Origin: Nitrosopumilus sp.
GTDB lineage: Archaea; Thermoproteota; Nitrososphaeria; Nitrososphaerales; Nitrosopumilaceae
NCBI GenBank assembly: GCA_965204345.1
Contig: OZ241981.1
Location: 128,001-192,000 of the forward strand
DNA length: 64,000 nt
Direction: 5' to 3'
The notes beneath the pieces are model-generated. The model had not been told where the DNA came from and made no database searches. It saw only the letters and a program-made list of their open reading frames with translations. How positions within the stretch are numbered: position 1 is the stretch's first letter; every line of letters begins with the position of its first letter. This document shows, piece after piece, positions 1 to 64,000 of this stretch. The position numbers and the translations under genes were made by a program.

Positions 1-169
1 CAGTTTTACTGTAAATGTTGATGCACCTCAAAGAACACTTTATGCCGTTGATTTGGAACTTTCTTATGGGTAATTTGCATTGTCATTGGAACTGCTGTGG
101 TGGACGTAATGGTATTTTTATTCTTCAAAAAATCTAGAGGCACATGTCAGAAGAATAAGCTGATGATGA

Positions 170-388
170 TCAGCTCTGATTCTTTTTTTGAGTTCTTTTC
201 CTATCTCTACAAATCCCGCAAAGATACTCTTTTTTAAAATCTTCCAACTCCTTTTTGAATTCCTTTGTTTCATAGAATTTTTTTGATGTTTTTAGCCCTC
301 CTGGGACTTTTTTCTTGCAATTTGTACAACAGATATCCGAATCAAATCTTTGTACTTTATCATTTTTGTTGATTTTTCCTATAATCAT
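170..388 (-). CDS. small Zn-binding hypothetical protein
   Basis: 72-aa ORF with CTNC...CGIC pairs, divergent from menA. Confidence 0.65.
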   Translation of the reverse strand: MIIGKINKNDKVQRFDSDICCTNCKKKVPGGLKTSKKFYETKEFKKELEDFKKEYLCGICRDRKRTQKKNQS

Positions 389-464
389 ATCAGAATTCCT
401 ACCCTATTTTGATATAAACAATGACTAGAACTCATGAATATTATATTGAAAAGCTAATGTATCT

Positions 465-1385
465 TTGATGCTTTCTGTATGGCTTAGGGTAATTCGGGTT
501 AGATTTCTTTTAGCTTCTGTAATTGCAGTCTCTGTCGGCTTGTCATTAAATTGGTGGCAAAACTTGTCCATTGAACCATTTGATGCCGTTTTAACGTTTG
601 CAGGAGTAATGGCACTTCATGCAAGCGTTGATCTGTTAAATGATTTTTGGGATTTTAAGCGGGGAATTGATACAAAAACTACTAGAACTAAAATGAGTGG
701 AGGAACCGGCGTTCTGCCAGAGGGCCTGCTCAGGCCCTCTTCTGTATACCGTGCAGGGATTGCATTTTTGATTATCGGCTCAATAATTGGGGGATATTTT
801 GTAATTACTGATGGCATTACAATTGCAATAATCTTGGGGTTTGCAATTTTATCCATCTATTTTTATTCTACAAAAATCGTTGATTCTGGGCTGGGTGAAT
901 TTTTTGTTGCTGTAAAAGGCGCAATGATTGTTATTGGAACTTTTTTTATTCAATTTGGGGCAGTTTCAATAGAATCCATTCTTTCTGGCATTGTTGTTGG
1001 TTCACTGTCTTCTCTGGTTCTTTTTATTGCATCTTTTCCAGATCATGATGCTGATAAATCCAAAGGTAGGAAAACCCTGGTCATCTCAGTCGGAAAAGAA
1101 AAAGCTGCAAAATTATTTTGGATTTTCCCACTGGTTTCTTACCTGTCTATTATTGTGGGCGTATACACAAATCTGTTTCCTGCATATTCCTTGATCAGTC
1201 TCCTTAGCTTGCCCTTGATGATAAAATCTGGATTGGGACTGATGAAAAATTATGACTCTGTAAAGGATCTTGTTCCGTACATGTCTTCTACTTTGATGTT
1301 TGGACGAGCTACTGGGATTTTGTTTGTTGCTGGATTTTTCATTGATTTTTATGCTCTAGACATAAATTTGGCAAGTGGTGGATAA
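465..1385 (+). CDS. menA: 1,4-dihydroxy-2-naphthoate prenyltransferase (UbiA/MenA family)
   Basis: multi-TM; NDFWDFKRGID and DHDADKSKGRKTL Asp-rich UbiA motifs. Confidence 0.9.
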   Translation: MMLSVWLRVIRVRFLLASVIAVSVGLSLNWWQNLSIEPFDAVLTFAGVMALHASVDLLNDFWDFKRGIDTKTTRTKMSGGTGVLPEGLLRPSSVYRAGIAFLIIGSIIGGYFVITDGITIAIILGFAILSIYFYSTKIVDSGLGEFFVAVKGAMIVIGTFFIQFGAVSIESILSGIVVGSLSSLVLFIASFPDHDADKSKGRKTLVISVGKEKAAKLFWIFPLVSYLSIIVGVYTNLFPAYSLISLLSLPLMIKSGLGLMKNYDSVKDLVPYMSSTLMFGRATGILFVAGFFIDFYALDINLASGG

Positions 1386-2490
1386 TGTCATGATTTTAGG
1401 AAATGCCACTGGAGAAGGAACTGAAAAATTTGCCCAAAGCTCAGGCGTAAATCCATCCAACTTTAAGAAATTTGAAAATCTGACTTTATCCAATGTTGGA
1501 ATGGGGACATATCTTGGTGATCCTGATGCCAAAACCGACGAATTAGTTACGCATGCTGTTAAACAAACGATTTCTTCTGGTGTTAATGTTATAGACACTG
1601 CGATAAATTATAGGGCACAAAAAGCAGAACGTTCGGTTGGAAAAGCAATCTCTGAACTAATTGAGGAAAACAAAATATCTCGTGATCAAATTTTTCTAAG
1701 CTCAAAAAATGGCTATGTCACAAATGATGCTGATATTCAACTTGGTTTTTGGGAATATGTCAAAGAAGAATACTCCCAAAAAGGCGTTATCAAAGAGGGA
1801 GATGTTACATCTGGTTATCATTGCATGACTCTTGCATATCTGTCTGATCAGCTGGATAGAAGCTTGAAAAATTTGGATATTGAATGTCTTGATTTAATGT
1901 ATCTTCACAATGCTGTTGAGGGACAAATCAATGATGTTTCCAAAGGGCAATTTTTAGAGAATCTGAAACTTGTTTTTGAATTCTATGAGCAAAAGCGTGA
2001 CGAAGGAAAAATCAAATTTTATGGATTGGCAACTTGGGAATGTTTTAGAGTCAAAAAAGACAGTCCTCAGTACCTCTCACTTGAAGATACTGTTAAGATG
2101 GCTCAAAAAATCGGCGGCAAAAACCATGGATTTAAATTTATTCAGTTGCCTTATAACATGAATTATGACCAAGCATTGCTGATGAAAAATCAACTGCTAG
2201 CAGCTAACAGCGTGTCTGTTTTAGAGGCATCTGTGAAACTAGGCATTGGTGTTTTTACTAGCGTTCCTTTCATGCAGGGAAGACTGCTGTCTCCTGGGGT
2301 GATGCCTGAGTTCAATGATATGAAGCCATCTCTTCGTGCATTACAGTTTCTTCGTTCATCTCCCGGCGTTTTGTCTCCCCTGGTTGGCCAAAAATCTGCC
2401 GAACATGTCTCAGAAAATCTTGAAATCATGAATATTCCTCCCCTGCAGGAAGATGAATTTCTTGCATTAGTTAAGAAACTAACTTCTTGA
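1375..2490 (+). CDS. aldo/keto reductase
   Basis: GMGT, IDTAINY, SLKNL..ECLDLMYLHN, QLPYN motifs. Confidence 0.9.
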   Translation: MVDNVMILGNATGEGTEKFAQSSGVNPSNFKKFENLTLSNVGMGTYLGDPDAKTDELVTHAVKQTISSGVNVIDTAINYRAQKAERSVGKAISELIEENKISRDQIFLSSKNGYVTNDADIQLGFWEYVKEEYSQKGVIKEGDVTSGYHCMTLAYLSDQLDRSLKNLDIECLDLMYLHNAVEGQINDVSKGQFLENLKLVFEFYEQKRDEGKIKFYGLATWECFRVKKDSPQYLSLEDTVKMAQKIGGKNHGFKFIQLPYNMNYDQALLMKNQLLAANSVSVLEASVKLGIGVFTSVPFMQGRLLSPGVMPEFNDMKPSLRALQFLRSSPGVLSPLVGQKSAEHVSENLEIMNIPPLQEDEFLALVKKLTS

Positions 2491-2552
2491 TGATTTCAAG
2501 CCTTGCTGTTGTAGAAAGATAATAAATGAGTAGTATTTAGAATGGTAGTATA

Positions 2553-2918
2553 TTGCCTGACAAAATCTATGACTATTCAAAAATCTGTGAATCTGTATTT
2601 TCCATAGATCCTAAAATTCGATTTGCAGGCGTGATTAACGAGCGTGGTCGTTTGGTTGCAGGTGGAATGAAAGAAAACGTTGAACCGCTAGAAAACGAAA
2701 AGGATGATGAAATGATCTTCATGGAGCTTGCATTACGTGTAAAAATGCGTAAGGAATTTGATAAGCAACTGGGACAAGTCAATTTTGCAATGGCTTCTAG
2801 AGAACGTGCACTTGCAATCAGTGTCTTAATCAATAATGACATTCTGTATGTTGTGTCTGAACCTGACTCTGATTATGGCATACTGCCTAAGAAAATCATT
2901 GACATAGTCCACTCTTAA
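2553..2918 (+). CDS. thaumarchaeal roadblock-like protein (DUF6659-type)
   Basis: IRFAGVIN..GRLVAGG and MRKEFDKQLG motifs typical of this family. Confidence 0.8.
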   Translation: MPDKIYDYSKICESVFSIDPKIRFAGVINERGRLVAGGMKENVEPLENEKDDEMIFMELALRVKMRKEFDKQLGQVNFAMASRERALAISVLINNDILYVVSEPDSDYGILPKKIIDIVHS

Positions 2919-3338
2919 TCTTAATTTTATTTCTGTTTCTGGGACTGTTTGCTAACGCATATGTTATTTTGTATGTGGTGTATTACATGCATATGACAGC
3001 AATTACATGAATAAAACATGATGTAATATTGATCCTGAGATTTTTTCTGCTGTGTGTTAAAAAATAAAGGCTCCATCTCTCTGTATTTCCAACTGGGGGT
3101 TCATGTGCAAATGTTAATTTTTATAATCAGACTCTGGATTGTTAATTTTCATAGCCAAGTCTCAAATATGCTTCTAGTCTGCTTGGCCAATTGTGTCAAT
3201 AGATGAGCCAATTGTATGCATTTTTTGGCGCATTTTTCATATTTATTCTCAAAATTGATTTTGCGTTTCCTTTGGCTTTGGAAAACAACAACATTTGATA
3301 GCACTTCTAATATAGTATGCCAAAAAACCAACAAACCA

Positions 3339-4612
3339 ATGCGGATTCTGCTTGCCATATCCATTGTATCACTTTTTGGAGTTGCCAGTGCATATGCTGA
3401 GATTGCCTCCCCCTATGAGCAGCTAAAATCCGGCGTGTCACTATATGAAATCCAGTGTGAGTATCAAAAGATTCTACTGGAATCTCCTAGGAACAACAAG
3501 CCGGTATGTGTGAAAAGTGATACGGCAGACATACTGGTAGAGCGGGGCTGGTTCATGATAAAAATATTTGATGAGATGCCAACTGCTGAGTTACCAGTTG
3601 ATGAGCTGCATATAGAAACTACCATCAACCAGACAGAGGGCAGCTCATATGCTGTCTCTGATCCTGTACAGACAGAGACATACTATCCTCATCTAGGAGA
3701 CCCGTATGTTATGTCATTCTATGGTACTACGACCGCATAGATCTATCTGGAATCAAACCACTTCCTGAAGGTGTCTACCTTCCCACAACCATAGAAAACT
3801 ATGAGCGCATCATGCAAAAAATACTTGATGGTATAGACGACAAACTGATACTTCCAAATCTGGAAGGTCCAAGATATGACTATGTTATTGACAACACCTT
3901 GCATGGGGGTACAATACTAGGAGAACGGCTGAACTACACATACTATACAGAACAAGGAAACATTATCAGGCCATATGGCAATACTAAAATAGAATTGATA
4001 ATATTAGAACCTGATAAAATATTCAGGTCAGATTATTTGGATGAAAAATGGCACGAATATGACTCCCTTGACCGAAAGGATGAGCTTGCATTTGCCAAAA
4101 ATCTAACGGCAGGTCCAGAAAAATTTATACAAAACTTTGTGGAAAAATCAGGACTGCCAAGTATAGTAATGACGCAGCATGATTTTGACAATTCATTGAT
4201 ATATCTTGAAAATGGTACAATAGAAATGCGAATGGAATGGGATAATGTGTACATGTATTTTCTGTATCAGGAAGAACCTCACTTTACTCCGCTGTCAAAA
4301 GATACGATGCGTCAATTAATGCATCAGTTTGCTATTGATAATGCACATGTAATAGATCGAGAAGAGTGTGATGGCTTTGTCCTATACGATAACAAGGATG
4401 ATATCAGAATAGTTAGGTTTAGCTACTTTCTAGCAGGAATTCCCATATATCAAGCAGATGTGGGAATTTGTGATCCAACTTGGAATCATCCTACAAATGC
4501 CTTATCTATTAGTATGGAGGGCATTACAGGAGAGATTGGCTGGTTTTCTGGCCCAAAAATAGATGACTGGATTGACAAGATAAACATTCCAGAACATGCC
4601 AAGGTAAGATAA
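3339..4612 (+). pseudogene. array protein A copy 1, frameshifted near 3735 (ORFs 3339-3740 and 3812-4612)
   Basis: both ORFs are collinear with intact copies 2 and 3; ACC GCA TAG replaces GGC ATA GAT. Confidence 0.85.
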
Positions 4613-4728
4613 AACAGATGTGAATATTGTACATTACACCTCAAAAAGCAAAGCTTGATCATCCATATATGGCCAAAAGCAGACTCTCAGGATACAAATT
4701 TTGATATACTACTCCTTTTGGACAAAGT

Positions 4729-5241
4729 GTGATGGCTAATTTGCTTGCTCTGCTGCTAGCAGTCTTTGCAGTTATGGGAATTGGGCACGCATATGCACAG
4801 ACATCTGAACTGTTTGTACCCTTGCCAGATAGTGAGCTAGAATCACTTGATGTTTTTGAGGGCTATAATTTTGAATCAATGATGGTAGCAATAGATACGC
4901 AAATTTTCTCATCAGAACATCTAAGCATTACAATATTTGGCGAATCAACAACCTTCACAAAAGACTCTGTGGAGTATTATGAAGATGGCAACTATCTGTG
5001 GATAGGTTCCAATGATGATCAAGAGACAGCAATGTTTGAAATAAGCGGTACAAAAGCAGTGGGAGTAATAGACACATTAAACAAAACGTTTCAGGTGTTT
5101 CCTGTAGAGGCCACAACACATGAAGTGTATCTCATTGATCAGTCCCAGTTTCCACCAGACACTGTTGTACCACCTGGTGCAAGTGGTGAACAATCCTTTG
5201 ACAGAGATGAGACATATCACTTAATAGCACTTCTAATATAG
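4729..5241 (+). CDS. truncated copy (signal peptide + pro-domain only) of the 8579 giant protein
   Basis: near-identical to first ~160 aa of ORF 8579; ends ETYHLIALLI at the array junction. Confidence 0.8.
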   Translation: MMANLLALLLAVFAVMGIGHAYAQTSELFVPLPDSELESLDVFEGYNFESMMVAIDTQIFSSEHLSITIFGESTTFTKDSVEYYEDGNYLWIGSNDDQETAMFEISGTKAVGVIDTLNKTFQVFPVEATTHEVYLIDQSQFPPDTVVPPGASGEQSFDRDETYHLIALLI

Positions 5242-5264
5242 TATGCCAAAAAACCAACAAACCA

Positions 5265-6536
5265 ATGCGGATTCTGCTTGCCATATCCATTGTATCACTT
5301 TTTGGAGTTGCTAATGCATATGCTGAGATTGCCTCCCCATATGAGCAGCTAAAATCCGGCGTGTCACTATATGAAATCCAGTGTGAGTATCAAAAGACTC
5401 TGTTGGAATCTCCTAGGAACAACAGGCCTGTATGTGTAAAAAGTGGTACGGCAGACATACTGGTAGAGCGCGGCTGGTATGTGATAAAAATATTTGATGA
5501 GATGCCAACTGCTGAGCCATCACCTGATACAACTCTGCCTGTAGCAACTACTAGCAACCAGACAGAAAGCAACTCAGATGCTGTCTCTGATCCTGTACAG
5601 ACAGAGACATACTATCCTCACATAGAAAATCCGTATCTTGTTTCACGTAGTAGTCACGGCGCTATAGATCTATCTGGAATCAAACCACTTCCTGAAGGTG
5701 TTCACCTTCCCACAACCATAGAAAACTATGAGCGCATTATGCAAAAAATACTTGATGGCATAGATGACAAACTGATACTTCCAAATTCTGAGGGTCCAAG
5801 ATATGACTATGCTATTGAGGAGTTTCCCGGATATCCAGAAATAGGAAATAAACTGAACTATACATACTATACAGAACAAGGAAACATTATCAGGCCAGAC
5901 GGCACTACTAAAATAGAGCTGATAATATTAGAACCTGATGAAATATTCAGGTCAGATTATTTGGATAAAAAATGGGACGAATATGACTCCCTTGACCAAA
6001 AGGATGAGCTTGCATTTGCCAAAAGTCTAATTGCGGGTCCAGAAGAATTCATACAAAACTTTGTAGAAAAATCAGGACTGCCAAGGATAGTAAAGATGAA
6101 CTCTGATTTTGACCGTTCATCGATATATCTTGAAAATGGTAAAATAGACATGCGAATGCAATGGAATAACGTGTACATGTATTTTCTATATAAGGAAGAA
6201 CCTCACTTTACTCCGCTGTCAAAAGATGCGATGCGTCAATTAATGTATCAGTTTGCTATTGATAATGCACATGTAATAGATCGAGAAAGGTGTGATGGCT
6301 TTGTCCTATACGATAGCAAGGAGGATATCAGAGAAGTTTCAATTATATCCTATCGAGCAGGGATTCCCATATGGGAAGCAGATGTGGGAATTTGTGATCC
6401 AACTTGGAATCATCCTACAAATGCCTTATCTATTAGCATGGAGGGCATTACAGGAGAGATTGGCTGGTTCTCTAATCTTATGATAGATGACTGGCTTGAT
6501 AAGATAAACATTCCAGAGCATGCCAAGGTAAGATAA
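5265..6536 (+). CDS. secreted array protein A copy 2: thaumarchaeal SPxxQ...C...PVCVK...LVERGW module, C-terminal PepSY-like domain
   Basis: signal peptide; LSKDAMRQL...GIPIWEADV...ISMEGITGEI resembles the PepSY pattern. Confidence 0.8.
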   Translation: MRILLAISIVSLFGVANAYAEIASPYEQLKSGVSLYEIQCEYQKTLLESPRNNRPVCVKSGTADILVERGWYVIKIFDEMPTAEPSPDTTLPVATTSNQTESNSDAVSDPVQTETYYPHIENPYLVSRSSHGAIDLSGIKPLPEGVHLPTTIENYERIMQKILDGIDDKLILPNSEGPRYDYAIEEFPGYPEIGNKLNYTYYTEQGNIIRPDGTTKIELIILEPDEIFRSDYLDKKWDEYDSLDQKDELAFAKSLIAGPEEFIQNFVEKSGLPRIVKMNSDFDRSSIYLENGKIDMRMQWNNVYMYFLYKEEPHFTPLSKDAMRQLMYQFAIDNAHVIDRERCDGFVLYDSKEDIREVSIISYRAGIPIWEADVGICDPTWNHPTNALSISMEGITGEIGWFSNLMIDDWLDKINIPEHAKVR

Positions 6537-6651
6537 GATAGATATGAATATTGTCATTACGCCTCAAAAAGCAAAACTTGGCCATCCATATATGACCAAA
6601 AACAGATTCTCAGGATGCAAATTTTGATATACTGCCCCTTTTGGACATGGT

Positions 6652-7164
6652 GTGATGGCTAATTTGCTTGCCCTCCTACTAACAATCTTTGCAGTTATGA
6701 GTATCGGACACGCATATGCACAGACATCTGAACTGTTTGTACCCTTGCCAGATAGTGAGCTAGAATCACTTGATGTTTTTGAGGGCTATAATTTTGAATC
6801 AAGGATGGTAGCAATAGATACGCAAATTTTCTCATCAGAACATCTAAGCATTACAATATTTGGAGAATCGACAACCTTCACAAAAGACTCTGTGGAGCAT
6901 TATGAAGATGGCAACTATCTGTGGAAAGGTTCCAATAATGATGAAGAGACTGCAATGTTTGAAATAAGCGGTACAAAGGCAGTGGGAATAATAGACACAT
7001 TAAACAAAACATTCCAGGTGTTTCCTGTAGAGGCCACAACACATGAAGTGTATCTCATTGATCATTCCCAGTTTCCACCAGACGCGGTTGTACCACCTGG
7101 TGCAAGTGGTGAGCAATCCTTTGACAGAGATGAGACATATCACTTAATAGCACTTCTAATATAG
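6652..7164 (+). CDS. second truncated pro-domain copy of the 8579 protein
   Basis: same length and same junction tail as 4729-5241. Confidence 0.8.
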   Translation: MMANLLALLLTIFAVMSIGHAYAQTSELFVPLPDSELESLDVFEGYNFESRMVAIDTQIFSSEHLSITIFGESTTFTKDSVEHYEDGNYLWKGSNNDEETAMFEISGTKAVGIIDTLNKTFQVFPVEATTHEVYLIDHSQFPPDAVVPPGASGEQSFDRDETYHLIALLI

Positions 7165-7187
7165 TATGCCAAAAAACCAACAAACCA

Positions 7188-8465
7188 ATGCGGATTCTGC
7201 TTGCCATATCCATTGTATCACTTTTTGGAGTTGCCAATGCATATGCTGAGATTGCCTCCCCCTATGAGCAGCTAAAATCTGGCGTACCACTCTATGAAAT
7301 CCAGTGTGAGTATCAAAAGATTCTGCTGGAATCTCCTAGGAACAACAAGCCTGTATGTGTGAAAAGTGATACGGCAGACATACTGGTAGAGCGCGGCTGG
7401 CATATGATAAAAATATTTGATGAGCTGCCATCTGCTGAGCCATCACCTGATACAACTCTGCCTGTAGCAACTACTGGCAACCAGACAGAAAGCAACTCGG
7501 ATGCTGTCTCTGATCCTATACCGACAAATACATACTATACTGACCTAGGAGACCCGTATGTTATTTCATTCGGTACTACTTCCTATGGCATAGATCTATC
7601 TGGAATCAAACCACTTCCTGAAGGTGTCTACCTTCCCACAACCATAGAAAACTATGAACGCATCATGCAGAAAATACTTGATGGCATAGACGACAAACTA
7701 ATACTTCCAAATTCTGAAGGTCCAAGATATGACTATACTCTTCAACCCCTTCCTGGAGGTCGCGAAGTAGGAAAACGGCTGAACTATACATACTATACAG
7801 AACAAGGAAACATTATCAGGCCAGACGGCGCTACTAAAATAGAGCTGATAATATTAGAACCTGATGAAATATTCAGCTCAGATTATTTGGATAAAAAATG
7901 GGACGAATTTGACTCCCTTGACCAAAAGGATGAGCTTGCATTTGCCAAAAATCTAATAGCAGGTCGAGAAAAATTCCTGCAAAACTTTGTAGAAAAATCA
8001 GAACTACCAAGAATAGTAAATACGAACCATCTGCAGGTGGAATCACTGGCGTATCTTGAAAATGGTCAAATAGAAATGCTAATGCAATGGGGTAATGTGT
8101 ACATGTATTTTACATATAAGGAAAACCCTGACTTTTTACCGTTGTCAAAAAATACGATGCGTCAACTAATGCATCAGTTTGCTATTGATAATGCACACGT
8201 AATAGATCGAGAATGGTGTGATGACCTTGTCATATACGATAGCAAGGATGATGTCAAAAAAATTGGAGTTATCTACTTCCAAGCAGGGATTCCAATATGG
8301 GATGCAGCTGTGGGAACATGTGATCCAATTTTGAATCGTTCTGCAGATGTCGTATATCTTCACATGGAGGGTATTACAGGAGAGATCGGCTGGTTTGAGG
8401 AGGGGCAAACAGAAGACTGGATTGACAAGATAAACATTCCAGAACATGCCAAGATAAGAAGATAA
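7188..8465 (+). CDS. secreted array protein A copy 3
   Basis: paralog of 5265-6536 with divergent loops. Confidence 0.8.
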   Translation: MRILLAISIVSLFGVANAYAEIASPYEQLKSGVPLYEIQCEYQKILLESPRNNKPVCVKSDTADILVERGWHMIKIFDELPSAEPSPDTTLPVATTGNQTESNSDAVSDPIPTNTYYTDLGDPYVISFGTTSYGIDLSGIKPLPEGVYLPTTIENYERIMQKILDGIDDKLILPNSEGPRYDYTLQPLPGGREVGKRLNYTYYTEQGNIIRPDGATKIELIILEPDEIFSSDYLDKKWDEFDSLDQKDELAFAKNLIAGREKFLQNFVEKSELPRIVNTNHLQVESLAYLENGQIEMLMQWGNVYMYFTYKENPDFLPLSKNTMRQLMHQFAIDNAHVIDREWCDDLVIYDSKDDVKKIGVIYFQAGIPIWDAAVGTCDPILNRSADVVYLHMEGITGEIGWFEEGQTEDWIDKINIPEHAKIRR

Positions 8466-8578
8466 AACAGATATGAAATTGTCACTACACCTCAAAAAGC
8501 AAAACTTGGCCATCATATATGACCAAAAACAGTTTCTCAGAATGTAAATTTTGATATACTGTCCCTTTTGGACAAGGT

Positions 8579-11500
8579 GTGATGGCGAATTTGCTTGTCC
8601 TTCTCCTAACAATCTTTGCAGTTATGGGAATCGGCCACGCATATGCACAGACATCTGAACTGTTTGTACCCTTGCCAGACAGTGAGCTAGAATCACTTGA
8701 TGCTTTTGAAGGGTATAACTTTGAATCAAAGATGGTAACAATAGATACGCAAATTTTCTCATCAGAACGTATAAGCATTACAATATTTGGCCAATCAACA
8801 ACCTTCACAAAAGACTCGGTAGAGCATTATGATGATGGCAACTACCTGTGGATAGGTTCCAATGATGATCAAGAGACTGCAATGTTTGAAATAAGCGGTA
8901 CAAAGGCAGTGGGAGTAATAGACACATTAAACAAAACGTTTCAGGTGTTTCCCGTAGAGGACACAACACATGAAGTGTATCTCATTGATCATTCCCAGTT
9001 TCCACCAGACACTGTTGTACCACCTGGTGCAAGTGGTGAACAATCCTTTGACAGAGATGAGATAGACCATTTAGTGGAATCATACATTGGAGGATTCAAG
9101 TACGATAGATTTACCGAAGAACTGGTCATAGACGTATTCATAGCCATAACTACTGATGCACTTACCGAATATGGTGATTTCGAACGGTTCATCTCAAACT
9201 TGGTAATACGTAACACAGATAGTACGTATGGATATAACGATATTCCAGTTGAACTCAACCTCGTAGATCGTGATATTGTAGAGGGATATACTGAGACTAA
9301 CAAGTTGAGCAAAGATCTTCGTAAATTCCAAACCTCTGATGAGGGCAACTTGGAAAGAATTCGTGTGTTAATAGAGGAGGAACAGGCAGATATTGCAATA
9401 ATGTTTGTTGCTGGTGATGGCGATAAACGTAAGGAAGGTGATTTGGATAACAAATGTTCTCTAACTGCACAACAGCTTGTTAGAAGTCCAAGTACAGCAT
9501 TTGCAGTGGTGGACATAAAATGTCTTGCTGCACACTCTGCAACCAACGCAATAGGGCGTATGCACGGGGCAGGATATGATATCGACATGGAAAGAAATCC
9601 AATTTTCAGTCATGGTCATGGGTATTATGATGCAGGCATTGCCAGTAGAACAATGATGGCATCAAGTGGTGGCAACTGTAATAATCCAATTACTCAGGCA
9701 GAAGAAACATGTAGGAGAGACAGAGCGTGGTCGGATCCATTCAGAAATTTCTTTGGTACAACCAACAGGGCAGGTGATGATGTCAGCTGGAATGCCAGAG
9801 TAATATTTGCAACAGCACCACACATTGCATCACTGCGAGGACCGGCACAGGCATACGAGGACACAAGACCCACGGGCTTTGTGACACTGCCTCAAAACAT
9901 ACCGCGGAGTGGAAGTCTGGATATTTCTGCAACGTTTAATGAGATTATAAGCCCCAATTTTCCGCTTGATGTCACTATCACAGACGGCTATACGTCAACT
10001 ACCGGAACGATGACCCGTACATCAGATACGACATTTGAATACTCGCATCTGCTTGATGGGGAAGATGGCACATTTTCAATACTGTTTTCAAATGCACGCG
10101 ATATATTTGGAAACCCTGTTGTAAGGACCCCTACCTCAGGAGGCACGGTGACACTTGATGCAAACAACATACCTCAAAGCCCAATATCAGGACCATTCAC
10201 TACCAATTTTAAAGATAATTTTCAAGGAGGGCTATCTCAATGGAAGCTTACAGGATACGGCAGACCAACAACAGCTACTCCTGATGAAGTCATATTCCCG
10301 GCAACAGATACAAATACTGCCAACAAAGTAATGTCATCTAATCAATGTAGCAGAATATGCATGTCCACAATACCTACTTTACTTGATACACGCCAACCAC
10401 TTACAATATCCTTTGATAGATTTGTAGACAAATCCATTAGACAGGACGATGGCCTTTATCTGGAATATTCTGTAGATGATGGAGCAACATGGACTACGCT
10501 TGCCGAATATACTAGCGACAACGACGAGGACACAGACGATTGGGAGCGAGAATACCTCTCTCTGGCAATACCTCAAAGCAGTGCAAAACTGCGTCTGCTA
10601 ATGGACGTATCTGAACGCAGAGGCTTTGTAGAAGTAGACAACTTTAAGGTATACAAGCCTACGCCTGCCGAACCTGACATCATTCTCAAACCCCATCTTG
10701 GCGCAGAGAGAACAAGCATATCATTTAGTTTGATGGAGCGAATTCCATTTAGGCTTGATGCCTCTGACTTTGAGATTAGCCATGGAACAATTATTTCGCT
10801 GTCTCATCGCGCAAACTCTGCTGCAGTAACGATGCGTGTTGCAGACATTCCATATGATACGCAAATTACTGTGACATATACGGGACCGAGCATTCTGATA
10901 AATAGAGCATATCTGAATTCGGGTACCAGCGGAGTGACAAACATAATATCAACGCCTGCTACTATGCCCGAAATAACTGCACCATCAGATAAGACAATAG
11001 AGGCAACTGGCATACTTACGCGTCTTACCGCAGAACAGCTTGGAACGCCAGAGGTAACTGGTAACAGACTCTTGCCTGTAACAAACAATGCGCCAAGGGA
11101 TTTCCCACTGGGTGATACGACAGTAAGATGGACTGTAACTGATGCCTCCCGAAACTTTGCAACAGACACTCAGGTTATAACCATACGGGATACGACTCCG
11201 CCGGTAATACAAAAACCTGCCAATATCCTAGTAGAGGCTGCCTCATCATTTACTGCAATACGGCTGACAAACCCCGCAATATCAGATATCTTTCCTGTTG
11301 CCATAACTAACAACGCACCTGACAGGTTTCCCATTGGCACTACAACAGTTACATGGATTGCCACTGATACGTCAGGCAACTCAGTTAGTATGACCCAAGA
11401 TGTCACAATACGGGATACCATGCCGCCACAGCTTGGCACCATACGTGATATGACATTTGAGGCAACAGGTGTATTGACTCCGCTAAATAGTGCAGACTAT

Positions 11501-13603
11501 GGCATCCCATCTGCAACGGATTTGTCTGATGTTACCATAACAAACAACGCACCTGCATCATTCCCACTAGGCAATACCATAATCACCTGGACTGCAACTG
11601 ATGAATCAGGCAATACATCTACAATAACTAGCACAATAACCATCGAAGATACCACTCCTCCCACAATAGCACAGCCTGCACCAATAACTGTGGATGCCAC
11701 AGCAGTACTTACACCCGTATCAATAAGCGCGCCAGCTGCAACTGACATAGTGGATTCAGACGTTGTTGTTGTAACTACCAGTAATACTGCATCATTTGCC
11801 GTTGGAACACACAACATTGTATGGACTGCAACTGATGATTCAGGAAATACTGCAACTCTCACACAGACGGTGACTGTCCGAGATAGGAATCCTCCGACAT
11901 TTACGCACACGCCGTCTGATATCCTGCTGGTATCCCCTGACATGCAGGGAAGAACAGCCATGTTTGATCTGCCAACAGCCACAGATGCCGAAGATCCCAA
12001 CGTTACTGTGACATGCATACCATCACCATCATCATCACGCATATTCCCAGTCGGCTCTACTACCGTATCGTGCACTGCGCGTGACAGCTCCGGCAATACG
12101 GCAACTATATCCTTTAGTGTAATCATATCAAGAGCTGCTGACAGCCCTCCAAGCATTACGGCTCCTGCATCAAAGATAATCATCACGACAGATCAGAGCG
12201 TGGTTTTGCCACCTCAGGAGCTTGGCACACCCATAGTACAGGACGATATGGATTCTAATCCCGTCATAGCAAACAATGCACCTGCGGCATTCTCTCCTGG
12301 CATCACCAAGGTTGTATGGGTTGCCACTGACAGCTATGGAAACAACGCAACTGCAAACCAGTGGATAGTAATACATGATAACGTATCACCGGGCCTGACA
12401 TTATCTGCTGCAGTTACAATAGATACCACCCAGCAGATAACACCCTTTAACACAGGAGATACCCGGATTGCCCAATACCATGACAACCAGCTACTAGTAA
12501 ATCGCTCATCACCGCCAATCTTTCTTGACAATTACCTGCTTGAGCTAGGAGCCAACATCGTAGAATGGACCACAATAGACCCCAGCGGAAACATTGCACA
12601 GCTAAACCAAAATGTCACAGTCCAAAACAGTACGGCTGTTACTGCAAATCAGATATTCCACGATACCTTTGATGACTCGCTTGACTCTTGGATACAGCGT
12701 CACTATGTTCCACATGAAATTCAAGACGAGCAGTGTGATCCTGCTCCCACTAGCCTGTACGGTGCAAGGTACAGTGAGCAGTATGGCGGCTCGGCCCAGA
12801 TATACCGAGAGCATGACTGCGGGGTGTCTGCATCCATAATGTACAAGACAGTGGACATTGCAGATAAATTTGATAACCATAACTTTAGAATGGTCACAGA
12901 GCACATTCACATCTTAGATGATCCCCAATCACACATACTGTATGTTGCCATTGTCAGCAATACAGGACAGGTACTTGGCACTGCCAAGCTAGTAACCCAT
13001 GATTCAATAGACATAAGGGGCAATCACTGGCAGACCACAATTGTACAGAGTAACGGATTTGATGTGGATCGTTGTCCGTGTGTCATACAGCTGTACAGAT
13101 TTGACAGGGGTGATCAAGTGTTGCCGTTGTACACGCATATTGATAACGTACACCTTGCAATGACTAAACCTGCATCCTCTGGGGCATCTGGTGACAGTGA
13201 AATACCGGCAGACAAGCCAACAAATGTGCTTACAGTTGCAGAGTTGGAAAAGTTCATTGCCGAATCATTATACTATGACAGGATAATCATATCTGCAAAA
13301 TATGTTCAGGATGATGATAGTAACAACAACAGCATCGGCATAGGATGGGACGACATAGATGACAGTTATACGCATGACTATACCGTATCTGCATGGCCAG
13401 TATCCAATCCCGATGATATAACAACACACAGTGTCTTGGCATCTGATAATAATAACAATCTCCAACACATGTTTGCAGGACTAGAACCGGACACCCAATA
13501 CATGGTAACAGTACAGGTAACAGGGGATGATTCCACAAGGACAGGCATTACAATATCAACTAGTCAGGCAAATGCAGAAGATGGAGGTGCCAATACAAGT
13601 TGA
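8579..13603 (+). CDS. giant secreted protein: pro-domain, catalytically dead reprolysin/M12B-like domain, Ig-like, jelly-roll, HYR repeats, second jelly-roll, FN3-like
   Basis: IDVFIA..., ADIAIMFV, AFAVV...C, NAIGRMHGAGY in place of HExxHxxGxxH, RTMMA Met-turn; repeated FPxGxTxVxWTATDxSGN HYR motifs. Confidence 0.85.
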   Translation: MMANLLVLLLTIFAVMGIGHAYAQTSELFVPLPDSELESLDAFEGYNFESKMVTIDTQIFSSERISITIFGQSTTFTKDSVEHYDDGNYLWIGSNDDQETAMFEISGTKAVGVIDTLNKTFQVFPVEDTTHEVYLIDHSQFPPDTVVPPGASGEQSFDRDEIDHLVESYIGGFKYDRFTEELVIDVFIAITTDALTEYGDFERFISNLVIRNTDSTYGYNDIPVELNLVDRDIVEGYTETNKLSKDLRKFQTSDEGNLERIRVLIEEEQADIAIMFVAGDGDKRKEGDLDNKCSLTAQQLVRSPSTAFAVVDIKCLAAHSATNAIGRMHGAGYDIDMERNPIFSHGHGYYDAGIASRTMMASSGGNCNNPITQAEETCRRDRAWSDPFRNFFGTTNRAGDDVSWNARVIFATAPHIASLRGPAQAYEDTRPTGFVTLPQNIPRSGSLDISATFNEIISPNFPLDVTITDGYTSTTGTMTRTSDTTFEYSHLLDGEDGTFSILFSNARDIFGNPVVRTPTSGGTVTLDANNIPQSPISGPFTTNFKDNFQGGLSQWKLTGYGRPTTATPDEVIFPATDTNTANKVMSSNQCSRICMSTIPTLLDTRQPLTISFDRFVDKSIRQDDGLYLEYSVDDGATWTTLAEYTSDNDEDTDDWEREYLSLAIPQSSAKLRLLMDVSERRGFVEVDNFKVYKPTPAEPDIILKPHLGAERTSISFSLMERIPFRLDASDFEISHGTIISLSHRANSAAVTMRVADIPYDTQITVTYTGPSILINRAYLNSGTSGVTNIISTPATMPEITAPSDKTIEATGILTRLTAEQLGTPEVTGNRLLPVTNNAPRDFPLGDTTVRWTVTDASRNFATDTQVITIRDTTPPVIQKPANILVEAASSFTAIRLTNPAISDIFPVAITNNAPDRFPIGTTTVTWIATDTSGNSVSMTQDVTIRDTMPPQLGTIRDMTFEATGVLTPLNSADYGIPSATDLSDVTITNNAPASFPLGNTIITWTATDESGNTSTITSTITIEDTTPPTIAQPAPITVDATAVLTPVSISAPAATDIVDSDVVVVTTSNTASFAVGTHNIVWTATDDSGNTATLTQTVTVRDRNPPTFTHTPSDILLVSPDMQGRTAMFDLPTATDAEDPNVTVTCIPSPSSSRIFPVGSTTVSCTARDSSGNTATISFSVIISRAADSPPSITAPASKIIITTDQSVVLPPQELGTPIVQDDMDSNPVIANNAPAAFSPGITKVVWVATDSYGNNATANQWIVIHDNVSPGLTLSAAVTIDTTQQITPFNTGDTRIAQYHDNQLLVNRSSPPIFLDNYLLELGANIVEWTTIDPSGNIAQLNQNVTVQNSTAVTANQIFHDTFDDSLDSWIQRHYVPHEIQDEQCDPAPTSLYGARYSEQYGGSAQIYREHDCGVSASIMYKTVDIADKFDNHNFRMVTEHIHILDDPQSHILYVAIVSNTGQVLGTAKLVTHDSIDIRGNHWQTTIVQSNGFDVDRCPCVIQLYRFDRGDQVLPLYTHIDNVHLAMTKPASSGASGDSEIPADKPTNVLTVAELEKFIAESLYYDRIIISAKYVQDDDSNNNSIGIGWDDIDDSYTHDYTVSAWPVSNPDDITTHSVLASDNNNNLQHMFAGLEPDTQYMVTVQVTGDDSTRTGITISTSQANAEDGGANTS

Positions 13604-15696
13604 ACAGCAAATGGATACGGGTTCTAGCTTTAGTGGCAGTAATGGCCTCTGCAGGCATCCTGTTGCATTCTGCTGAATCCTTTGCTCAAAGCTCAACTGA
13701 CACAAACATGACCACTTCACGCATTACGGCACCGCCCGGACTAGTCCTAACAGCTACATCAAGTAACGGTATATCTCAAAGTAGTGTCAATCTTGGCTCG
13801 CCCACGCTGATTGGCAATCCTACACCAGCACCAGTCATAACTAACAACGCACCTGACATATTTCCAATAGGCGTAACCACCATTGTCTGGACTGCTACTG
13901 ATACTGCCGGAAATACTGCTTCTGCTGCCCAGCGAGTCATAGTCGAGGACAGGGTGGCACCCACCATAACTGCCCCGCCTAGTTATGCCCTTAATGCAGA
14001 TACTGAAACTGTCATACTGCATCAAGACCAGACAGGTTTTGCCATTGCGTCTGATAACATTGATGATACCCCCCTCATAACCAGTAATGTAGACGAGCGC
14101 CGCAGCATTGGAAACTCTACTGTATCATGGACTGTTACTGACACTGCCGGAAACACGGCTACTGCCATCCAGAAGATAGTCATAAAAAATGAAGAGCCCA
14201 TCAAACAAAGTACCACCATACTGCATGACACATTTGATAATAATACTGATCCCTGGAGAAATTGGGGAGCTCCACTATCCATATTCTCCTCACATGACTG
14301 CGTTAGAACAGACACCAACAGGCACAGCCTGGTACACAGCTCAGTTAACAACGGCTCTGCATACTTTGACTTTAACGGTGCATGCGGAGTCGGATATATT
14401 GGCATGCAGAGATATTTCCAGCTTGATGCCCCTGCAGACAATCACGACTTGGAGTTCTCATTTGACTATCTGCACACAGCAGACATTGCCGATTTTAGGG
14501 TGTACCTGATTGGGGATGGAAGTCCGTTTACTCCCTCTTATCCGACATACGTATGGGAGACCACGCAGGAACCCACAGTGGGAACAGAGTTTAACACGTT
14601 TACAGCCAGGGTACCACTGACTGATTTTAGTGAATGCCACTGCCGGTTACTCATATTTGGGTGGGCCCAATCCCCAGACAACTCTACATTCCATATTGAT
14701 AATGTCAAGGTAGTTACGATACCTGTGTCTGGCGGTGGCAGTGGTGCATCAGGTGCCATTGATACGTACACTCATGATTTGAGTACGGTTGAGATTCTTG
14801 ACATGCTGCATGATGGCAATCCAAATACTGTCCTGTTTACATCAAAGCAATATTCTTCATTGGATGGCACCATAACTGTATCATGGGAGGCAGGTGATGC
14901 CACACAGCTGGAACCATACAAAATAGTTATCGCCCCCGTATCTAATCCTGCTGATAAAACAACTGACATCGTAGATGCAGGCACACACAACTATACCTTT
15001 GAGAATCTCAAAGATGACACTGCATACTTTGTATCCGTAGGAGTAAGAGGAGATGACAATACACAAAGTACTATCCTTGTAAATACCGGGGATGAGCTAT
15101 TTGATAGCAATCTTGCGTTAAAGGCATCCCACATTGCAGGCTCTGATACCATAAGCATAGAGTGGTCTGACAGCAACGAAGTTGGTGATGACACATACCG
15201 TATGCAGAGACTGGATGGTGAGAATATAGTAGAGCAGTTTAGTGCTGGAAACGGAACTGTATCTGATACCATACGACCAGAATGGCTGGGTCAGGACATT
15301 TCATATAGAATATTTGAGCGGGTAGGCCAGCACAAGATATACTCTGACATAGTTACAATATCCATGCCATCTGCATTAGAGTCACCTGATAATTTTGGTG
15401 TCAGGGCAATTGAGACTGACCCTTCTCCCACGTCTGATGAGGGCATAATCAGCATACACCTAGGATGGGATCATGTGCCCCTGTTTAGAAATTACTTGGT
15501 AGAGACGTACAGTGCAGCAGACAATTCCTGGAGCAAGATAGAGAAGACCAGGCAAAACTCCATAGTATATGACATGCCTGCAGTCGAGCAGACCATAACC
15601 ATACCATTTAGAATAACGGTTCAGATGGGATCTGCTGCTCCTACAGAACCCGTCGAGATACGACACACCATATGGCTTGACTCACAGGCAAACTAG
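13600..15696 (+). CDS. secreted HYR x2 + jelly-roll + FN3-like protein
   Basis: signal peptide, WTATDTAGN repeats, YTFENLKDDTAYFVSV FN3 motif; 4-nt overlap with upstream gene. Confidence 0.85.
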   Translation: MNSKWIRVLALVAVMASAGILLHSAESFAQSSTDTNMTTSRITAPPGLVLTATSSNGISQSSVNLGSPTLIGNPTPAPVITNNAPDIFPIGVTTIVWTATDTAGNTASAAQRVIVEDRVAPTITAPPSYALNADTETVILHQDQTGFAIASDNIDDTPLITSNVDERRSIGNSTVSWTVTDTAGNTATAIQKIVIKNEEPIKQSTTILHDTFDNNTDPWRNWGAPLSIFSSHDCVRTDTNRHSLVHSSVNNGSAYFDFNGACGVGYIGMQRYFQLDAPADNHDLEFSFDYLHTADIADFRVYLIGDGSPFTPSYPTYVWETTQEPTVGTEFNTFTARVPLTDFSECHCRLLIFGWAQSPDNSTFHIDNVKVVTIPVSGGGSGASGAIDTYTHDLSTVEILDMLHDGNPNTVLFTSKQYSSLDGTITVSWEAGDATQLEPYKIVIAPVSNPADKTTDIVDAGTHNYTFENLKDDTAYFVSVGVRGDDNTQSTILVNTGDELFDSNLALKASHIAGSDTISIEWSDSNEVGDDTYRMQRLDGENIVEQFSAGNGTVSDTIRPEWLGQDISYRIFERVGQHKIYSDIVTISMPSALESPDNFGVRAIETDPSPTSDEGIISIHLGWDHVPLFRNYLVETYSAADNSWSKIEKTRQNSIVYDMPAVEQTITIPFRITVQMGSAAPTEPVEIRHTIWLDSQAN

Positions 15697-15750
15697 ATTT
15701 TATTTTAATCGTTAGGCTGAATTTATAATAATTACAGCATTGTGTTTGGA

Positions 15751-16090
15751 TTTGGCAAATTTTGGTGTTCATACATGAATCCCATATTTGACAGTCTCTG
15801 AATTGCACATCTTTGAGTTTTTTTGATGATTAGGTAATTTTTAAGAAAATCATCTCAGAATTTGCCATTAAATCACAGTGATAAGATAATCAAAATTTAC
15901 CAAATCCAAAGTCCAAAAACAAAAAGACAAATCTATGCCACTAACTAAATTCACAAAATATCAGACTGGAATCAACTAATACCTTCTGAATCTTTAAAAT
16001 GCTAAACTAGGAAAGAATCAAATCGACGGAATTTAGGTACAAAATTACTGATTTTAATAAACAAAGCAAGGTGAGACACACAATTAATTG
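15751..16090 (+). repeat. dispersed degenerate repeat (MITE/IS-remnant-like) copy
   Basis: tggcaaattttggtg...aaactaggaaagaatcaaa...aatttaggtacaaaa matches 54915-55210 and reverse complements at 33591, 36270, 44350, 56830. Confidence 0.7.
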
Positions 16091-16123
16091 AATGTATAAA
16101 TAGAATTCAAAAGTGAAAAATTT

Positions 16124-16270
16124 GTGCCAGTAGATCCTGTATGCGGAATTGAATTGGATGAAGATTTAGCCTTACTTTATGATCATAATGGGAAAAAATT
16201 TTATTTTTGCTGTAATGGATGCAGACGCATCTTTATCAAAAAACCGCGTAAATACAAAAACGGCGTCTAG
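16124..16270 (+). CDS. YHS/TRASH domain protein (48 aa; not in ORF track)
   Basis: GTG start; MPVDPVCGIELDEDLALLYDHNGKKFYFCCNGCRRIFIKKPRKY. Confidence 0.85.
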   Translation: MPVDPVCGIELDEDLALLYDHNGKKFYFCCNGCRRIFIKKPRKYKNGV

Positions 16271-17277
16271 ATGGGAAAAGCCCCGCACATTCTACAAAAT
16301 TTTGATTTGCCTGCACCGTGCTTGCAATATGAACAGATATCCCGGGTCTGTGAATCCACCGGCGTTCCAAAATATTTTTTAAATATTTCATAATAGTGCA
16401 TTGATTCCCTGCTTCTAATCACGACATTATCATTTTTTTCAACTGTCAGCTTTTTTTCTACAAATTTCTCCTCGTCAATTATGGAATTAAACAAACCTGT
16501 CAAACCTGACGTACCTGCGCCTTCTTGCATTGGGGATTTTTCTCTCCATGCTATTTGTTGCGGTATGTATTTTTCAAACGTCTTGCGCAGTATCCATTTT
16601 CCATATGTCCTTGTTTTTTCATCCCTGACTTTCAAACTGACTGGTATCTTCTTTGCCAACTCTACTGTTTTTTGGCTTAAAAATGGCGATTGGACCTTAA
16701 TTCCTAATGCCTTTCCAATCTCCTGTGTCGGGAAATGCATTATTGAGCATATCCTTTCAACCTCTTCTTCTAATTCTTTTTCTGGCTTATTTCTCAGAAA
16801 ATTATACCCTGCAAACAGCTCGTCTGCACCGTCGCCTGTGATGATTGATTTTTCCCCGCTGTCTTTTGCCCATTTAATTGCCAAATACATTACAACACTG
16901 TTTCTTATTTCAATGTCGTTGAAATTTTTCAAAATCTTTACTGTTTTCTCAACTGCTTCAAGAATCAGGGATGTACTGACATTGTAAATCTCTAATGGCA
17001 GCTGCATCTCTTTTGAGATCATTTGGCAATATGTCAGATCAGTCGAAACAAAGTCTTTTGCAATTATGGCAACTGACTTTGGATTTCTCTGCCTTAAAAA
17101 ATATGATATGATTGAACTATCCACACCACCTGACAATGAGATTAAGCTTGCCTCACACTGGCTACACGATTCTTCTAAAACATTGTATAGGCTCTTGGCT
17201 AGGTCTTCCAACGACTCTGATCTAGTTTTGAAATTAAAATATCTATGCCTGATATTTCTCTTAAGTGAGTATGGCAT
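16267..17277 (-). CDS. asparagine synthase C-terminal-domain protein (true start probably ~17211)
   Basis: LSGGVDSS, TGDGADELFAGY, KWILR motifs; C-terminal CxxC...CxxC. Confidence 0.85.
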   Translation of the reverse strand: MPYSLKRNIRHRYFNFKTRSESLEDLAKSLYNVLEESCSQCEASLISLSGGVDSSIISYFLRQRNPKSVAIIAKDFVSTDLTYCQMISKEMQLPLEIYNVSTSLILEAVEKTVKILKNFNDIEIRNSVVMYLAIKWAKDSGEKSIITGDGADELFAGYNFLRNKPEKELEEEVERICSIMHFPTQEIGKALGIKVQSPFLSQKTVELAKKIPVSLKVRDEKTRTYGKWILRKTFEKYIPQQIAWREKSPMQEGAGTSGLTGLFNSIIDEEKFVEKKLTVEKNDNVVIRSRESMHYYEIFKKYFGTPVDSQTRDICSYCKHGAGKSKFCRMCGAFPI

Positions 17278-17320
17278 CTTATTGCAAACTTTAAATTCTT
17301 AATGAATTCCTTGAGGAATT

Positions 17321-17737
17321 ATGCTACTGCCTGCCGAAATAGAATCTAAGACGCTGATTCCTGCATTGCGCGCCATTCTTGCTAAAAAGCTGGCCGAAGA
17401 TCATGATATTAGGGAAGATGAAATCTCAAAAATGCTTGGAGTCACCCAAGCTGCAATCAGCAACTACATTCGTGGCACACGCGGTGATCCTTCTTTGATT
17501 GCCAAGCTTTTAGCAGAAAAACAAGTTGCTGATATGATTGATGAGCTATCTGACAATCTTTCCTCTGATATGGCCTATACTCCGTCAAGCCTTTCTAAAT
17601 TTATCGGGCTATGTAACTATATCAAATCTAGTCTGCTAATCTGTGAGATACATCATAATTTAGAGTCTAATATTGATGAAAAAGTCTGTAAAGAATGTGA
17701 AAATATGCTTCTCAAGGGACCTGGAAGCGTCTATTAG
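17321..17737 (+). CDS. HTH transcriptional regulator
   Basis: ISKMLGVTQAAISNY HTH; C-terminal Cys/His cluster. Confidence 0.85.
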   Translation: MLLPAEIESKTLIPALRAILAKKLAEDHDIREDEISKMLGVTQAAISNYIRGTRGDPSLIAKLLAEKQVADMIDELSDNLSSDMAYTPSSLSKFIGLCNYIKSSLLICEIHHNLESNIDEKVCKECENMLLKGPGSVY

Positions 17738-18048
17738 ATTTTATTTAAGATAATCTCAATAGTTGATGTCATATTCCCAATTCCTGCAGCAGCTACTGTG
17801 TCTAGAGTAATTTTTCCGATTTTGGAATTCCCCTTTAGCATCTCCTCTGTGATTATGTTTGCAACTGCCACGGCATTTGGGATGGAGTTTCCTCTTGATT
17901 TTAGAATAATCTGATCCTTGTTTCCCAATGCGGATAAAACATCTAGTGCTAGTTGCATTACCGGATCATTTCCTATGTTGATTACTGTGTCTTCGGACTT
18001 GACGGCCTGCTCCTGACCTCCTTCTTGCTTTGTTTCTTCCATGAGCAT
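17734..18048 (-). CDS. Alba-family DNA/RNA-binding protein
   Basis: IGNDPVM, ILKSRGNSIPNAVAVA, STIEIIL. Confidence 0.85.
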   Translation of the reverse strand: MLMEETKQEGGQEQAVKSEDTVINIGNDPVMQLALDVLSALGNKDQIILKSRGNSIPNAVAVANIITEEMLKGNSKIGKITLDTVAAAGIGNMTSTIEIILNKI

Positions 18049-18099
18049 TGTCCAATAACTAGAAATTTTATGTTCTTTTAAGTTTTATCGACGATTAAT

Positions 18100-18594
18100 T
18101 CATTTCTCAAAGTAGTCAATTGGAATGTTTTGATAATCCCCATTTGGAAGCACCCTTCTAATTGTAATTGGGATTACTCTTTCGTCAAGCTCTTCCATTG
18201 ATATATCCAATGAAATTCTTGCGGTTTTTGGGATTGGGATAAACGGTGGTGCGCCTAGTGACAATTGCAGTGCCCTTGCTCCCATGATTCTTGCCTTTTC
18301 AAACCTGGTCAGTGTCGGAGGTCCGATTGTTATTTTTCCTTTTTCACACGGAATTTCTGTTGCATCATGCTCTACAATTTTTTCAACAACTTCTCTTGCC
18401 TCAATTTCCTTGATTTTTTTCTCTAGATTGTCCTGCTCTTTTTCAGTCAATGGCTCGGCTAGATCTTTTCTGTCAATTAGCTTTCGATAGGTGTCAAGTG
18501 CCTTGTTTAATCCCGCATTTTCTTCTGGTTCTGCATCTGCTGGCTCATCAGACTGTGAAGCTGCAATTAATTCTGGCTCTTTAACATCAGACAA
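18100..18594 (-). CDS. rpoK: RNA polymerase subunit K (Rpo6)
   Basis: LTRFEKARIMGARALQLSLGAP. Confidence 0.95.
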   Translation of the reverse strand: MSDVKEPELIAASQSDEPADAEPEENAGLNKALDTYRKLIDRKDLAEPLTEKEQDNLEKKIKEIEAREVVEKIVEHDATEIPCEKGKITIGPPTLTRFEKARIMGARALQLSLGAPPFIPIPKTARISLDISMEELDERVIPITIRRVLPNGDYQNIPIDYFEK

Positions 18595-18649
18595 GATATG
18601 CAGGTTTTCTTAAAAAACGTTATATAATCTAATCATTTTAAAGTACAAA

Positions 18650-19036
18650 TTGAGTGCAACATCCGTATCTAGAAAGCAGCTGGTTCTGGAAATTCGTGGA
18701 AAAACAAAAATCTCATGTGATCTAAAACGTCATTTATCCCCGCGTACCGTTGGGACTATAATGAGATCCCTGCCTTTGGAAGGCCATGCCCATCTCTTGG
18801 GAAAAAGCATTCTGTATTTTGAAACCGGTGTTGACTCGGGCATCGAGAGATCACGCTCAGAGTTTAAAAAAGGCGATGTCGCATTTTTACCCTCAACTGG
18901 AAGCATCTGTTTTTTTCTCAACGATGCTGTTTTTGCAAAGACCATGACTCCTATTGGAAGACTAGCTGGTAGTATTGATGCATTAAATGATGTAAAATCC
19001 GGAGATGTGTTTTGCATCTATGAGGAAGCTATTTGA
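18650..19036 (+). CDS. cyclophilin-like fold protein
   Basis: SPRTV..., LYFETGV, GDVAFLPSTGSICFF. Confidence 0.8.
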   Translation: MSATSVSRKQLVLEIRGKTKISCDLKRHLSPRTVGTIMRSLPLEGHAHLLGKSILYFETGVDSGIERSRSEFKKGDVAFLPSTGSICFFLNDAVFAKTMTPIGRLAGSIDALNDVKSGDVFCIYEEAI

Positions 19037-19338
19037 TACAAATGATGTCCTGCATATCCGCCAACCTTTTTTACAGTGCCTTTGTCTGCAGATTCCCTTA
19101 GAAATGCATTTGCAGCAGAGATCTTGACTCCTGTCTGTCTTGCAAGATCCTGAACTGTGAGAACTTTGGCATTTTGAATGATCTTGATTGCTTGCTGTTC
19201 GTTGAGCATGACTATAATCTCTGCCTTTTTCTGTCCTCCTCCTCCTCCTTCACCCTTGTCTTTCTTGCCTTTTTTGGAATCCTTGGAACCGCCTGACTTG
19301 TCTTTGTTTGCGGCAGTTGGTTTTTTTGCTCCACCCAT
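19018..19338 (-). CDS. rps25e: 30S ribosomal protein S25e
   Basis: Lys-rich N-terminus, LTVQDLARQTGVKISAANAFL winged helix. Confidence 0.8.
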   Translation of the reverse strand: MGGAKKPTAANKDKSGGSKDSKKGKKDKGEGGGGGQKKAEIIVMLNEQQAIKIIQNAKVLTVQDLARQTGVKISAANAFLRESADKGTVKKVGGYAGHHLYQIASS

Positions 19339-19450
19339 GGGTCTTGAAAAAAATATTCCTCTTATAAACGATGAACAGACTTTTGGTTTTTTGGTTAATT
19401 GAAATTAAGTTTATTCTCTCTCTCAAGAAGTATAAATAATATCTTTACTA

Positions 19451-19672
19451 TTGTATCATATGGGCATAGTATCCAAAGGCGCTAAATGTAATTTTGATGG
19501 GTGCGGCCAAGATGGTGCACGCTCCCTTAATACAAGCAAAGTTGAAAATGCCGGTCTTCGTGTCAATTCGACAGGGAAGAAAACCGTCCTTTGCAAGGAA
19601 CATTACAAAGAATACAAAAAAGAATCCAAAGATGATCGTGATCTTGAGCGCGCCCGCTTTAACAAGTTTTAG
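19451..19672 (+). CDS. small conserved Zn-binding protein
   Basis: CNFDGC...LCKEHYKEYKK. Confidence 0.8.
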   Translation: MYHMGIVSKGAKCNFDGCGQDGARSLNTSKVENAGLRVNSTGKKTVLCKEHYKEYKKESKDDRDLERARFNKF

Positions 19673-20754
19673 TCCTCTCTTTTAGTCTTATTTGATGGAT
19701 TTTTGATATAGTCATCACTTAATTTCTGATATAGCTTGTCTAGTTTTTTATAAAGTCTTTTTGGCTTTCTTTTTTCTTGATTGCTAAGAACATACAGTGC
19801 AAGGACTGGAAATGCTATGGTGGCATCTGCATATACTGTGATCATTCCGTTATGTGCGTCTTGAACCTTGCCCCAACTTTTTCCTTCTTGCAGCGTTGCA
19901 CCTGACAACCCCCCTGTATCAGGGCGCGCATCTGTAATCTGTATGATGTAATCCTGTCCTCCGTCTCCTCTTTTTAAAATTTGATCCAGTAACGGGCCTG
20001 TCTGCTGTGCCGTATTCTTTGGCACTCCCCCTCCAAGCTCCAAAATTCCTGATTTTTTTGAATCATATAAAATTGCGGCCTGCTCAATAATCTCTCTTAC
20101 AAAATCCAAGCTGTATGTCTTGCCTTCTAATCTGTGAACAGCCAAGTTAAGTGCCAATGATGAATCCTTGATGGTTGAGATGTATACTGGAACATCATAG
20201 TCATACGCTGCAGTAATGAAGCTTTTTTCTGGATGTTTTGCGTTTTTTTTACTCATTTTTCCCATCAGATTACAAAATTCTGCCGTCGTAAACGGCCTGT
20301 CTGGAAAATCTTTGGCAAACATTTTTTGAACTAGTGCATCTTGGGCCTCTAGTGTCTCGTTAAACTTTATGTATACGTCTCTAATCCTGACTATTTCGTT
20401 CTCGTACAATTTCATATCGTCCACATTAAAACTCCCCTGCTTGACTGGCAGTCCCCATGCAAAGTGATCTTCATGGTATACGTTGGCCCCTGTTGTTATT
20501 ATCCAGTCAACAAATCCCCTCTCAATCAGTGTTTTAATTATTCCTCCAAATCCAACCGGTGTCATCGCCCCTGATACTGTCAAGCAAATCGTTACATCTT
20601 CTTTGATCATTTTTGCGTACATTTTTGCAGCATCCCCAAGCTGTCTCCCATTATACCCTGAACCTGCAAAAACATCTACCAAATCCCCTATGGTCATCTT
20701 TGGATCCAATTTTATGTGCGGGATGTCTCTGCCGTGAAACTCGTGCGGATTCAT
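19669..20754 (-). CDS. dys: deoxyhypusine synthase family protein
   Basis: SGAMTPVG, TTGAN, GGGVPKN, GGLSGATLQEGKSWGK. Confidence 0.9.
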   Translation of the reverse strand: MNPHEFHGRDIPHIKLDPKMTIGDLVDVFAGSGYNGRQLGDAAKMYAKMIKEDVTICLTVSGAMTPVGFGGIIKTLIERGFVDWIITTGANVYHEDHFAWGLPVKQGSFNVDDMKLYENEIVRIRDVYIKFNETLEAQDALVQKMFAKDFPDRPFTTAEFCNLMGKMSKKNAKHPEKSFITAAYDYDVPVYISTIKDSSLALNLAVHRLEGKTYSLDFVREIIEQAAILYDSKKSGILELGGGVPKNTAQQTGPLLDQILKRGDGGQDYIIQITDARPDTGGLSGATLQEGKSWGKVQDAHNGMITVYADATIAFPVLALYVLSNQEKRKPKRLYKKLDKLYQKLSDDYIKNPSNKTKRED

Positions 20755-20863
20755 ATTTAGAAAATCAAATTTTTAGTAAATAATGCTATCGTATTGTTTT
20801 ATTTACAATGCATGTAACTGTCAACTAATTATAACTTATTTAGTAAACACGGTAAAACTTTGC

Positions 20864-21202
20864 ATGGTAAATGTTGTTGACCTGCACGATCCCGCTAGGG
20901 TGGATCGAGTTCCTGATGCCGTGGAGGTCTTGCTATCCTCTGGAAACTTCATCCAGGACGAGTTTTCAATCTGCAGGGTAGAACTGCGCCTATACAAAGA
21001 GCAGACTGATGAGAAACTGGGAATTTTCTCCTTGATTACCTCTTTTGTTGAGACTGATCATGGTACTGTTGAGATGATTTATGATGAAGGGTTTCGTGGC
21101 AGGGATTCCCTTTTACGCGCATCGCAGTTTCTTACCTCCAATCTGGGAATATCTGCCTTAATCTTGCGCTCAGTTATTGTTTTACGTGAAAAATCAAACT
21201 AG
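20864..21202 (+). CDS. conserved hypothetical protein
   Basis: ORF 20783-21202; ATG of MVNVVDL at 20864 taken as likely start. Confidence 0.65.
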   Translation: MVNVVDLHDPARVDRVPDAVEVLLSSGNFIQDEFSICRVELRLYKEQTDEKLGIFSLITSFVETDHGTVEMIYDEGFRGRDSLLRASQFLTSNLGISALILRSVIVLREKSN

Positions 21203-21224
21203 CATCCAACCTGACAGAATATCC

Positions 21225-21722
21225 TTACCATGCTTTGCCCTGTTCCCTTAATTTTGCCTGCATGTCTTCTGAAATTGTTTTTAATGTGTGCAGATCATAG
21301 TTTGCGTTTGTAAAGTTTATCGATGAAAGTGTCGCACCCTCAAAGTTTGCATGTCTCATATTCACTCCGCTCAAATCCGCATTTTCCAAATCCGCATTTT
21401 CCAAATCCGCATAAAACAAATCCGCGCCATTTAGATTTGCATTGCGTAAATCCGCGCCATACAATTCAGCATCCCATAGTTTTGCGTTTGAGATATCCGC
21501 ATTACGCAAATCAGTTCCTCTCAGCTTGACATAAAATAAGATTGCCCCGCTCAAATCCGAGTCACTAAGATCAGTGCGGCTCAAATCCGCATTGTGTATG
21601 TCTCTGCCATGCAGGTTCACTCCTTTCATGTTTGTATCTGACAGATTCCTCCCAATCAACTCCTCGTATTCAAAATTTATTTTTGAGAGATTTCGCCTTT
21701 TAAACACATCTGATGGGTTCAT
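21225..21722 (-). CDS. pentapeptide repeat protein
   Basis: A(D/N)Lxx repeats; 15-nt periodic aaatccgc in DNA. Confidence 0.92.
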   Translation of the reverse strand: MNPSDVFKRRNLSKINFEYEELIGRNLSDTNMKGVNLHGRDIHNADLSRTDLSDSDLSGAILFYVKLRGTDLRNADISNAKLWDAELYGADLRNANLNGADLFYADLENADLENADLSGVNMRHANFEGATLSSINFTNANYDLHTLKTISEDMQAKLREQGKAW

Positions 21723-21777
21723 TGAGTGTTGTTCTATATATCACAACACATTTGAATTTAGATCAACTGTGGCCATA

Positions 21778-21933
21778 TCACTGCTTGAACAGCTCTAATT
21801 CCTGCAAAACTTTGCCCATAGAATGCTTCCACCTTCGCATTTCTTCGATATCATGTGGTCTGTTTTGCTCCAATTCATTTTTCTCCCTGAGTAACTCCTG
21901 ATGTCGCCTGCTGTCTGTTTTCTTCTTATGCAC
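21778..21933 (-). CDS. small hypothetical protein (51 aa; not in ORF track)
   Basis: GTG start; MHKKKTDSRRHQELLREKNELEQNRPHDIEEMRRWKHSMGKVLQELELFKQ. Confidence 0.55.
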   Translation of the reverse strand: MHKKKTDSRRHQELLREKNELEQNRPHDIEEMRRWKHSMGKVLQELELFKQ

Positions 21934-22069
21934 ATTTTTTTATTCTGATCTCCGAATAAATCTCTATTTGCTATTTCTCCTCTGCCAATTTTTGGCTGGA
22001 GCATTTTCTGTGTAAGAGATTACGGCCTTTTGGGAATCGTATATTTATGCCATATTTGGATGTCTTAGC

Positions 22070-23941
22070 ATGCGCATATTGCAATTGCATTGTGATCATA
22101 TTGAATACACGCCTACAAAAAAAGAGATTAAATCCGCTGAGGATATAGAAAACCCTCAAACCCAAAGGCTTGAAGATCTTGTAGTCGTATTTGTGGCAAT
22201 AGAGGACGGCGATGACTCTACAGTTGCACAAAATGCCATCTCACAAATAAAAAATTCCATGGAAAAAATCGGTTGTAAAAAACTGCTATTGTATCCCTAT
22301 GCCCATCTTAGCTCTAATCTGGCAAAGCCCTCAGTTGCAATGGCACTGCTAAGAGAGATGGAGACTGGCGCCTCTGATCTGGATAAAGTCACCCATTCCC
22401 CGTTTGGATGGACAAAATCATACAGCATCCAAGTTAAGGGACATCCCCTTGCAGAAAGTTCCAAAGTTGTTACAAAAGATTCTGCTGGTTCAAGACCTGA
22501 TGAGGAAATAACTTCTGATGCACTCAAAGGAGAATCTAAAATCCGTTCATACTGGAAGATACTGTCTCCTGAGGGAACAATGACTAACATTGGCGACTTT
22601 GATTTTTCAAAACACAGAAAATTAGAAATCCTAGCAAAATACGAGTCTGCAAAAATTCGCAAAGCTGATCAGCCTCCGCCACACGTTGCTTTGATGAAAA
22701 AAATGGGAATTTCTGATTACGAACCTGTATCTGATTCGGGAAACATGAGGTTTTATCCTAATGGCCGCCTGATAAAATCCCTGATTGAAAGATATGTCAC
22801 TGATAGGGTAAAGGACTATGGCGGATGTGAAGTTGAAACCCCAATCATGTATGACTCTGAACATCCAAGCATGGTCAGCTACTTTAATCGGTTTCCTGCC
22901 CGACAATACAGTATTGATTCAGAAGGCAAAAAATTATTCTTAAGATTTGCAGCGTGCTTTGGACAATTTCTCATGGCCAACCAATATCAGTTATCATACA
23001 AGAACCTGCCATACAAACTCTATGAACTTACCCGTTATAGTTTCAGACGGGAGCAATCCGGCGAACTTGTTGGCTTGAGACGGTTAAGAGCATTTACAAT
23101 GCCTGACTGTCATGCATTTTGCAAAGATATGAAGCAGGCAGTCGATGAAATCAAGGACAGGTTTGATTTATCACAAAGCGTTCTTGGCGAATTGGGCATC
23201 AATGAATCTGATTATGATATGGCAATCAGATTTACTGAGGATTTTTACAACGAGCATAAATCTGCCATTGAAGAACTGGTCAAAAAACATGGCAGGCCTG
23301 TGCTAGTTGAAATGTGGAAAGAAAAGTTCTTTTATTTTGTCTTAAAATGGGAATTTAACTTTGTTGACGGGTTGGGAAAGGCATCTGCATTATCCACTGA
23401 TCAAATTGACGTGGAAAACGCAGAGAGATACGGTATTGGTTTTGTAGATGAAAACAACGCCAAACAACATCCGATTATTTTGCACAATTCGCCTAGTGGC
23501 GCAATTGAGAGAATAATCTATGCGTTGCTGGAAAAGGCAGCAAAGGATTCCTATGAGGGACGAAAACCCCAACTGCCCCTTTGGCTTGCACCTACACAGG
23601 TTAGAATTATTCCCCTCAAAGAGGAGTTTGGCACATTTTCAGAAACCCTTGGCGATAAAATCTCTGCAAATAACATTCGAGTTGATATTGATGACAGAAA
23701 TGAAAGTATTGGGAAAAGAATACGTGAGGCAGAAAAAGAATGGATACGATACATCTTGGTAATTGGTGAGAAGGAAGCCGGTTCTGAAAACCTAAGCATT
23801 CGCGATAGACAGACAGGAAGTGTCAGGGAGCTGTCTTTTGATGACTTTGTAAACGAAATTAATGAACAAACAAGCGGCAAGCCGTTTGCAGGTTTGAATC
23901 TGCCAAAACATCTCTCAAAGAGACCAAATCTGATGGTGTAA
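22070..23941 (+). CDS. thrS: threonyl-tRNA synthetase (archaeal type)
   Basis: MRILQLHCD editing domain, YPYAHLS, LRFAACFGQF, RLRAFTMPDCH. Confidence 0.97.
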   Translation: MRILQLHCDHIEYTPTKKEIKSAEDIENPQTQRLEDLVVVFVAIEDGDDSTVAQNAISQIKNSMEKIGCKKLLLYPYAHLSSNLAKPSVAMALLREMETGASDLDKVTHSPFGWTKSYSIQVKGHPLAESSKVVTKDSAGSRPDEEITSDALKGESKIRSYWKILSPEGTMTNIGDFDFSKHRKLEILAKYESAKIRKADQPPPHVALMKKMGISDYEPVSDSGNMRFYPNGRLIKSLIERYVTDRVKDYGGCEVETPIMYDSEHPSMVSYFNRFPARQYSIDSEGKKLFLRFAACFGQFLMANQYQLSYKNLPYKLYELTRYSFRREQSGELVGLRRLRAFTMPDCHAFCKDMKQAVDEIKDRFDLSQSVLGELGINESDYDMAIRFTEDFYNEHKSAIEELVKKHGRPVLVEMWKEKFFYFVLKWEFNFVDGLGKASALSTDQIDVENAERYGIGFVDENNAKQHPIILHNSPSGAIERIIYALLEKAAKDSYEGRKPQLPLWLAPTQVRIIPLKEEFGTFSETLGDKISANNIRVDIDDRNESIGKRIREAEKEWIRYILVIGEKEAGSENLSIRDRQTGSVRELSFDDFVNEINEQTSGKPFAGLNLPKHLSKRPNLMV

Positions 23942-23945
23942 AATT

Positions 23946-24821
23946 ATGAGCTTCCTTGATCTTTACATGAACAACAGTCCTTTGATCACATCATCTGGTG
24001 ATGATTCAGAACCTGTGGCTATCCTCCTTGGTATTCCCTTTGATGCCACTCACTCTTACAAGCCCGGATGCAGGTTTGGTCCTGATGCCATTCGTGACTC
24101 GTTTAACAATATTGAGATCTTCCATCCCGGCCTTGGAATTGATTTAGAAACTGTACATATTGAGGACTTGGGAAATACCCGGCACACTGTTGTTGCATCT
24201 GAAATGATTGACATGGTAAAAAAAATTACCGCCGAAATTGTATCAAAACAGAAACAGCTGTTTGTTCTAGGAGGGGAGCATTCCATTACATATGGTACAT
24301 ACACTAGCTTTCCAAAAGAAACCGGCTATGTTGTATTTGATGCTCACTATGATCTGCGTGATGAGTTTGCAGATATCAAACTAAGCCACGCATCTTATTT
24401 GCGACGAATCGTTGAGCAAAGAGGCGCTGAAAATATTTTACATGTTGGTGCAAGGGCCTTTGTTAAGGAGGAGCTGGAATTTTTAACAGAAAATAAAATC
24501 AATACCATTTCTGATAAAGAAATTCGGGCCGGAAATGGCCCCTCTCTTCTTAAGGACTATGTGTCCACCTTTGATGCCGTTTATTCCAGCTTTGATCTTG
24601 ATGTCTTAGATCCTGCCTTTGCACCCGGCGTGGGAAATCCTGAAGCCGTGGGAATCACCTCTAGGGAGCTCTTTGATATGATTGGTTCTTTTGATAATAC
24701 CCGAGTAACAGGCGCTGACATTGTAGAATTAAATCCCTACCATGATAACGGCTCAACTGCCTCGCTTGCCGCAAAAATAATTTCTACCCTGATTGCACTA
24801 AATCTGTCACAAAACAGCTAG
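23946..24821 (+). CDS. speB: agmatinase
   Basis: GGEHSIT, DAHYD, DLDVLDPAFAPGVGNPE. Confidence 0.93.
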   Translation: MSFLDLYMNNSPLITSSGDDSEPVAILLGIPFDATHSYKPGCRFGPDAIRDSFNNIEIFHPGLGIDLETVHIEDLGNTRHTVVASEMIDMVKKITAEIVSKQKQLFVLGGEHSITYGTYTSFPKETGYVVFDAHYDLRDEFADIKLSHASYLRRIVEQRGAENILHVGARAFVKEELEFLTENKINTISDKEIRAGNGPSLLKDYVSTFDAVYSSFDLDVLDPAFAPGVGNPEAVGITSRELFDMIGSFDNTRVTGADIVELNPYHDNGSTASLAAKIISTLIALNLSQNS

Positions 24822-25043
24822 ACACATCCAATTTTTTATGCCGGGAATTTTTTACAAGTACCGCAGGCAACATTTCAAAACCCCTCGTGCCTCCCATCAA
24901 AACCATCAATTTATTATTCATATCGTGTGTATGTCATGTTCCTTTATCTGACCCGTCGGTTTTCCTAATTGGCAGCATCTTGCTCTGGTTTGCTTTGATT
25001 TTTGTACTGCTCACTTTATTAGATGGTGTTTTGAGGGTATCTC

Positions 25044-25616
25044 GTGTTAAACAACCTAAGGGATACACTTCGACCAGCACTTGAAAAAATTGGCAAAGGA
25101 TTTGCATCTACTGGCCTTTCCCCTAATTTCTGGACTGGCGTTGGATTGGCCTTTGCACTAATCTCTGCTGCTGTGTATGGCATGGGACTTGAGTTTGGCC
25201 TAGTTCTTGGGGGTATTTTGCTACTTGTTTCTGGATTTTTTGATATGGTTGATGGTCAGGTTGCTAGGGCTACTGGCAAAACATCGATTAAGGGTTCCTA
25301 CCTTGATTCGATGTTTGATAAAATAGCCGAGGTTGCAATATTTTTAGGAATCCTGGTTGGAGGGTATGCCGAACCTTACCTCGTATTGCTTGCAATCACG
25401 TTATCGCTGCTAGTAAGCTATGCTAGAGCAAAATCCGACTCTATAAACATCAAACTACAGGGAATTGGTATTGGTGAACGTGCAGAACGACTTTTGGTAA
25501 TTGCAATTATTGGCATCATTGGATTTATGGACTATGCCGTAGTTATTGTTGCAGTAATTGCAGCAATTACGTTAATACAAAGAATGATTTTTACTGCAAA
25601 AAACATCAAAGAATAA
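25044..25616 (+). CDS. CDP-alcohol phosphatidyltransferase (archaetidylinositol phosphate synthase-like)
   Basis: DMVDGQVAR...GSYLDSMFD motif. Confidence 0.92.
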   Translation: MLNNLRDTLRPALEKIGKGFASTGLSPNFWTGVGLAFALISAAVYGMGLEFGLVLGGILLLVSGFFDMVDGQVARATGKTSIKGSYLDSMFDKIAEVAIFLGILVGGYAEPYLVLLAITLSLLVSYARAKSDSINIKLQGIGIGERAERLLVIAIIGIIGFMDYAVVIVAVIAAITLIQRMIFTAKNIKE

Positions 25617-25618
25617 CT

Positions 25619-25912
25619 TTAACGGAGTTTTCCGCGTTTTCTTCTGTTATCTGCGGATCTAATTTTTAGAATTTTAAAATGAATCGCACATGAAATGCAA
25701 TAATGCTTCAAAACTGTCGGCGATGCAATGTATGCGCCTTGTGCACGCAATTCTTTTGCCAATGTGTGCTCCACTAGATTTAGCTTTGATGTAACTTTTT
25801 TTGCCTTGTCTTTTGGCACTGTCTGTCCACAGTTTGTACACTGTACCACGCCTGAGGAACCCTTTCCTCCCTTAGTGCGACCTCTACTTGCACGCTTAAG
25901 TGGCATGAACAT
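25619..25912 (-). CDS. rps26e: 30S ribosomal protein S26e
   Basis: CTNCGQTVPKDKAKK...YCISCAIH. Confidence 0.95.
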   Translation of the reverse strand: MFMPLKRASRGRTKGGKGSSGVVQCTNCGQTVPKDKAKKVTSKLNLVEHTLAKELRAQGAYIASPTVLKHYCISCAIHFKILKIRSADNRRKRGKLR

Positions 25913-27784
25913 GAACTGATTTGCCTACTTATATTCTTGTTCCATTCAATTGTTTTATCTTCTTTGGGTCCAAACTTTTTTTATAAATGGATTTCTTAGC
26001 AGGGCTGTATTGTTTGGATTTGGTTGGATCTGAGTCAAGTAACCCCAGATATGGCACTTTGTGAGCCTGTATTAGTGCACCGGGTTTAGGTCTTGACTCT
26101 CTTGTGGGAACTATGCCATCTTATGAAAATAATACAGATGTTTTTCTCAGTGACGCTCAAACATGGGTGGGAAGGGGAGGAGTAGGAGGAGGAGGCAACG
26201 AATCTGCAAATTCAACCCATTGAAAGCCGAGGACAAATAAACGGGCAAGCAAAATTTTATGCAGAAACTTGCAGAAATTGCCTGTGTTGCCGACTCTAAT
26301 TTAGCATTCTGCTGAATCATAAAAAACAATGTTGTAGGGTATGTATCCTAACCAAAGTCTCTGCAGATGAAACTAGACACAGCAGGACAAATAATTTCTG
26401 ATTCTGTAGCAAACGCCATGTTGGCGAGTTTGAAAATTGAAAAACAGATATTTCCACACATGATTTTGTTTCACTTGGTCATGTTTGAAATGATATTGAT
26501 GTACAATAAAAGCACGTGATAAGAATGTAGAAAATACAAAATTCAAATTTGCTGACAGTGCAAAGTTGTCTGTAGATAATCCAAGACAACCTGCCATGAT
26601 ACGGATGATTCTAAAACCGAATTTTTTACGTCTGTTGCATATCAAACTATCCCTGATAAGAGGGTCTGCTTGATGTAAAATAATATGCTGAACAAAACAC
26701 ATATGGATTTATAGCTGATGACTGCAACAAAAAAATGTTTGCATCCTGTGATTGATCCTCTTACTGTCTCTACATGCATTGGATGTGGCACTGATGAAGA
26801 TGATCTTGCTAATGCAATTAGCAGTAATGGAAATCTTTTCAAATTATCCAACTTTGAAAATCAAACGCCGTACGGTTTATCTTGCATGAATCAGGCGGTG
26901 CAGACAGTCTTGTCTTTTTAAATTTTTAACTAATCTGACAGAAAAGAAGCGTAACTATATTTCTAGTAATGCATGCATAATTCATGATAAAGGTTCTAAA
27001 TTACAAGCAATTATTCATCATGATTATTTTGCAGATTGCCCACTTGATATCACAAATGGGAAAAGTTTGGCATCTGTGACATTAGATTTGACTTTTGCAA
27101 AATCAACGGGCTTTACGCGATGCAGTAACTAGAATATAAAATGGAAAAAATCAAACGCCTGATACTATCACTGACGGGATGTTCTTAGCATGGCAATCCT
27201 GATAATTCTATCATCATTGAAAATGCCTGTCTGAAATTCAGACTGCTGATGATTCGGTCCTTGTTTCTGGCTGGTTCAAAAACAATGCCTGCTGATGGGG
27301 TAAGAACAATCAGACGACGGCTCTGCATCTGCTAGCATCATAGAGTGTGCATGATTTGCAACGACGCAGTTGATCCTTTTGCTATCAAATGCGTCAGCTG
27401 ATCCTGATTTGAAAGTAGATGGCACCCAAGATGAAATAATCCTTATCCTCTCTGACTGGATTAAAAACAGCGTTTTGTGGATGTCTGCGGGTTTGACTGG
27501 TGATGATATCTCTCTGCTAATGGGGTGGGCAATATTTGATAAAAAATAAGATAATGCCTGCAAATTGACCCTAGTTTTATATTATTTTGTGCCCAAGTCT
27601 AGCAAATTCTTCATCTTTTAATCTTAGATTGTGTAATGTCTATTGATGCGCATGAATGGTCTTTGTCATAATTGCTTCAAATCCGGAATCAAAGTTTTTG
27701 TATCAAAGGGAGACATTTTGTGTCAGGATTGCCTTGATAAAGCCAATGCAAAAAACTAAATCCACATTCCCATGAGTTTTAGAA

Positions 27785-28657
27785 ATGAAACTGGCGATTT
27801 TTGGTCACTGTGCAATTGATACCATTCATCTAAATAATTCCAAGTATGAGCAAGTTGGAGGATCTGCATGCTACTGTGGAATTACTGCAAGGCAATTCAA
27901 GTTTGAGGTAGACTTGTTTACAAAGTATGGCCCTGATTTTCAAAGACGATACTTGACTGAACATAAAATCAATCCTGTCAACCCTGATTCTGACCAAAAA
28001 ACTACCAAATTTTCCATATCCGTTGATGGCTCTGATAGGACCCTCAAGCTTGAGAATCAGTGCGATGCCATACAATACGATGCAGTTTCTGCTGATGGCC
28101 ACCTTGTCAGTCCCATATATCATGAAATTTCTAGTGAAATGTTCTCAAAAATTAAAAACGATTCCAATTTTATTCTTGTTGATCCTCAGGGGTTTTTGAG
28201 ACAGACTGATTCCTCAAATAATGTCATCTTACAAAATAATTCTGATCTTGATTTGTCTGGTGTAGATGCAATCAAGGTTAACCCTGATGAAGCCAGGTGT
28301 ATTGTTAATGGAACTGGTGATGAAATGATGTTGGCCTTGCAGAAAAAAGGTGTCAGGCATGTATTGCTAACTAACAAGGCTGACGTGTCCTTGCTGGTAA
28401 AAGACAAAATTTATTCCATTACCCTTCCAAATACCCAAATTTATGATACGACTGGCGTGGGTGATATCTTTTGTTCTGCATTTAGCTGCGCCCTTTTAAA
28501 GGAAAGAGACTTTTTGTGGGCTTTGTGTTTTGCAGGTGGTGCCGCACAGGCTGCACTTGAATCCAAAAACGTAGGACTGCAAAAAATTCCCAAAAAAGGA
28601 ACTATTCAAACCAATGCCTCATATTTTTACAATTTGGTAAAATTTCGAGATTTATAG
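27785..28657 (+). CDS. PfkB family sugar/nucleoside kinase
   Basis: GGSACY, DPQG, DTTGVGDIF. Confidence 0.9.
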   Translation: MKLAIFGHCAIDTIHLNNSKYEQVGGSACYCGITARQFKFEVDLFTKYGPDFQRRYLTEHKINPVNPDSDQKTTKFSISVDGSDRTLKLENQCDAIQYDAVSADGHLVSPIYHEISSEMFSKIKNDSNFILVDPQGFLRQTDSSNNVILQNNSDLDLSGVDAIKVNPDEARCIVNGTGDEMMLALQKKGVRHVLLTNKADVSLLVKDKIYSITLPNTQIYDTTGVGDIFCSAFSCALLKERDFLWALCFAGGAAQAALESKNVGLQKIPKKGTIQTNASYFYNLVKFRDL

Positions 28658-28682
28658 TGCATTATTCTTTTATTGAACCAAG

Positions 28683-29696
28683 TTGAATGTTTCTTTTATG
28701 CAAATAGGAATTTACGGCTCTGATTCTACTGACAATGCTACAAAGATGATCAAAAAAATTCTAGATGATTCTGGAATCAAGTCTTTTTCCGTCACAAAAT
28801 CTAGGAACAAGCAGGCTGACTGTGTCATTGTTTTAGGCGGGGACAAGGGCGTCCGAAATTACTTTCATAGAACTTTTGATTCTACCTTGCCCGTGTTGGG
28901 AATCAACGAAGGCGAAGCCAGCGGTTTTTTGGCACAGATAGAACTGCGTGAGTTTGCAACTTATGTCAGTGTCCTAAAAAAACAAAATTACACCGTCGAA
29001 GAGGTTCCACGGTTGGGGGTAAAAATTGATGGAAAAAATGTCTATCCTGTCTTAAATGACGTGGCCGTATTTCCCTCAAAGAGTGCAATGTTGATGGAGC
29101 ATACTTTGAGAGTCAATGGTGATGAAGTATGGCATGATAACGGCGATGGGATAATCGTGTCTACCCCTATTGGTTCGTCTGCATATTCAATGTCCGTAGG
29201 CGGTCCCGTGTTATTCCAAGATTCTGCCGTCTTTGAAATTATTTCTGTCAATTCCCTTGACGTAACTAGGAGGCCAATCATCGTATCCAATGACAGCTCC
29301 ATTGAGATTGATGATATTTCTGCCCGACTGCACTGTGAAGTTATACTTGATGGATTAGATAGGTACAAAGTAAACAAAACCGTCGAGTGTACTCAATTTT
29401 CCCCTCCTGCCAAAATTATCCGGTTAAAAAAAGACACCACTGCAATTTCTGCCCTTGCTAAAAAAGTACATCTTGCAGAGGAATTGCTCAGCATGCCTCC
29501 TAGCTCCAAGCTGCTTTTGAAGACATTAGAATATGAGGGGGCATTAACTCAAAAAGATCTGGCAAATAAAACCCTCCTTCCAGACAGAACCGTCAGACTG
29601 GCACTAAGCCATCTTTTGAAGAAAGGATACGTCAAGAAGAAGGTTTCAATCAGGGATGCAAGGCAAAAAATCTATGAAATACACAAAATTGAATGA
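28683..29696 (+). CDS. nadK: NAD kinase with C-terminal winged-HTH
   Basis: LGGD, LND, GDGIIVSTPIGSSAYSMSVGGP; LTQKDLANKTLLPDRTVR. Confidence 0.88.
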   Translation: MNVSFMQIGIYGSDSTDNATKMIKKILDDSGIKSFSVTKSRNKQADCVIVLGGDKGVRNYFHRTFDSTLPVLGINEGEASGFLAQIELREFATYVSVLKKQNYTVEEVPRLGVKIDGKNVYPVLNDVAVFPSKSAMLMEHTLRVNGDEVWHDNGDGIIVSTPIGSSAYSMSVGGPVLFQDSAVFEIISVNSLDVTRRPIIVSNDSSIEIDDISARLHCEVILDGLDRYKVNKTVECTQFSPPAKIIRLKKDTTAISALAKKVHLAEELLSMPPSSKLLLKTLEYEGALTQKDLANKTLLPDRTVRLALSHLLKKGYVKKKVSIRDARQKIYEIHKIE

Positions 29697-29907
29697 TTTT
29701 TTTTAGGATTTGCCTTTTGTCATTTTGCAGCGTATAGTTTTTCATTTTCAATTGCAATGCTGACACTTGGACTTTCTTTTGACACATGCCTCCAAACAGC
29801 AATCATTTGCGCCTGCAGGCACTTTTGTTCTTTACACTGATTTGCATGTTTTAATACCATTTTTGATGCATGTGCATTCAAAGCTCCCGTTTGTGGAATT
29901 GCATTTT

Positions 29908-31575
29908 TTATCCTGCAGATTGTTTTTCAGAAGATGCCTTGATAAATGCAGCAAATGATTCTTCTGGAAATCCAGGCCTGCTGTCAAATTCCGGATGGAA
30001 CTGAACGCCTAGATAGAACCTGTGCGATGGAATTTCAAGCATCTCCATTCTTTTACCGCCGTCGCTATATGCTGAAAATATCAGTCCCTTCTCCTCAAAT
30101 TCTGGAATGTATTCCTTGTTGATCTCATATCTGTGCCTATGGCGTTTGCTTATCGTTGATGAGCTGTAAATTTTTTCTGCGTTGGTATTTTTTTTGATGA
30201 TTACGTCATTTGCACCTAATCTTAATGAGCCTCCCATGTCTGAAACATCTTCTTGTTCTGGAAGCAAACCCACAATTGGATTCTTTGTGCCTTCATTGAT
30301 CTCAGTTGAACTTGCATCCTCCAAATTCAGCACGTTTCTTCCAAACGCAATTGCGGCCAACTGAAATCCAAAGCATATTCCAAGATATGGCACATTTTTT
30401 TCACGAGCAAAATTTGCAGTTTGTATAATTCCCTCTGATCCCCTTGTACCAAACCCTCCCGGAACCAAAATTCCGTCATAACCTGCCAAAATGCCATGAT
30501 CCGTAATGGATTCAGAGTCTATCCATGTGATATCTACTGTTTTTCCTATCTGTGCCCCTGCATGTTTTAACGCATGATTTACACTTACGTAGCTGTCTGC
30601 TAGTGTGACATACTTTCCTACCATTGCAATCTTTACTCTTCCATTTTGATGATTAACCATGCTGTGGACAATTTTATTCCATCTGTCCCAATTAGCCGAC
30701 GCATTTACCATTCCAACTTTGCCAAATTTTGTAAATATTGAATCTAGTATGCCTTGATCATAAAGCATCTGAGGCACATTAAAAATTGATTTTGCATCAT
30801 GACAGGATAAAACATCTCTTGTTGTAACATTGGTAAACATCCCTATCTTTTTCTTTGTCTTTTCCTCTAATGGCAATGAGCATCTCACTGCTAGAAAATC
30901 TGGCTGAATTCCTATTCTTCTTAGTTCCTGCACGCTATGCTGAGTCGGCTTTGTCTTTTGCTCTCCTACCACCTCCAATGACGGGGCCAATGTAACATGA
31001 ACGAAAATTACATTCTCTGAGCCCTCTTCTGCCCTTATTTGTCTTAGTGCTTCTAAAAATGGCAGTGATTCGATGTCTCCTACGGTTCCGCCACATTCCA
31101 CAATCAAAAAGTCTAGGTTCTCATCTTTTGCGATATCTGATATCCTACTTTTAATTTCATCTGTAACATGAGGTATAATCTGCACACATGCCCCAAGGTA
31201 CTCTCCTTTTCTTTCTGCTTCTATGACTGAAGAGTACACCTGTGCAGTTGTAATGTTGTGATTTTTGGGAATATTCTGATTAAGAAACCTTTCATAATTT
31301 CCGATATCCATGTCACATTCTCCCCCGTCATTTGTGACAAAGACTTCACCATGTGCTACCGGATTCATAGTTCCTGCATCATAGTTAAGATACGGATCTA
31401 TTTTGATACACGATACCCTCTGATCTGCCAGTTGAAATAATTTTGCAATGGAGGATGTTGTTATGCCTTTTCCAAGGCCAGACATCACACCGCCTGTGAC
31501 AAAAATATACTTTGTCTGACTTTTTTTGACATCTTTTTTTTGCTGAGCAGATGTTTTCACGCCTAATTCACTCAT
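29908..31575 (-). CDS. pyrG: CTP synthase
   Basis: [27 protein letters not shown]. Confidence 0.97.
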
Positions 31576-31624
31576 GGATCAATTATGATGGTCTTGGCTT
31601 TTAAAATATTGCATATGCAGGTTA

Positions 31625-32512
31625 TGTGTAATCTTTGGGTGTTTTATCAAGTTATCGGGATCTAGGCTTTATGTGCAGTTATCATTATATTTTTGTTGTA
31701 ATTACTGATATTCTTGTATTGCTTTACGATCTCCAAGTAAAGCAGACCACCTGTAGCGTGTCTTTATGTGCATTACCTGATAGCCTAAAAATTCACAATT
31801 TATTGTACCATCAGAGTATTCTTCAGCCGCTTCAGCAACAGATGCCTCCACAATTCAAATGAAAATGAGCATCACTGGTATCCTGCATGTGCAGTCAAAT
31901 CAAGTACCAGCAAAGTTCTTTTTTAGCCTTTTTTTTGATTTTCACCATGCAATACATCATATATAATAAGACCTCCAAGAAAACCAAAGAAAATAGACAG
32001 TAGATGCCAAGCATCAGATTTTTTTTGGTTTAAATGAGCATTATCATGATGGCGTTTTAAACAGCTTGTCTAACCTTCTGGCATCTCATTTCCATAGGTT
32101 TTACAATAAGGCACAAATACCTTCAATTATGACAGCGTCTGTCTTTTTGAGACCACCACTAAAGACTTTCTCACGATCTCTTATCCCACCATTTGGTCTC
32201 TTCCATCTTTTGTTATTTAATCGTCTTTGAGATGAATATGCCTTCATTGAATAAGATTAAAACATAAGACTATTGGTTTTTTCTTTAGTTCACTCAACAT
32301 GTCTTTTAATGTACAAATGTTTTGTGATGCAACTTTTTTCAAATTTTTCATCCCCTGTTCCATCCAATCCGTTTTATTATTAAACCCATTTTCACGATTC
32401 AATACACATTGATCCAATTTTGCTAGATCGTCAGAAATACCCCTAGTGTTGATACTTGATGAATGCTGTAAACCGTGTATGTTAGCTTCTAGCAGCACCC
32501 AAAGATTACACA
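31625..32512 (-). mobile_element. decayed IS6-family-like element with 17-bp perfect inverted repeats
   Basis: tgtgtaatctttgggtg at 31625-31641 and its reverse complement at 32496-32512; minus-strand fragments RHIHLKDD..., NGGIRDREKVF..GLKKTD (~32060-32290) resemble thaumarchaeal DDE transposases. Confidence 0.65.
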
Positions 32513-32545
32513 AATCTTTTTATCTATAATATTTTATAATTATCA

Positions 32546-33514
32546 TTGGAATATCTTGATGAATTAAATGATAATGACGCTGTAAATTTGGACCTCATTA
32601 TCATACATAAAGAAAAACCAACAGTCACAAAAAATCCAGAAAAATATATGACCGTACTTCAGATAGCCGATAAAACCAAAACAATCAAAGCCAGGTTTTT
32701 TGGTACAGTATCACAATGTACTGATTTTTACAACAATATTTCTATTAATAAAGTGTATAAAATTGTAGGCAGCTTTAGTGAAAAATATAACAGCATCACT
32801 ATAAACCATCATGAATTGGAATTGGTTACTGAACCTGATTTTTCAAAACTTGAAAAAGAAATCAGAACTGATCCAGACCAAGTTCATGATTTAATGGCTT
32901 TTATTGAAAAAATTAAAGATAAACAAATTAAGCAAATTTTGGATAAAGTTCTTCAGAGAAAAGATCTTATTGAGAAGGTCTCCTGCTGGCCTGCTGCTTC
33001 ATCCTATCATCATGCTTATCCTGGTGGATTGATCACTCATATTTTAGAGATGTTAAGATTGAGTGAATCTATATGCAATGAATATAAAAATATTAATCGT
33101 GATCTTTTATTTTGTGGTTGTATACTACATGACATAGGGAAGATTATTGAATACGATGTACAATACTCTACAACATTTTCTCAAAAAGGCAGACTATTAT
33201 CACACATACCAATCGGTTTTTTCATAATCGGTGAGATTATTATCAAAGAAACTAACTGCAGTAATGAGATGCAAAATCATATTTTACATATGATATTAAG
33301 TCATCATGGAGATCCTAAAACAAGTCAATCATTTATGCCGCCAAAAACTTTGGAAGCTGTCGCCCTGCATAATGTTGATAAGTTATCTGCTACTTTGGCT
33401 CCGTTAAATGAATTATCTGTTGATACCAAAGGATGGAAGAAAATTAAAGATATGGAATATTATTTTGGAGATGAAGAATCTGAACAAACATCTAATTCTT
33501 TGGGCAATGATTGA
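32546..33514 (+). CDS. OB-fold + HD hydrolase, YhaM/Cbf1-like 3'-5' exonuclease
   Basis: PAASSYHHAYPGGL..H, LHDIGK, ILSHHG, PKTLEA...D. Confidence 0.88.
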   Translation: MEYLDELNDNDAVNLDLIIIHKEKPTVTKNPEKYMTVLQIADKTKTIKARFFGTVSQCTDFYNNISINKVYKIVGSFSEKYNSITINHHELELVTEPDFSKLEKEIRTDPDQVHDLMAFIEKIKDKQIKQILDKVLQRKDLIEKVSCWPAASSYHHAYPGGLITHILEMLRLSESICNEYKNINRDLLFCGCILHDIGKIIEYDVQYSTTFSQKGRLLSHIPIGFFIIGEIIIKETNCSNEMQNHILHMILSHHGDPKTSQSFMPPKTLEAVALHNVDKLSATLAPLNELSVDTKGWKKIKDMEYYFGDEESEQTSNSLGND

Positions 33515-33590
33515 TAATCACTACATGCATCCCTTTCTATGATTAGATAAAAAAGATCACCTAACTGATCAAAATAATAAAGTGTCATTT

Positions 33591-33700
33591 GATTGTATGT
33601 TTTGCTTTATTTTATCTGTTGAAATAAACGAATTTCACGCCTAAACTTTGTCACTTTGGTTCTTTCCTAGCTTAGCACACTTGAAAAATCCCCAAGATGT
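33591..33700 (-). repeat. dispersed repeat copy (distal part)
   Basis: reverse complement gctaagctaggaaagaaccaaagtgacaaagtttaggc matches 16001-16040. Confidence 0.65.
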
Positions 33701-33752
33701 AATATAGGCTATTAATAAGTATAAATAACTACAGTTATGGTTGCTGCTATTC

Positions 33753-35995
33753 TTGAATTTAAAAGTAACATTGCCGATGATAATTTTCTCACTAGTCCTC
33801 CTGTTTGCATATCCTTTAGATTCTGCATCCTAGACTGATGATGAGGATGCACAGCTTGCAGTGCCAGGCAATCTTATCCCGGCTGAGAATACATTAGGTT
33901 CTGTTGCAAGTGTGGATGTACCACCCAAGTTTGATGGCGGCTTTTATGGCAAAATCCAGGCCTCATATCTGAGGTACCCCAAGATGGCGACTATGGGGTA
34001 CATGACGGCACGCGATACTATGATGTCCTAATTATAGTGGCCAGAAGTGATGGTATAGATGCAGATGAGACAGCGCGCAAGAACAAGGATGCAATAGTAC
34101 AGAGACTTGATCTTCTTGGCGCACGTAACATAGCATCTGCAGAGTCACTCTCATTTGTGACTGCATCCATCCCAGTTGCAGACGTTCTGGGACTCTCACT
34201 TTATGACGAGGTATATGCCATGGGAGATGGTGAAATTCCCGTGACTCTGGAGATTGATACGGCTACGGGAACCGTACATGCAACTCCCGATGAGATTCAT
34301 ACTGCGACTGGCACAAATCTTGATGGCAGTGGAGTTGTTGTGGCAATCATTGACAGAGGCATCAACCACGATATCGCATTTATGGGCAGAATCGATGGGC
34401 GTGTAGAGTGCGATGATACGTGTGAGCCTGCAACTGCTGATACTGTGATCGGCGTTAATAGTACTAATCATCTTTCTCGTAATTTTACATCCCATGGTAC
34501 GCATATAGCCCAAATCCTTGCCGCATCAGGACTGCCTGCTCATAACGGCATTGCCCCTGGTGTAAAACTTTTGGATGCCTCAATTACCAGGCACAGTGTA
34601 GATGACGATAACAACCGTACCTTCATTAGTGCAAACAGAAATGACGTGGCACATGCCCTTGACTGGTCTCTCAAAAAAGGAGCCGACATGGCAGTCATGA
34701 GTTTTGGTTTTGGAATCTGCAGTGGAGATTATGGAAAGACAACCAACCTCATCACAAATGAGGCAGTTGACAAGGGAATGGTTCTAGTATCATCTGCAGG
34801 AAACAGGGGCATAATTTATGGAGCGCCAAACCAGCCAGTTTATCATCTATATTCTGATATGTTTTGTATATGCAATAATGGCATAATTTATGGAGCGCCA
34901 AACCAGCCAGTTTATCAGTCTATAACTCATCTCGGATGCGGACACAATGAAATTACCGTAGGCGGAATAAATGATCGTGGTCAAACAATAACAAGGGCAG
35001 ATTTTTCAGGCATGGGTCCCGTACCCGGAACAGTCCTGCTAAAGCCTGAGATAGTTGCACCTGCACATCATATTCAGACACTGGACAATGTTGCAGAAGC
35101 TGACACTTTTAGTCCTCGGTCCGGAACCAGCCTTGCTGCTCCCCAGGCAAGTGCAACTGCTGCCCTGTTGCTACAGGCAAAACCTGATCTGACCCCAGTT
35201 GAGATAAAGACAATACTTCTTCTTGGGGCTGACTGGCAGGGTCCAATCCCTTGCACGTCTGCACAGTATGAAAAAAACAATTCCACCGACAACTGTTCTC
35301 ATGCCAGACAGCCCTCGGATCCTTTTGAGGCAACCAATGTTGCATCCCTTGGAATACTAAACAATGTGGGCTTTGGCATACTAAACACAGCAGAGTCACT
35401 CAGGTATGCTCACAGTGAATCATCCCATGTAATGTCACACTATCTAAAGTCAGATACGCATACAAAGCAGTACGAGTTTGACGTACAGGACACATCAAAG
35501 CCAGTCAAAGTGATACTGTCATGGCTGGTTCATCCGCATGGCAGTATAACCGGACAGTTGACGACTAATGATACAGCAGTCCCTATTACCAATCTTGATT
35601 TTACAATATTGTCTCCGGATAATGCTACAATACAGGCAACATCATCCCACCAGACAAACGAGTTTGCAGTGTTTGCCCCCACTCTACTAGGAACATACAC
35701 CATAACAGTTAGCGGCTCTAACATTGATAACATAAACAAGCCTGTACAAAACTTTGCACTGGCAAGTACCAATCCTCTTACACTTGTAGGTGACAGTATA
35801 CTGGAGAGAAAAATAGAGAGATACAACTCTACACAAATCAGAATTACAGATATCACAGAAGACATTAAACAGTTAGAGCAAAAATTACAGGACAAAAAAG
35901 ACAATCTGGCAGAACTAGACTCGTTACTTTCCAAGCTTTATCTGCAAATTATAGAATTGGCCCCTGATGGTTACGAATTTCCATTCAAGGATTGA
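33753..35995 (+). pseudogene. S8 subtilisin-like protease; catalytic part open (34037-35995) but signal/pro region broken by TAG at 33831 and a frameshift near 33960
   Basis: IIDRGI, SHGTHIA, SAGN, GTSLAAP triad motifs; upstream frame reads LKVTLPMIIFSLVLLFAYPLDSAS*TDD... Confidence 0.78.
34808..34917. repeat. 38-bp perfect direct repeat around a 34-nt insert
   Basis: ggcataatttatggagcgccaaaccagccagtttatca at 34808-34845 and 34880-34917. Confidence 0.97.
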
Positions 35996-36269
35996 ATCTT
36001 TTATTTAATGTATGCAACAAGATAACAAATGCCTGATGCATCCAAACTACTGCATCCCGTGTTAATAGTTTGCAAAAATCAAAAATATGCCATAAATTAA
36101 ACTTAGCAAACAAGTTATTAGATTGATTATTGATATCTGCTGCCAACAGGTTATAGATGTCTAATGGTCCAAAGCAAAAATATCTGTGTTGGGAAAATGC
36201 CATCATGTGCTGTCAATCTTGCGCTGTTTCCAATTTTTCAACAGCAAGATGAATATCCTCTTGCAGTTT

Positions 36270-36597
36270 GCTGGCAAATTCAGGTGATCAATTCATCAAA
36301 ATTTGCCAGAACCAAGTAGAACAAGTGTGGAAAAAGGATCTCCAAATTCAGAGACCTAAAAATTGTCCCCTAAATTCAAAATAATCTGCTGCTGCTGCTG
36401 TTGATATGAATCAAAATTGTATAAGGTAGTTGGTTGAATTTTGGAAATTATTGGTTAGCTGATCATTGGAACTTGACGGCAAAGTAGAAGAGACGATTTT
36501 CTCAGATATTTAATTATCAAAAAACCCCAAAGAAATGCAGTTTAGATACTTGAATTTGTGGTTTATGGCATGGAACACCAAAATTTGCCAGAACCTC
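36270..36597 (-). repeat. dispersed repeat copy with ctggcaaatt/aatttgccag inverted ends
   Basis: caaaatttgccagaacc at 36297 and 36579; reverse complement matches 15751-15900. Confidence 0.7.
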
Positions 36598-36621
36598 GTT
36601 AGCTATTATTAATAACATGGC

Positions 36622-39600
36622 ATGCCCACACTATCTATGGCCGGAATTGCAGTGTCTGGATTTTTGGTTTTGGTTGCCGTGATGATGATAATGGCAGTGA
36701 TGATGCCAGCACATGCTGCAACCTCGGACTCGCCACTTGACCAGCATCATGCAGGCATACCAATAGATGGGATTCAGTGCAATGACGGCAAGCTTTTGAT
36801 GGTGAACCTTGCAGGCAAGCCAGTTTGCGTAACTGGTGATTCTGCCATGAAATTAGGAGACGGGGGCAGCAGCGGCAGCAGCATATATGCCACGACGGCA
36901 CACACACCAGAAACATCCCAAAAAGCCAATGAACCTTTAAGTGAAAAGATCACAAGCCAGACAGACACGCATGTATTTACTGACAAAGAAAAGCAGATTA
37001 TCGCTGATTACAAGAAATCTTCAATATTATCATCACCTGGAATTCTTATACACAGTTATTCCTTAGATCTCTCAGAATCACCCAAGGTGGGCCAAACTGC
37101 TATGATAAACTTTACCGGTATCTACACTGATAATACAAATTTTGAGCCATACATGGAACCATTCACGCTAAAAGTATTTGCCAATCCTGGTGACAAAGTT
37201 TTGTTTCATGATGATGCAGTAACAAATGCAGGCTCTGATGATCCAACCATCTTTGTGCCATTTGATAATAAAGTCGGATATGTAGTAGATGAGCCCGTGC
37301 CGGGTAGGGCTTATACCGTGATGGTTACTGTAGAAATTCTAGAGGAGGGATTTATTGAAATTGACGCATTGCGCTTTGATTCTTTAGAATCCCGTGGCGG
37401 TGTCTACCTTGCAATATCTGATGAATATTCTATATCAGAAAATGAGTATATGGATGAGGGACACACATTTTTGGATCACATCATTTTAGCTAGGGCATCT
37501 AGTTCTGAATCTTTTGCACCTCAAGAAGATAGCGGACTTGGCAATGAAGCGAGGTCTGAGGATGAGATAGTTGATGAGGTTTTGACGGATAAAAGAGTAG
37601 CTGAAATATATGCCAACCACCTGCGACTTTTGGGTGAGATAGTTGTCAATGATATTGGCAAAGTCAATGACGATTTAATTGGATGGCTTGCTGATAAATC
37701 CCTTCCATTAGATGATGTAAAAATTATTTTGAGACACTCTAATTTCACGCAGGCGCAAGTAGATGATGTAATGGAGAGATACGAGGCAGATTATACTGGT
37801 CCCCCGGATATGACGGATGGTGAAGCAACAGCAGCAGCAGCAGCAACAACAGTAGTAGCAGCAGCAGCAACAACAACAACAACAACAGCAGATGGCTCCC
37901 CCACAGATACCGCTGCTGCCCCAGCATTCCCCGTAGCTGCAACTCAGGAGGCGTCTGTTGGTGCAGCAGAAGACTCTTCTTCCAACACTTTTTCCATTGA
38001 AGGCACCGTATCTGCTCAACTTTATCTTTCCCGCACCACGCAACCCATCAACGGGATAGAAGTCTGTGCCTATGATCAACTTGGATCTACCCGTAGTGCA
38101 TTGACTGTATTGCTTACAACTGAGGGTGAAGATGCCTGCACATTTACATCCAACAGGGGAGAATATCGCATAGATTCTATCCAAAATGATGATCCTGATG
38201 ATGAATCAAATGTTGATCTAGTTATCAGAGTTAGTTCCAGGGGTTCAAATGATTTAGTCGTGCATGGTATATCTGGTGTTTATATAGAGTCATCTACCAG
38301 AGTTTTGAACTTTAGTGATGATACAAGAATGTTTGATTTTGTATTGAACGGCCGTGATGCAAGAGCATCTGGTATAATCAATGCAATCTCTGATGGCCGT
38401 GATTTTTTTAGTCATCACGGTATTCCTCCTGAGGAGCTTACTGTAAAGTGGGAGTATCGTAGACTTGCTAGTGTTTTTCCAGACTATACCCGTAACAATG
38501 CTGGATATATACTATCTGCGAACACCATATTTCTTAGCAGTTTTCCTTCTATCGCTGATAATGCTTTACACAAAGATCTCATATTGCATGAATTTGGCCA
38601 CTATATTATGGATATACAAGGTGTATTTCCATTCCTGCTGCGTTGTTACACTGATCTAAACAATGATGGTGATTTTGATGATATCGGTGAGACATCTCAT
38701 TATCTTCAACACCCAACTAATCGTACATGTGCATGGACAGAAGGTTGGGCTAATTTTGTTCCTAATTTAGTTACCAATTCGTCAAGTTTCGATAGTACCC
38801 CTTTTGGTATTATTAATTTGGAGCAAGACAGACAACAGTTAACTACTAATAACTTTATAGATTTTTTACCCGTAGATGACTTTGATCTTATTGGAGAACT
38901 CGTTGAAGGACAGGTAGCCGGAGCGCTATGGGATATCAAAGATCATAACGTTGATGAAATATTTGACAATTTAGAACAAAGCAGTAACGGTACTAACTTA
39001 GATAACCTGCAATTAGGCGATGATGAAATTATTGATGTATTTAAGAATGGAAGATATCATAATTTTAGAGATTTCTATGCTGCATGGGAAGATACAGAAT
39101 ATGATTCTTCATCTGACATTATGAGACTTCACCACATGAACTTTGCAATCCCAAACGATCTACCCCCGCCATCAAACATAGTGACTGACAGTTTTAACAC
39201 GCTTGACAATTGGAGTCAATCTGGCGCCTCTTGTTCGGTTCGCATCTCTGAGATTTGTTTTAACACGCTTGACCATTGGAGTCAATCTGACAATGACATG
39301 TGGGAGATAAATAGTGCCCACAAAACCATTCCAGATTCTGCCAGCGACAATACGGTGGCAACATCTAGCAACTGTGGTTCCGCTTGTTTTATTACACTTA
39401 ACCAGCCACTAGACATAAGAGAGCCTCTTGTAGTATCCTTTGATAGATTTGTTGATAGGAGAATTAACTCAGATGAAGGTCTGTATGTGCAGTACATGAC
39501 AGACTCTAGATGGGTGACACTGGCACAATATACTGGTATGAATGGGAATAATACCGACAACTGGCACTCTGAAGCCCTGACACTTAGCCTACGTGATCAA

Positions 39601-42600
39601 TCACAGACATTACTGCGATTTGTGGCAGACTCAAGCGGAGACAATGAATTCGTAGAGATTGATAATTTTAACATCTCGCCACTACCATTCACATTTACAG
39701 CCGGATTTACAACCGAATTCGTCATTACTCTGTATTTCCCTGTAGGACATGATACTAATTTTACAGCAAGTGATTTTAGCCTGTCTGAGGGAGCAATCAA
39801 CTCTATTAGTGTTAGTCGCAATGGCGAAATATTGCGCATGTTTACATCAGGCATTCCATATAGTACGCCAGTTACAGTAACCTATGTTGGTTCTGATTTT
39901 GGTTTTGATGGCAGTGATTCACAGTCACGCCCCACAGCCACCGTAACCAACTTCGGAAGGCCAGATAGATCAACCTTTGCTGATATCACTTTGCGTAACG
40001 GAGAGACCCGTACTGTAAGCGTGTCTGCACCCAATGCCGACCATGGACCAGTTTCATGGGACCTATTAGAAGCTCCAGACTTTGTCAGCATATCCCGTAC
40101 TGGTAATGGTACGGCAGACGTTATCATCTCTCCGCATAACGCCACCGTTGGCACTTATCTTGTTCGGGTATTCGCGGAGGTTGTCTCATTTTCTGGTCGG
40201 TCAATAGATATTCATGTAACTATTGACGACGGCGACGACAATACTGACCCGCCAGATACCACAAACCCTGTAATTACTGCTCCTGCTGATCTCACTGTAG
40301 AGGCTACCGACATTCGTACACCTGTGAATACTGGTACGGCATCAGCTGCAGACAATTCAGGTCCAAGCCCTGACATAACTCACGACGCACCACCAGACAA
40401 TTTCCCACTTGGCCCCACAACAGTTACATGGACTGCCACAGATGCTGCAGGAAACACAGCTACTGCAACACAGACGATAACCGTACAAGACACAACACCG
40501 CCTGCAATACAAAAGCCTGAAGATATTACAGAAGAGGCTACCTCATCACTAACTGCAATACAGCTGGCAGACCCCACAGTAACAGATATCTTTCCTTTTA
40601 CCATAAATAGCAACGCAACTGCATCGTTTCCTCTGGGTGATACCATAATCGCATGGACTGCCACTGACGAATCTAGGAATATCTCTACAACAACTAGTAC
40701 GGTAACCCTAGTGGATACCACTCCTCCCACAATAGTACAGCCTGCACCAATAACTGTGGATGCCACAGCAGAACTTACACCCGTATCAATAAGCGCGCCA
40801 GCTGCAACTGACACGGTGGACTCAGGCGTTGTTGTTGCTGTAACTGACAGTAATACTGCATCATTTGCCGTTGGAACACACAACGTGGTATGGACTGCCA
40901 CAGATGATTCAGGAAATACCGCAACTCTCACACAGACAGTTACTGTCAGGGATGCAGTCCCAACAGACCCTCCAGACAATCCTGATACCGTTACCCTAAC
41001 CGTCTCTGTAGCTACAACTGCAGGTGATCTCACCAACCTTGCTACGGTACCATTTACGGCAACATTCAACAAGGATGTTGTCTTTGACCTAGGTGACATT
41101 ACAGTAACTGGTACTGCAAATGACGGCAATCCCACAGCATCCAACCTTGGCAGAACAGGCAGTATCTACACCTTTGATGTGGCACGCGGCTCCACAGACG
41201 GAACCGTGACCGTATCCATAGATGCAAACGCGCTAACAGACTCTGCAGGCAACCCCAACACTGCATCTGCTCCAGTTACCGTCACCATAGACACCCTTGC
41301 CCCGGCAGTCTCTGTAACTTCGTCTGCAGGCAGCCGCACCGGACTTGATACGGTACCATTTACAGTAGAATTTAACGAAGACGTTGAGAACTTTGTCCTA
41401 GATGACATTACAGTGACAGGCGATGCCAACGGTGGAACCCTTGCAGCAACCGGCTTTGAGACAGTTGATGCCCGCACATACACCTTTAACGTTGCAGGCA
41501 TATCCTCAGACGGAACCGTAACTGTATCAGTTGCAGCAGATGTGGCAGCAGACCTTGCAGGCAACCCCAACACCGCATCTGCCCCAGTTACCGTCACCGT
41601 AGACACCACAGTCCCATCAGTATCACTGGACACAACTGCTGCTGATCCTACCAACTCTGAGGTCATACCATTTACTGCAATCTTTAGCGGCAATGTCACA
41701 GGATTTGAGCGGTCTGACATCGTTGTGGCAATTGACGGAACCCAGGTATCTAACTCTGAGATTAGTCTTGACCTTGGAGGGGAAAATTCCGTTGTTGTGT
41801 CAATTGGCAGTACACAGGCATCAGATAGCCTGATAACTGCCTTTAATGTAATTAATGGCACCCATTACAACTTTGCAGTCACACACGGGATCACCACAGA
41901 TGGCAAGCTAGCAGTAAGCATACCTGATGGTGTGGTGGCAGGGGGCAACACGGGTGCCGTACATACTATTACGGTGGACATGGTAAACCCATCCGTATCT
42001 ATCACGCCTGCTGATGGCACCACCATTACTGGTGATGACCCTGTAACGTTTACTGCAACATTTGATGAGGACGTTGAGAACTTTGAGCTGGATGACATTA
42101 CAATAGCGGGCACTGCCAATGGCGGCACCCCCACAGCATCCAACATTAATGGAGAAGGCAGTGTCTACACCTTTAATGTGGCACGCGGCTCCACAGACGG
42201 AACAGTAACCGTATCAATAGGTGCAGGTATGGCAGCCGACCTTGCAGGCAATCCCAATGAGGCATCTAATTCAGTTACCGTCACCATCAGCACCACAGGA
42301 GATGAGATTGAGGCAGATATCCCCTCTGGAGGTGATGGTGGCGTAGTGACATATGAGCCATCCTCAAATCTGATCACCCTCAACGTGGTATCTGACACAT
42401 TGCCTGACACAATTATTGCCACTGATGGCCAGCTGCTTGACTTTAATGCCACCCCCACGTTTGCTGATGATGCTGCAAGCGGAGTAAAGAGTGTGAGAAT
42501 TTCTGATTCTACAACTGAGGTTATCACTGATGTCTCTGATTCCCAAACTGTATCTGTCACTTATCCAGCAGGTATAGTTGTAAACGGTTCATCAAATGAT

Positions 42601-44295
42601 TGGAGTGGCACCATTGCCGTTCCAACCCTTGTTACTGCTGGCACTGCTGTTGATCCTCCAGCCTCAAATGACGAGATAGGACTGGCATTCTCAGTCGGTG
42701 ATGGCAACACCAGATTAACATTTGATCAGGCAGTCAGGTTACTCTTGCCTGGCCAGGCAGACCATGAGGGAGCCTTTTTCTCAGGAGAGGATACAGATGG
42801 CAACGTGATATCACGATCACTGGTTGTGTGTCCGTTTGTTCCTGTCAATCAGACTACTGCCAATGACAATATTGGAGCTGGCACTGCGTTGGAATCCTGT
42901 TTTGTTCGTGATGCTCCTGATATGATCATCTGGACCACGCACTTTAGCTCATTTGGCTCATTCTCTACGGTTCCTGTAGACCCTACACCATCCACACCTT
43001 CTAGTAGCCGCAGTAGTAGTGGTGGCGGTGGCGGTGGTGGCGGTGGCGGTGGCGGTGGTGGCGGTGGCGGTACCTCCTCCTCCTCCTTCAGCGGCTCATC
43101 TGCTGCAAACAATGCCTCCGAAGCTGTTTTGTACGACGTACAGTGGGATGTCTGTGAGGCAAACACAATCAACGTAATAGCTGGTCCTGTAACTGACAGT
43201 CTCTCTGTAAAGCTTAGAACCAACGCAGGCATAATCACGGCAGAACGCTCTGATGAGCAGCCCTATACTGGAAGAATCTCATTTGATGCAAGCCTCTCAC
43301 CAAACGAGTCATTTGTACGCGTACATGTGGAAAATATCGCAGCAAGGGGAATATCAACTGATTCAAAGTCATTTAACCTCACCGAGTGTTCTGGTTCTGT
43401 ATCTGTAAACACATACGAGTTATCATCATCGCCTGTTATTACCGGTGGCAGTGCAGATGTAACACCTGATCTGCCATCCAAAAAAGCGGATTTCTCAGAT
43501 GACATTATCATGCCAGGCCCCATCCAAGTACAAACGCCTGACATAATACGTGAGTTCCTCAACGACTTTGCAGATATTACCAATACTAACACGGGTATGA
43601 AACTCACTGAATTCCAGACACTGCAATCAAACCCTGACAGATATGCCAAGACCGTCCTGGGAATCAGCGGACAGACAGTTACCACAGTTGCATTGGCAGA
43701 CAGACCCATCTCAGAGGAGAGTAACAACAACAGTGCAAACCTCTTCTTGCAAATCTCATCCAATGGTGAGAAGGTCAACTCCATGAGGGGCGTTCTCTTG
43801 GGAGGTGACACCATTGAGATTGTGGCAGGAGACAAAAGTAAGATCATCGTTCCAACATCTGCAGAAATTGCAATTGCATCTGGGGATGCAAACGTGACAG
43901 TATCTCAAAAATCAAGCATGAAAATTAATGACGGATCAACGCAGGTTGATCTGCCAGACGTGCTCAGAGAATTCCTAAATACCAACATTGAATTTACAAA
44001 CGAGGATACCGGTGAGGCACTAACGCAATACGTGGTGTTGCAGTCAGTACCAGATGTGTTTGCAGAAAAAGAACTTGGAATCTCAGGACAAACCGTAACT
44101 ATCATCGCGTTCCCAGACAGGTATGGCAGAGCAGACAGCAATGATGACCTGAATGTCTTTGTACAGTTTACGCACACTGATGAGCAGGTCAACTCTTTGA
44201 GAGGCATCCAGCAGGGCGGCAACGCAATCAGCGTTAGCACCAACGGCGCTGAGCAGGGAACACTGACACAGACAGTAGAGATTCCGCTGGGCTAG
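36622..44295 (+). CDS. giant secreted protein: SPLxQ module, Ala/Thr linker, gluzincin-type metalloprotease, jelly-roll, HYR x3, Ig-like (Big) repeats, poly-Gly linker, duplicated C-terminal domain
   Basis: signal peptide; LHEFGH (38587) and AWTEGWANF; HYR and FTATFxEDV...DLAGNPN repeats. Confidence 0.88.
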   Translation: MPTLSMAGIAVSGFLVLVAVMMIMAVMMPAHAATSDSPLDQHHAGIPIDGIQCNDGKLLMVNLAGKPVCVTGDSAMKLGDGGSSGSSIYATTAHTPETSQKANEPLSEKITSQTDTHVFTDKEKQIIADYKKSSILSSPGILIHSYSLDLSESPKVGQTAMINFTGIYTDNTNFEPYMEPFTLKVFANPGDKVLFHDDAVTNAGSDDPTIFVPFDNKVGYVVDEPVPGRAYTVMVTVEILEEGFIEIDALRFDSLESRGGVYLAISDEYSISENEYMDEGHTFLDHIILARASSSESFAPQEDSGLGNEARSEDEIVDEVLTDKRVAEIYANHLRLLGEIVVNDIGKVNDDLIGWLADKSLPLDDVKIILRHSNFTQAQVDDVMERYEADYTGPPDMTDGEATAAAAATTVVAAAATTTTTTADGSPTDTAAAPAFPVAATQEASVGAAEDSSSNTFSIEGTVSAQLYLSRTTQPINGIEVCAYDQLGSTRSALTVLLTTEGEDACTFTSNRGEYRIDSIQNDDPDDESNVDLVIRVSSRGSNDLVVHGISGVYIESSTRVLNFSDDTRMFDFVLNGRDARASGIINAISDGRDFFSHHGIPPEELTVKWEYRRLASVFPDYTRNNAGYILSANTIFLSSFPSIADNALHKDLILHEFGHYIMDIQGVFPFLLRCYTDLNNDGDFDDIGETSHYLQHPTNRTCAWTEGWANFVPNLVTNSSSFDSTPFGIINLEQDRQQLTTNNFIDFLPVDDFDLIGELVEGQVAGALWDIKDHNVDEIFDNLEQSSNGTNLDNLQLGDDEIIDVFKNGRYHNFRDFYAAWEDTEYDSSSDIMRLHHMNFAIPNDLPPPSNIVTDSFNTLDNWSQSGASCSVRISEICFNTLDHWSQSDNDMWEINSAHKTIPDSASDNTVATSSNCGSACFITLNQPLDIREPLVVSFDRFVDRRINSDEGLYVQYMTDSRWVTLAQYTGMNGNNTDNWHSEALTLSLRDQSQTLLRFVADSSGDNEFVEIDNFNISPLPFTFTAGFTTEFVITLYFPVGHDTNFTASDFSLSEGAINSISVSRNGEILRMFTSGIPYSTPVTVTYVGSDFGFDGSDSQSRPTATVTNFGRPDRSTFADITLRNGETRTVSVSAPNADHGPVSWDLLEAPDFVSISRTGNGTADVIISPHNATVGTYLVRVFAEVVSFSGRSIDIHVTIDDGDDNTDPPDTTNPVITAPADLTVEATDIRTPVNTGTASAADNSGPSPDITHDAPPDNFPLGPTTVTWTATDAAGNTATATQTITVQDTTPPAIQKPEDITEEATSSLTAIQLADPTVTDIFPFTINSNATASFPLGDTIIAWTATDESRNISTTTSTVTLVDTTPPTIVQPAPITVDATAELTPVSISAPAATDTVDSGVVVAVTDSNTASFAVGTHNVVWTATDDSGNTATLTQTVTVRDAVPTDPPDNPDTVTLTVSVATTAGDLTNLATVPFTATFNKDVVFDLGDITVTGTANDGNPTASNLGRTGSIYTFDVARGSTDGTVTVSIDANALTDSAGNPNTASAPVTVTIDTLAPAVSVTSSAGSRTGLDTVPFTVEFNEDVENFVLDDITVTGDANGGTLAATGFETVDARTYTFNVAGISSDGTVTVSVAADVAADLAGNPNTASAPVTVTVDTTVPSVSLDTTAADPTNSEVIPFTAIFSGNVTGFERSDIVVAIDGTQVSNSEISLDLGGENSVVVSIGSTQASDSLITAFNVINGTHYNFAVTHGITTDGKLAVSIPDGVVAGGNTGAVHTITVDMVNPSVSITPADGTTITGDDPVTFTATFDEDVENFELDDITIAGTANGGTPTASNINGEGSVYTFNVARGSTDGTVTVSIGAGMAADLAGNPNEASNSVTVTISTTGDEIEADIPSGGDGGVVTYEPSSNLITLNVVSDTLPDTIIATDGQLLDFNATPTFADDAASGVKSVRISDSTTEVITDVSDSQTVSVTYPAGIVVNGSSNDWSGTIAVPTLVTAGTAVDPPASNDEIGLAFSVGDGNTRLTFDQAVRLLLPGQADHEGAFFSGEDTDGNVISRSLVVCPFVPVNQTTANDNIGAGTALESCFVRDAPDMIIWTTHFSSFGSFSTVPVDPTPSTPSSSRSSSGGGGGGGGGGGGGGGGGTSSSSFSGSSAANNASEAVLYDVQWDVCEANTINVIAGPVTDSLSVKLRTNAGIITAERSDEQPYTGRISFDASLSPNESFVRVHVENIAARGISTDSKSFNLTECSGSVSVNTYELSSSPVITGGSADVTPDLPSKKADFSDDIIMPGPIQVQTPDIIREFLNDFADITNTNTGMKLTEFQTLQSNPDRYAKTVLGISGQTVTTVALADRPISEESNNNSANLFLQISSNGEKVNSMRGVLLGGDTIEIVAGDKSKIIVPTSAEIAIASGDANVTVSQKSSMKINDGSTQVDLPDVLREFLNTNIEFTNEDTGEALTQYVVLQSVPDVFAEKELGISGQTVTIIAFPDRYGRADSNDDLNVFVQFTHTDEQVNSLRGIQQGGNAISVSTNGAEQGTLTQTVEIPLG
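37824..37890 (+). repeat. (GCA/ACA)n trinucleotide tract, poly-Ala/Thr linker
   Basis: gcaacagcagcagcagcagcaacaacagtagtagcagcagcagcaacaacaacaacaacaacagca. Confidence 0.9.
39191..39289. repeat. 33-bp direct repeat (1 mismatch) around a 33-nt insert
   Basis: gttttaacacgcttgac(a/c)attggagtcaatctg at 39191-39223 and 39257-39289. Confidence 0.95.
43021..43071 (+). repeat. (GGT/GGC)17 poly-glycine linker
   Basis: ggtggcggtggc... flanked by Ser runs. Confidence 0.95.
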
Positions 44296-44349
44296 CCTTT
44301 CTTCCTCCTTTGCCATTCTCGCTATCTTCAGGTATTTTTGATCCATTAT

Positions 44350-44530
44350 ACTGCAAGGCAGTTTTTGGGTCAGGTAAATTCTGACTAGCGAAATTTGACA
44401 GTAAACTGCAAAAGAGACGGTTTTCTTAAAAAAAGAATTGCATATTCTGGCCATTAAAAAATCCCAAAAGAGGTGCAATACTAGATCTCTCAGATTTGTG
44501 GCATAAAACACCAAAACTTATCAGAACTCC
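44350..44530 (-). repeat. dispersed repeat copy
   Basis: reverse complement gttctgataagttttggtg...gggattttttaatg...aagaaaaccgtctc matches the 36430-36597 copy. Confidence 0.65.
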
Positions 44531-44832
44531 AACTCACCCCTTGAGAATTAACACTGGGAATACCGCACGCTCATCACTTTTTTTAGAAATCCTTGGAAAC
44601 CTAGAAAAGTTAGACCCAGAGTAATAATGCATCCGTCATATTCAATAGGTGCGATGAGAATGATATGCAGACATTGAAGAAAGTCCTCGGATACCTGCTT
44701 GCAAGAACCCATCGACAAGATGGCTACACATCAAAATGACACCAAGATTGAACAGTGTACATAAGACAAACTTTGTCTGCACACCAACCAATTGCATGTC
44801 TGACTTTTGCATGTTTTCTCGATTCTGCTTAG

Positions 44833-45678
44833 TTGAAATACTGGCTTTTATCTGTCATAAACATGAATGGATTCATTTTCATTTTGCCCTTGCTGGCCGT
44901 ATTGGCAGCAGGCTCCCCGCTGTCTTTGGTTTTTGCTGAAACTTTTGATATCAAAATACCCTTTGGTGCATCCGACCCTAATGCCCCTTTCTTTTGGTCT
45001 GAAACATCCACAGGCATTACCACTGGCAAAATTACTGTTTATCCAGGAGATTCAGTCACCTGGCATAATGCAGACACTGCCTTTCACACTATAACTTCTG
45101 TTACTCCCTCTGGTGAGGAAGATGGCCTTTTTGATAGTGGCTTTTTTACTGCTGGCAAGTCATACACTAAACAATTTGATGATCCGGGGGATTTTTACTA
45201 TTACTGCAGTCTCCACCCTTACATGAGTGGGATAGTCCATGTTGTGACAAATAAGGGAACCGTGCAATCCATCCCCAATGTTGGTTCCGGGTATGGCGAG
45301 GATGGCTTGGGCTTTGAGGTAAAATACATTCTTGACGCCAATTTGCAAAAAGACGTACATGTAAATCCTGATGATAAAAGCCTGACCTTTAGAATTTCAG
45401 GTTTGAGCGCTAGTGAGCAGATTACAATCATGCTTCCTGCCGGACTAATTGAAAACCCAAACATTGTCCTTGTTGATGGCACAAATACGTCTTTTGAAAA
45501 ATCCCCAATCCCTGCTGGCTCACAAATGATATTTTCTCTTTCTGCGGGCTCTCAAGAGATTAAAATAATTGGAACAAAGGTAATTCCAGAATTTGGATTT
45601 TTGGCATTGACCGTACTAAGCATTGGCCTTGTTTCAACATTGTTTTTGGCACGCTCTAGGCTGTCTCTTATCAGATGA
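44833..45678 (+). CDS. blue-copper (cupredoxin) protein with PEFG-CTERM anchor
   Basis: HTITS...YYCSLHPYM type-1 Cu ligands; IPEFG + TM helix + basic tail. Confidence 0.92.
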   Translation: MKYWLLSVINMNGFIFILPLLAVLAAGSPLSLVFAETFDIKIPFGASDPNAPFFWSETSTGITTGKITVYPGDSVTWHNADTAFHTITSVTPSGEEDGLFDSGFFTAGKSYTKQFDDPGDFYYYCSLHPYMSGIVHVVTNKGTVQSIPNVGSGYGEDGLGFEVKYILDANLQKDVHVNPDDKSLTFRISGLSASEQITIMLPAGLIENPNIVLVDGTNTSFEKSPIPAGSQMIFSLSAGSQEIKIIGTKVIPEFGFLALTVLSIGLVSTLFLARSRLSLIR

Positions 45679-45881
45679 CATTCCTTACATTTGTGAGTGT
45701 TTTTTGTATTTTTTAAATAAATTTTAGATATTCATGACGCTGCTGTTTTATGTCGCCTGGTGTGTTATGCTGTGAGGACTTCTAGTTTGGCAGGCATAAT
45801 GGAAAATTTGAGCTTCCCCTCCACGAACTCAAATATTTCACTGCCATTCTAAGACGACTCTGTCTCTCTCTCTCTTTTTCC

Positions 45882-46682
45882 TTACAGCACTGTCTGTCTC
45901 TTGAGACTTTTTGTAAATGATGCAATTTTTGCTTCCAGCTTTTTTTGAGGTGTCTTTTCAATTAACTCTAGATATGCACTTCCAACAATTACTGCATCTG
46001 CACCTGCGTTGACGTATCTTCTTACATCCTGCGGCGTTGAAACTCCAAACCCGATTCCTATTGGAATGTCTCCCTTGGTCTGTCTTTTGATTTGTCTTAT
46101 TGCATCTAGCGTGTATTTCTTGATTCTGGTTTTTACCCCGGTTGTACCAAACACTGCAACCAAGTACAAAAATCCGGATGTTGCTTTGGATATTTTTTGA
46201 ATTCTTGCCTTCTCTGTATTTGGAGATATTAGAAATATGGTATCTGTCTTGTCTTTTGCGGCGTTTAGATACTCTTCTGACTCTTCAATGGACATGTCAG
46301 GCAGGATAAATCCGTCAATGCCTGCATCTTTGGCATCTGTGACGAATTTTGCATATCCCTTGTGGTATAGGATGTTTGTATATGTCATTAGCACTAGTGG
46401 GATGTCTGTCTCTTTTCTAATCTTCTTGACAAGATTGAAAAACTTTGCAATTTCCGTTCCTTTTTCTAGTGATACCGTGCTTGCATTTTGAATAACCGGT
46501 CCGTCTGCTAGAGGATCTGAAAACGGAAAACCCAATTCAATAATGTCTGCTCCCCCCTTTATGAGCCCCCTCACTGCAGATAACGTGGATTTTTCATTGG
46601 GAAATCCTGCCATGATGTATGAGACTAGGGCCTTTTCATTTTTTGACTCCAATTCCGTAAATTTTTCCTTAATTCTTGACAT
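45882..46682 (-). CDS. trpA: tryptophan synthase alpha
   Basis: [23 protein letters not shown]. Confidence 0.97.
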
Positions 46683-47859
46683 GTTTATTCAGATAATTCT
46701 GTACTTCCTCAATGTCCTTGTCTCCCCTTCCCGAAAGCGTCACTACAATTGATTCAGACTTTTTGCTTTTTCTTGCAACCTTGACTGCCTCTGCTATTGC
46801 ATGTGATGATTCTAGTGCGGGTATTATTCCCTCAGTTCTTGTTAGCATTACAAATGCATCTATGACTTCTGCATCCGTTGCCGCATGGTACTTGACTCGC
46901 TTTGTATCCTTATAGTAAGAGTGCTCAGGGCCTACTCCCGGATAGTCCAATCCTGCTGAGATACTGTGTGTCTCAGTTACCTGTCCCTCTTTATCTTGCA
47001 ATAGGTATGTTAGCATTCCATGCAAAACACCCTTGCTTCCAGATGACAGTGTAGCCGAATGCATTTTTGATTTTAATCCATGGCCTGCAGCTTCTACTCC
47101 GATAATTTGGGAATTTGAGTCAACTAGTGGGTAAAACGTGCCAATTGCATTAGAACCTCCCCCCACACATGCAATTACCGTATCTGGCGTCTTGCCATTA
47201 ATTTTTTTCATTTGTGACTTTATTTCATTTCCAATCACGCTTTGAAAGTCCCTGACCATTACAGGATACGGGTGCGGTCCGACTGCTGATCCTAGCAAGT
47301 AATATGTGTTTTTTACATTTGTAATCCAGTCACGAATTGCCTCATTAATTGCGTCCTTGAGTGTCTGTGAGCCTGATTTTACCGGGTGAACTGCGCATCC
47401 AAGCATACTCATTCGGAAGACATTCTGTTTTTGTCTGACTGTATCCCTATACCCCATGTATACCTCAGCCTTCATTCCCAATGCAGCACATGCCATTGCA
47501 GTTGCAACACCATGCTGACCTGCACCCGTCTCTGCAATGATTCTTTTTTTGTTCATTTTTTTTGCAAGCAATGCCTGACCCAGGGTATTGTTTATTTTGT
47601 GAGCCCCCCCATGGAGCAGATCCTCCCTTTTTAGATATATTTTAGCACCCCCTAGCTTTTCAGACAGATTTTTTGCATAGTATAGCGGCGTTGGCCTGCC
47701 TGCATAGCTTTTTAGATGACAGTCTAATTCCTTTTTGAATTTTCTGTCACTTTTGATTTTTAGATAGTTTTCTTCCAACTCTTCGATTGCCGGAACTAGC
47801 GTTTCGGGAATATATCTTCCACCAAATTCTCCAAACCTTCCGTTTTTAGGATACCTCAA
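46669..47859 (-). CDS. trpB: tryptophan synthase beta
   Basis: [25 protein letters not shown]. Confidence 0.97.
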
Positions 47860-48638
47860 TATGCATTCACCAATTTTTTTACCTGCTCTTCAATGTTGTC
47901 ACTTTTCATTATGCTTGATCCTACAAGAAACGCACTTGCCCCACACTTTTTTAAATACCGGATGTCCTCAGACGTGCTGATTCCGCTCTCAGACAACACC
48001 GGTCTGGTACACTGATTATCCTCAAGAATATTTTTACTAGTCTCAAGATCAATTTCTAGCGTATCCAAATTCCTATTGTTAATTCCGATAAGATCAGCTC
48101 TTGTATTTAGCGCATTTTGCAGTTCTTGCCTTGTATGCACCTCAAGCAGTATTTTTAATCCCTGCCTGTGTCCATAGCCTATGAACTCATCAATCTCTGA
48201 GAGGAATTTTTGATCATACAGCGACTGAATAACTAGCATATAGTCTGCTCCCATCCTTTTTGCAGCGTCTACTTGGATTGTATCAATCATGATGTCCTTC
48301 ATTAGCATTGGCACATCTGTTGCTCTTCTAACCTTCATGAAATGTTCAGGTGATCCATGAAATAGATGTGGCTGTGTCAAAACTGATAATGCCCTTGAGC
48401 CTCCCGCAATCATCTGATTTGCGATTTTTACAGGATCTGCCAACGTTCTGATTTTGCCTAGTGAGGGGGATGCAAATTTCACTTCTGTGAGCAGTGTTGC
48501 ATGCGGGTTTGTTCTGATTGTTTCAATGAAATCCTTGGATGATCTTTGCAAATTCGCACTAATGTCATACACCCCATCATCAACTGCCATTTGAGAGTTG
48601 TTTACCAGTCTTCGTAGGATATTTTCAGCCATCTGCAA
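47856..48638 (-). CDS. trpC: indole-3-glycerol phosphate synthase
   Basis: [27 protein letters not shown]. Confidence 0.96.
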
Positions 48639-49671
48639 CCTCCCTTAATTTTACAGCGTCTCCCGTATCTTGCACAAATTTTTCCAGTAATGAAAATGCC
48701 CTGCCGTCTCTTATAGTATTTAATGCCAATTCCACTGCTTCCTCAAAAGTATTGCAAACATCTGCAACAATTAGGCCCCCTGCAGCATTTAATGCCGTAG
48801 TCTCAATCATTGGCTGGTTGGCAGTGCCATTTAGCACTCTTACAAATGATTTTGCTGCCTCTTCTTTGGTTCTAATCTGAATGTTCTGCAAGGATGATTT
48901 GTGCAGCCCTACTGCCTCTGGATCAACTGTCTTTCTCAGAATTTTACCATTTTTTAACACACATACGCGGTTTGTTGCACTTGTGGAGAACTCGTCCATT
49001 CCGTCATCTGAACGCACCGTCATGACATTTTCAGCACCCCTTCTTTTTAGAATTAATGGCAACCTGTCTAGGTATTCACTGGAGAATACGCCTATTAGTT
49101 GGTTTCTGACTCTTGCCGGATTTGATAACGGGCCCAGCAAGTTAAATGCGGTCCTTTTCCCAATCTGTTTTCTAGCTGCTGAAACATGTTTCATTGCAGG
49201 ATGGAATTTTTGTGCAAACATAAAGCAGATATTGTGCCTTTGCAACGTCTCTGCAATCTTTATTGGCTCCAAGCTCAAATCATATCCAAAATATTCAAAA
49301 ATATCCGCACTTCCAGAAACCCCCGAACTTGAGCGGTTTCCGTGCTTGGCCACCGTACCTCCAGCTGCTGCCACAACAAATGATGCAGTTGTAGAGATGT
49401 TAAATGTCTGCAGTCTGTCCCCTCCCGTACCGCACATGTCTATGACTGTTCCCTTGTTTTTGACCCCGATCTTTAATGAAAATTCTTGCATCTTCTCAAG
49501 CATGCCCAACAGCTCATCATCTGTCTCTCCTTTTTCTGCAAGTGCTGATAGGAAACTCGCATTTTGAGCATCATCTGTCTTGCCCGTTAGCATTTTTGTC
49601 ATGACCTGGTTTATCTCATCGTATGTCAGATCTGTTTTTTTCTGCAGTTTTGCAATCAAATCCAAAATCAT
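48625..49671 (-). CDS. trpD: anthranilate phosphoribosyltransferase
   Basis: DMCGTGGD, KHGNRSSSG, GMDE. Confidence 0.96.
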   Translation of the reverse strand: MILDLIAKLQKKTDLTYDEINQVMTKMLTGKTDDAQNASFLSALAEKGETDDELLGMLEKMQEFSLKIGVKNKGTVIDMCGTGGDRLQTFNISTTASFVVAAAGGTVAKHGNRSSSGVSGSADIFEYFGYDLSLEPIKIAETLQRHNICFMFAQKFHPAMKHVSAARKQIGKRTAFNLLGPLSNPARVRNQLIGVFSSEYLDRLPLILKRRGAENVMTVRSDDGMDEFSTSATNRVCVLKNGKILRKTVDPEAVGLHKSSLQNIQIRTKEEAAKSFVRVLNGTANQPMIETTALNAAGGLIVADVCNTFEEAVELALNTIRDGRAFSLLEKFVQDTGDAVKLREVADG

Positions 49672-50264
49672 CTCCTCTTCTCCTTTACTTGGCTTATGAA
49701 ATTCCCCAGAATTTTTTTGCCGTCTTCAGTCATTATTGACTCTGGATGAAATTGCACGCCCTGAATGAGGTATTCTTTGTGCTCAATGGCCATGACCTCG
49801 TTATCATCAGATGCCGTTGCTATTACTTTTAATACTTTTGGGATTTCTGTTCTGTCTCCGACCAGACTGTGGTATCTGGTTGCTCTAAACGGGTTTCTTA
49901 CGCCTGCAAATAGTTTTGATTCCTTATAACTGACAGGACTTGTTTTCCCGTGTCTTACATGTCCTGCATTTGTTACCTTGCCTCCAAACGCATCAATAAT
50001 CCCCTGATGTCCCAAGCATACCCCTAAAATTGGCATCTCTGATCCCATATCCTTGATTACCTTGGAGCATACCCCAAAGTATTTTTCATCTTCGGGGGTT
50101 CCGGGACCTGGCGAGATTATTACTGCATCGTAATTTTTTTCCTTGATTTCTTGCAGCGTAATCCTGTCATTTCTAATCACATCACATGTTACTCCTAGTT
50201 CTCCTAAATATTGTGCAATGTTGTATACAAAGGAATCATAGTTGTCTATAATTAAAAACTTCAA
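49668..50264 (-). CDS. trpG: anthranilate synthase component II
   Basis: IDNYDSF, SPGPG, GVCLGHQ, QFHPES. Confidence 0.96.
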   Translation of the reverse strand: MKFLIIDNYDSFVYNIAQYLGELGVTCDVIRNDRITLQEIKEKNYDAVIISPGPGTPEDEKYFGVCSKVIKDMGSEMPILGVCLGHQGIIDAFGGKVTNAGHVRHGKTSPVSYKESKLFAGVRNPFRATRYHSLVGDRTEIPKVLKVIATASDDNEVMAIEHKEYLIQGVQFHPESIMTEDGKKILGNFISQVKEKRR

Positions 50265-51610
50265 CCTGATGACTCCTTTAGTGCCTGAAGCATTGCATCT
50301 GCCTTGTGTTCTGTTTCCTTGAATTCGTTTTCTGCAACAGAGTCTGAAACAATTCCTGCTCCTGACTGGAGAAAACCCTTGCCGTCTTCTATGAATATGC
50401 TTCTAATGGCTATTGCAAAATCACAGCATCCGTTATATGAAAAATAGCCTACAGCTCCCGCGTATGGTCCCCTTGCCTCTGTTTCTAATTCGTCTATGAT
50501 CTGCATTGCCCTCACTTTTGGTGCCCCTGACACTGTTCCTGCCGGAAATACTGCCTCAAACGCATCAAACATGTCTTTTTCAGGCGCTAAATTCCCTACC
50601 ACATGGCTTACAATGTGTTGGACATGACTGAACCGCTTGATCTCCATTAGTGATTCTGGATGAACCGTTCCATATCTGCATACTCTGCCAATGTCGTTTC
50701 TGCCCAAATCAACTAGCATTGTATGTTCTGCCAACTCCTTTTCATCATGAATTAATTCCTCAGATAATCTTTTGTTCTTTTCTTCATCATCTGTAATTTT
50801 TCTAGTTCCTGCAATTGGAAATGTTTCTACCCTGTCCCCTGTAATCCTAACTAGCATTTCAGGTGATGCCCCAATTATTGTCTTGGTGTTTTGTTTTAAG
50901 TGATACATGTATGGTGATGGATTTAGCTTCCTTAGTGTTTTGTATAGCGTCAAGTCATCTCCCACCGCATCAAATGTAAATTTTCTAGACAGTACCACTT
51001 GAAAAATATCCCCATCATGAACGTATTTTTTTGCTTTGTTTACCATCTCTGAATATTTCTCCTTGTCCATATTTGCAGTCACATCGCCTGAATCAAAGTC
51101 TCCAAAGGAACCATCACTCATAACCAATTCATTGAACCTGTTTTTATCATAGTAAAAATAAAATAATTTCTCACGAATCTGATCATATATTATGCCGTCA
51201 TCATAAATCCCAAATTCCATTAATGGCTGTGGTGAATTGTGATTATCTGCAATGTCCTCTACTAGTCTAACTGCATCATAGTTTACTACTCCTACAGCTC
51301 CTCCCAGATACCTGTATTTCTGATTGTCTGACTTTGCCAATATCTTTTTTAGTTCTGAAAACGGTTCTGATGTTTTAATGGTTTGCGTGTTGCCATCCTC
51401 AATAATCTCTACTTTGTCTGAGTAGCCCTTTAGAATTATTTTAGGATCAAATCCCATCACTGATGTCTCAGCTAGTGCTTCTGGGCCTGTTAGTGATTCA
51501 AAGAGAAACGAATGCAAGTAATTTCTTGATATTTTGTTATAAATTTGAAATTGGTTTTCAGACAAGTCTAGTGGTACTACTTTTGCCTGAATATTTCCAA
51601 AGGTGTCCAC
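50261..51610 (-). CDS. trpE: anthranilate synthase component I
   Basis: GDIFQVVLS, EHTMLVDLGRND, GTVSGAPK. Confidence 0.96.
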   Translation of the reverse strand: MDTFGNIQAKVVPLDLSENQFQIYNKISRNYLHSFLFESLTGPEALAETSVMGFDPKIILKGYSDKVEIIEDGNTQTIKTSEPFSELKKILAKSDNQKYRYLGGAVGVVNYDAVRLVEDIADNHNSPQPLMEFGIYDDGIIYDQIREKLFYFYYDKNRFNELVMSDGSFGDFDSGDVTANMDKEKYSEMVNKAKKYVHDGDIFQVVLSRKFTFDAVGDDLTLYKTLRKLNPSPYMYHLKQNTKTIIGASPEMLVRITGDRVETFPIAGTRKITDDEEKNKRLSEELIHDEKELAEHTMLVDLGRNDIGRVCRYGTVHPESLMEIKRFSHVQHIVSHVVGNLAPEKDMFDAFEAVFPAGTVSGAPKVRAMQIIDELETEARGPYAGAVGYFSYNGCCDFAIAIRSIFIEDGKGFLQSGAGIVSDSVAENEFKETEHKADAMLQALKESSG

Positions 51611-51707
51611 CCATAGACAGATTTTTGATGGCTTGTTATTTAAAGTGATGAGGTGGTGTCAGTTGCCTACTTTTACCTGATCTTTTTGCCACTCAGGCAT
51701 AAACTAT

Positions 51708-51724
51708 TACCGTATAGTACGGTA
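51708..51724. promoter_or_regulatory. palindromic putative operator TACCGTA-tag-TACGGTA
   Basis: perfect 7-bp inverted repeat next to TATA-like tttatag, between divergent trpE and the small Zn-finger gene. Confidence 0.5.
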
Positions 51725-51749
51725 CCTTTATAGTCAGGTTCGTTGTAGT

Positions 51750-51947
51750 ATGATTGCCATGCCAGGGGTAAATCAAACAATCATGCAAGACATGCTGATT
51801 CTAAAAAAGCAAACAGCATCCACTACAGTAAGCAAGGTTGAATGCTATGTTTGTGGCAAGGGATTGCAGGACGGTCATTCCATTACTGCAAGAACGCTGC
51901 CAAATGGAATAGCCTTGTTCTGTGATGTCCACTATTATCAACAATAA
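51750..51947 (+). CDS. small Zn-finger-like protein (start uncertain)
   Basis: CYVC...FCDVH; last codons derive from the insert at 51937. Confidence 0.7.
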   Translation: MIAMPGVNQTIMQDMLILKKQTASTTVSKVECYVCGKGLQDGHSITARTLPNGIALFCDVHYYQQ

Positions 51948-52007
51948 ATGCAAGGATACAGAGCTAATGGCCAAATGGAATAGCCTTGTTCTGTGATGTC
52001 CACTATT
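51899..52007. repeat. 38-bp perfect direct repeat around a 33-nt insert
   Basis: gccaaatggaatagccttgttctgtgatgtccactatt at 51899-51936 and 51970-52007. Confidence 0.97.
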
Positions 52008-54648
52008 TGCTGCAATAGCTAAAAACATCAAAGAATTCCTTTGCACCATTTTTAGTCAATTCCTTATTTTTTGTTTGGCAATAGTTTGTAGTAAATGTGC
52101 ACTTTGGACAACCTCCCCAAACTTTTTGGTCTGCCTGTGTTTTATCTGCTGGACAGTCACAATCCCTTAACAAAGAAAGCCCTGCGGCCAATATTTTTTC
52201 AAATTCATCATAGATTATTTTACTGCACCCATTAAATCCGTCTGATGAGTTATCATAAAGGTAAATCACTCCATTTTCATAGTATGCATCAATATCACTT
52301 GATTCTGATTTTGTTAAAATTTTGCTTGCGTTCACTAGCATGTGTGTGATGGTATGCATCCTGGGATCACCGGCTATGGGATTTTTGGAGTCTGCTGCTG
52401 CCTTTGATATGAATTCTGCTGGTATCGTTACACTGGTTGCCGAGTGTCTTGATTTCCAATGAAAATTCCTCCATCCCGATATGCTGCTGCCATTATGCCT
52501 GGTAAATTTATCTGCTGATTCATTATAGTTTCCCTTCATGTATCCTGTAATTGTTCTATCCAGTGAAATTATTCCATACCGCAAAGATATTTTTTTATTC
52601 TTTACATTAATCTCCCTGTGCCTTGTTTTGCCTTCTGATGTCTGAATAACTGCCGTTCTGAGAATTGGAAATGTCTTCTTTCCCCTCTCACTTGATCTTA
52701 TCAGATATGCCCTTGCCCCATTTTGTGATTTTATTAACGAGCTTACTTCATAATTCTGCTTGTTAAAATGATACATTGCCTTTTGATGTAACTGATAGTA
52801 CCCTGCAGGTACTGCCCTGGTTCCAATTTTCATTGAATTATGGTATATGGAAATCTCGCCTGATGCCCCTCGCAAATTAACACTGTTTGCAAAATCAAAA
52901 AATTGGGATTTGTCTGATGTTGCCGCTGCCTCATCTTCAATTTCGACGGATTCTGCATGCCTCTCTGCGATTATCGGATTCCTCTTGTTGATTGGAACGA
53001 TGTGATCCTGTTTTAGATACTCATCAATATGGCGTGCAAAATAATGACAAGCTGCATCTTCTGGATCAAAGACGCAGATGGCATATGATTCCTGTCCCAT
53101 GCGTCCTGCCCTTCCGATTCTTTGAACAAACGAGTCAAATTCGTTTTTGAATGCAGAAATTACTACATCCACATGCCCTATGTCAATTCCCAACTCTAGC
53201 GTCGGCGTACATGACAAAACATCCAAGTCTCCTGCCTTCATTTGGGACTCGTACATTTTTCTGTCCCTTTGATCCAGCCCTCCTCTGTGAATCTGAATTC
53301 GTATCCCTTTGTTTGCTGTTTCCATATTTGATGCCAGAAATTCTGCGTCATTGTGTGAATTGCTAAAAACCAGCTGTGTTGAATTATTCCTGTGGCAGAT
53401 GGATGATAGCATTTCCATGGTTGTTCTTTGCCTGAACTTCCTAGGCATGATAAAAAACATGTGCATGTTTTGTTTTCGCCGAAACTTACTTTTGATATAC
53501 CTAAACGAGTCCTCAGGCAGATCAAACATGCTGGAAAAAAATTCCTTTGAATTATCCAGCGTTGCAGACGAGCCTACAAACTGCACCTTGCCCATGAATC
53601 TTTTCATTCTTTTTAGAACATGATATACGTTTGATCCGTGAAAACTCGTATACGAATGTGCTTCATCCATGACAATTATTTTTGCATTTTTGAATAACTC
53701 GTTCCATTTTTTATCCTGCAGTATTAAATGATAATTAATAAAATCAAAATTCGTTGCAATGATTAGAGCCTTTTTGCCAGACTCCAAAATCACCATGTCT
53801 TTGTATTCTGTACTCTGGCCTCCGTGAATTGAATATGCTGAAACCCTGTCTCCAAGATCACATTTTTGAATCAGGTCGGATATTTTTGAGATCTGATCAT
53901 CAATTAACGCATTTGATGGATATACCAGCAATGTGAATACTCCTGATGCTGAATTTTCTGTGATTTTTTGCAGTATTGGGATTGCAAATGCTTCTGTTTT
54001 TCCAGATCCTGTGGGCGCTGAAATTATTGTATCCCCTCCACTTAGAATTGCTTTGATGGATTCCTCCTGAAATGGGAGTACCCCTGCAAAGCCATATTTT
54101 TCTAGACCCTTTATGATATTCTCAGATAAGATGTCTCTGAGATTTGCAATTGGAATTTTTTCAGACTCTGAAGCAACTAATCGCTCATAATGGATTAATG
54201 CCAGGGATTCCTCTTTGTGGCCTTGAATTATCTCTCTAATTATGTAGTTATTATCAACTAGTGATTTTGGAATCTTGCTAATATCAAAAAGAATATCCTG
54301 AGGAATTAAAATTTTGGGTGCCGGATCTTTAGTTTTTGTTTTCACATGTTTTTTAATTTCATCTGGAAAGTATTCTGCTGATTCGCCGGAGACTGTGCAT
54401 TGATGGGGCTCATCTGTTCTTGAATCAATGGGGATAAATTTTCCACTATCTGATTTGAACCTCTCATCCCAGTAAATCTCTGCCCCGCATCCTTTGGAAC
54501 ACTGTTTTGTTCTTCCTGAATAGTTTACTCCATATGTTGGAGCTTTTACCATGATTTTTTCAGGATTGCACTTGGGACATATTCTCGGAGATCCTACATC
54601 CTCATGGCTTTGAACCAGTCTTGTATCACAGTCAAAACAAAATTTCAT
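52003..54648 (-). CDS. DEAH-box SF2 helicase with C-terminal DUF1998 (MrfA/Hrq1-like) and N-terminal Zn ribbons
   Basis: APTGSGKT, DEAH, TLELGIDIG, QRIGRAGR, YLYD...G...CDC...GCPKC. Confidence 0.92.
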   Translation of the reverse strand: MKFCFDCDTRLVQSHEDVGSPRICPKCNPEKIMVKAPTYGVNYSGRTKQCSKGCGAEIYWDERFKSDSGKFIPIDSRTDEPHQCTVSGESAEYFPDEIKKHVKTKTKDPAPKILIPQDILFDISKIPKSLVDNNYIIREIIQGHKEESLALIHYERLVASESEKIPIANLRDILSENIIKGLEKYGFAGVLPFQEESIKAILSGGDTIISAPTGSGKTEAFAIPILQKITENSASGVFTLLVYPSNALIDDQISKISDLIQKCDLGDRVSAYSIHGGQSTEYKDMVILESGKKALIIATNFDFINYHLILQDKKWNELFKNAKIIVMDEAHSYTSFHGSNVYHVLKRMKRFMGKVQFVGSSATLDNSKEFFSSMFDLPEDSFRYIKSKFRRKQNMHMFFIMPRKFRQRTTMEMLSSICHRNNSTQLVFSNSHNDAEFLASNMETANKGIRIQIHRGGLDQRDRKMYESQMKAGDLDVLSCTPTLELGIDIGHVDVVISAFKNEFDSFVQRIGRAGRMGQESYAICVFDPEDAACHYFARHIDEYLKQDHIVPINKRNPIIAERHAESVEIEDEAAATSDKSQFFDFANSVNLRGASGEISIYHNSMKIGTRAVPAGYYQLHQKAMYHFNKQNYEVSSLIKSQNGARAYLIRSSERGKKTFPILRTAVIQTSEGKTRHREINVKNKKISLRYGIISLDRTITGYMKGNYNESADKFTRHNGSSISGWRNFHWKSRHSATSVTIPAEFISKAAADSKNPIAGDPRMHTITHMLVNASKILTKSESSDIDAYYENGVIYLYDNSSDGFNGCSKIIYDEFEKILAAGLSLLRDCDCPADKTQADQKVWGGCPKCTFTTNYCQTKNKELTKNGAKEFFDVFSYCSK

Positions 54649-54914
54649 GAATATGATTTAGATCAATTTGCCTTTAATGAACATATGATATTATATGATT
54701 ACCTTTTGATGCCTAGAATATCAAATATGCTTAAACTTGTATCTGTATCCTCTCAGGACGCATTTGGAGAGGACCGTCACCTTCATCAATATTTACAGCT
54801 GGGGGTTGCAGCCAGTACAGCATCATATTTGACAAATTCTGATTACCTAATCGCTGGAATTTAACATCAGGTTCTCAGATGTGATTTTCTTAAAAATTAC
54901 CTGGACTATACGAC

Positions 54915-55210
54915 ACTGGCAAATTCCGGCGTCCTCTGCATGAATCACCCAGGAAATCTCTGTGTTGCACTGGGATTTTTTGATGATTACCGCAGTATGT
55001 TGTGTTCTTTGAGAATATGTTCAGTCCAGAAACAAGAAGACAACGCCTAACTGCCAAGCCATATTTACAAAATATCATAGACTTGAATCAAATGACTTCA
55101 TTCTAAAATCCTGAAAATGCCAAACTAGGAAAGAAAGATCAAAGCGGCAAAATTTAGGTACAAAACCACTGATTTTATTAAACAAAATAGAGTAAAACAT
55201 ACAATAAACA
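54915..55210 (+). repeat. dispersed repeat copy
   Basis: collinear with 15751-16090. Confidence 0.7.
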
Positions 55211-56539
55211 GATGTTTGTGTGTGATATTATGGGATTTATGAAGACCTTAGGAAAGTTTTGCATTATGAAAAAAGTTCGTGATAAATCCAACGAACCTGA
55301 AGAAAAATAATCCTATTTTTTTAAAAAAAATCAATCTTGAGAAATCTCATGCAATCCATTTTTTGAATGCGTCTGATAACTAAAGTAATGGCAGCAGATG
55401 ATTCTGAGGGGATGAGACTTGCTTAGAGATTAGCCAAGGCTGGCAAACATGATGCAGTTTTACGGGCAATTTCATGTCTCTGAAGAAAAACAACTTTTGC
55501 CGGTTTCATCAGCTCCTGCCGGCCAAATTTTGCCATTGAACTGCTCTTGCAATATGCGATATGGCGTGCGACTCTTTCTGATTACCATAATGTCATATTT
55601 TGCCAATGATAAAACAAAATTTCCCTCAAATTCCCTGCACGAGTATAGCGTAAAATCATCAATCTCTTTATTTGATTTTGTAATGCTTGCAATATTCACT
55701 GATGTCTCAACATCTGCCCTTCTCAGCATCCCTGACTCTGCTTTGCCCTAACACTGGGGACATTGCACCGAATTTTTTGCATCAATGCCGCAAATTGAAA
55801 GTTTCATTAAAATCGACTTTTCGTTCTTACAATCTTGTTTATATAATTGGTGTAAAATACTGGTTAATTGCTTTTATTGAGCAATGGCATTTCTGCAAGA
55901 AAATAATTACTCTCTATGGATAACGCTCCATCACATTGACATAGCTTGCATTTTCCATTGACAATTTGTGAGTTTCTGCCTGCTGTGATTGTGTGGTTTG
56001 TAAGTGAATGCTCACATTTAGAACAGACACTTTTTTGTTCCACGCCAATTCAGACTCTTATAGTCTCCATACTGTCTTCTTGTTGTTAAATTTTTGTTGT
56101 CATATCTTGTACTGTTGCTTCTTGGATAGCGGTTTGCTGGGTGCATATGATAGTATCATACCTGGGGTCAAAAAGCGGATTTAATAATTGCTGAGGTGTA
56201 CTTTGGGATTTTTTGATGACTGGATATCTAAGAAAATCATATCTTGACAATTTATTATCAAATTCCAGTAATCAGATCATCAAAATGTACCAAACCCGAA
56301 TTGAACTGTCCTATGAAATGTCTGGGATTTGGAACAGCATGAAATTTATTATTACATTCTTTGCACTTGTGCTCTTGATTGCCAAAATCAGGAATTTCTT
56401 GAAAGGCTTGAAACTGCTGAAATAATGTTTATGGACAATAAAAAAAATTGATATGCATTGTAAATTGCTTGAAAAAGAAGCATGCCGTAACTCAATATAA
56501 CTGCTTAAATAACGAAAGCACATAGGGGTTGATAATAAC

Positions 56540-56818
56540 ATGAACAAAAATACAAAAACTATGCCGTTCGCTTCTTTGATTGCTGCAATGATTCTTCCTT
56601 TCTCAGTAATCAATTATGCGCAAGCAGAACAGCAGGGAGGTGTGATATGTGACCCTGACATATCAGAGTCAGAATGCATAGAAAACGCTCCAACTTATTC
56701 AATTGACGGTATATCGCTTATTGAATTGGTACCTTTCATTCCGTTATTTGTGGTAATAACTGTCTCCATTCTTATCATTGTTTTATATTTGATAAAAATC
56801 AAGTATGATAATGGCTAA
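56540..56818 (+). CDS. small membrane-anchored secreted protein
   Basis: FASLIAAMILPFS...AQA signal, two Cys, C-terminal TM helix. Confidence 0.6.
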   Translation: MNKNTKTMPFASLIAAMILPFSVINYAQAEQQGGVICDPDISESECIENAPTYSIDGISLIELVPFIPLFVVITVSILIIVLYLIKIKYDNG

Positions 56819-56829
56819 TGATAATTCAA

Positions 56830-56905
56830 AACGTAAAATTTTATGCCTAAATTCCGTCACTTTAATTCTTTTCTAGTTTAGTGGACTTGAAAAGTCTCTA
56901 AGATT
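56830..56905 (-). repeat. dispersed repeat copy (short)
   Basis: reverse complement ctaaactagaaaagaattaaagtgacggaatttaggcataaaatt. Confidence 0.65.
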
Positions 56906-57100
56906 AAACAGTACAGGATATCAAGATTTTCTGCTTTAGATCATGCATTTTTGACAGACACAACATTTCATAGTATATAGGACACCTGATCAGAGGCAGC
57001 TAGGATAAAACGCATGAGAATGTTCGTCTGGCTTGTGTGAATGAGAGTTCATTCACACTAGTACCAAGTTCATCCAAGCATAATATTACAAAATTGGGTC

Positions 57101-57565
57101 TTGGCCACAATTAAAAAATTATTAGTCAAATTATTCTCCTTTCTTATTGTGCCATTAGACAAAATGCCCAATTCTGAAGAGTTTATTCCAACCCATAATT
57201 CACTAATTTTACACATAAAAGGCAAGCCGGTGGCATGCATAATTGACAAAAGCATTCAAAACAGATCCAAATTTGATTCTGCAAGTAGCGATTCCATGCT
57301 TAAGGCTAGTCTTGTCGGATTTTTAAATAAACATGACGATTTGGGGCTGTTGATGGGTTTCAAATTAAAAATTCAAATTAATGATGATCTTTTTGAGTAC
57401 ACTGTATATCCAGATGATGAGCTTATAGACACTGTAATCTTTAACGAATCCGTATTCATAGTTAATGATAAGCTTGAAAATCTTTTTTCTTTAAAAAAGA
57501 TAGTCACTGATCAGCTTGTAAAAACCAGATCAGAATTTAATAAATTTAAAAAATTAATTAGCTGA
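57101..57565 (+). CDS. conserved hypothetical protein (start may be MPNSEE at 57164)
   Basis: protein-like ORF with host-like composition. Confidence 0.65.
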   Translation: MATIKKLLVKLFSFLIVPLDKMPNSEEFIPTHNSLILHIKGKPVACIIDKSIQNRSKFDSASSDSMLKASLVGFLNKHDDLGLLMGFKLKIQINDDLFEYTVYPDDELIDTVIFNESVFIVNDKLENLFSLKKIVTDQLVKTRSEFNKFKKLIS

Positions 57566-57986
57566 TCTTCTTTATTTCAGATCATTTAACAACCCCTTTT
57601 TATGTAAAATTTCCAGTGATAACTTTTTTTACGAATGCTAAAAGCTAGAAAACCTGCTCTTTTGGACCGTGGGATGGACTTGGTATCAAACAAAATTTGA
57701 TAATGTCTGCCCGTCAATTAGTAGAGTTTTGTCTGCTATTGCACCAGAACATAAAAAATGGACTAGCAATGTGGAGAGAAAATGAACCTGTCCATGAACA
57801 TTACCAAACAGGCTCAAAATACTGGAATGCAATCTCATAAAATTAGTGAGAGGATATTTGTCTAATTATCCTTAGAATAGTTTGTTCTGCTACCTATTGC
57901 ACAATTAGGCAGTCATTAGTTGGCAGTGAAAATAACAAGGCAGAAACTTGTCAAAACATGTCTCTTGAAATTTTGGCAGCTGATCT

Positions 57987-58337
57987 TCAGTTATCCCACG
58001 TTGGCTGGGATTTTAGCCACGTAATCAAATCCATATACAGGCTGCTTTTGCTCATGTTTAGAACCCCTATCTCCAGATTTGTTGAGGATTTGACTGTTTT
58101 TGTATAACTTTTATATTTTGCAAAAATTATCTTATCTAAAAACATCTCATTTTGCATCTCTTTTTTAGCCAGTTCCTCAGATTCTGTCATTGCAAAACTA
58201 GCAAACAGTACGCCATCGGCCCAATACGCATTGGCAGCTTCAAGTGACGACATCATTCCGATGAGATCATCCAAGCTTAGTTTAATGATGTCTCTGACGT
58301 AAATTTTATCATATGGCTTGTGAACAAACTCTGTCAT
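57987..58337 (-). CDS. conserved archaeal hypothetical protein
   Basis: YWADGVLF motif, intact ORF. Confidence 0.7.
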   Translation of the reverse strand: MTEFVHKPYDKIYVRDIIKLSLDDLIGMMSSLEAANAYWADGVLFASFAMTESEELAKKEMQNEMFLDKIIFAKYKSYTKTVKSSTNLEIGVLNMSKSSLYMDLITWLKSQPTWDN

Positions 58338-58407
58338 GAAACTGCCTTCTCTTATCGTCTAATGAACATTATGGAAATCTTATATCTAGTTTTTATACAA
58401 AATTATT

Positions 58408-58641
58408 ATGGATGACATGGATGGTGCCCCTAACTACGATCTATTTGTAACAGATTTTCCAAAAAAAGGTTTTGGGATTGTTGACTATCTTCAGGGCAGG
58501 GTGCATTTTGCCCTGCTTGATCAAATCAAACTCATGTCCAAATCTGGTATGGGCAAGCCTGAAATTAAAGAAACGATACTTGCAAATATTGCTCAAATTA
58601 TAGATAACTTTGAACCCGAAAAACAATCAAATAATTCTTGA
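58408..58641 (+). CDS. small hypothetical protein
   Basis: ATG after TATA-like ttatat; divergent from 58337 gene. Confidence 0.55.
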   Translation: MDDMDGAPNYDLFVTDFPKKGFGIVDYLQGRVHFALLDQIKLMSKSGMGKPEIKETILANIAQIIDNFEPEKQSNNS

Positions 58642-59009
58642 TTCCATTTTAACTGACTCTGCCATAACTATCTTGTGGCATTGGCAGTGGCAATTTGTGT
58701 GCGGCAAATCACTGTTCATTCTGTATTTGCATTCTTTGGTGTGCTCTGTATTCAATTTTTTTGATTCCTACTGGGCATCTGTTGCTGATGATTTGCATTC
58801 AAAATACTCTGTCAATGACTTGCTAAAATTTTCCAATAATTGATGATCCTTGAAATTCGAATCTTCAAGCAGCTTCCAGTTTTTTTCGATTGATTCTTTT
58901 AGAACAAATAATGTCCTTTTATCGTCACAATGCATGTTGCTGTCATCTTAATACGGCATTTAATATTTATTTTCGACATGTTTAATTATCAAAAATATAG
59001 TTTGATATC

Positions 59010-59530
59010 ATGCCAAAGACCGAATACGAATCAGGATTGTTTCAAAGATTGATAAAGATGATGTAATTGGCAAGAGACTAGGAGCCATATTATCAGAGTT
59101 GAAAATAGGTGATACTGTCACTACAAAATCACTTTTTTGCAGGCACAAGGACATTCTTGGATTTAAAAATGACAGGTCTATTATCTGTCACATTTCAAGC
59201 GCACTAAAAATTGCATGCAAATCAAAAAAGATTCAAAGAACAAATGATTTTGGGCCTTCCCCATGATTCAAAAGTCTGGATACCGTGTCCTTTTGGACAT
59301 CACAGCTCTGCGAAAGCAAATTCAAGAATCATGACAGAACCGCCACCAATATCTGCTGTACCCAAACAATGTACCTGTATCACATAGGAAGTTCAACATG
59401 TGGGTGTCTAAAAGAGAATTTGCAATAAATATGCTCCAGGCTGTCAGTGATAACACATTTGCGCAAAAGACAGAACAAAAGAAATTTGAGAATGGGAATC
59501 CCTGCTAAAACTTTTGGAGCGGCGGTTCTG
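59010..59530 (+). pseudogene. fragmented gene resembling the N-terminus of thaumarchaeal tyrosine recombinases
   Basis: frame-broken IRIVSKID...LDTVSFWTSQL...TQTMYLYH..KFNMWVSKREF; recalled similarity only, no catalytic motif seen. Confidence 0.4.
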
Positions 59531-59930
59531 TTGCATTCATGAGGGATAGACACGAATCTGTTTGATCGCACAAGTTTTAATCAAGACCTACAAGCGGCAC
59601 TGATAAATTCCAGTGATCAGATCATCGAAACTTGCCAGAATTGTCCGTTGCATTTACCGTGTTCATCTTAAAATCATCAAGATTTGCTTTGATGTGGCTG
59701 TTTCCTCTAGTTCCTTGATCAATGCCGGAGAAATAATCTCTCACTGCATTAAATGAACATCAGCTTGAAAATCAGAAAACGCCCCAAGATTCAAGTGTAC
59801 CAAATCTATCTCCCGTGCCTATCCCTCATGAACGCAGCAGAACCCCTGTGCATGTGCTAGTCACTGCTTCTTTAGCATCCAATCCCTTGCTAGAATTCTT
59901 CTAAAAAGTCCCGAGTCCCAATCCCCTTTT

Positions 59931-60395
59931 TTACTGGGAATTTGCAGTTTTCTCATAATAGTATTCTTGCTTCTTCAAGTCTTTTTCTGATATGATTCTG
60001 CATTTTCTCATTGGAACCAATCGTGAAATTTGCTCATACGTATTCATGTCTCTGACATCTGCGGCATATGCAATTTGCAGTAATGGTGATTTTTCTTCAA
60101 TCATCGGCTTTGCCTGCTCATATCCCCCGCTCTGCCTCATGCCTGTCCTGAACAGCCCTGCCTGCTTCTCACTTTTTGATATCTGTGGATCTTGGTAGCA
60201 GCATATTGCAAATTCACCACTGTCTTTTTCAATAATTGTCAATCTTGTGAACTTGTCACTCCAGACCTCTATCTCTTTGGCAATTGATACTGCCTCATTT
60301 TTATCTTCAAATACTGTAGATATCACCAATCTGTCTTTTTCATATGCCCATGAAATCCCATAAAAATTACTGTGCCACTTGATCTCAAAGGACAT
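59931..60395 (-). CDS. hypothetical protein
   Basis: 154-aa intact ORF with ATG start. Confidence 0.7.
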   Translation of the reverse strand: MSFEIKWHSNFYGISWAYEKDRLVISTVFEDKNEAVSIAKEIEVWSDKFTRLTIIEKDSGEFAICCYQDPQISKSEKQAGLFRTGMRQSGGYEQAKPMIEEKSPLLQIAYAADVRDMNTYEQISRLVPMRKCRIISEKDLKKQEYYYEKTANSQ

Positions 60396-60836
60396 GAATC
60401 TTTCTCAAAAAATTGACAAATTAATGCTTTCTAATTCTTTATAATTTAGATAAGAAAATGACGGCTGGCACATTTTGTCACGTTTGCATTGTCTGCTTGC
60501 AAACAAATTTTTGAATGCCTTAAGTTTGGATTGGTTTGTTGCCTGTTTTTCTCTTTTTGCAATTTTAAACAGTTTGATCCCAGTTTCTACACTGGTTCAT
60601 TTTAATGCCCGTGACTCGTTTTTCATTAGAGTGACTGGGTTTTTCATGGACACTTTACGTTTTTTGCCTGGATATCATCGGCTTTGCTGGCATATCCCAA
60701 AATCCAATACTACAAATAAAAAGCAGTTGCCCCTTCTTTTTTGGTTGAATTAATTCCTGTTTGGAGCATGGCCCAAGCTTTTATCTGAATGTAATTATCT
60801 TTTGGAATTTTTTGTTTGGAAATCTGCCGTTTTGGC

Positions 60837-60986
60837 TTATTTTTGTTTTTTTAGTAATGCCTCTTCAGGAGTCTTTTCCTTGTTTGATTCCCAATGCCAA
60901 CTGTGATGCTTTCTCCAATGCGTTTCTAGTTCTTCTGTGGTTGGTTCCCTTCCCAGCGGCGTACCACATAGTTTACACTGTATCAT
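60837..60986 (-). CDS. small C2H2-type Zn-finger protein (49 aa; not in ORF track)
   Basis: MIQCKLCGTPLGREPTTEELETHWRKHHSWHWESNKEKTPEEALLKKQK. Confidence 0.75.
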   Translation of the reverse strand: MIQCKLCGTPLGREPTTEELETHWRKHHSWHWESNKEKTPEEALLKKQK

Positions 60987-61090
60987 TTTTTTGCCTTTTT
61001 TGTTTTTTCCTTTCGGACTTGATTATTGGATGACACTGTACTGGAAAGTTTTCATCATCGCTCATTTTGTCTTTCAGGCCAACTATGAAT

Positions 61091-61450
61091 CTAGAGTTTA
61101 TGTGTATTGCCTTTTTTGTGTTTTTTACTTGTATAATTTTTTCTAGTTCCATTTCTGTCTTTTCTTCTCTTCTTTTCCAAACCCATGATCTGATATGTCT
61201 TTCCAATCTCACAGAGTTTCATTTCTCCAGAATGCTCATCGTGAACTGATTCAAACAATCCGCCTGATAGCATTCCTCCAACTAGACTCCATGCAGTATC
61301 CTCAGAAATCTCAAATTTGTATAAAATAGTCGAGAATTTTGTAAAAAAGCCATTTTGTGAATTTCTAATGATGAATTTCTCTATCTTTTGTTCTGTGCTC
61401 AAAACCGGTTCCCGTTTTTTAAAACTTCTAAATGTTTTTCTTTCTGGCAT
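61091..61450 (-). CDS. hypothetical protein, possible winged helix with basic tail
   Basis: intact 119-aa ORF. Confidence 0.7.
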   Translation of the reverse strand: MPERKTFRSFKKREPVLSTEQKIEKFIIRNSQNGFFTKFSTILYKFEISEDTAWSLVGGMLSGGLFESVHDEHSGEMKLCEIGKTYQIMGLEKKRRKDRNGTRKNYTSKKHKKGNTHKL

Positions 61451-62094
61451 CTTTCCTCATTTATCCAAATTATTCAAAAGCATTAAGCGTATCTGGATCA
61501 GCGTATCCTGGCAATATCTGTTCATTGGTTTGGGCTTCATCTTTCTTATCATACTCTCCCTGTAATATTCTTAGATGGATTTCATCTTCTGTTTTACCAT
61601 CTGAAATTCCTGCATTTATATCAAAGTTAGGCCCTGTTGGCAGGTGATTAAACCTTTTTTAAAAAAATTCCTTGCAATCTGTTGCAACTGCCTGTCTGCC
61701 TATTGCAGATGGCAAGAATTGCTCTTCATTCTAAAATTCATGCATACTTTTTCAGTCATTATGCAGACTGACTGGCATTATATTACACCTGCTTGTTTTC
61801 TAACTTTGTTTTACCGTATTTGATACCTGCAATTCGTCTCTGTCTGGCAAATTATCATGGGTTCTTGCAGCTGCATCTCTAATATCTGAATTCTGATGCG
61901 TGTGTTTTGATTTTCAGGGTTCTTCTGCAAACTTCTCCAACTCTGAATATGCCTGTTGCAAATCCTGTCTTTTCATTAGTTTGCCCAAATTTTCATCTTT
62001 CTTTACTTGTGTGCATTGGAGAGAATCACATGTGCTTTTCCAGTATTTTGTTCCAATGTTTTCTATGTTTATGTGTTTAATCTTGCCGATTAGT

Positions 62095-62289
62095 TTATGA
62101 TTTTAAAAATTCAATAGTGCATTCTGCCAATTCCTTTCTTGAGTGTTTTTTTATGTCGTACTTGCAGTTTGGACAGACTCCTGCCTGTTCCTCAGTTAGC
62201 CCCTCCCCCACTTGCTTCATGCAGCATTCCATCAATTCTTCTGACGAGTGAGACTCCATTAAAAGCCTACATGTCGGACATTCTGTCAA
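62095..62289 (-). CDS. small protein with two CPxC...HSxxELxEC repeats
   Basis: CPTC..HSSEELMEC / CPNC..HSRKELAEC. Confidence 0.7.
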   Translation of the reverse strand: MTECPTCRLLMESHSSEELMECCMKQVGEGLTEEQAGVCPNCKYDIKKHSRKELAECTIEFLKS

Positions 62290-62607
62290 CTTGGTATCAT
62301 TTTATGAAAATTTTATTGTTAATAAATTATGTTTGGTTTGAGAATAATCACCATGTAAATTCAGATGAAAGCCTCAAAAATAGGCTAAATTGGGTTTATG
62401 TAAAGTATGTAAAACATACATGTTAGCTTGTATGCTTTACTAGGATTTTTATCGCCATGTTAAACATGATCCAGAAATATAATGTGTTTGCAGCGGGGCA
62501 GGGCATGGCAAGAATATTATAACGAATAAAATATGTGCTAATTTGAGAAATTCAACGATATTGATCAAGCATGGATCTAATTAAAATAATAAAAAATCCC
62601 AAGTCCA

Positions 62608-63771
62608 ATGATGATTAACAAAAGCATGGAGGATATTTCATATGAGGATATTCAATTATTGTTAGAAAATAAAATTGATGAAAGTGATATTTTAGACTAT
62701 AAAACAGAAATGGTGAAAAAGGAAAGCTTGATGCGACACATATGTGCATTTGCCAATACTAGGGGTGGTGACATAGTTTTTGGAGTAAAAGAATCAGGCA
62801 GGGGAGGACATCCTATAGAAGTTCATGGAATAGACACATCCAATATTAATAAAGAAAGTATTGAACAGACTGTTCTATCCAACTTAGTTCCCAGATTAGA
62901 CGTAAAAATCATACCCATAGAAATTCCGAATTCTACAAAATCCATTTTATTGGTACGCATACCTGATAGTCATTTAAAACCCCATCAGAACAATATCAAT
63001 AAAAAATTTTACAAGCGTTTTCAATTTGAATCTGCAGAAATGACAGAGCAGGAAATTTGTGATTGCTACAGAGGGCGGTTTAGAAATAATGATCAAGTTG
63101 AACAGTACATAAAGAAAGCATCTGCCTATAAAACAGGACTAATACCTGCAGATACTATCAAAGCAAATGTCATAATCATTCCATCTAGCATAAGGCACAG
63201 ATTAATTGAAACTTCAGATTATGAGAAATTTGAATGGTTTAAGTCAATCAAGATGAGCACCAGTACACAATATGCATCATCTGCAAGTTTTCTTCCATCT
63301 AGATTAGAACCTTTCTCTCATGGTTTGATCTCCAAGGAATCCAATCCAGATAAATTTAGGCAGACACGTATTCATCGAAACGGATGTATTCAACATATTA
63401 TGGATTTTTCAGACCCAAGAAAGGATAAAAACTGCTTACCATACAAATACTTTGCAGTCAGATTGATGCAAACACTGCAATTTGCAAGTAAAACATTGCA
63501 GCATTATAATTATTTTGGAGATGTAAAAATTATGATGATGATAACTTGTTCATTCAACAATACACTAAAGTTAGGAGAGGAATATGATCCATCAATCTCC
63601 ACCATAAATGAAATCAATTGTGAAATAGAACGAGAACACTCATTACAGTATATTGAAACAAACCATGAAAAAATTGCATCTTCTATAATGGATGAAGTCT
63701 TTAATCATTATGGCGTTCCCAGTTGTGATATGTTTGATGAAAATGGAAAAATCATCAACGATCGTTTATAG
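62608..63771 (+). CDS. Schlafen/AlbA_2 domain protein with uncharacterised C-terminal domain
   Basis: ESDILDYK, ICAFANTRGGDIVFGV, KPHQ...FYKR. Confidence 0.9.
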   Translation: MMINKSMEDISYEDIQLLLENKIDESDILDYKTEMVKKESLMRHICAFANTRGGDIVFGVKESGRGGHPIEVHGIDTSNINKESIEQTVLSNLVPRLDVKIIPIEIPNSTKSILLVRIPDSHLKPHQNNINKKFYKRFQFESAEMTEQEICDCYRGRFRNNDQVEQYIKKASAYKTGLIPADTIKANVIIIPSSIRHRLIETSDYEKFEWFKSIKMSTSTQYASSASFLPSRLEPFSHGLISKESNPDKFRQTRIHRNGCIQHIMDFSDPRKDKNCLPYKYFAVRLMQTLQFASKTLQHYNYFGDVKIMMMITCSFNNTLKLGEEYDPSISTINEINCEIEREHSLQYIETNHEKIASSIMDEVFNHYGVPSCDMFDENGKIINDRL

Positions 63772-63799
63772 GATTAGCAAAAAACCAGTCTAATGAATC

Positions 63800-63892
63800 A
63801 TGTCTGAAACTGCCAAAAGTGGTTTTGCAACCGAAGATCAAGTTGTAGATGAGTTTCGGAATTGGAGTAACAGTACACTGTTCAATTTTTAA
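63800..63892 (+). pseudogene. N-terminal stub of a HinP1I-family type II restriction endonuclease
   Basis: MSETAKSGFATEDQVVDEFRNW resembles the TAKxGFxxExxxxxxFxNW start of R.HinP1I; stops after 30 aa. Confidence 0.6.
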
Positions 63893-64000
63893 ATATGACT
63901 GGTCACTTATCGTATCTGTTGATGATTGACCCCAGCATCACTATATCGGTCGTAGGGATTGGTTTGGCGTTATTATTATTTATAATTAATAGAAAGAATA

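Follow-up and report, generated by a model that had tools for sequence, protein, structure and literature searches.

The stretch of DNA analysed here (the window, 64,000 nt) belongs to G000, the genome of a sponge-associated ammonia-oxidising archaeon. Footprints composed of a short insert flanked by two copies of a target sequence (R) are located in a Peptidase_S8 gene (34037-35995, +), in the gene of a giant HYR/Big_12 Ig-like protein (36622-44295, +) and over the final codons of a conserved small gene (51681-51944, +). These three exact footprints (38+34, 33+33 and 38+33 nt), described in the original prediction, have been confirmed with 0, 1 and 0 mismatches, respectively. The features of the window are the following, C1 being the contig that was scanned:

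34808-34845: Event 1, R copy 1, 38 nt, inside the Peptidase_S8 gene
34846-34879: Event 1, insert, 34 nt, spacer-like
34880-34917: Event 1, R copy 2, 38 nt, 0 mismatches to copy 1
39191-39223: Event 2, R copy 1, 33 nt, in the HYR/Big_12 Ig-like protein gene
39224-39256: Event 2, insert, 33 nt
39257-39289: Event 2, R copy 2, 33 nt, 1 mismatch to copy 1
41722-41832: questionable fourth event in the giant gene, where its domains repeat; identity about 25/34 at offset 72
46508-46541, + strand: protospacer donor, 33/34 identical to the 34-nt insert of the ectopic event at C1:1385316-1385349
51899-51936: Event 3, R copy 1, 38 nt, at the last codons of the small conserved gene
51937-51969: Event 3, insert, 33 nt, giving the small gene a new C-terminus (..HYYQQ*)
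51970-52007: Event 3, R copy 2, 38 nt, 0 mismatches to copy 1, after which the gene's original end follows (..HYLLQ*)

As had been predicted, Events 1 and 2 are in-frame additions. The insert of Event 1 plus one R copy amounts to 72 nt, that is 24 stop-free codons, and the 652-aa host frame reads through; Event 2 adds 66 nt (22 codons) to a 2557-aa frame that also reads through. The gene-end position of the 71-nt Event 3, at the final codons of an 88-aa frame, was confirmed as well. The fourth, 'degenerate' event proposed at 41722 is doubtful, its 25/34 identity at offset 72 lying in a domain-repeat region and being individually not significant.

A scan of C1 with 34-nt windows, at least 27/34 identity and offsets of 40-130 yielded 54 matches at offsets 66-76, including 5 from the native CRISPR array and several from protein repeats. 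The matches by offset were 2 at 66, 3 at 68, 2 at 69, 7 at 70, 7 at 71, 24 at 72, 4 at 74, 6 at 75 and 1 at 76; each of the remaining non-multiple-of-3 offsets between 40 and 130 gave at most 3 matches (0-1 in the C1 scan). Genome-wide, 24 clear unique events and about 12 decayed ones were obtained. In the clear events, the duplicated target has a median of 36.5 nt (range 31-42), the insert a median of 35 nt (range 30-41) and the period a median of 71 (range 66-76), with a peak at 72. The near-constant geometry noticed in the window was thus borne out when the check was run on the whole genome, the distributions of insert and period being sharply peaked. Some events are decayed, with 1-3 mismatches between R copies, and some were later copied by segmental duplication (for example 3 identical copies spaced 3598 bp from one another, and pairs in inverted orientation); the later copies at 1410373, 1413971, 1424895 and 1848731 were left out of the list of unique events. 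Other candidates were dropped: C1:1236292 (offset 62) is a conserved element found in G002 too, C1:301804 has an R of just 24 nt, C1:250509-253457 and contig C6 form a separate repeat family with offsets 74-79, and all low-complexity and codon-repeat matches were removed.

Each ectopic target is present exactly twice and every target is a different sequence, so that the footprints differ from a canonical array, in which a single repeat recurs three or more times beside a leader. The inserts are mutually unrelated, sharing matches of just 7-8 nt, which is the chance level. Five of the 24 are full-length matches to distant chromosomal loci with 0-3 mismatches; for the remaining 19 the search gave no source. 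The idea that inserts are templated from adjacent DNA was refuted by this result and by their lack of similarity to R and flanks. The insert of Event 1 has no full-length match elsewhere in the genome, and an exact search of the set viral_contigs gave 0 exact matches for each of the inserts of Events 1, 2 and 3. A PAM search on the flanks of the five protospacers, taken without an assigned orientation, gave no consistent motif. The inserts differ from their chromosomal matches (7/168 mismatches) more than target copies differ from each other (1/189), and may therefore capture DNA from sibling strains.

Slippage or tandem duplication with a diverged middle, or internal repeats at the protein level, could be proposed on the grounds that the genome contains many true codon-periodic repeats at multiple-of-3 offsets and that the doubtful fourth event sits in a codon-periodic repeat region. 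The clear events, however, combine identical R copies with an insert unrelated to R and flanks, offsets 70, 71 and 74 are enriched as much as 72, and five inserts copy distant loci, which leaves this explanation almost no probability.

Most events are intergenic or located at gene ends. In long open frames, 8/8 internal events add a multiple of 3, and the events that add 70, 71 or 74 nt are found in intergenic DNA or gene ends. In-frame insertions of 22-25 residues are found in several proteins, among them the subtilase, a helicase-type protein and the giant Ig-like protein. The proposed remodelling of surface proteins held for 2/24 clear events (the S8 protease and the HYR/Ig-like giant protein) and did not extend to the rest. 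Selection presumably purged most insertions within genes.

The statement that no cas gene lies in the window agrees with the finding that the sole CRISPR locus of the genome lies outside it. This locus is a decayed type I-B system that contains cas1-cas2-cas4, a mini-array with 6 repeats and a cas6 remnant, and it is adjoined by a tyrosine integrase gene. The mini-array (C1:1886277-1886670) is the only true array in the genome, and its periods are 72, 68, 70, 72 and 72; comparison with it revealed that the ectopic geometry equals that of the array next to cas4-cas2-cas1. The conserved core of the native repeat (34 nt) is a little under the duplications of 35-39 nt, and the leader-proximal unit is off register, duplicating 40 nt that comprise 30 nt of repeat and 10 nt of old spacer. 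No effector genes were found in G000 with the Pfam models for Cas7/DevR, Cas5d and Cas6_C, and cas3_core gave only sub-threshold helicase matches. The loss of interference genes probably allowed self-derived spacers to persist.

The search for Cas1 genes returned one Cas1-family match in G000, the CRISPR one, with cas2 and cas4 beside the array, so the expected integrase gene is present, but it is now broken. A 72-nt footprint (R38-S34-R38) that contains 2 TAA codons splits it, and when the Cas1 of G086 (58% identical) was aligned to it, the gap fell exactly at the footprint. The insertion process struck cas1 itself as well, which has left this genome with a dead system; with cas1 a pseudogene, nothing can be active today.

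Empty sites were recovered for all three window events and for cas1, the latter in the G086 ortholog. Six paralogous copies of the Event 1 region, with 85-99% nucleotide identity, have a single R and no insert; a search of the genome contigs for related loci with the S8 protease as query returned no relatives. For Event 2, one paralog (C1:1708602-1709016) has a single copy, and for Event 3 the G012 ortholog has one copy followed by HYSLQ*, resembling the sequence after copy 2. The closest members of the genus have about 79% DNA identity, and for this reason orthologous empty sites were readable only for Event 3 and cas1. These sites bear on the proposal that the footprints are orphan mini-CRISPR arrays imported by mobile elements or viruses and not insertions into resident sequence. 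Mobile elements carrying arrays have been described in Thaumarchaeota (PMC6563490), and the tyrosine integrase gene next to the cas locus would fit such an origin. Against it, each 'repeat' is a unique host sequence (S8 protease, giant Ig-like protein, tRNA, cas1) and paralogs and orthologs contain empty sites with one copy only, making importation very improbable.

At the target ends, the nick is preceded by G at -3, then by C and T/C, in agreement with the junction of leader and repeat in the native array; the native leader in both G000 and G153 ends in ..ggct before the first repeat. G at -3 was found in 26/48 target ends (9.3 expected) and [CG]T at +1,+2 in 18/48 (5.1 expected), statistics that were framed after inspection of the data, their sole independent replicate being 10 ends from events of relatives, in which G at -3 occurs in 6/10 (p=0.005). 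Event 3 illustrates the motif, with a left flank ..cgct|G and a right flank ..tgc (other strand), and G at -3 and C at -2 in both. The R termini also resemble the native repeat termini, with a mean of 7.0/16 versus 5.36 in controls, a value reached by 0/20000 resamples. Over their whole length the targets resemble the native repeat no more than random DNA does (mean 16.8 versus 16.8), the resemblance being confined to termini and flanks. In both G000 and G153, the T-arms of tRNA genes were struck at one and the same position (before GTTCGAATC); the intron-containing tRNA of G153 was called by Rfam and missed by ARAGORN.

This Cas1 type is held by 14 of 151 genomes in the genus. Relatives with this Cas1 type have arrays with 36- and 37-nt repeats and periods of 70-76. 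Two of them with large arrays, G086 and G153, contained 2 and 3 perfect ectopic footprints, respectively, in the 400 kb scanned of each. The same length scanned in each of the Cas1-less genomes G010 and G002 gave 2 dubious matches per genome, none at 71-72. G018 has decayed footprints and a mini-array, yet no Cas1 match.

That last genome could be taken as a sign that the footprints come from some other integrase or transposition machinery that has escaped recognition, such as a casposase-like one, which duplicates about 37 bp of its target and brings in or leaves behind about 35 nt of cargo. Cas1-family genes, long forms included, are common in the genus (43/101 genomes), and the long forms are presumably casposases. 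Casposases favour tRNA gene ends, and the target duplication of casposons is about 14-15 bp. Another system of this kind is very improbable, considering that the single Cas1-family match of G000 is the CRISPR one, that geometry and target motif fit the native array and the leader junction, and that G086 and G153 have both this Cas1 type and footprints. Furthermore, the inserts did not show the combination of common terminal sequences with an integrase of their own that would characterize a transposon, and since no terminal or internal sequence is common among them, they are not transposon ends. Casposons (PMC5137440) are similar in using a Cas1-family integrase, staggered cuts and target duplication, and differ in being multi-kilobase elements with terminal inverted repeats, whereas the cargo here is 30-41 nt without common ends and the duplication 31-42 nt.

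Support from public sequencing runs consists of assembled contigs only, and one run may be the source of the assembly itself. The read check succeeded for Event 2, which is bridged by contigs of X1, X3, X4 and X10 (4 runs from 4 studies, 2010-2024) with 0-2 differences, and not for Events 1 and 3, which lack direct bridging because the contigs break at their 38-nt repeats. A 72-nt skip joint (34807/34880) seen in X1, X4 and X10 was considered as an empty allele of Event 1 and rejected; the contigs with this joint carry paralog differences and multi-copy depth, and it derives from the paralog copies. The broken contigs would speak for an artefact of assembly or sequencing, for example through wrongly joined contig ends or through chimeric reads. 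Such an origin is nevertheless extremely improbable, given the four bridging runs for Event 2, the existence of decayed events and of later copies by segmental duplication, the frame rule within genes, the same footprints in independently assembled relatives and the derivation of inserts from distant loci.

A promiscuous integrase of the Cas1 type, as put forward in the original prediction, is supported by the geometry, the native locus, the self-derived inserts and the empty sites; these, like the anatomy of the footprints, the cas genes and the target motif, were observed directly. Very probably the type I-B Cas1-Cas2 complex of the organism itself, with Cas4, produced the footprints by integrating spacers off target (ectopically), and the sequence evidence points to Cas1-Cas2 as the likely catalyst. 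In the proposed mechanism, a prespacer would be trimmed to about 33-37 nt and joined by two staggered attacks, one per strand, about 36-38 bp apart. These attacks would favour ends like the native leader-repeat junction (G-C-T/C | C/G-T) and the repeat termini, and gap repair would then duplicate the 36-38 bp between the nicks.

Non-canonical Cas1-Cas2 integration has reportedly produced 'neo-CRISPR' units, in the work of Nivala, Shipman & Church (Nat Microbiol, 2018). As papers citing that work describe it (10.1101/148544, PMC6698737, PMC9456107), it resembles the present case in that non-CRISPR sites of the chromosome receive an insert of spacer length flanked by a duplication of repeat length, and in the influence of leader-like motifs on site choice. 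It reportedly used E. coli type I-E with over-expressed Cas1-Cas2, and gave only 'circumstantial evidence' for two other species (10.1101/148544), whereas the events described here are natural, fixed, numbered in dozens and of archaeal type I-B, and include in-frame gene insertions, a struck cas1 and recurrence in relatives. The study of Pyrococcus furiosus Cas1-Cas2 (PMC6698737) describes, as here, attacks that come in pairs, on opposite strands and separated by one repeat length, and off-target sites with preferred bases at both nicks and partial resemblance to repeat borders, but in the test tube, on a plasmid and with 30-bp spacing, in contrast to the chromosomal, inherited, approximately 36-38 bp events with a G-C-T/C flank found here. 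Haloarcula hispanica (PMC4872114) shares the type I-B subtype and a duplication size set by integrase and repeat features; its exact 30-bp duplication needs mid-repeat motifs that the ectopic targets here lack overall, and this absence may explain the spread of 31-42 nt. Ectopic acquisition in Streptococcus likewise takes place away from the leader-proximal repeat, although it uses genuine repeats within the array (PMC7999890, PMC5338259) and not unrelated chromosomal sequences.

Off-target integration had previously been shown in experiments with over-expressed or purified Cas1-Cas2, but the literature search found no report of it at such natural scale. Dozens of events are preserved in this genome as in a fossil record, in which the target motif, some donors, selection (through the frame rule), the effects on proteins and the killing of cas1 can be read. 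As a naturally produced collection of events, it documents how the integrase of an uncultured archaeon chooses its targets, and it opens to testing the host cost of adaptation, the de novo origin of CRISPR units and the role of self-integration in CRISPR loss. More tentatively, with a likelihood somewhat short of even, the type I-B adaptation module may act throughout this ammonia-oxidising archaeal clade as a genome mutator guided by sequence. It would produce regular, heritable insertions of 66-76 nt that supply peptide segments, gene ends and single-unit proto-arrays, strike tRNA T-arms repeatedly, possibly capture DNA of sibling strains and, in some cases, end by destroying cas1. If this is true, CRISPR could be lost through the destruction of cas1, by a route that limits itself.

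Three of the four repeat-insert-repeat footprints of the original prediction, in which a duplicated target (R) flanks an insert at a non-CRISPR site, were confirmed exactly in the window and are designated events 1-3.

Window 34808-34917: event 1, 38+34+38 nt, no mismatches, Peptidase_S8 frame
Window 39191-39289: event 2, 33+33+33 nt, one mismatch, HYR/Big_12 Ig-like frame
Window 51899-52007: event 3, 38+33+38 nt, no mismatches, final codons of a small conserved gene

The in-frame additions that had been proposed were found as 72 nt in a 652-aa Peptidase_S8 open frame (event 1) and 66 nt in a 2557-aa open frame with HYR/Big_12 Ig-like domains (event 2), both stop-free, and event 3 supplies a new C-terminus to the small conserved gene. 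The fourth, degenerate candidate at 41722 shows only 25/34 identities at offset 72 within a domain-repeat region and is doubtful, because equally weak hits also appear at other offsets. The 2557-aa gene also carries long Ser/Asn and Gly codon-repeat tracts (window 37816-37897 and 43001-43097), at which contigs of public sequencing runs end. The S8 protease belongs to a large paralog family (68-88% protein identity), some members of which lie within large inverted segmental duplications, with an internal TAG in two copies.

C1:302690, 291863, 412593, 1701670, 1728643, 1762582, 1850293 and 1945224; C7:2367: S8 protease paralogs

Sites lacking the insert were detected for all three events. Six paralog copies (85-99% nt identity) for event 1 and the paralog C1:1708602-1709016 (88-91% identity) for event 2 carry R only once, with no insert, and the event 3 ortholog in the relative G012 has one R-equivalent followed by ...HYSLQ*, corresponding to ...HYLLQ* after the second copy in the studied genome. 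The window stretch was found in 13 runs of four studies, comprising metagenomes of sponges, a metagenome from 2010 and a coded organism; one of the runs may be the source of the assembly itself. Bridging, judged on the contigs of four runs, one from each study, was obtained for event 2 in all four (0-2 differences); the record of run X3 that bridges this event is 921 nt long, with 13 differences and one gap across its whole length. Read support did not extend to events 1 and 3, for which contigs end within the 38-nt repeats, as expected of word-based contigs.

The studied genome (2.12 Mb, 9 contigs, 38.7% G+C), in which the window corresponds to C1:128001-192000, encodes an archaeal AmoA. Direct repeats at offsets 30-200 were sought by an ungapped scan, which gave 244 hits that were not of low complexity; 73 rows were listed for offsets 60-82, and their curation yielded 24 clear unique events (R of at least 31 nt, at most 2 mismatches) after removal of low-complexity rows, codon repeats, the native array, four later copies of these events and a separate repeat family near C1:250 kb. 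In these 24 events R measures 31-42 nt (median 36.5; eight events have 38 nt), the insert 30-41 nt (median 35) and the period, R plus insert, 66-76 nt (median 71). A tolerant scan of contig C1 (at least 27/34 identity, offsets 40-130) peaked at offset 72, in agreement with the fixed length predicted, with 24 hits there and 2, 3, 2, 7, 7, 4, 6 and 1 at offsets 66, 68, 69, 70, 71, 74, 75 and 76; the remaining offsets gave 0-1 hits each when not a multiple of 3, and 0-8, from protein repeats, when a multiple of 3. The 54 hits at offsets 66-76 include 5 of the native array, several protein repeats and about nine additional decayed candidates. Segmental duplications have since multiplied some of the events, giving three identical copies spaced 3598 bp apart as well as inverted pairs, which indicates that the events are old, inherited features. 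Two other repeats were rejected: the family at C1:250509-253500 and C6:30990 (core ..TGCAACAAGAT[AG]ACTGATTG..) has offsets of 74-79 and ~50-nt repeats and does not belong to the footprint type, and the 26-nt direct repeat at offset 62 at C1:1236292, also present in a relative of 52% G+C (G002, position 229421 of a 400-kb piece), is probably a conserved functional element.

Within long open frames the added length is a multiple of 3 in all eight events (72, 66, 69, 72, 75, 72, 72 and 72 nt), and none introduces a stop; events of 70, 71 or 74 nt are intergenic, at gene ends or in short frames. Long frames of this gene-dense genome contain just five of the 24 clear events, together with that of cas1, a distribution which suggests that most genic insertions have been purged.

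The predicted association with adaptation genes was borne out outside the window, where a single Cas1-family match (C1:1887727-1888668, minus strand) is followed by cas2 and cas4 and then by a six-repeat mini-array (C1:1886277-1886670) whose periods of 72, 68, 70, 72 and 72 nt fall within the range of the ectopic events.

C1:1884292-1888716 (L002:8292-12716): decayed type I-B locus with cas6 remnant, mini-array, cas4, cas2 and split cas1
Window 52003-54648, minus strand: 881-aa DEAD/DEAH helicase with MrfA Zn-binding domain, adjoining event 3

Read on the minus strand, the native repeat ends 3' in ...GATTGAAAC, and the leader ends in ...gaggct directly before the first repeat. The leader-proximal, newest unit (C1:1886549-1886660) is off register: 40 nt were duplicated, comprising 30 nt of repeat and 10 nt of old spacer, which left the second repeat truncated. 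The cas1 gene itself carries a 72-nt footprint (R38-S34-R38), in frame and with two TAA codons, and the Cas1 of the relative G086 (58% identical) aligns over its full length with a gap precisely there. When G086 proteins were searched against the genome by tblastn, cas1, cas2, cas4, a C-terminal cas6 remnant (C1:1884292-1884660) and a weak Cas3 match (24% identity, E=8e-5) were recovered, and no homologs of cas8, cas7 or cas5; Pfam and NCBIfam models for Cas7/DevR, Cas5d and Cas6 gave no match, and cas3_core only sub-threshold helicase matches. The weak Cas3 match is the helicase beside event 3, rejected as Cas3 because, although the best cas3_core match of the genome, it is under the cut-off. 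With these effector homologs missing and cas6 reduced to a remnant, the locus is decayed, the adaptation genes having outlasted the interference genes. A 563-aa tyrosine-integrase gene adjoins the cas6 remnant.

Target ends were pooled from both ends of the 24 events, each strand being read 5' to 3' into the duplicated segment. With motifs framed after inspection, 26 of the 48 ends have G at -3 (9.3 expected), 11 have GC at -3,-2 (2.0 expected) and 18 have [CG]T at +1,+2 (5.1 expected), the sole independent replicate being the events of relatives, in which 6/10 ends have G at -3 (p=0.005). The native leader-repeat junctions read ggct|CTGAAT in the studied genome, ggct|GTCTGAAT in G153 and gact|CAATTAAT in G086. 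Target termini (first 8 nt, both ends) match the native repeat termini at a mean of 7.0/16 positions, against 5.36 for random sites, a score attained in 0 of 20000 resamples; whole-length targets show no likeness to the native repeat. One event duplicates the 3' part of tRNA-Ser(CGA), leaving the tRNA intact, and starts just before GTTCGAATC in the T-arm, a motif similar to the reverse complement of the native repeat 3' end, GTTTCAATC; an event in G153 (contig position 939883, L081:19883) begins at the identical T-arm position in a different tRNA.

C1:485796-486490 (L019:1796-2490): three events in the 700 bp downstream of tRNA-Ser(CGA)

Inserts of 37 loci, made up of the clear events (24), later copies of these (4) and weaker candidates (9), were compared with the genome. 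Five, all from clear events, are full-length matches to distant chromosomal loci with 0-3 mismatches; for the other 19 clear events no source was found in the genome.

C1:330574, 486267, 500922, 1385280 and 1947301: insert/donor pairs with full-length insert matches
Window 46508-46541: donor in the gene next to an anthranilate synthase gene, 33/34 identical to the insert C1:1385316-1385349, 1.2 Mb away

The three window inserts have no exact match in viral_contigs. Further full-length matches were confined to later copies belonging to the same event, inserts share nothing beyond 7-8-nt chance matches, their G+C (40%) is similar to that of the genome, and a PAM could not be established from five protospacers. 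Inserts differ from their chromosomal matches at 7/168 nt and target copies from each other at 1/189 nt (Fisher p=0.029, five pairs); this greater divergence hints that the inserts came from closely related DNA, perhaps of sibling strains, and not from the resident copy.

The closest species representatives have only ~79% DNA identity to the studied genome. Cas1-family genes are present in 43 of 101 sampled genus genomes, and Cas1 of the type studied in 14 of 151, the studied genome counted. Five relatives were scanned by the same method over 400 kb each. Two perfect ectopic footprints (35+34 and 35+34) lie beside the 67-repeat array of G086, which has the full type I-B complement (Cas7/Csh2, Cas5, Cas3, Cas6, Cas1, Cas2, Cas4 and a Cas8-sized protein assigned to no family), and three (36+33, 37+34 and 35+37) were found in G153. 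G018 (54% G+C), with no Cas1 match, has several decayed 71-72-nt footprints and a mini-array.

G018:C1:252741-253100: mini-array, 36-nt repeat, period 72-74

In G010 and G002, without Cas1, two doubtful hits each were seen, none of them at 71-72; 400-kb pieces of the studied genome, five in all, gave 5-16 hits at offsets 66-76.

These results support off-target spacer integration by the genome's own type I-B Cas1-Cas2(-Cas4). According to 10.1101/148544, PMC6698737 and PMC9456107, off-target Cas1-Cas2 integration is established in E. coli, with 'circumstantial evidence' cited for two other species (Nivala et al. 2018), and in vitro off-target paired attacks one repeat length apart, with border-base preferences, are described for P. 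furiosus in PMC6698737. In the literature searched, including part of PMC6563490 (thaumarchaeal mobile elements), natural ectopic spacers across the genomes of these archaea were not reported, nor were in-frame gene insertions derived from them or a cas1 struck by its own product. Off-target Cas1-Cas2 integration is already known as a kind, and what sets the present case apart is its natural scale, its coding consequences, a readable target motif, its recurrence in relatives and a self-inactivated cas1.

Follow-up and report, generated by a model that had tools for sequence, protein, structure and literature searches.

The window analyzed here, 64,000 nt of Nitrosopumilus sp. DNA (contig OZ241981.1, positions 128,001 to 192,000), contains the gene for a very large surface protein. 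Inside this gene, two copies of a short target flank a spacer-like insert of the same length (Table 1). The initial annotation had described a 33-bp duplication with a 33-nt insert at 39191-39289, and both the sequence and a direct-repeat search bore this out. The two target copies form a pair of 33 nt with 97% identity and a spacing of 66, and they differ only at repeat position 18 (A at 39208 versus C at 39274). The described addition of 22 amino acids was recovered as well: the translation reads SFNTLDNWSQS-GASCSVRISEIC-FNTLDHWSQS, and the 66 extra nucleotides are in frame. Exactly three direct-repeat pairs of at least 26 nt with a spacing of 40 to 160 were present in the window (at 39191, 34808, and 51899), while each of 100 dinucleotide-preserving shuffles of the window contained none.

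Table 1. Positions, within the window, of the surface-protein unit, its host gene, and related features.
Feature	Position	Strand	Remarks
Host gene, 2557-aa surface-protein ORF with HYR and Big_12 domains	36622..44295	+	Frame open through the 66-nt addition
Copy 1 of the 33-nt target (pseudo-repeat)	39191..39223		Base at the mismatch position as in the empty site of the paralog
Spacer-like 33-nt insert	39224..39256		No relation to the flanks
Copy 2 of the 33-nt target	39257..39289		Derived C at 39274
Sister event, 38-nt duplication (100% identical) and 34-nt insert	34808..34917		In frame in the subtilase S8 gene (34037-35995)
Segment of trpA, protospacer of sister event G000:C1:1385280	46508..46541	+	33/34 nt match, 0-1 nt junction homology
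Sister event, 38-nt duplication and 33-nt insert	51899..52007		3' end of the DEAD-box/MrfA-Zn helicase gene

With as many as three mismatches allowed, the insert was found only once in the window (0.00 expected by chance). Compared with the segments on either side of the unit, it showed identities of 0.39 (preceding) and 0.30 (following), which is at the level of the null (mean, 0.36), so the unit is not a diverged tandem repeat. The state before insertion is preserved in the closest paralog of the host gene (G000:C1:1708593-1709025, minus strand; 89.8% identity over 433 nt), which carries one copy of the 33-nt target and neither the insert nor the second copy. Because the host gene had no DNA-level match among 40 relatives that could serve as an ortholog, this paralog was the only usable empty site. 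Set against the target duplication, it directly documents an insertion with target duplication.

Contigs in four of four sequencing runs, each run from a different study, bridge the whole unit with 0 gaps. Since the filled form recurs across four studies, the unit must be real and old, in line with the earlier argument that the one mismatch speaks against an assembly artifact. None of the contigs in the four runs represented an insert-free allele. One reported joint, where a single contig skips 273 nt and has 255 other letters in their place, was considered as an empty allele and was taken to be a paralog. Within the insert, the allele at 39251 differs in three of the four runs.

BLAST of the insert against its own genome returned 13-mers only and thus gave no local origin. 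Exact searches with the 33-mer gave no hits in any of the viral, metagenome, and genome contig collections, although such searches would miss a source carrying the alternative allele at 39251. Allowing up to three mismatches, we obtained no hits in 400 other genomes of the order, and blastn against phages and plasmids gave no match.

The genome has a single CRISPR array, which comprises a 34-nt repeat core in five full copies, spacers of 34 to 38 nt, and a leader; its periods are 72, 68, 70, and 72. The genes cas4, cas2, and cas1 adjoin the array, and this cas1 encodes the sole Cas1 homologue in the genome. Four Pfam models detected no Cas6, Cas5, Cas7/DevR, or RAMP genes in the genome, and subtype-specific NCBIfam models returned no classification of Cas1. 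A weak Cas3_HD match in the window proved to be a generic HD/OB-fold protein. In relatives, related repeats are 36 to 37 nt long. Two relatives, G086 and G403, have complete systems of the same family. In G086, the locus runs cas7-cas5-cas3-cas1-cas2-cas4 and then the array, with at least 65 repeats of 36 nt at periods of 70 to 75; its repeat matches the native one at 28 of 34 positions. For G403, we counted 52 repeat pairs, most often at a period of 71-72.

Resemblance of the target to CRISPR repeats, another element of the initial annotation, held at both ends of the target and not over its whole length. Taking 8 nt per end in the best orientation, we counted 10/16 identities to the native repeat (P = 0.0064, with 20000 random genomic segments as the null); ungapped identity over the full length was 15/33 and not significant (P = 0.12). 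The GTTTTAA with which the target begins is the reverse complement of ...TTAAAAC, and the matching place in the native repeat and its relatives ends in ...TTGAAAC. By inspection, nothing in the AT-rich native repeat corresponds to the TTGAC/GTCAA stem that had been offered as a CRISPR-like feature. A target without likeness to native repeats together with an insert of local origin would have pointed elsewhere, and this was not the combination we found. The suggestion of CRISPR integration mis-targeted to a repeat-like site thus draws support from the resemblance at the target ends, the nonlocal insert, and the contigs from four studies.

The unit belongs to a genome-wide series. We recognized 29 confident, unique look-alike events in the 2.1-Mb genome, after removing from 44 clean pairs 8 duplicate copies, 3 pairs of the native array, and 4 doubtful cases. 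The latter comprised C1:250576 and C1:253461, which both belong to a single repeated element; C1:518900, which has a period of 63 and sits in a repetitive gene; and C1:718060, whose insert is a trinucleotide repeat and whose target is internally repetitive. Across the series, the median duplication was 36 nt (range, 26 to 42), the median insert was 35 nt (range, 30 to 48), and the median period was 71 nt, with periods of 69-75 in 25/29 events. These values correspond to the geometry of CRISPR arrays in the same repeat family: the median period falls within the 68-72 nt of the native array and coincides with the 71-72 nt seen for related type I-B arrays of two relatives. With a period of 66, the second shortest of the 29, the unit at 39191 lies at the short edge of the series. 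The same peak at 69-75 appeared in the spacings of all direct-repeat pairs of 28-45 nt in the genome, and of 35 pairs with spacings that are not multiples of 3, 16 fell at just 70, 71, and 74. Mismatches within the duplicated sequences amounted to only 3 in 1000 nt. For several events, paralogs retain intact empty sites. The 29 inserts are mutually unrelated, sharing only 9-nt matches at the level of chance. A transposon or insertion-sequence footprint was therefore rejected: the inserts have no termini in common, and the duplications are not short.

Resemblance to the native repeat extended to the ends of the other targets. Over the 29 events, mean end scores exceeded the null on both the leader side (3.52 versus 2.78, P = 0.00025) and the spacer side (3.48 versus 2.94, P = 0.008), and the target at 39191 was among the four best of the 29. 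The outer dinucleotide matched the GT or CT of the native repeat at 19/58 ends compared with an expectation of 10.6% (P = 5e-6).

For five sister inserts, a source could be located within the same chromosome. Four could be aligned almost from end to end with distant loci, at 94-97% identity and with a junction homology of 0-1 nt; one of these sources is the trpA segment in the window. The fifth was an exact match over 30 nt. At event C1:1947301, the flanks of the source share 3-4 nt and 5 nt with the ends of the target. Outside this genome, the exact 34-mer of the trpA-derived spacer had no hit in any genome or metagenome contig. The flanks of the five protospacers, whose orientation is uncertain, revealed no common PAM motif.

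Two events lie in the CRISPR locus itself. When read through, cas1 aligned end to end with Cas1 of G086 except for a duplicated VIKIKPYQKHYA around 12 codons that include two stops. This disruption has the 38+34+38 form of the series, a 72-nt insertion in a gene that is otherwise colinear with its intact homologue. In addition, the native repeat nearest the leader bears an event that is out of register and has a duplication of 40 nt. Because cas1 is broken today, present activity is impossible, and the link between Cas1 and the events is historical and circumstantial.

We scanned 400-kb samples from each of five relatives for similar events. The sample of G086 contained two. That of G403 contained none except two period-75 pairs, which we read as protein repeats; surface-protein repeats of 25 codons yield period-75 pairs that pass a simple filter in both G403 and G018, which makes these imperfect controls. 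In G018, which served as a Cas1-less control, a single isolated pair had a period of 74. The array of G017 itself has 30-nt repeats, and this relative had a family of four copies in which direct repeats of 32-36 nt enclose an insert of 36-49 nt. Events were absent from the sample of G063.

On the strength of these sequence comparisons, we put the probability at about 85% that the unit at 39191-39289 arose by off-target spacer integration by Cas1-Cas2 at a non-CRISPR site. The Cas1-Cas2 of the native locus would have made this and the other events. That locus would be a decayed, type I-B-like one, left with cas1-cas2-cas4, a leader, and an array of five repeats; Cas4 is encoded beside Cas1-Cas2. 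We envisage that the integrase, loaded with a prespacer of about 33 nt, attacked both strands of the surface-protein gene approximately one repeat length apart, and that gap filling then doubled the 33 bp between the cuts to leave target, spacer, and target. Its ends resemble those of the native repeat, which is probably why this site was chosen, and the event would have survived because 66 nt keep the frame and are tolerated in a surface protein. The insertion into cas1 may have ended the activity. We lean, with less assurance, toward a wider account in which an effector-less type I-B remnant underwent a natural burst of promiscuous integration. This burst would comprise about 29 independent insertions, among them in-frame peptides in the giant surface protein and the subtilase, one at a tRNA 3' end, a possible array seed, and a final hit in cas1 that possibly switched the process off.

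A simple model with two rulers, one for the duplication and one for the insert, leaves part of the data unaccounted for. Duplication and insert lengths were negatively correlated across events (r = -0.80), and several of the short duplications extend further with mismatches that cluster at the junctions; such a model predicts neither pattern. These patterns leave some room for a different integrase or insertion process, one with a stagger of about 36 bp acting on fragments of about 35 bp, whose likeness to CRISPR would be a coincidence or a legacy of a lost second system. The broken state of cas1, the family in G017 (a relative with an array of 30-nt repeats), and the period-74 pair of the Cas1-less G018 favor such a process too. 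Nevertheless, we regard it as improbable. The genome has no second Cas1 homologue, the period agrees with native and sister arrays within 1-2 nt, target ends resemble native repeat ends, and the native array itself bears one such event. Moreover, no transposase is known to make duplications of 33-39 bp.

Still less probable is templated insertion during replication or break repair, in which synthesis would switch to a distant locus, copy about 35 nt, and return upstream so that the target is duplicated. The five inserts copied from distant chromosomal segments and the homology of 3-4 nt and 5 nt at C1:1947301 are what such a process might leave. In four of the five source-insert pairs, however, junction homology was limited to 0-1 nt, and the insert at 39224-39256 has no template in its own genome. 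Template switching also predicts neither the concentration of periods at 69-75 nor CRISPR-repeat-like ends, nor the absence of events from the G063 sample.

Two further explanations retain almost no probability. Given that the host gene is one of a family that encodes repetitive surface proteins and has paralogs, an ordinary 66-nt tandem duplication with a diverged middle, or an assembly artifact, might be suspected. Yet the copies are 97% identical while the insert matches its neighbors at random, homology to adjacent sequence covers just 33 of the 66 added nucleotides, what the paralog lacks is precisely the insert and one copy, and the gap-free contigs oppose an artifact. We likewise give next to no weight to the idea that the unit functions as a mini-CRISPR locus, or neo-CRISPR, and gives rise to guide RNA, since for all its repeat-spacer-repeat form the unit has two copies only, lies inside an open frame of 2557 aa, resembles the native repeat at its ends alone, and shares the genome with none of the four gene types sought with the Pfam models.

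Off-target integration by Cas1-Cas2, the reading we prefer, has several points of comparison. Casposons also use a Cas1-family integrase that makes target-site duplications; they span kilobases, carry terminal inverted repeats, and produce duplications of about 14-15 bp, unlike the present inserts, which are unrelated sequences of 30-48 nt in a genome whose only Cas1 adjoins cas2 and cas4. The module shares the order cas1-cas2-cas4-array, a related repeat, and the period of about 71-72 nt with the canonical type I-B system of G086, from which it differs in lacking detected effector genes, in its five full repeats, and in having integrated chromosome-wide rather than at the leader-repeat junction. 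Nivala, Shipman and Church reportedly described in 2018 off-target integration in Escherichia coli, termed neo-CRISPR, with over-produced type I-E Cas1-Cas2 and supplied oligonucleotides. Those events reportedly share with ours a spacer-length insert, a duplication of approximately repeat length, and non-CRISPR sites with repeat features. They differ in that ours are natural and lie in an archaeal genome whose module is type I-B-like, where about 29 are fixed, several in frame inside genes and one in cas1. In a study of Pyrococcus furiosus (PMC6698737), Cas1-Cas2 integrated off target in vitro at non-CRISPR DNA with specific repeat features and with a spacing set by the enzyme; that substrate was a plasmid, whereas here chromosomal scars are common to four runs. 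Isolated or orphan mini-arrays, which like our unit consist of one spacer between two repeats at a distance from cas genes, have reportedly been ascribed in part to off-target acquisition (Shmakov et al. 2020, CRISPR J., via PMC13142298). Natural cases appear to be few, with "circumstantial evidence" described for two species, and the literature that we searched contained no natural genome with a comparable number of scars, several of them in frame inside genes.

The mechanism of integration is thus already known experimentally, from over-produced enzymes and in vitro, and off-target integration has been invoked for the origin of new or orphan CRISPR arrays. What the series would add is a record of the targets accepted by an archaeal Cas1-Cas2 (ends like those of the repeat, about 36 bp apart), along with pairs of natural targets and empty sites that make the question of specificity directly testable. 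It would also record the mutational cost of adaptation in the genes, tRNA end, and cas1 that were hit, and it would show a CRISPR integrase able to add segments of 22-25 aa to proteins. If this reading is true, CRISPR adaptation has worked in nature as an insertional mutagen across the genome, giving rise to protein insertions and proto-CRISPR loci alike.

The positions of the events bear the mark of purifying selection, as only in-frame insertions appear to persist inside long genes. The period was divisible by 3 in all eight events inside still-open frames of at least 120 aa, and it was not divisible by 3 in 14 of the 29 events overall. Nine paralogs of the subtilase S8 gene in the genome are without the event found in that gene. 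The helicase gene (52003-54648, minus strand) has its stop codon within copy 2 of the adjoining event, which therefore left the coding sequence unchanged. Elsewhere in the series, one event partially duplicates the 3' end of a tRNA, and a pair of adjacent units resembles the seed of a new array.

The unit at 39191-39289 consists of two copies of a 33-nt target (39191-39223 and 39257-39289), identical save for one mismatch (39208 A versus 39274 C), around a middle 33 nt unlike either copy, as the initial annotation had described. The 66 added nucleotides lie in frame and translate as ...SFNTLDNWSQS-GASCSVRISEIC-FNTLDHWSQS..., which bears out the 22-amino-acid addition proposed there. Identity of the insert to the segments flanking it on either side (0.30 and 0.39) was at the random level (null mean, 0.36). 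Direct-repeat pairs of at least 26 nt at a spacing of 40 to 160 occurred exactly three times in the window and zero times in each of 100 dinucleotide-preserving shuffles.

Paralogs of the host gene are present within the same genome (G000; contigs C1 and C9 below belong to it). In the closest of these (G000:C1:1708593-1709025, minus strand; 89.8% identity over 433 nt), the 33-nt target is single and is followed directly by the sequence found downstream of copy 2 in the window. The unit is an insertion with target duplication, and because the paralog has the base of copy 1 at the mismatch position, the C of copy 2 is derived. We also compared contigs from four runs of four studies (dated 2010, 2019, 2024, and 2024), three of which are labeled as sponge metagenome or metagenome. 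A single contig bridged the whole unit without gaps in each of the four, so the event is real and present in every run compared; the earlier argument against an assembly artifact, made from the single mismatch, was thereby upheld. No empty site was found among these contigs, and three of the four runs had a base change within the insert (39251 A>C). In contigs of runs X1, X2, and X7, 8 of 10 differences from the window were packed into 31 nt (39049-39079), which suggests exchange with a paralog.

Similar units occur throughout the genome. A scan for direct-repeat pairs covering all 2.12 Mb (nine contigs) revealed a sharp spacing peak at 69 to 75 among pairs of 28 to 45 nt, and 16 of the 35 pairs with a spacing not divisible by 3 were spaced at 70, 71, or 74. 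In 44 pairs, the middle was unrelated to the copies and a third copy was absent; removal of eight duplicate copies (from repeated elements) and three native-array pairs left 33 events, and 29 remained once four doubtful cases had been set aside. Among these 29 events, the median duplication was 36 nt (mode, 38), the median insert 35 nt, and the median period, i.e., duplication plus insert, 71 nt, with 25 periods between 69 and 75. Duplicated copies differed at only 3 of 1,000 positions in all, and no sequence was common to the inserts. Insertion-free paralogs or repeat copies are known for at least eight events; C1:1400070 has nine of them, at 99.3 to 100% identity. The period was divisible by 3 in all eight events inside open frames of at least 120 amino acids that stay open; it was not in 14 of the 29, and those 14 sit in short frames or none. 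This is the pattern expected from frame-blind insertion combined with selection against frameshifts.

Coordinates of the unit and of related features
Feature	Location	Details
Unit under study	window 39191-39289	33-nt duplication around 33-nt insert
Host gene	window, ORF 36622..44295	2557 aa; HYR and Big_12 domains
Sister event	window 34808-34917	in frame in subtilase gene
Sister event	window 51899-52007	just beyond stop codon of helicase gene
Protospacer of event C1:1385280	window 46508-46541	in trpA
Two events 3 nt apart	G000:C1:486267-486486	different pseudo-repeats (duplicated targets at non-CRISPR sites); outside window
Native array	G000:C1:1886280-1886667	five full copies of 34-nt core repeat plus one truncated; periods 72, 68, 70, 72
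Off-register event in leader-proximal native repeat	G000:C1:1886549-1886660	40-nt duplication, 32-nt insert; outside window
Event splitting cas1	G000:C1:1888134-1888243	member of the series; outside window
Four-copy family of relative G017	L044-L063 (G017:C1:1020001-1420000)	periods 72-81

The events were mildly clustered (12 gaps shorter than 20 kb versus 7.0 expected; P = 0.013). In the second event at G000:C1:486267-486486, the duplicated segment takes in the final 23 nt of tRNA-Ser(CGA) and the 15 nt that follow it, with copy 2 keeping the tRNA gene whole; the two-event pair resembles the beginnings of a two-unit array. At G000:C1:1400000-1425000 and 2008000-2032000, both outside the window, lies a repeated element with at least 11 copies (99 to 100% identity), two of which share one event and nine of which are empty. 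A neighboring element of ~3.6 kb, present as three tandem copies, has another event in each of them. Since copies of repeated elements have events in common, some events are older than local duplications. Event C1:499885 has an insertion-free counterpart on a small contig (C9:1020-1449), which matches the flanks of the event at 96.5% identity and could be a paralogous copy or come from a variant strain.

Across the 29 events, duplication and insert lengths were inversely correlated (r = -0.80), with their sum conserved. This is partly because short duplications (C1:1400070, 193709, 1704438, and 905180) run on for 7 to 10 nt with one or two mismatches beside the insert, where 6 of 8 further positions match at C1:1400070 and 8 of 12 at C1:193709. 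The mismatched run-on implies that the period is conserved and the duplication length is not.

The only CRISPR array of the genome adjoins cas4, cas2, and cas1, and its repeat was found neither in the rest of the genome nor in any of 100 further genomes from the same genus. The sole Cas1 homologue holds two TAA stops. Translated past these stops, it can be aligned over its whole length to the intact Cas1 of relative G086 (C-terminal 151 amino acids, 61% identity), the exception being a block with two occurrences of VIKIKPYQKHYA around 12 codons carrying both stops. Because this block is a 38+34+38 event at the DNA level, cas1 was itself struck by the process that produced the series; an insertion of the type attributed to the integrase appears to have landed in the integrase's own gene. 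Within the array, 27 of the 40 duplicated nucleotides of the off-register event come from the repeat and 13 from the neighboring spacer. Four Pfam models for effector genes (DevR/Cas7, Cas5, RAMP, and Cas6) had no match in the genome. A candidate Cas3 at window 32546-33514 was rejected as a generic HD-domain protein with an OB fold, its Cas3_HD match being weak (22.9 bits, below the cut-off).

In G086, the homologous cas1-cas2-cas4 genes come after cas7, cas5, and cas3, which belong to a type I-B-like system, and before an array in which a 36-nt repeat is present in at least 65 copies (periods 70 to 75). When the native repeat is reverse complemented, the two repeats agree at 28 of 34 positions. 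A related array in a second relative, G403, comprises 52 repeat pairs, and its modal period is 71 to 72. These arrays fix the orientation of the native repeat, which ends in ...GATTGAAAC, and identify a duplication of ~36 nt with an insert of ~35 nt as the geometry of this CRISPR family. We then compared 8 nt at each target end with the native repeat, using whichever orientation scored higher. For the unit under study, the proposed CRISPR-repeat likeness held at the ends (10/16; P = 0.0064) and was not significant over the whole length (15/33; P = 0.12). For the 29 events, scores were 3.52 versus 2.78 at the leader-side end (P = 0.00025) and 3.48 versus 2.94 at the spacer-side end (P = 0.008), and 19 of 58 ends had the outermost dinucleotide GT or CT found in the native repeat, versus 10.6% expected (P = 5e-6). 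Only about one-third of sites are clearly repeat-like, which implies relaxed specificity.

As controls, we passed 400-kb samples of five relatives, one per genome, through the same filter; the relatives are not mutually independent, and each sample is about one-fifth to one-quarter of its genome. Two spans of this size in G000 held 10 and 9 pairs at periods 62 to 80. In G063, which has no Cas1 match, none of five pairs fell in this range. G017, with a different array of 30-nt repeats, had besides it only one four-copy family, in which direct repeats of 32 to 36 nt flank an insert of 36 to 49 nt with a run of 11 to 14 G; a run of nine G also occurs in the insert of G000 event C1:1539958. There were two off-array events (35+34 nt) in G086, one of them 0.7 kb beyond the array, and two pairs in G403, close together and both of period 75, which we read as protein repeats. 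G018, also without a Cas1 match, had nine pairs at periods 62 to 80: seven belonging to a single block of repeats with 75-nt periodicity, one of period 63, and one isolated at period 74. With arrays and families excluded, pairs with a period not divisible by 3 numbered 14 in G000 and 0, 0, 0, 0, and 1 in the samples.

The inserts behave like spacers. Those of C1:330574, C1:486267, C1:500922, and C1:1385280 have near-full-length matches to distant loci on the same chromosome (34/36, 34/35, 30/32 [33-nt insert], and 33/34 nt, respectively), with 0 to 1 nt of junction homology; the exact 34-mer of the C1:1385280 insert was absent from the other genome and metagenome contigs searched. That of C1:1947301 has an exact 30-nt match with 3 to 5 nt of extra homology at each end. 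The insert of the unit under study had no detectable source in its own genome, in 400 other genomes of the order at up to three mismatches, in viral, metagenome, and genome contigs searched for the exact 33-mer, or in phages or plasmids; spacers in CRISPR arrays are usually without a detectable source. A local origin, named initially as a counterargument, thus gained no support, and the suggested search for a PAM yielded no motif common to five sister protospacers. Between inserts and their chromosomal sources, 7 of 138 positions differed when the C1:500922 insert was counted at its full 33 nt, compared with 1 of 147 between duplicated copies of the same four events; the excess may reflect detection bias toward identical copies.

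Off-target integration by Cas1-Cas2 is the best-supported account of these events. The 3' ends of a prespacer would each attack one target strand, at points separated by about one repeat length, and the target would be duplicated once the resulting single-stranded gaps were repaired; two-strand attack with gap repair is the established mechanism of Cas1-Cas2. We infer that the Cas1-Cas2 of the G000 locus was the enzyme involved, that such events became tolerable once the effector module was lost, and that the strike in cas1 ended the process. Four rivals, namely, an unknown integrase of the same stagger, replicative template switching, simple tandem duplication or artifact, and a working mini-array, are unlikely even when taken together.

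Nivala et al. reportedly observed, in 2018, off-target integration in Escherichia coli overproducing Cas1-Cas2. Papers citing Nivala et al. 2018 speak of rare off-target events and of "circumstantial evidence" in two other species, and another study describes off-target integration in vitro by Pyrococcus furiosus Cas1-Cas2 at sites with repeat features (PMC6698737). Three origins have been put forward for isolated arrays, and off-target integration is among them (Shmakov et al. 2020, as cited in PMC13142298). Type I-B loci are described in a survey of thaumarchaeal mobile elements, which mentions no such footprints in the passages covered (PMC6563490). Provisionally, a full-text literature search, excluding Nivala 2018, Shmakov 2020, and supplements, returned no natural genome with many such scars, no in-frame cases inside genes, and no cas1 strike. 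The unit is probably a natural case of known off-target integration, and the genome-wide picture is of greater interest than the single unit.

Repeats of other kinds were also seen in the window. Trinucleotide-type repeats at 37821-37889 and 43010-43071 encode runs of Ala/Thr and of Gly in the 2557-aa gene, and a 15-nt tandem unit (CAAATCCGCATTTTC) is present four times at 21357-21431.

Follow-up and report, generated by a model that had tools for sequence, protein, structure and literature searches.

Three short repeat-flanked insertions in a 64-kb Nitrosopumilus window as candidate products of off-target CRISPR-type integration

Known products of short-DNA integration

A fixed-size insert standing between two copies of the same sequence is the expected product of a staggered two-strand integration followed by fill-in, as in CRISPR adaptation and in transposition. 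Cas1-Cas2, the integrase of CRISPR adaptation, inserts a ruler-sized fragment of about 33-35 bp with duplication of a target of about 30-38 bp and, to our knowledge, it is the only known enzyme that pairs a cargo of about 33-35 bp with a duplication of such length. Single-spacer mini CRISPR arrays exist on mobile elements, and their repeat is a genuine CRISPR repeat that also occurs in a host array. Off-target spacer integration and neo-CRISPR arrays, together with candidate natural cases, were reportedly described by Nivala, Shipman and Church in 2018.

Archaeal CRISPR repeats are reported to be 23-44 bp long (PMC12195208), and archaeal Cas1-Cas2 is described as performing full-site integration at non-CRISPR sites in vitro (PMC6698737). 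According to the available accounts, off-target sites favour G, and those published resemble the native repeat or the leader junction (PMC6698737, PMC6895254). The fidelity of integration is said to depend on host DNA-binding proteins, with HU or histones suppressing off-target events (PMC13769266, PMC13748974). In vivo, off-target integration is reported for E. coli overproducing Cas1-Cas2 (PMC7054753, 10.1101/148544), and the natural neo-CRISPR cases, from two other species, are presented as circumstantial (10.1101/148544).

Two other systems come close. The family 1 casposase of Nitrosopumilus is described as generating a 13-bp sequence-specific duplication, acting on elements with terminal inverted repeats, and integrating short oligonucleotides in vitro (PMC8464041). 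The element NitEve-E2 of Nitrososphaera evergladensis is reported to lie in the 3' end of a Zn-finger gene (AIF83914), the TAG of which is replaced by the element's own TAA (PMC6563490).

The window considered here, i.e., the whole 64-kb stretch of Nitrosopumilus DNA analysed, includes three scars designated F1, F2, and F3. Like neo-CRISPR, each consists of one insert of spacer size with a copy of the same non-CRISPR genomic stretch on either side, and the first duplicated base is a G. They differ from the E. coli cases as three of them stand in 64 kb of a natural archaeal genome, in protein genes, and at mutually dissimilar targets. A functional CRISPR array has a shared repeat, several spacers, and a leader, whereas three different two-copy repeats of coding DNA are found here. 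The size of the repeat-spacer-repeat unit is the same as in single-spacer mini arrays, but the "repeat" here encodes protein and occurs only once in orthologues. The family 1 casposons, as described, belong to the same archaeal family and are similar in their Cas1-family chemistry with target-site duplication and in their use of short DNA, whereas the scars display duplications of 33-38 bp and inserts deprived of inverted or common ends. As in NitEve-E2, the direct repeat of F3 occupies the 3' end of a small Zn-finger-like gene, and the TAG is displaced by an incoming TAA; the att site of NitEve-E2 is given as 13 bp with a multigene cargo, whereas F3 has a 38-bp repeat, a cargo of 33 nt, and sister scars in the middle of genes (PMC6563490).

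The junction between the small gene and the helicase

F3 is located at the 3' end of a small conserved Nitrososphaerota gene (51750..51947, plus strand, 65 aa). This gene is surrounded by core-genome neighbors: on one side the anthranilate synthase component I gene, first of a divergent trp operon (50261..51610, minus strand), and on the other side an intact helicase gene of 881 aa with DEAD, Helicase_C, and MZB domains according to Pfam and the ORF list (52003..54648, minus strand), which we take to be Hrq1/MrfA-like. The small protein carries a CxxC...CxxH motif and is a putative zinc finger; the Pfam scan matched it to no family. Its single-sequence fold was poor (pLDDT 49) and was disregarded. 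Its Cys/His positions, which resemble metal ligands, are invariant in 34 aligned sequences and are unaffected by F3. Between the divergent starts of trpE and the small gene, a perfect inverted repeat with 7-bp arms (51708-51724) may be a regulator site.

The window repeat scan revealed an exact 38-bp direct repeat (51899-51936 and 51970-52007) with a 33-nt insert between both copies (51937-51969), precisely as reported in the first-pass annotation. Copy 1, read on the plus strand, encodes PNGIALFCDVHY, and the insert provides the new final codons and a TAA stop at 51945-51947, with the result that the small ORF now ends in FCDVHY-YQQ-stop. In the phase of the small gene, copy 2 (plus strand) reads PNGIALFCDVHY-LLQ-stop, i.e., FCDVHY-LLQ-stop, with its end at 52018. 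This former end, LLQ-TAG (52008..52018, plus strand), is stranded and today read only as helicase antisense. Copy 2 also includes the helicase stop codon (52003-52005, minus strand), as had been claimed, and both the small gene and the helicase stay open, in agreement with the earlier statement that they survive the 71-nt insertion. The same annotation considered that the C-terminus was rewritten. Its sequence is indeed changed and the old TAG is replaced with TAA, but the change extends to two residues only (LL to YQ) with the length of the protein unchanged, and the consequence for the small gene is minor. The new stop falls on the ancestral codon, which is expected in 3% of random inserts, and in 0.1% if a preceding Q is also considered. 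Promoter and terminator scans found nothing particular to the F3 insert.

The ancestral state was sought in 65 GTDB loci carrying helicase relatives (60-84% identity), nearly all from Nitrosopumilus or Nitrosopumilaceae, the source species not being among them. The small gene is present in 33 of these 65 loci, is convergent with the helicase in 28, and directly abuts it in 4 of the 28. Two of these four aligned loci, L011 and L042, have a 16-bp gene overlap equal to that of the window minus its extra DNA, and align to the window across the junction with one gap of exactly 71 nt. They display the single copy that had been anticipated for the orthologous junction. In the other 24 convergent loci, 129-8320 bp separate the small gene from the helicase. 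Taken on its own, the stop-to-stop distance in the 28 loci (L001-L042), ranging from -16 to 8320 bp, points to a hotspot of gene gain and loss.

The C-termini of the homologues tell the same story. Among 118 homologues parsed out of 120 listed, 105 have three residues after HY and 115 have L as the second of them, whereas the LLQ end occurs in 5 and the YQQ end in none. It is copy 2, not copy 1, that runs on into the conserved x-LQ-stop. The earlier statement that removal of the insert and one copy restores an HY-LLQ end overlapping the helicase is consistent with these ends and with the 16-bp overlaps. No locus possesses two copies of the F3 target within 200 nt among the 12 matched by the 38-mer, no second protein-level match exists in the 33 loci with the small gene, and the best match of the insert in the 65 loci is 22/33. 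The small protein of the window is itself absent from the 120 matches listed, the best of which is 79% identical. As two related loci show the 71-nt gap and some of the parsed homologues end in HY-LLQ but none in HY-YQQ, the F3 insertion is the derived state, and the duplication and insertion are almost certainly both real and derived.

The first-pass annotation also viewed F3 as a hit in non-island DNA. This holds insofar as the conserved gene hit by F3 has the trp operon on one side and the helicase on the other, and the site is, on that ground, not island DNA; on the other hand, the junction in relatives often holds extra DNA.

Two sister scars and the properties of the inserts

The label of F3 in the first-pass annotation, "Footprint 4", implied four scars, but the scans yielded three clear ones (34808, 39191, and 51899), and no fourth scar of the same geometry was found by repeat scans of the 64-kb window. 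F1 (34808..34917, plus strand) consists of 38-bp copies at 34808-34845 and 34880-34917 around a 34-nt insert (34846-34879) and adds 24 aa in frame to an S8 peptidase ORF (34037..35995, plus strand). This gene copy is damaged upstream: compared with paralogues, its 5' part (33750-34036) is interrupted by an in-frame stop near 33831 and shifts frame near 33957, and it is probably a pseudogene of an expanded mosaic family, several S8 paralogues being encoded on the same contig. F2 (39191..39289, plus strand) consists of 33-bp copies at 39191-39223 and 39257-39289, differing by one mismatch, around a 33-nt insert (39224-39256). It adds 22 aa in frame to a HYR/Ig-like surface protein of 2557 aa, the gene of which (36622..44295, plus strand) is open throughout.

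The three events are of like size, with inserts of 34, 33, and 33 nt and duplications of 38, 33, and 38 bp for F1, F2, and F3, respectively. As chance end-matches can shift 1-2 bases between repeat and insert, only the sums (72, 66, and 71) are exact. When 30-nt windows with at least 24 matches at a distance of 45-110 were counted, 3 were obtained in the window versus 0 in each of 100 block shuffles. The related loci, amounting to 1,033,790 bp, contain no such scar versus 3 in the 64-kb window (p 2e-4), after 19 locus rows were set aside (13 due to tandem 21-mers, the other 6 to matches that were short, degenerate, or tandem). At the protein level, 196 related proteins (197,252 aa) were scanned, setting aside P0367 (low complexity), P0328 (period 27), and rows from tandem arrays; only P0001 and P0010 were retrieved, and the 194 others had none. 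Given its absence from the relatives' DNA and from these 194 proteins, the process is restricted to this lineage as far as sampled. In P0328, a distant relative, the 13-residue two-copy repeat of period 27 is a longer scar-like pattern seen at the protein level.

Empty sites exist for both sister scars. The 24 residues of F1 are found only in the window protein and P0010 among 40 aligned homologues, and the close paralogues P0002, P0004, and P0009 lack them with identical flanks. P0010 carries the identical 24-aa insertion on a 1,166-bp contig from a different source and is 87% identical. As it is a mosaic of paralogues, P0010 may be a chimeric assembly, for which reads with the insertion would still be required. 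For F2, the empty state is displayed by P0123, in which the 22 aa are missing as a clean alignment gap. Neither the F3 nor the F2 allele was encountered a second time among the matches listed, which did not return the 2557-aa protein. Survival of the reading frame by chance is about 0.19 per event and, since the F1 gene copy was already damaged upstream, only F2 counts as a sign of reading-frame selection, for which this survival is weaker support than it looks.

Some other candidates were set apart. P0014, a paralogue ending inside the F1 target, is more simply explained by a nonsense codon, as inferred from the protein, than by a second insertion. The repeat at 41720-41820 in the 2557-aa gene (23/30, distance 72) looks like an internal protein repeat, an old scar being possible. 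The 20-bp direct repeat at 36294-36313 and 36576-36595, with copies 282 bp apart, has a geometry unlike that of the three scars; lying upstream of the 2557-aa gene, it possibly marks a small insertion with target duplication.

The inserts are mutually unrelated (p 0.36-0.85) and include no terminal inverted repeats. No second copy of any of them is present in the window, where the best alignments reach 21-22 matches, and no significant match was obtained in the window or in the 65 related loci. Such a lack of relatedness, second copies, and inverted ends is expected of spacers but not of transposon ends. In phages, the three inserts gave best E values of 1-4 or no match, and the F3 insert gave no significant match in plasmids. 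The database search of the F3 insert proposed in the first-pass annotation was carried through for phages, plasmids, and the 65 loci, and no source was found there.

The targets are mutually dissimilar as well (p 0.21-0.92), their sole common feature being the first G: each has G as its first plus-strand base (p 0.007, or 0.047 for either strand; post hoc). They are not unusually hairpin-forming and fold no better than random sites. Rfam gave nothing at the gathering threshold in the window, with chance-level matches only at the three scars and no CRISPR repeat family.

A last property links inserts to their surroundings. Within the first 12 nt of the insert, a run matching the downstream target flank is found in F1 (6 nt, p 0.004) and F3 (5 nt, p 0.03) but not in F2, with a combined p of 0.004 for a statistic chosen after inspection of the data; a gapped-alignment test of insert versus flank was significant for F1 only. 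In register, the inserts match the downstream flank at 7-13 of 33-34 positions, which rules out a decayed tandem duplication for F2 and F3 and leaves F1 borderline. The longest words shared by inserts and surroundings are 8-10 nt within 3 kb and 10-12 nt in the whole window. If its flank match is included in the repeat, F1 may be redrawn as about 45+28 with a 1-nt deletion, a less uniform geometry.

Elsewhere in the window, a unit of about 1925 bp stands three times in tandem (3100-8900), with 82-89% identity between the units. Every unit contains a gene for a secreted-type protein of 423-425 aa without Pfam family, which is split in unit 1, and after it the 5' part of a HYR-protein gene. The latter is truncated in units 1 and 2 and continues after unit 3 as the full 8579 ORF. 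This very large HYR/fn3/Ig-like locus (8579-15696) shares 73-87% identical DNA blocks with the second one (36622-44295), which also includes a Gly run and an Ala/Thr-rich tract. Given the expansion of S8 and HYR proteins, a host-associated (sponge) lifestyle may be guessed for the source organism. Beyond the helicase, about 8 kb of lower-GC DNA (54650-62600) carries many short ORFs, six of which were scanned without any Pfam match, and is followed by a Schlafen AlbA_2 protein gene (62608-63771).

Candidate mechanisms and their significance

The three scars have, in our estimation, about an even chance of being off-target spacer integrations by a CRISPR Cas1-Cas2-type integrase, i.e., neo-CRISPR events. 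Each scar would result from a single integration event in which about 33 bp of unrelated DNA was joined to both chromosome strands at cuts staggered by about 36-38 bp, and fill-in repair would then have duplicated the stretch between the cuts. The scars seen would be the tolerated ones, standing in ordinary genes. At 51899, copy 1 would have remained in the small gene, the insert would by chance have brought a stop where the old one had been, and copy 2 would have preserved the helicase stop. Integration at staggered cuts, the enzyme responsible, and a foreign source of the inserts are inferred; the exact duplication of a pre-existing non-CRISPR target around a single insert, with empty relatives, is observed.

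The insert length falls in a narrow spacer-like range in 3/3 scars (33, 33, and 34 nt), a small number in which F1 can moreover be redrawn, and the sizes of the scars are within the reported range of archaeal CRISPR repeats. CRISPR-Cas is described as patchy in sponge-associated Nitrosopumilaceae (PMC6697440, PMC9289680, PMC7848895), which fits scars restricted to one lineage. The window itself includes no CRISPR array, and no cas gene was found among its 43 ORFs scanned with Pfam. The dissimilar targets, the unequal duplications (33 versus 38 bp), the lack of an insert source, and the flank matches count against Cas1-Cas2. Plain spacer integration predicts neither the matches between insert and flank nor the F3 stop at the ancestral codon. 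Both features speak rather for template switching, for a partly homologous donor or, in the case of F3, for selection that maintained the former length.

Template switching, or homology-assisted repair, would involve no integrase: a strand would leave after the target, copy about 33 nt from a loosely pairing donor, and return to the start of the target. Insert starts matching the downstream flank near the junction in 2/3 scars are consistent with it, as are targets with no common motif and the loss of uniform geometry once flank matches are counted as repeat. On the other hand, no local template is apparent from the short shared words, the inserts are not decayed tandem copies (with F1 borderline), and 1.03 Mb of relatives contain no such scar. 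Furthermore, such repair is not expected to yield periods of 66, 71, and 72 in three events. This explanation is rather unlikely.

The second alternative retains integration but attributes it to an unrecognized non-CRISPR integrase, a Cas1 relative or another staggered-cut enzyme, taking ruler-sized short DNA with little target preference. The geometric evidence supports it in the same way as Cas1-Cas2, and targets without shared repeat-like sequence suit a relaxed enzyme. In addition, Cas1 is reported more widely than Cas2 or Cas3 in sponge Thaumarchaeota (PMC9289680). Nevertheless, the casposases characterized so far are described as duplicating 13-14 bp, normally with terminal-repeat ends (PMC8464041), and no candidate enzyme appeared among the 43 ORFs scanned, which makes this a distinctly unlikely origin.

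For F3 alone, the remnant of a site-specific element may be considered, as the first-pass annotation did in naming an att site as a competing reading. The 38-bp copies would be attL and attR at the 3' end of the zinc-finger gene, with 33 nt left including the replacement stop. The TAG-to-TAA swap recalls NitEve-E2 (PMC6563490), the new stop stands at the ancestral position, and the junction is variable in relatives. In one relative out of 33, L004, the final 18 nt of the orthologue recur at a distance of 2.7 kb, with NYN and SNase genes in between. In its own right, this 18-bp direct repeat (L004 5063-5080 and 7758-7775), which corresponds to the orthologue end and flanks 2.7 kb with NYN-domain and SNase-like genes, delimits a candidate small integrated element, in which no integrase is found among the listed ORFs. 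As a precedent for F3, the L004 repeat contains the stop and overlaps the 38-bp target by 7 nt only, whereas 32/33 relatives have no second copy of at least 14 nt. Thaumarchaeal att sites are moreover described as short, with a median of 17 bp and 7/68 above 25 bp (PMC6563490), and 33 nt are all that lies between the F3 copies, where an att-flanked element has an integrase and cargo. It would also take a coincidence for such a remnant to match in size the mid-gene 38+34 and 33+33 scars. The att reading has to be given some weight for F3 but is very unlikely.

An assembly or library artefact is highly improbable. No second data set showed the F3 allele, the small protein and the 2557-aa protein both being missing from the matches listed, and in-frame survival argues little given its chance rate and the damaged F1 gene copy. 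Against an artefact stand the three inserts, all different, the one-base difference between the F2 copies, and the identical F1 insertion in P0010, from another source although maybe the same biological material, since even a chimeric assembly needs reads with the insertion. Finally, the reverse polarity, in which the single-copy state is derived and the insert is ancestral intergenic DNA, is hardly credible at all: most relatives do carry DNA between both genes, but this possibility, also raised in the first-pass annotation, is contradicted by the 71-nt gap, the C-termini with their conserved end after copy 2, the absence of paired copies, and the poor insert match in the 65 loci.

Off-target spacer integration is thus far mainly a laboratory phenomenon, known from the test tube and from E. 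coli overproducing Cas1-Cas2, and its natural relevance is described as unclear in one source (10.1101/148544). What would be new is its density, about one per 21 kb in a window of a natural genome. The literature searched, in which few subscription papers are represented, yielded no description of such scars either at this density or from Nitrososphaerota. If the frequency of 3 in 64 kb is extrapolated to 2.04 Mb, about 96 scars are expected (95% range 20-279). It may tentatively be proposed that the lineage carries a low-fidelity Cas1-family integrase scattering spacer-sized foreign fragments chromosome-wide, neo-CRISPR formation being then a routine natural process. If true, this enzyme would be an endogenous insertional mutagen that adds loops of 22-24 residues to secreted proteins and records captured DNA outside arrays. 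Dozens of scars in a natural genome would reveal which targets the CRISPR integrase prefers in vivo and how often it errs; the origin of new arrays from misfires would become directly testable, and CRISPR adaptation would prove mutagenic for protein genes. Should this organism have no cas1, the scars would instead point to an undescribed short-DNA integrase.
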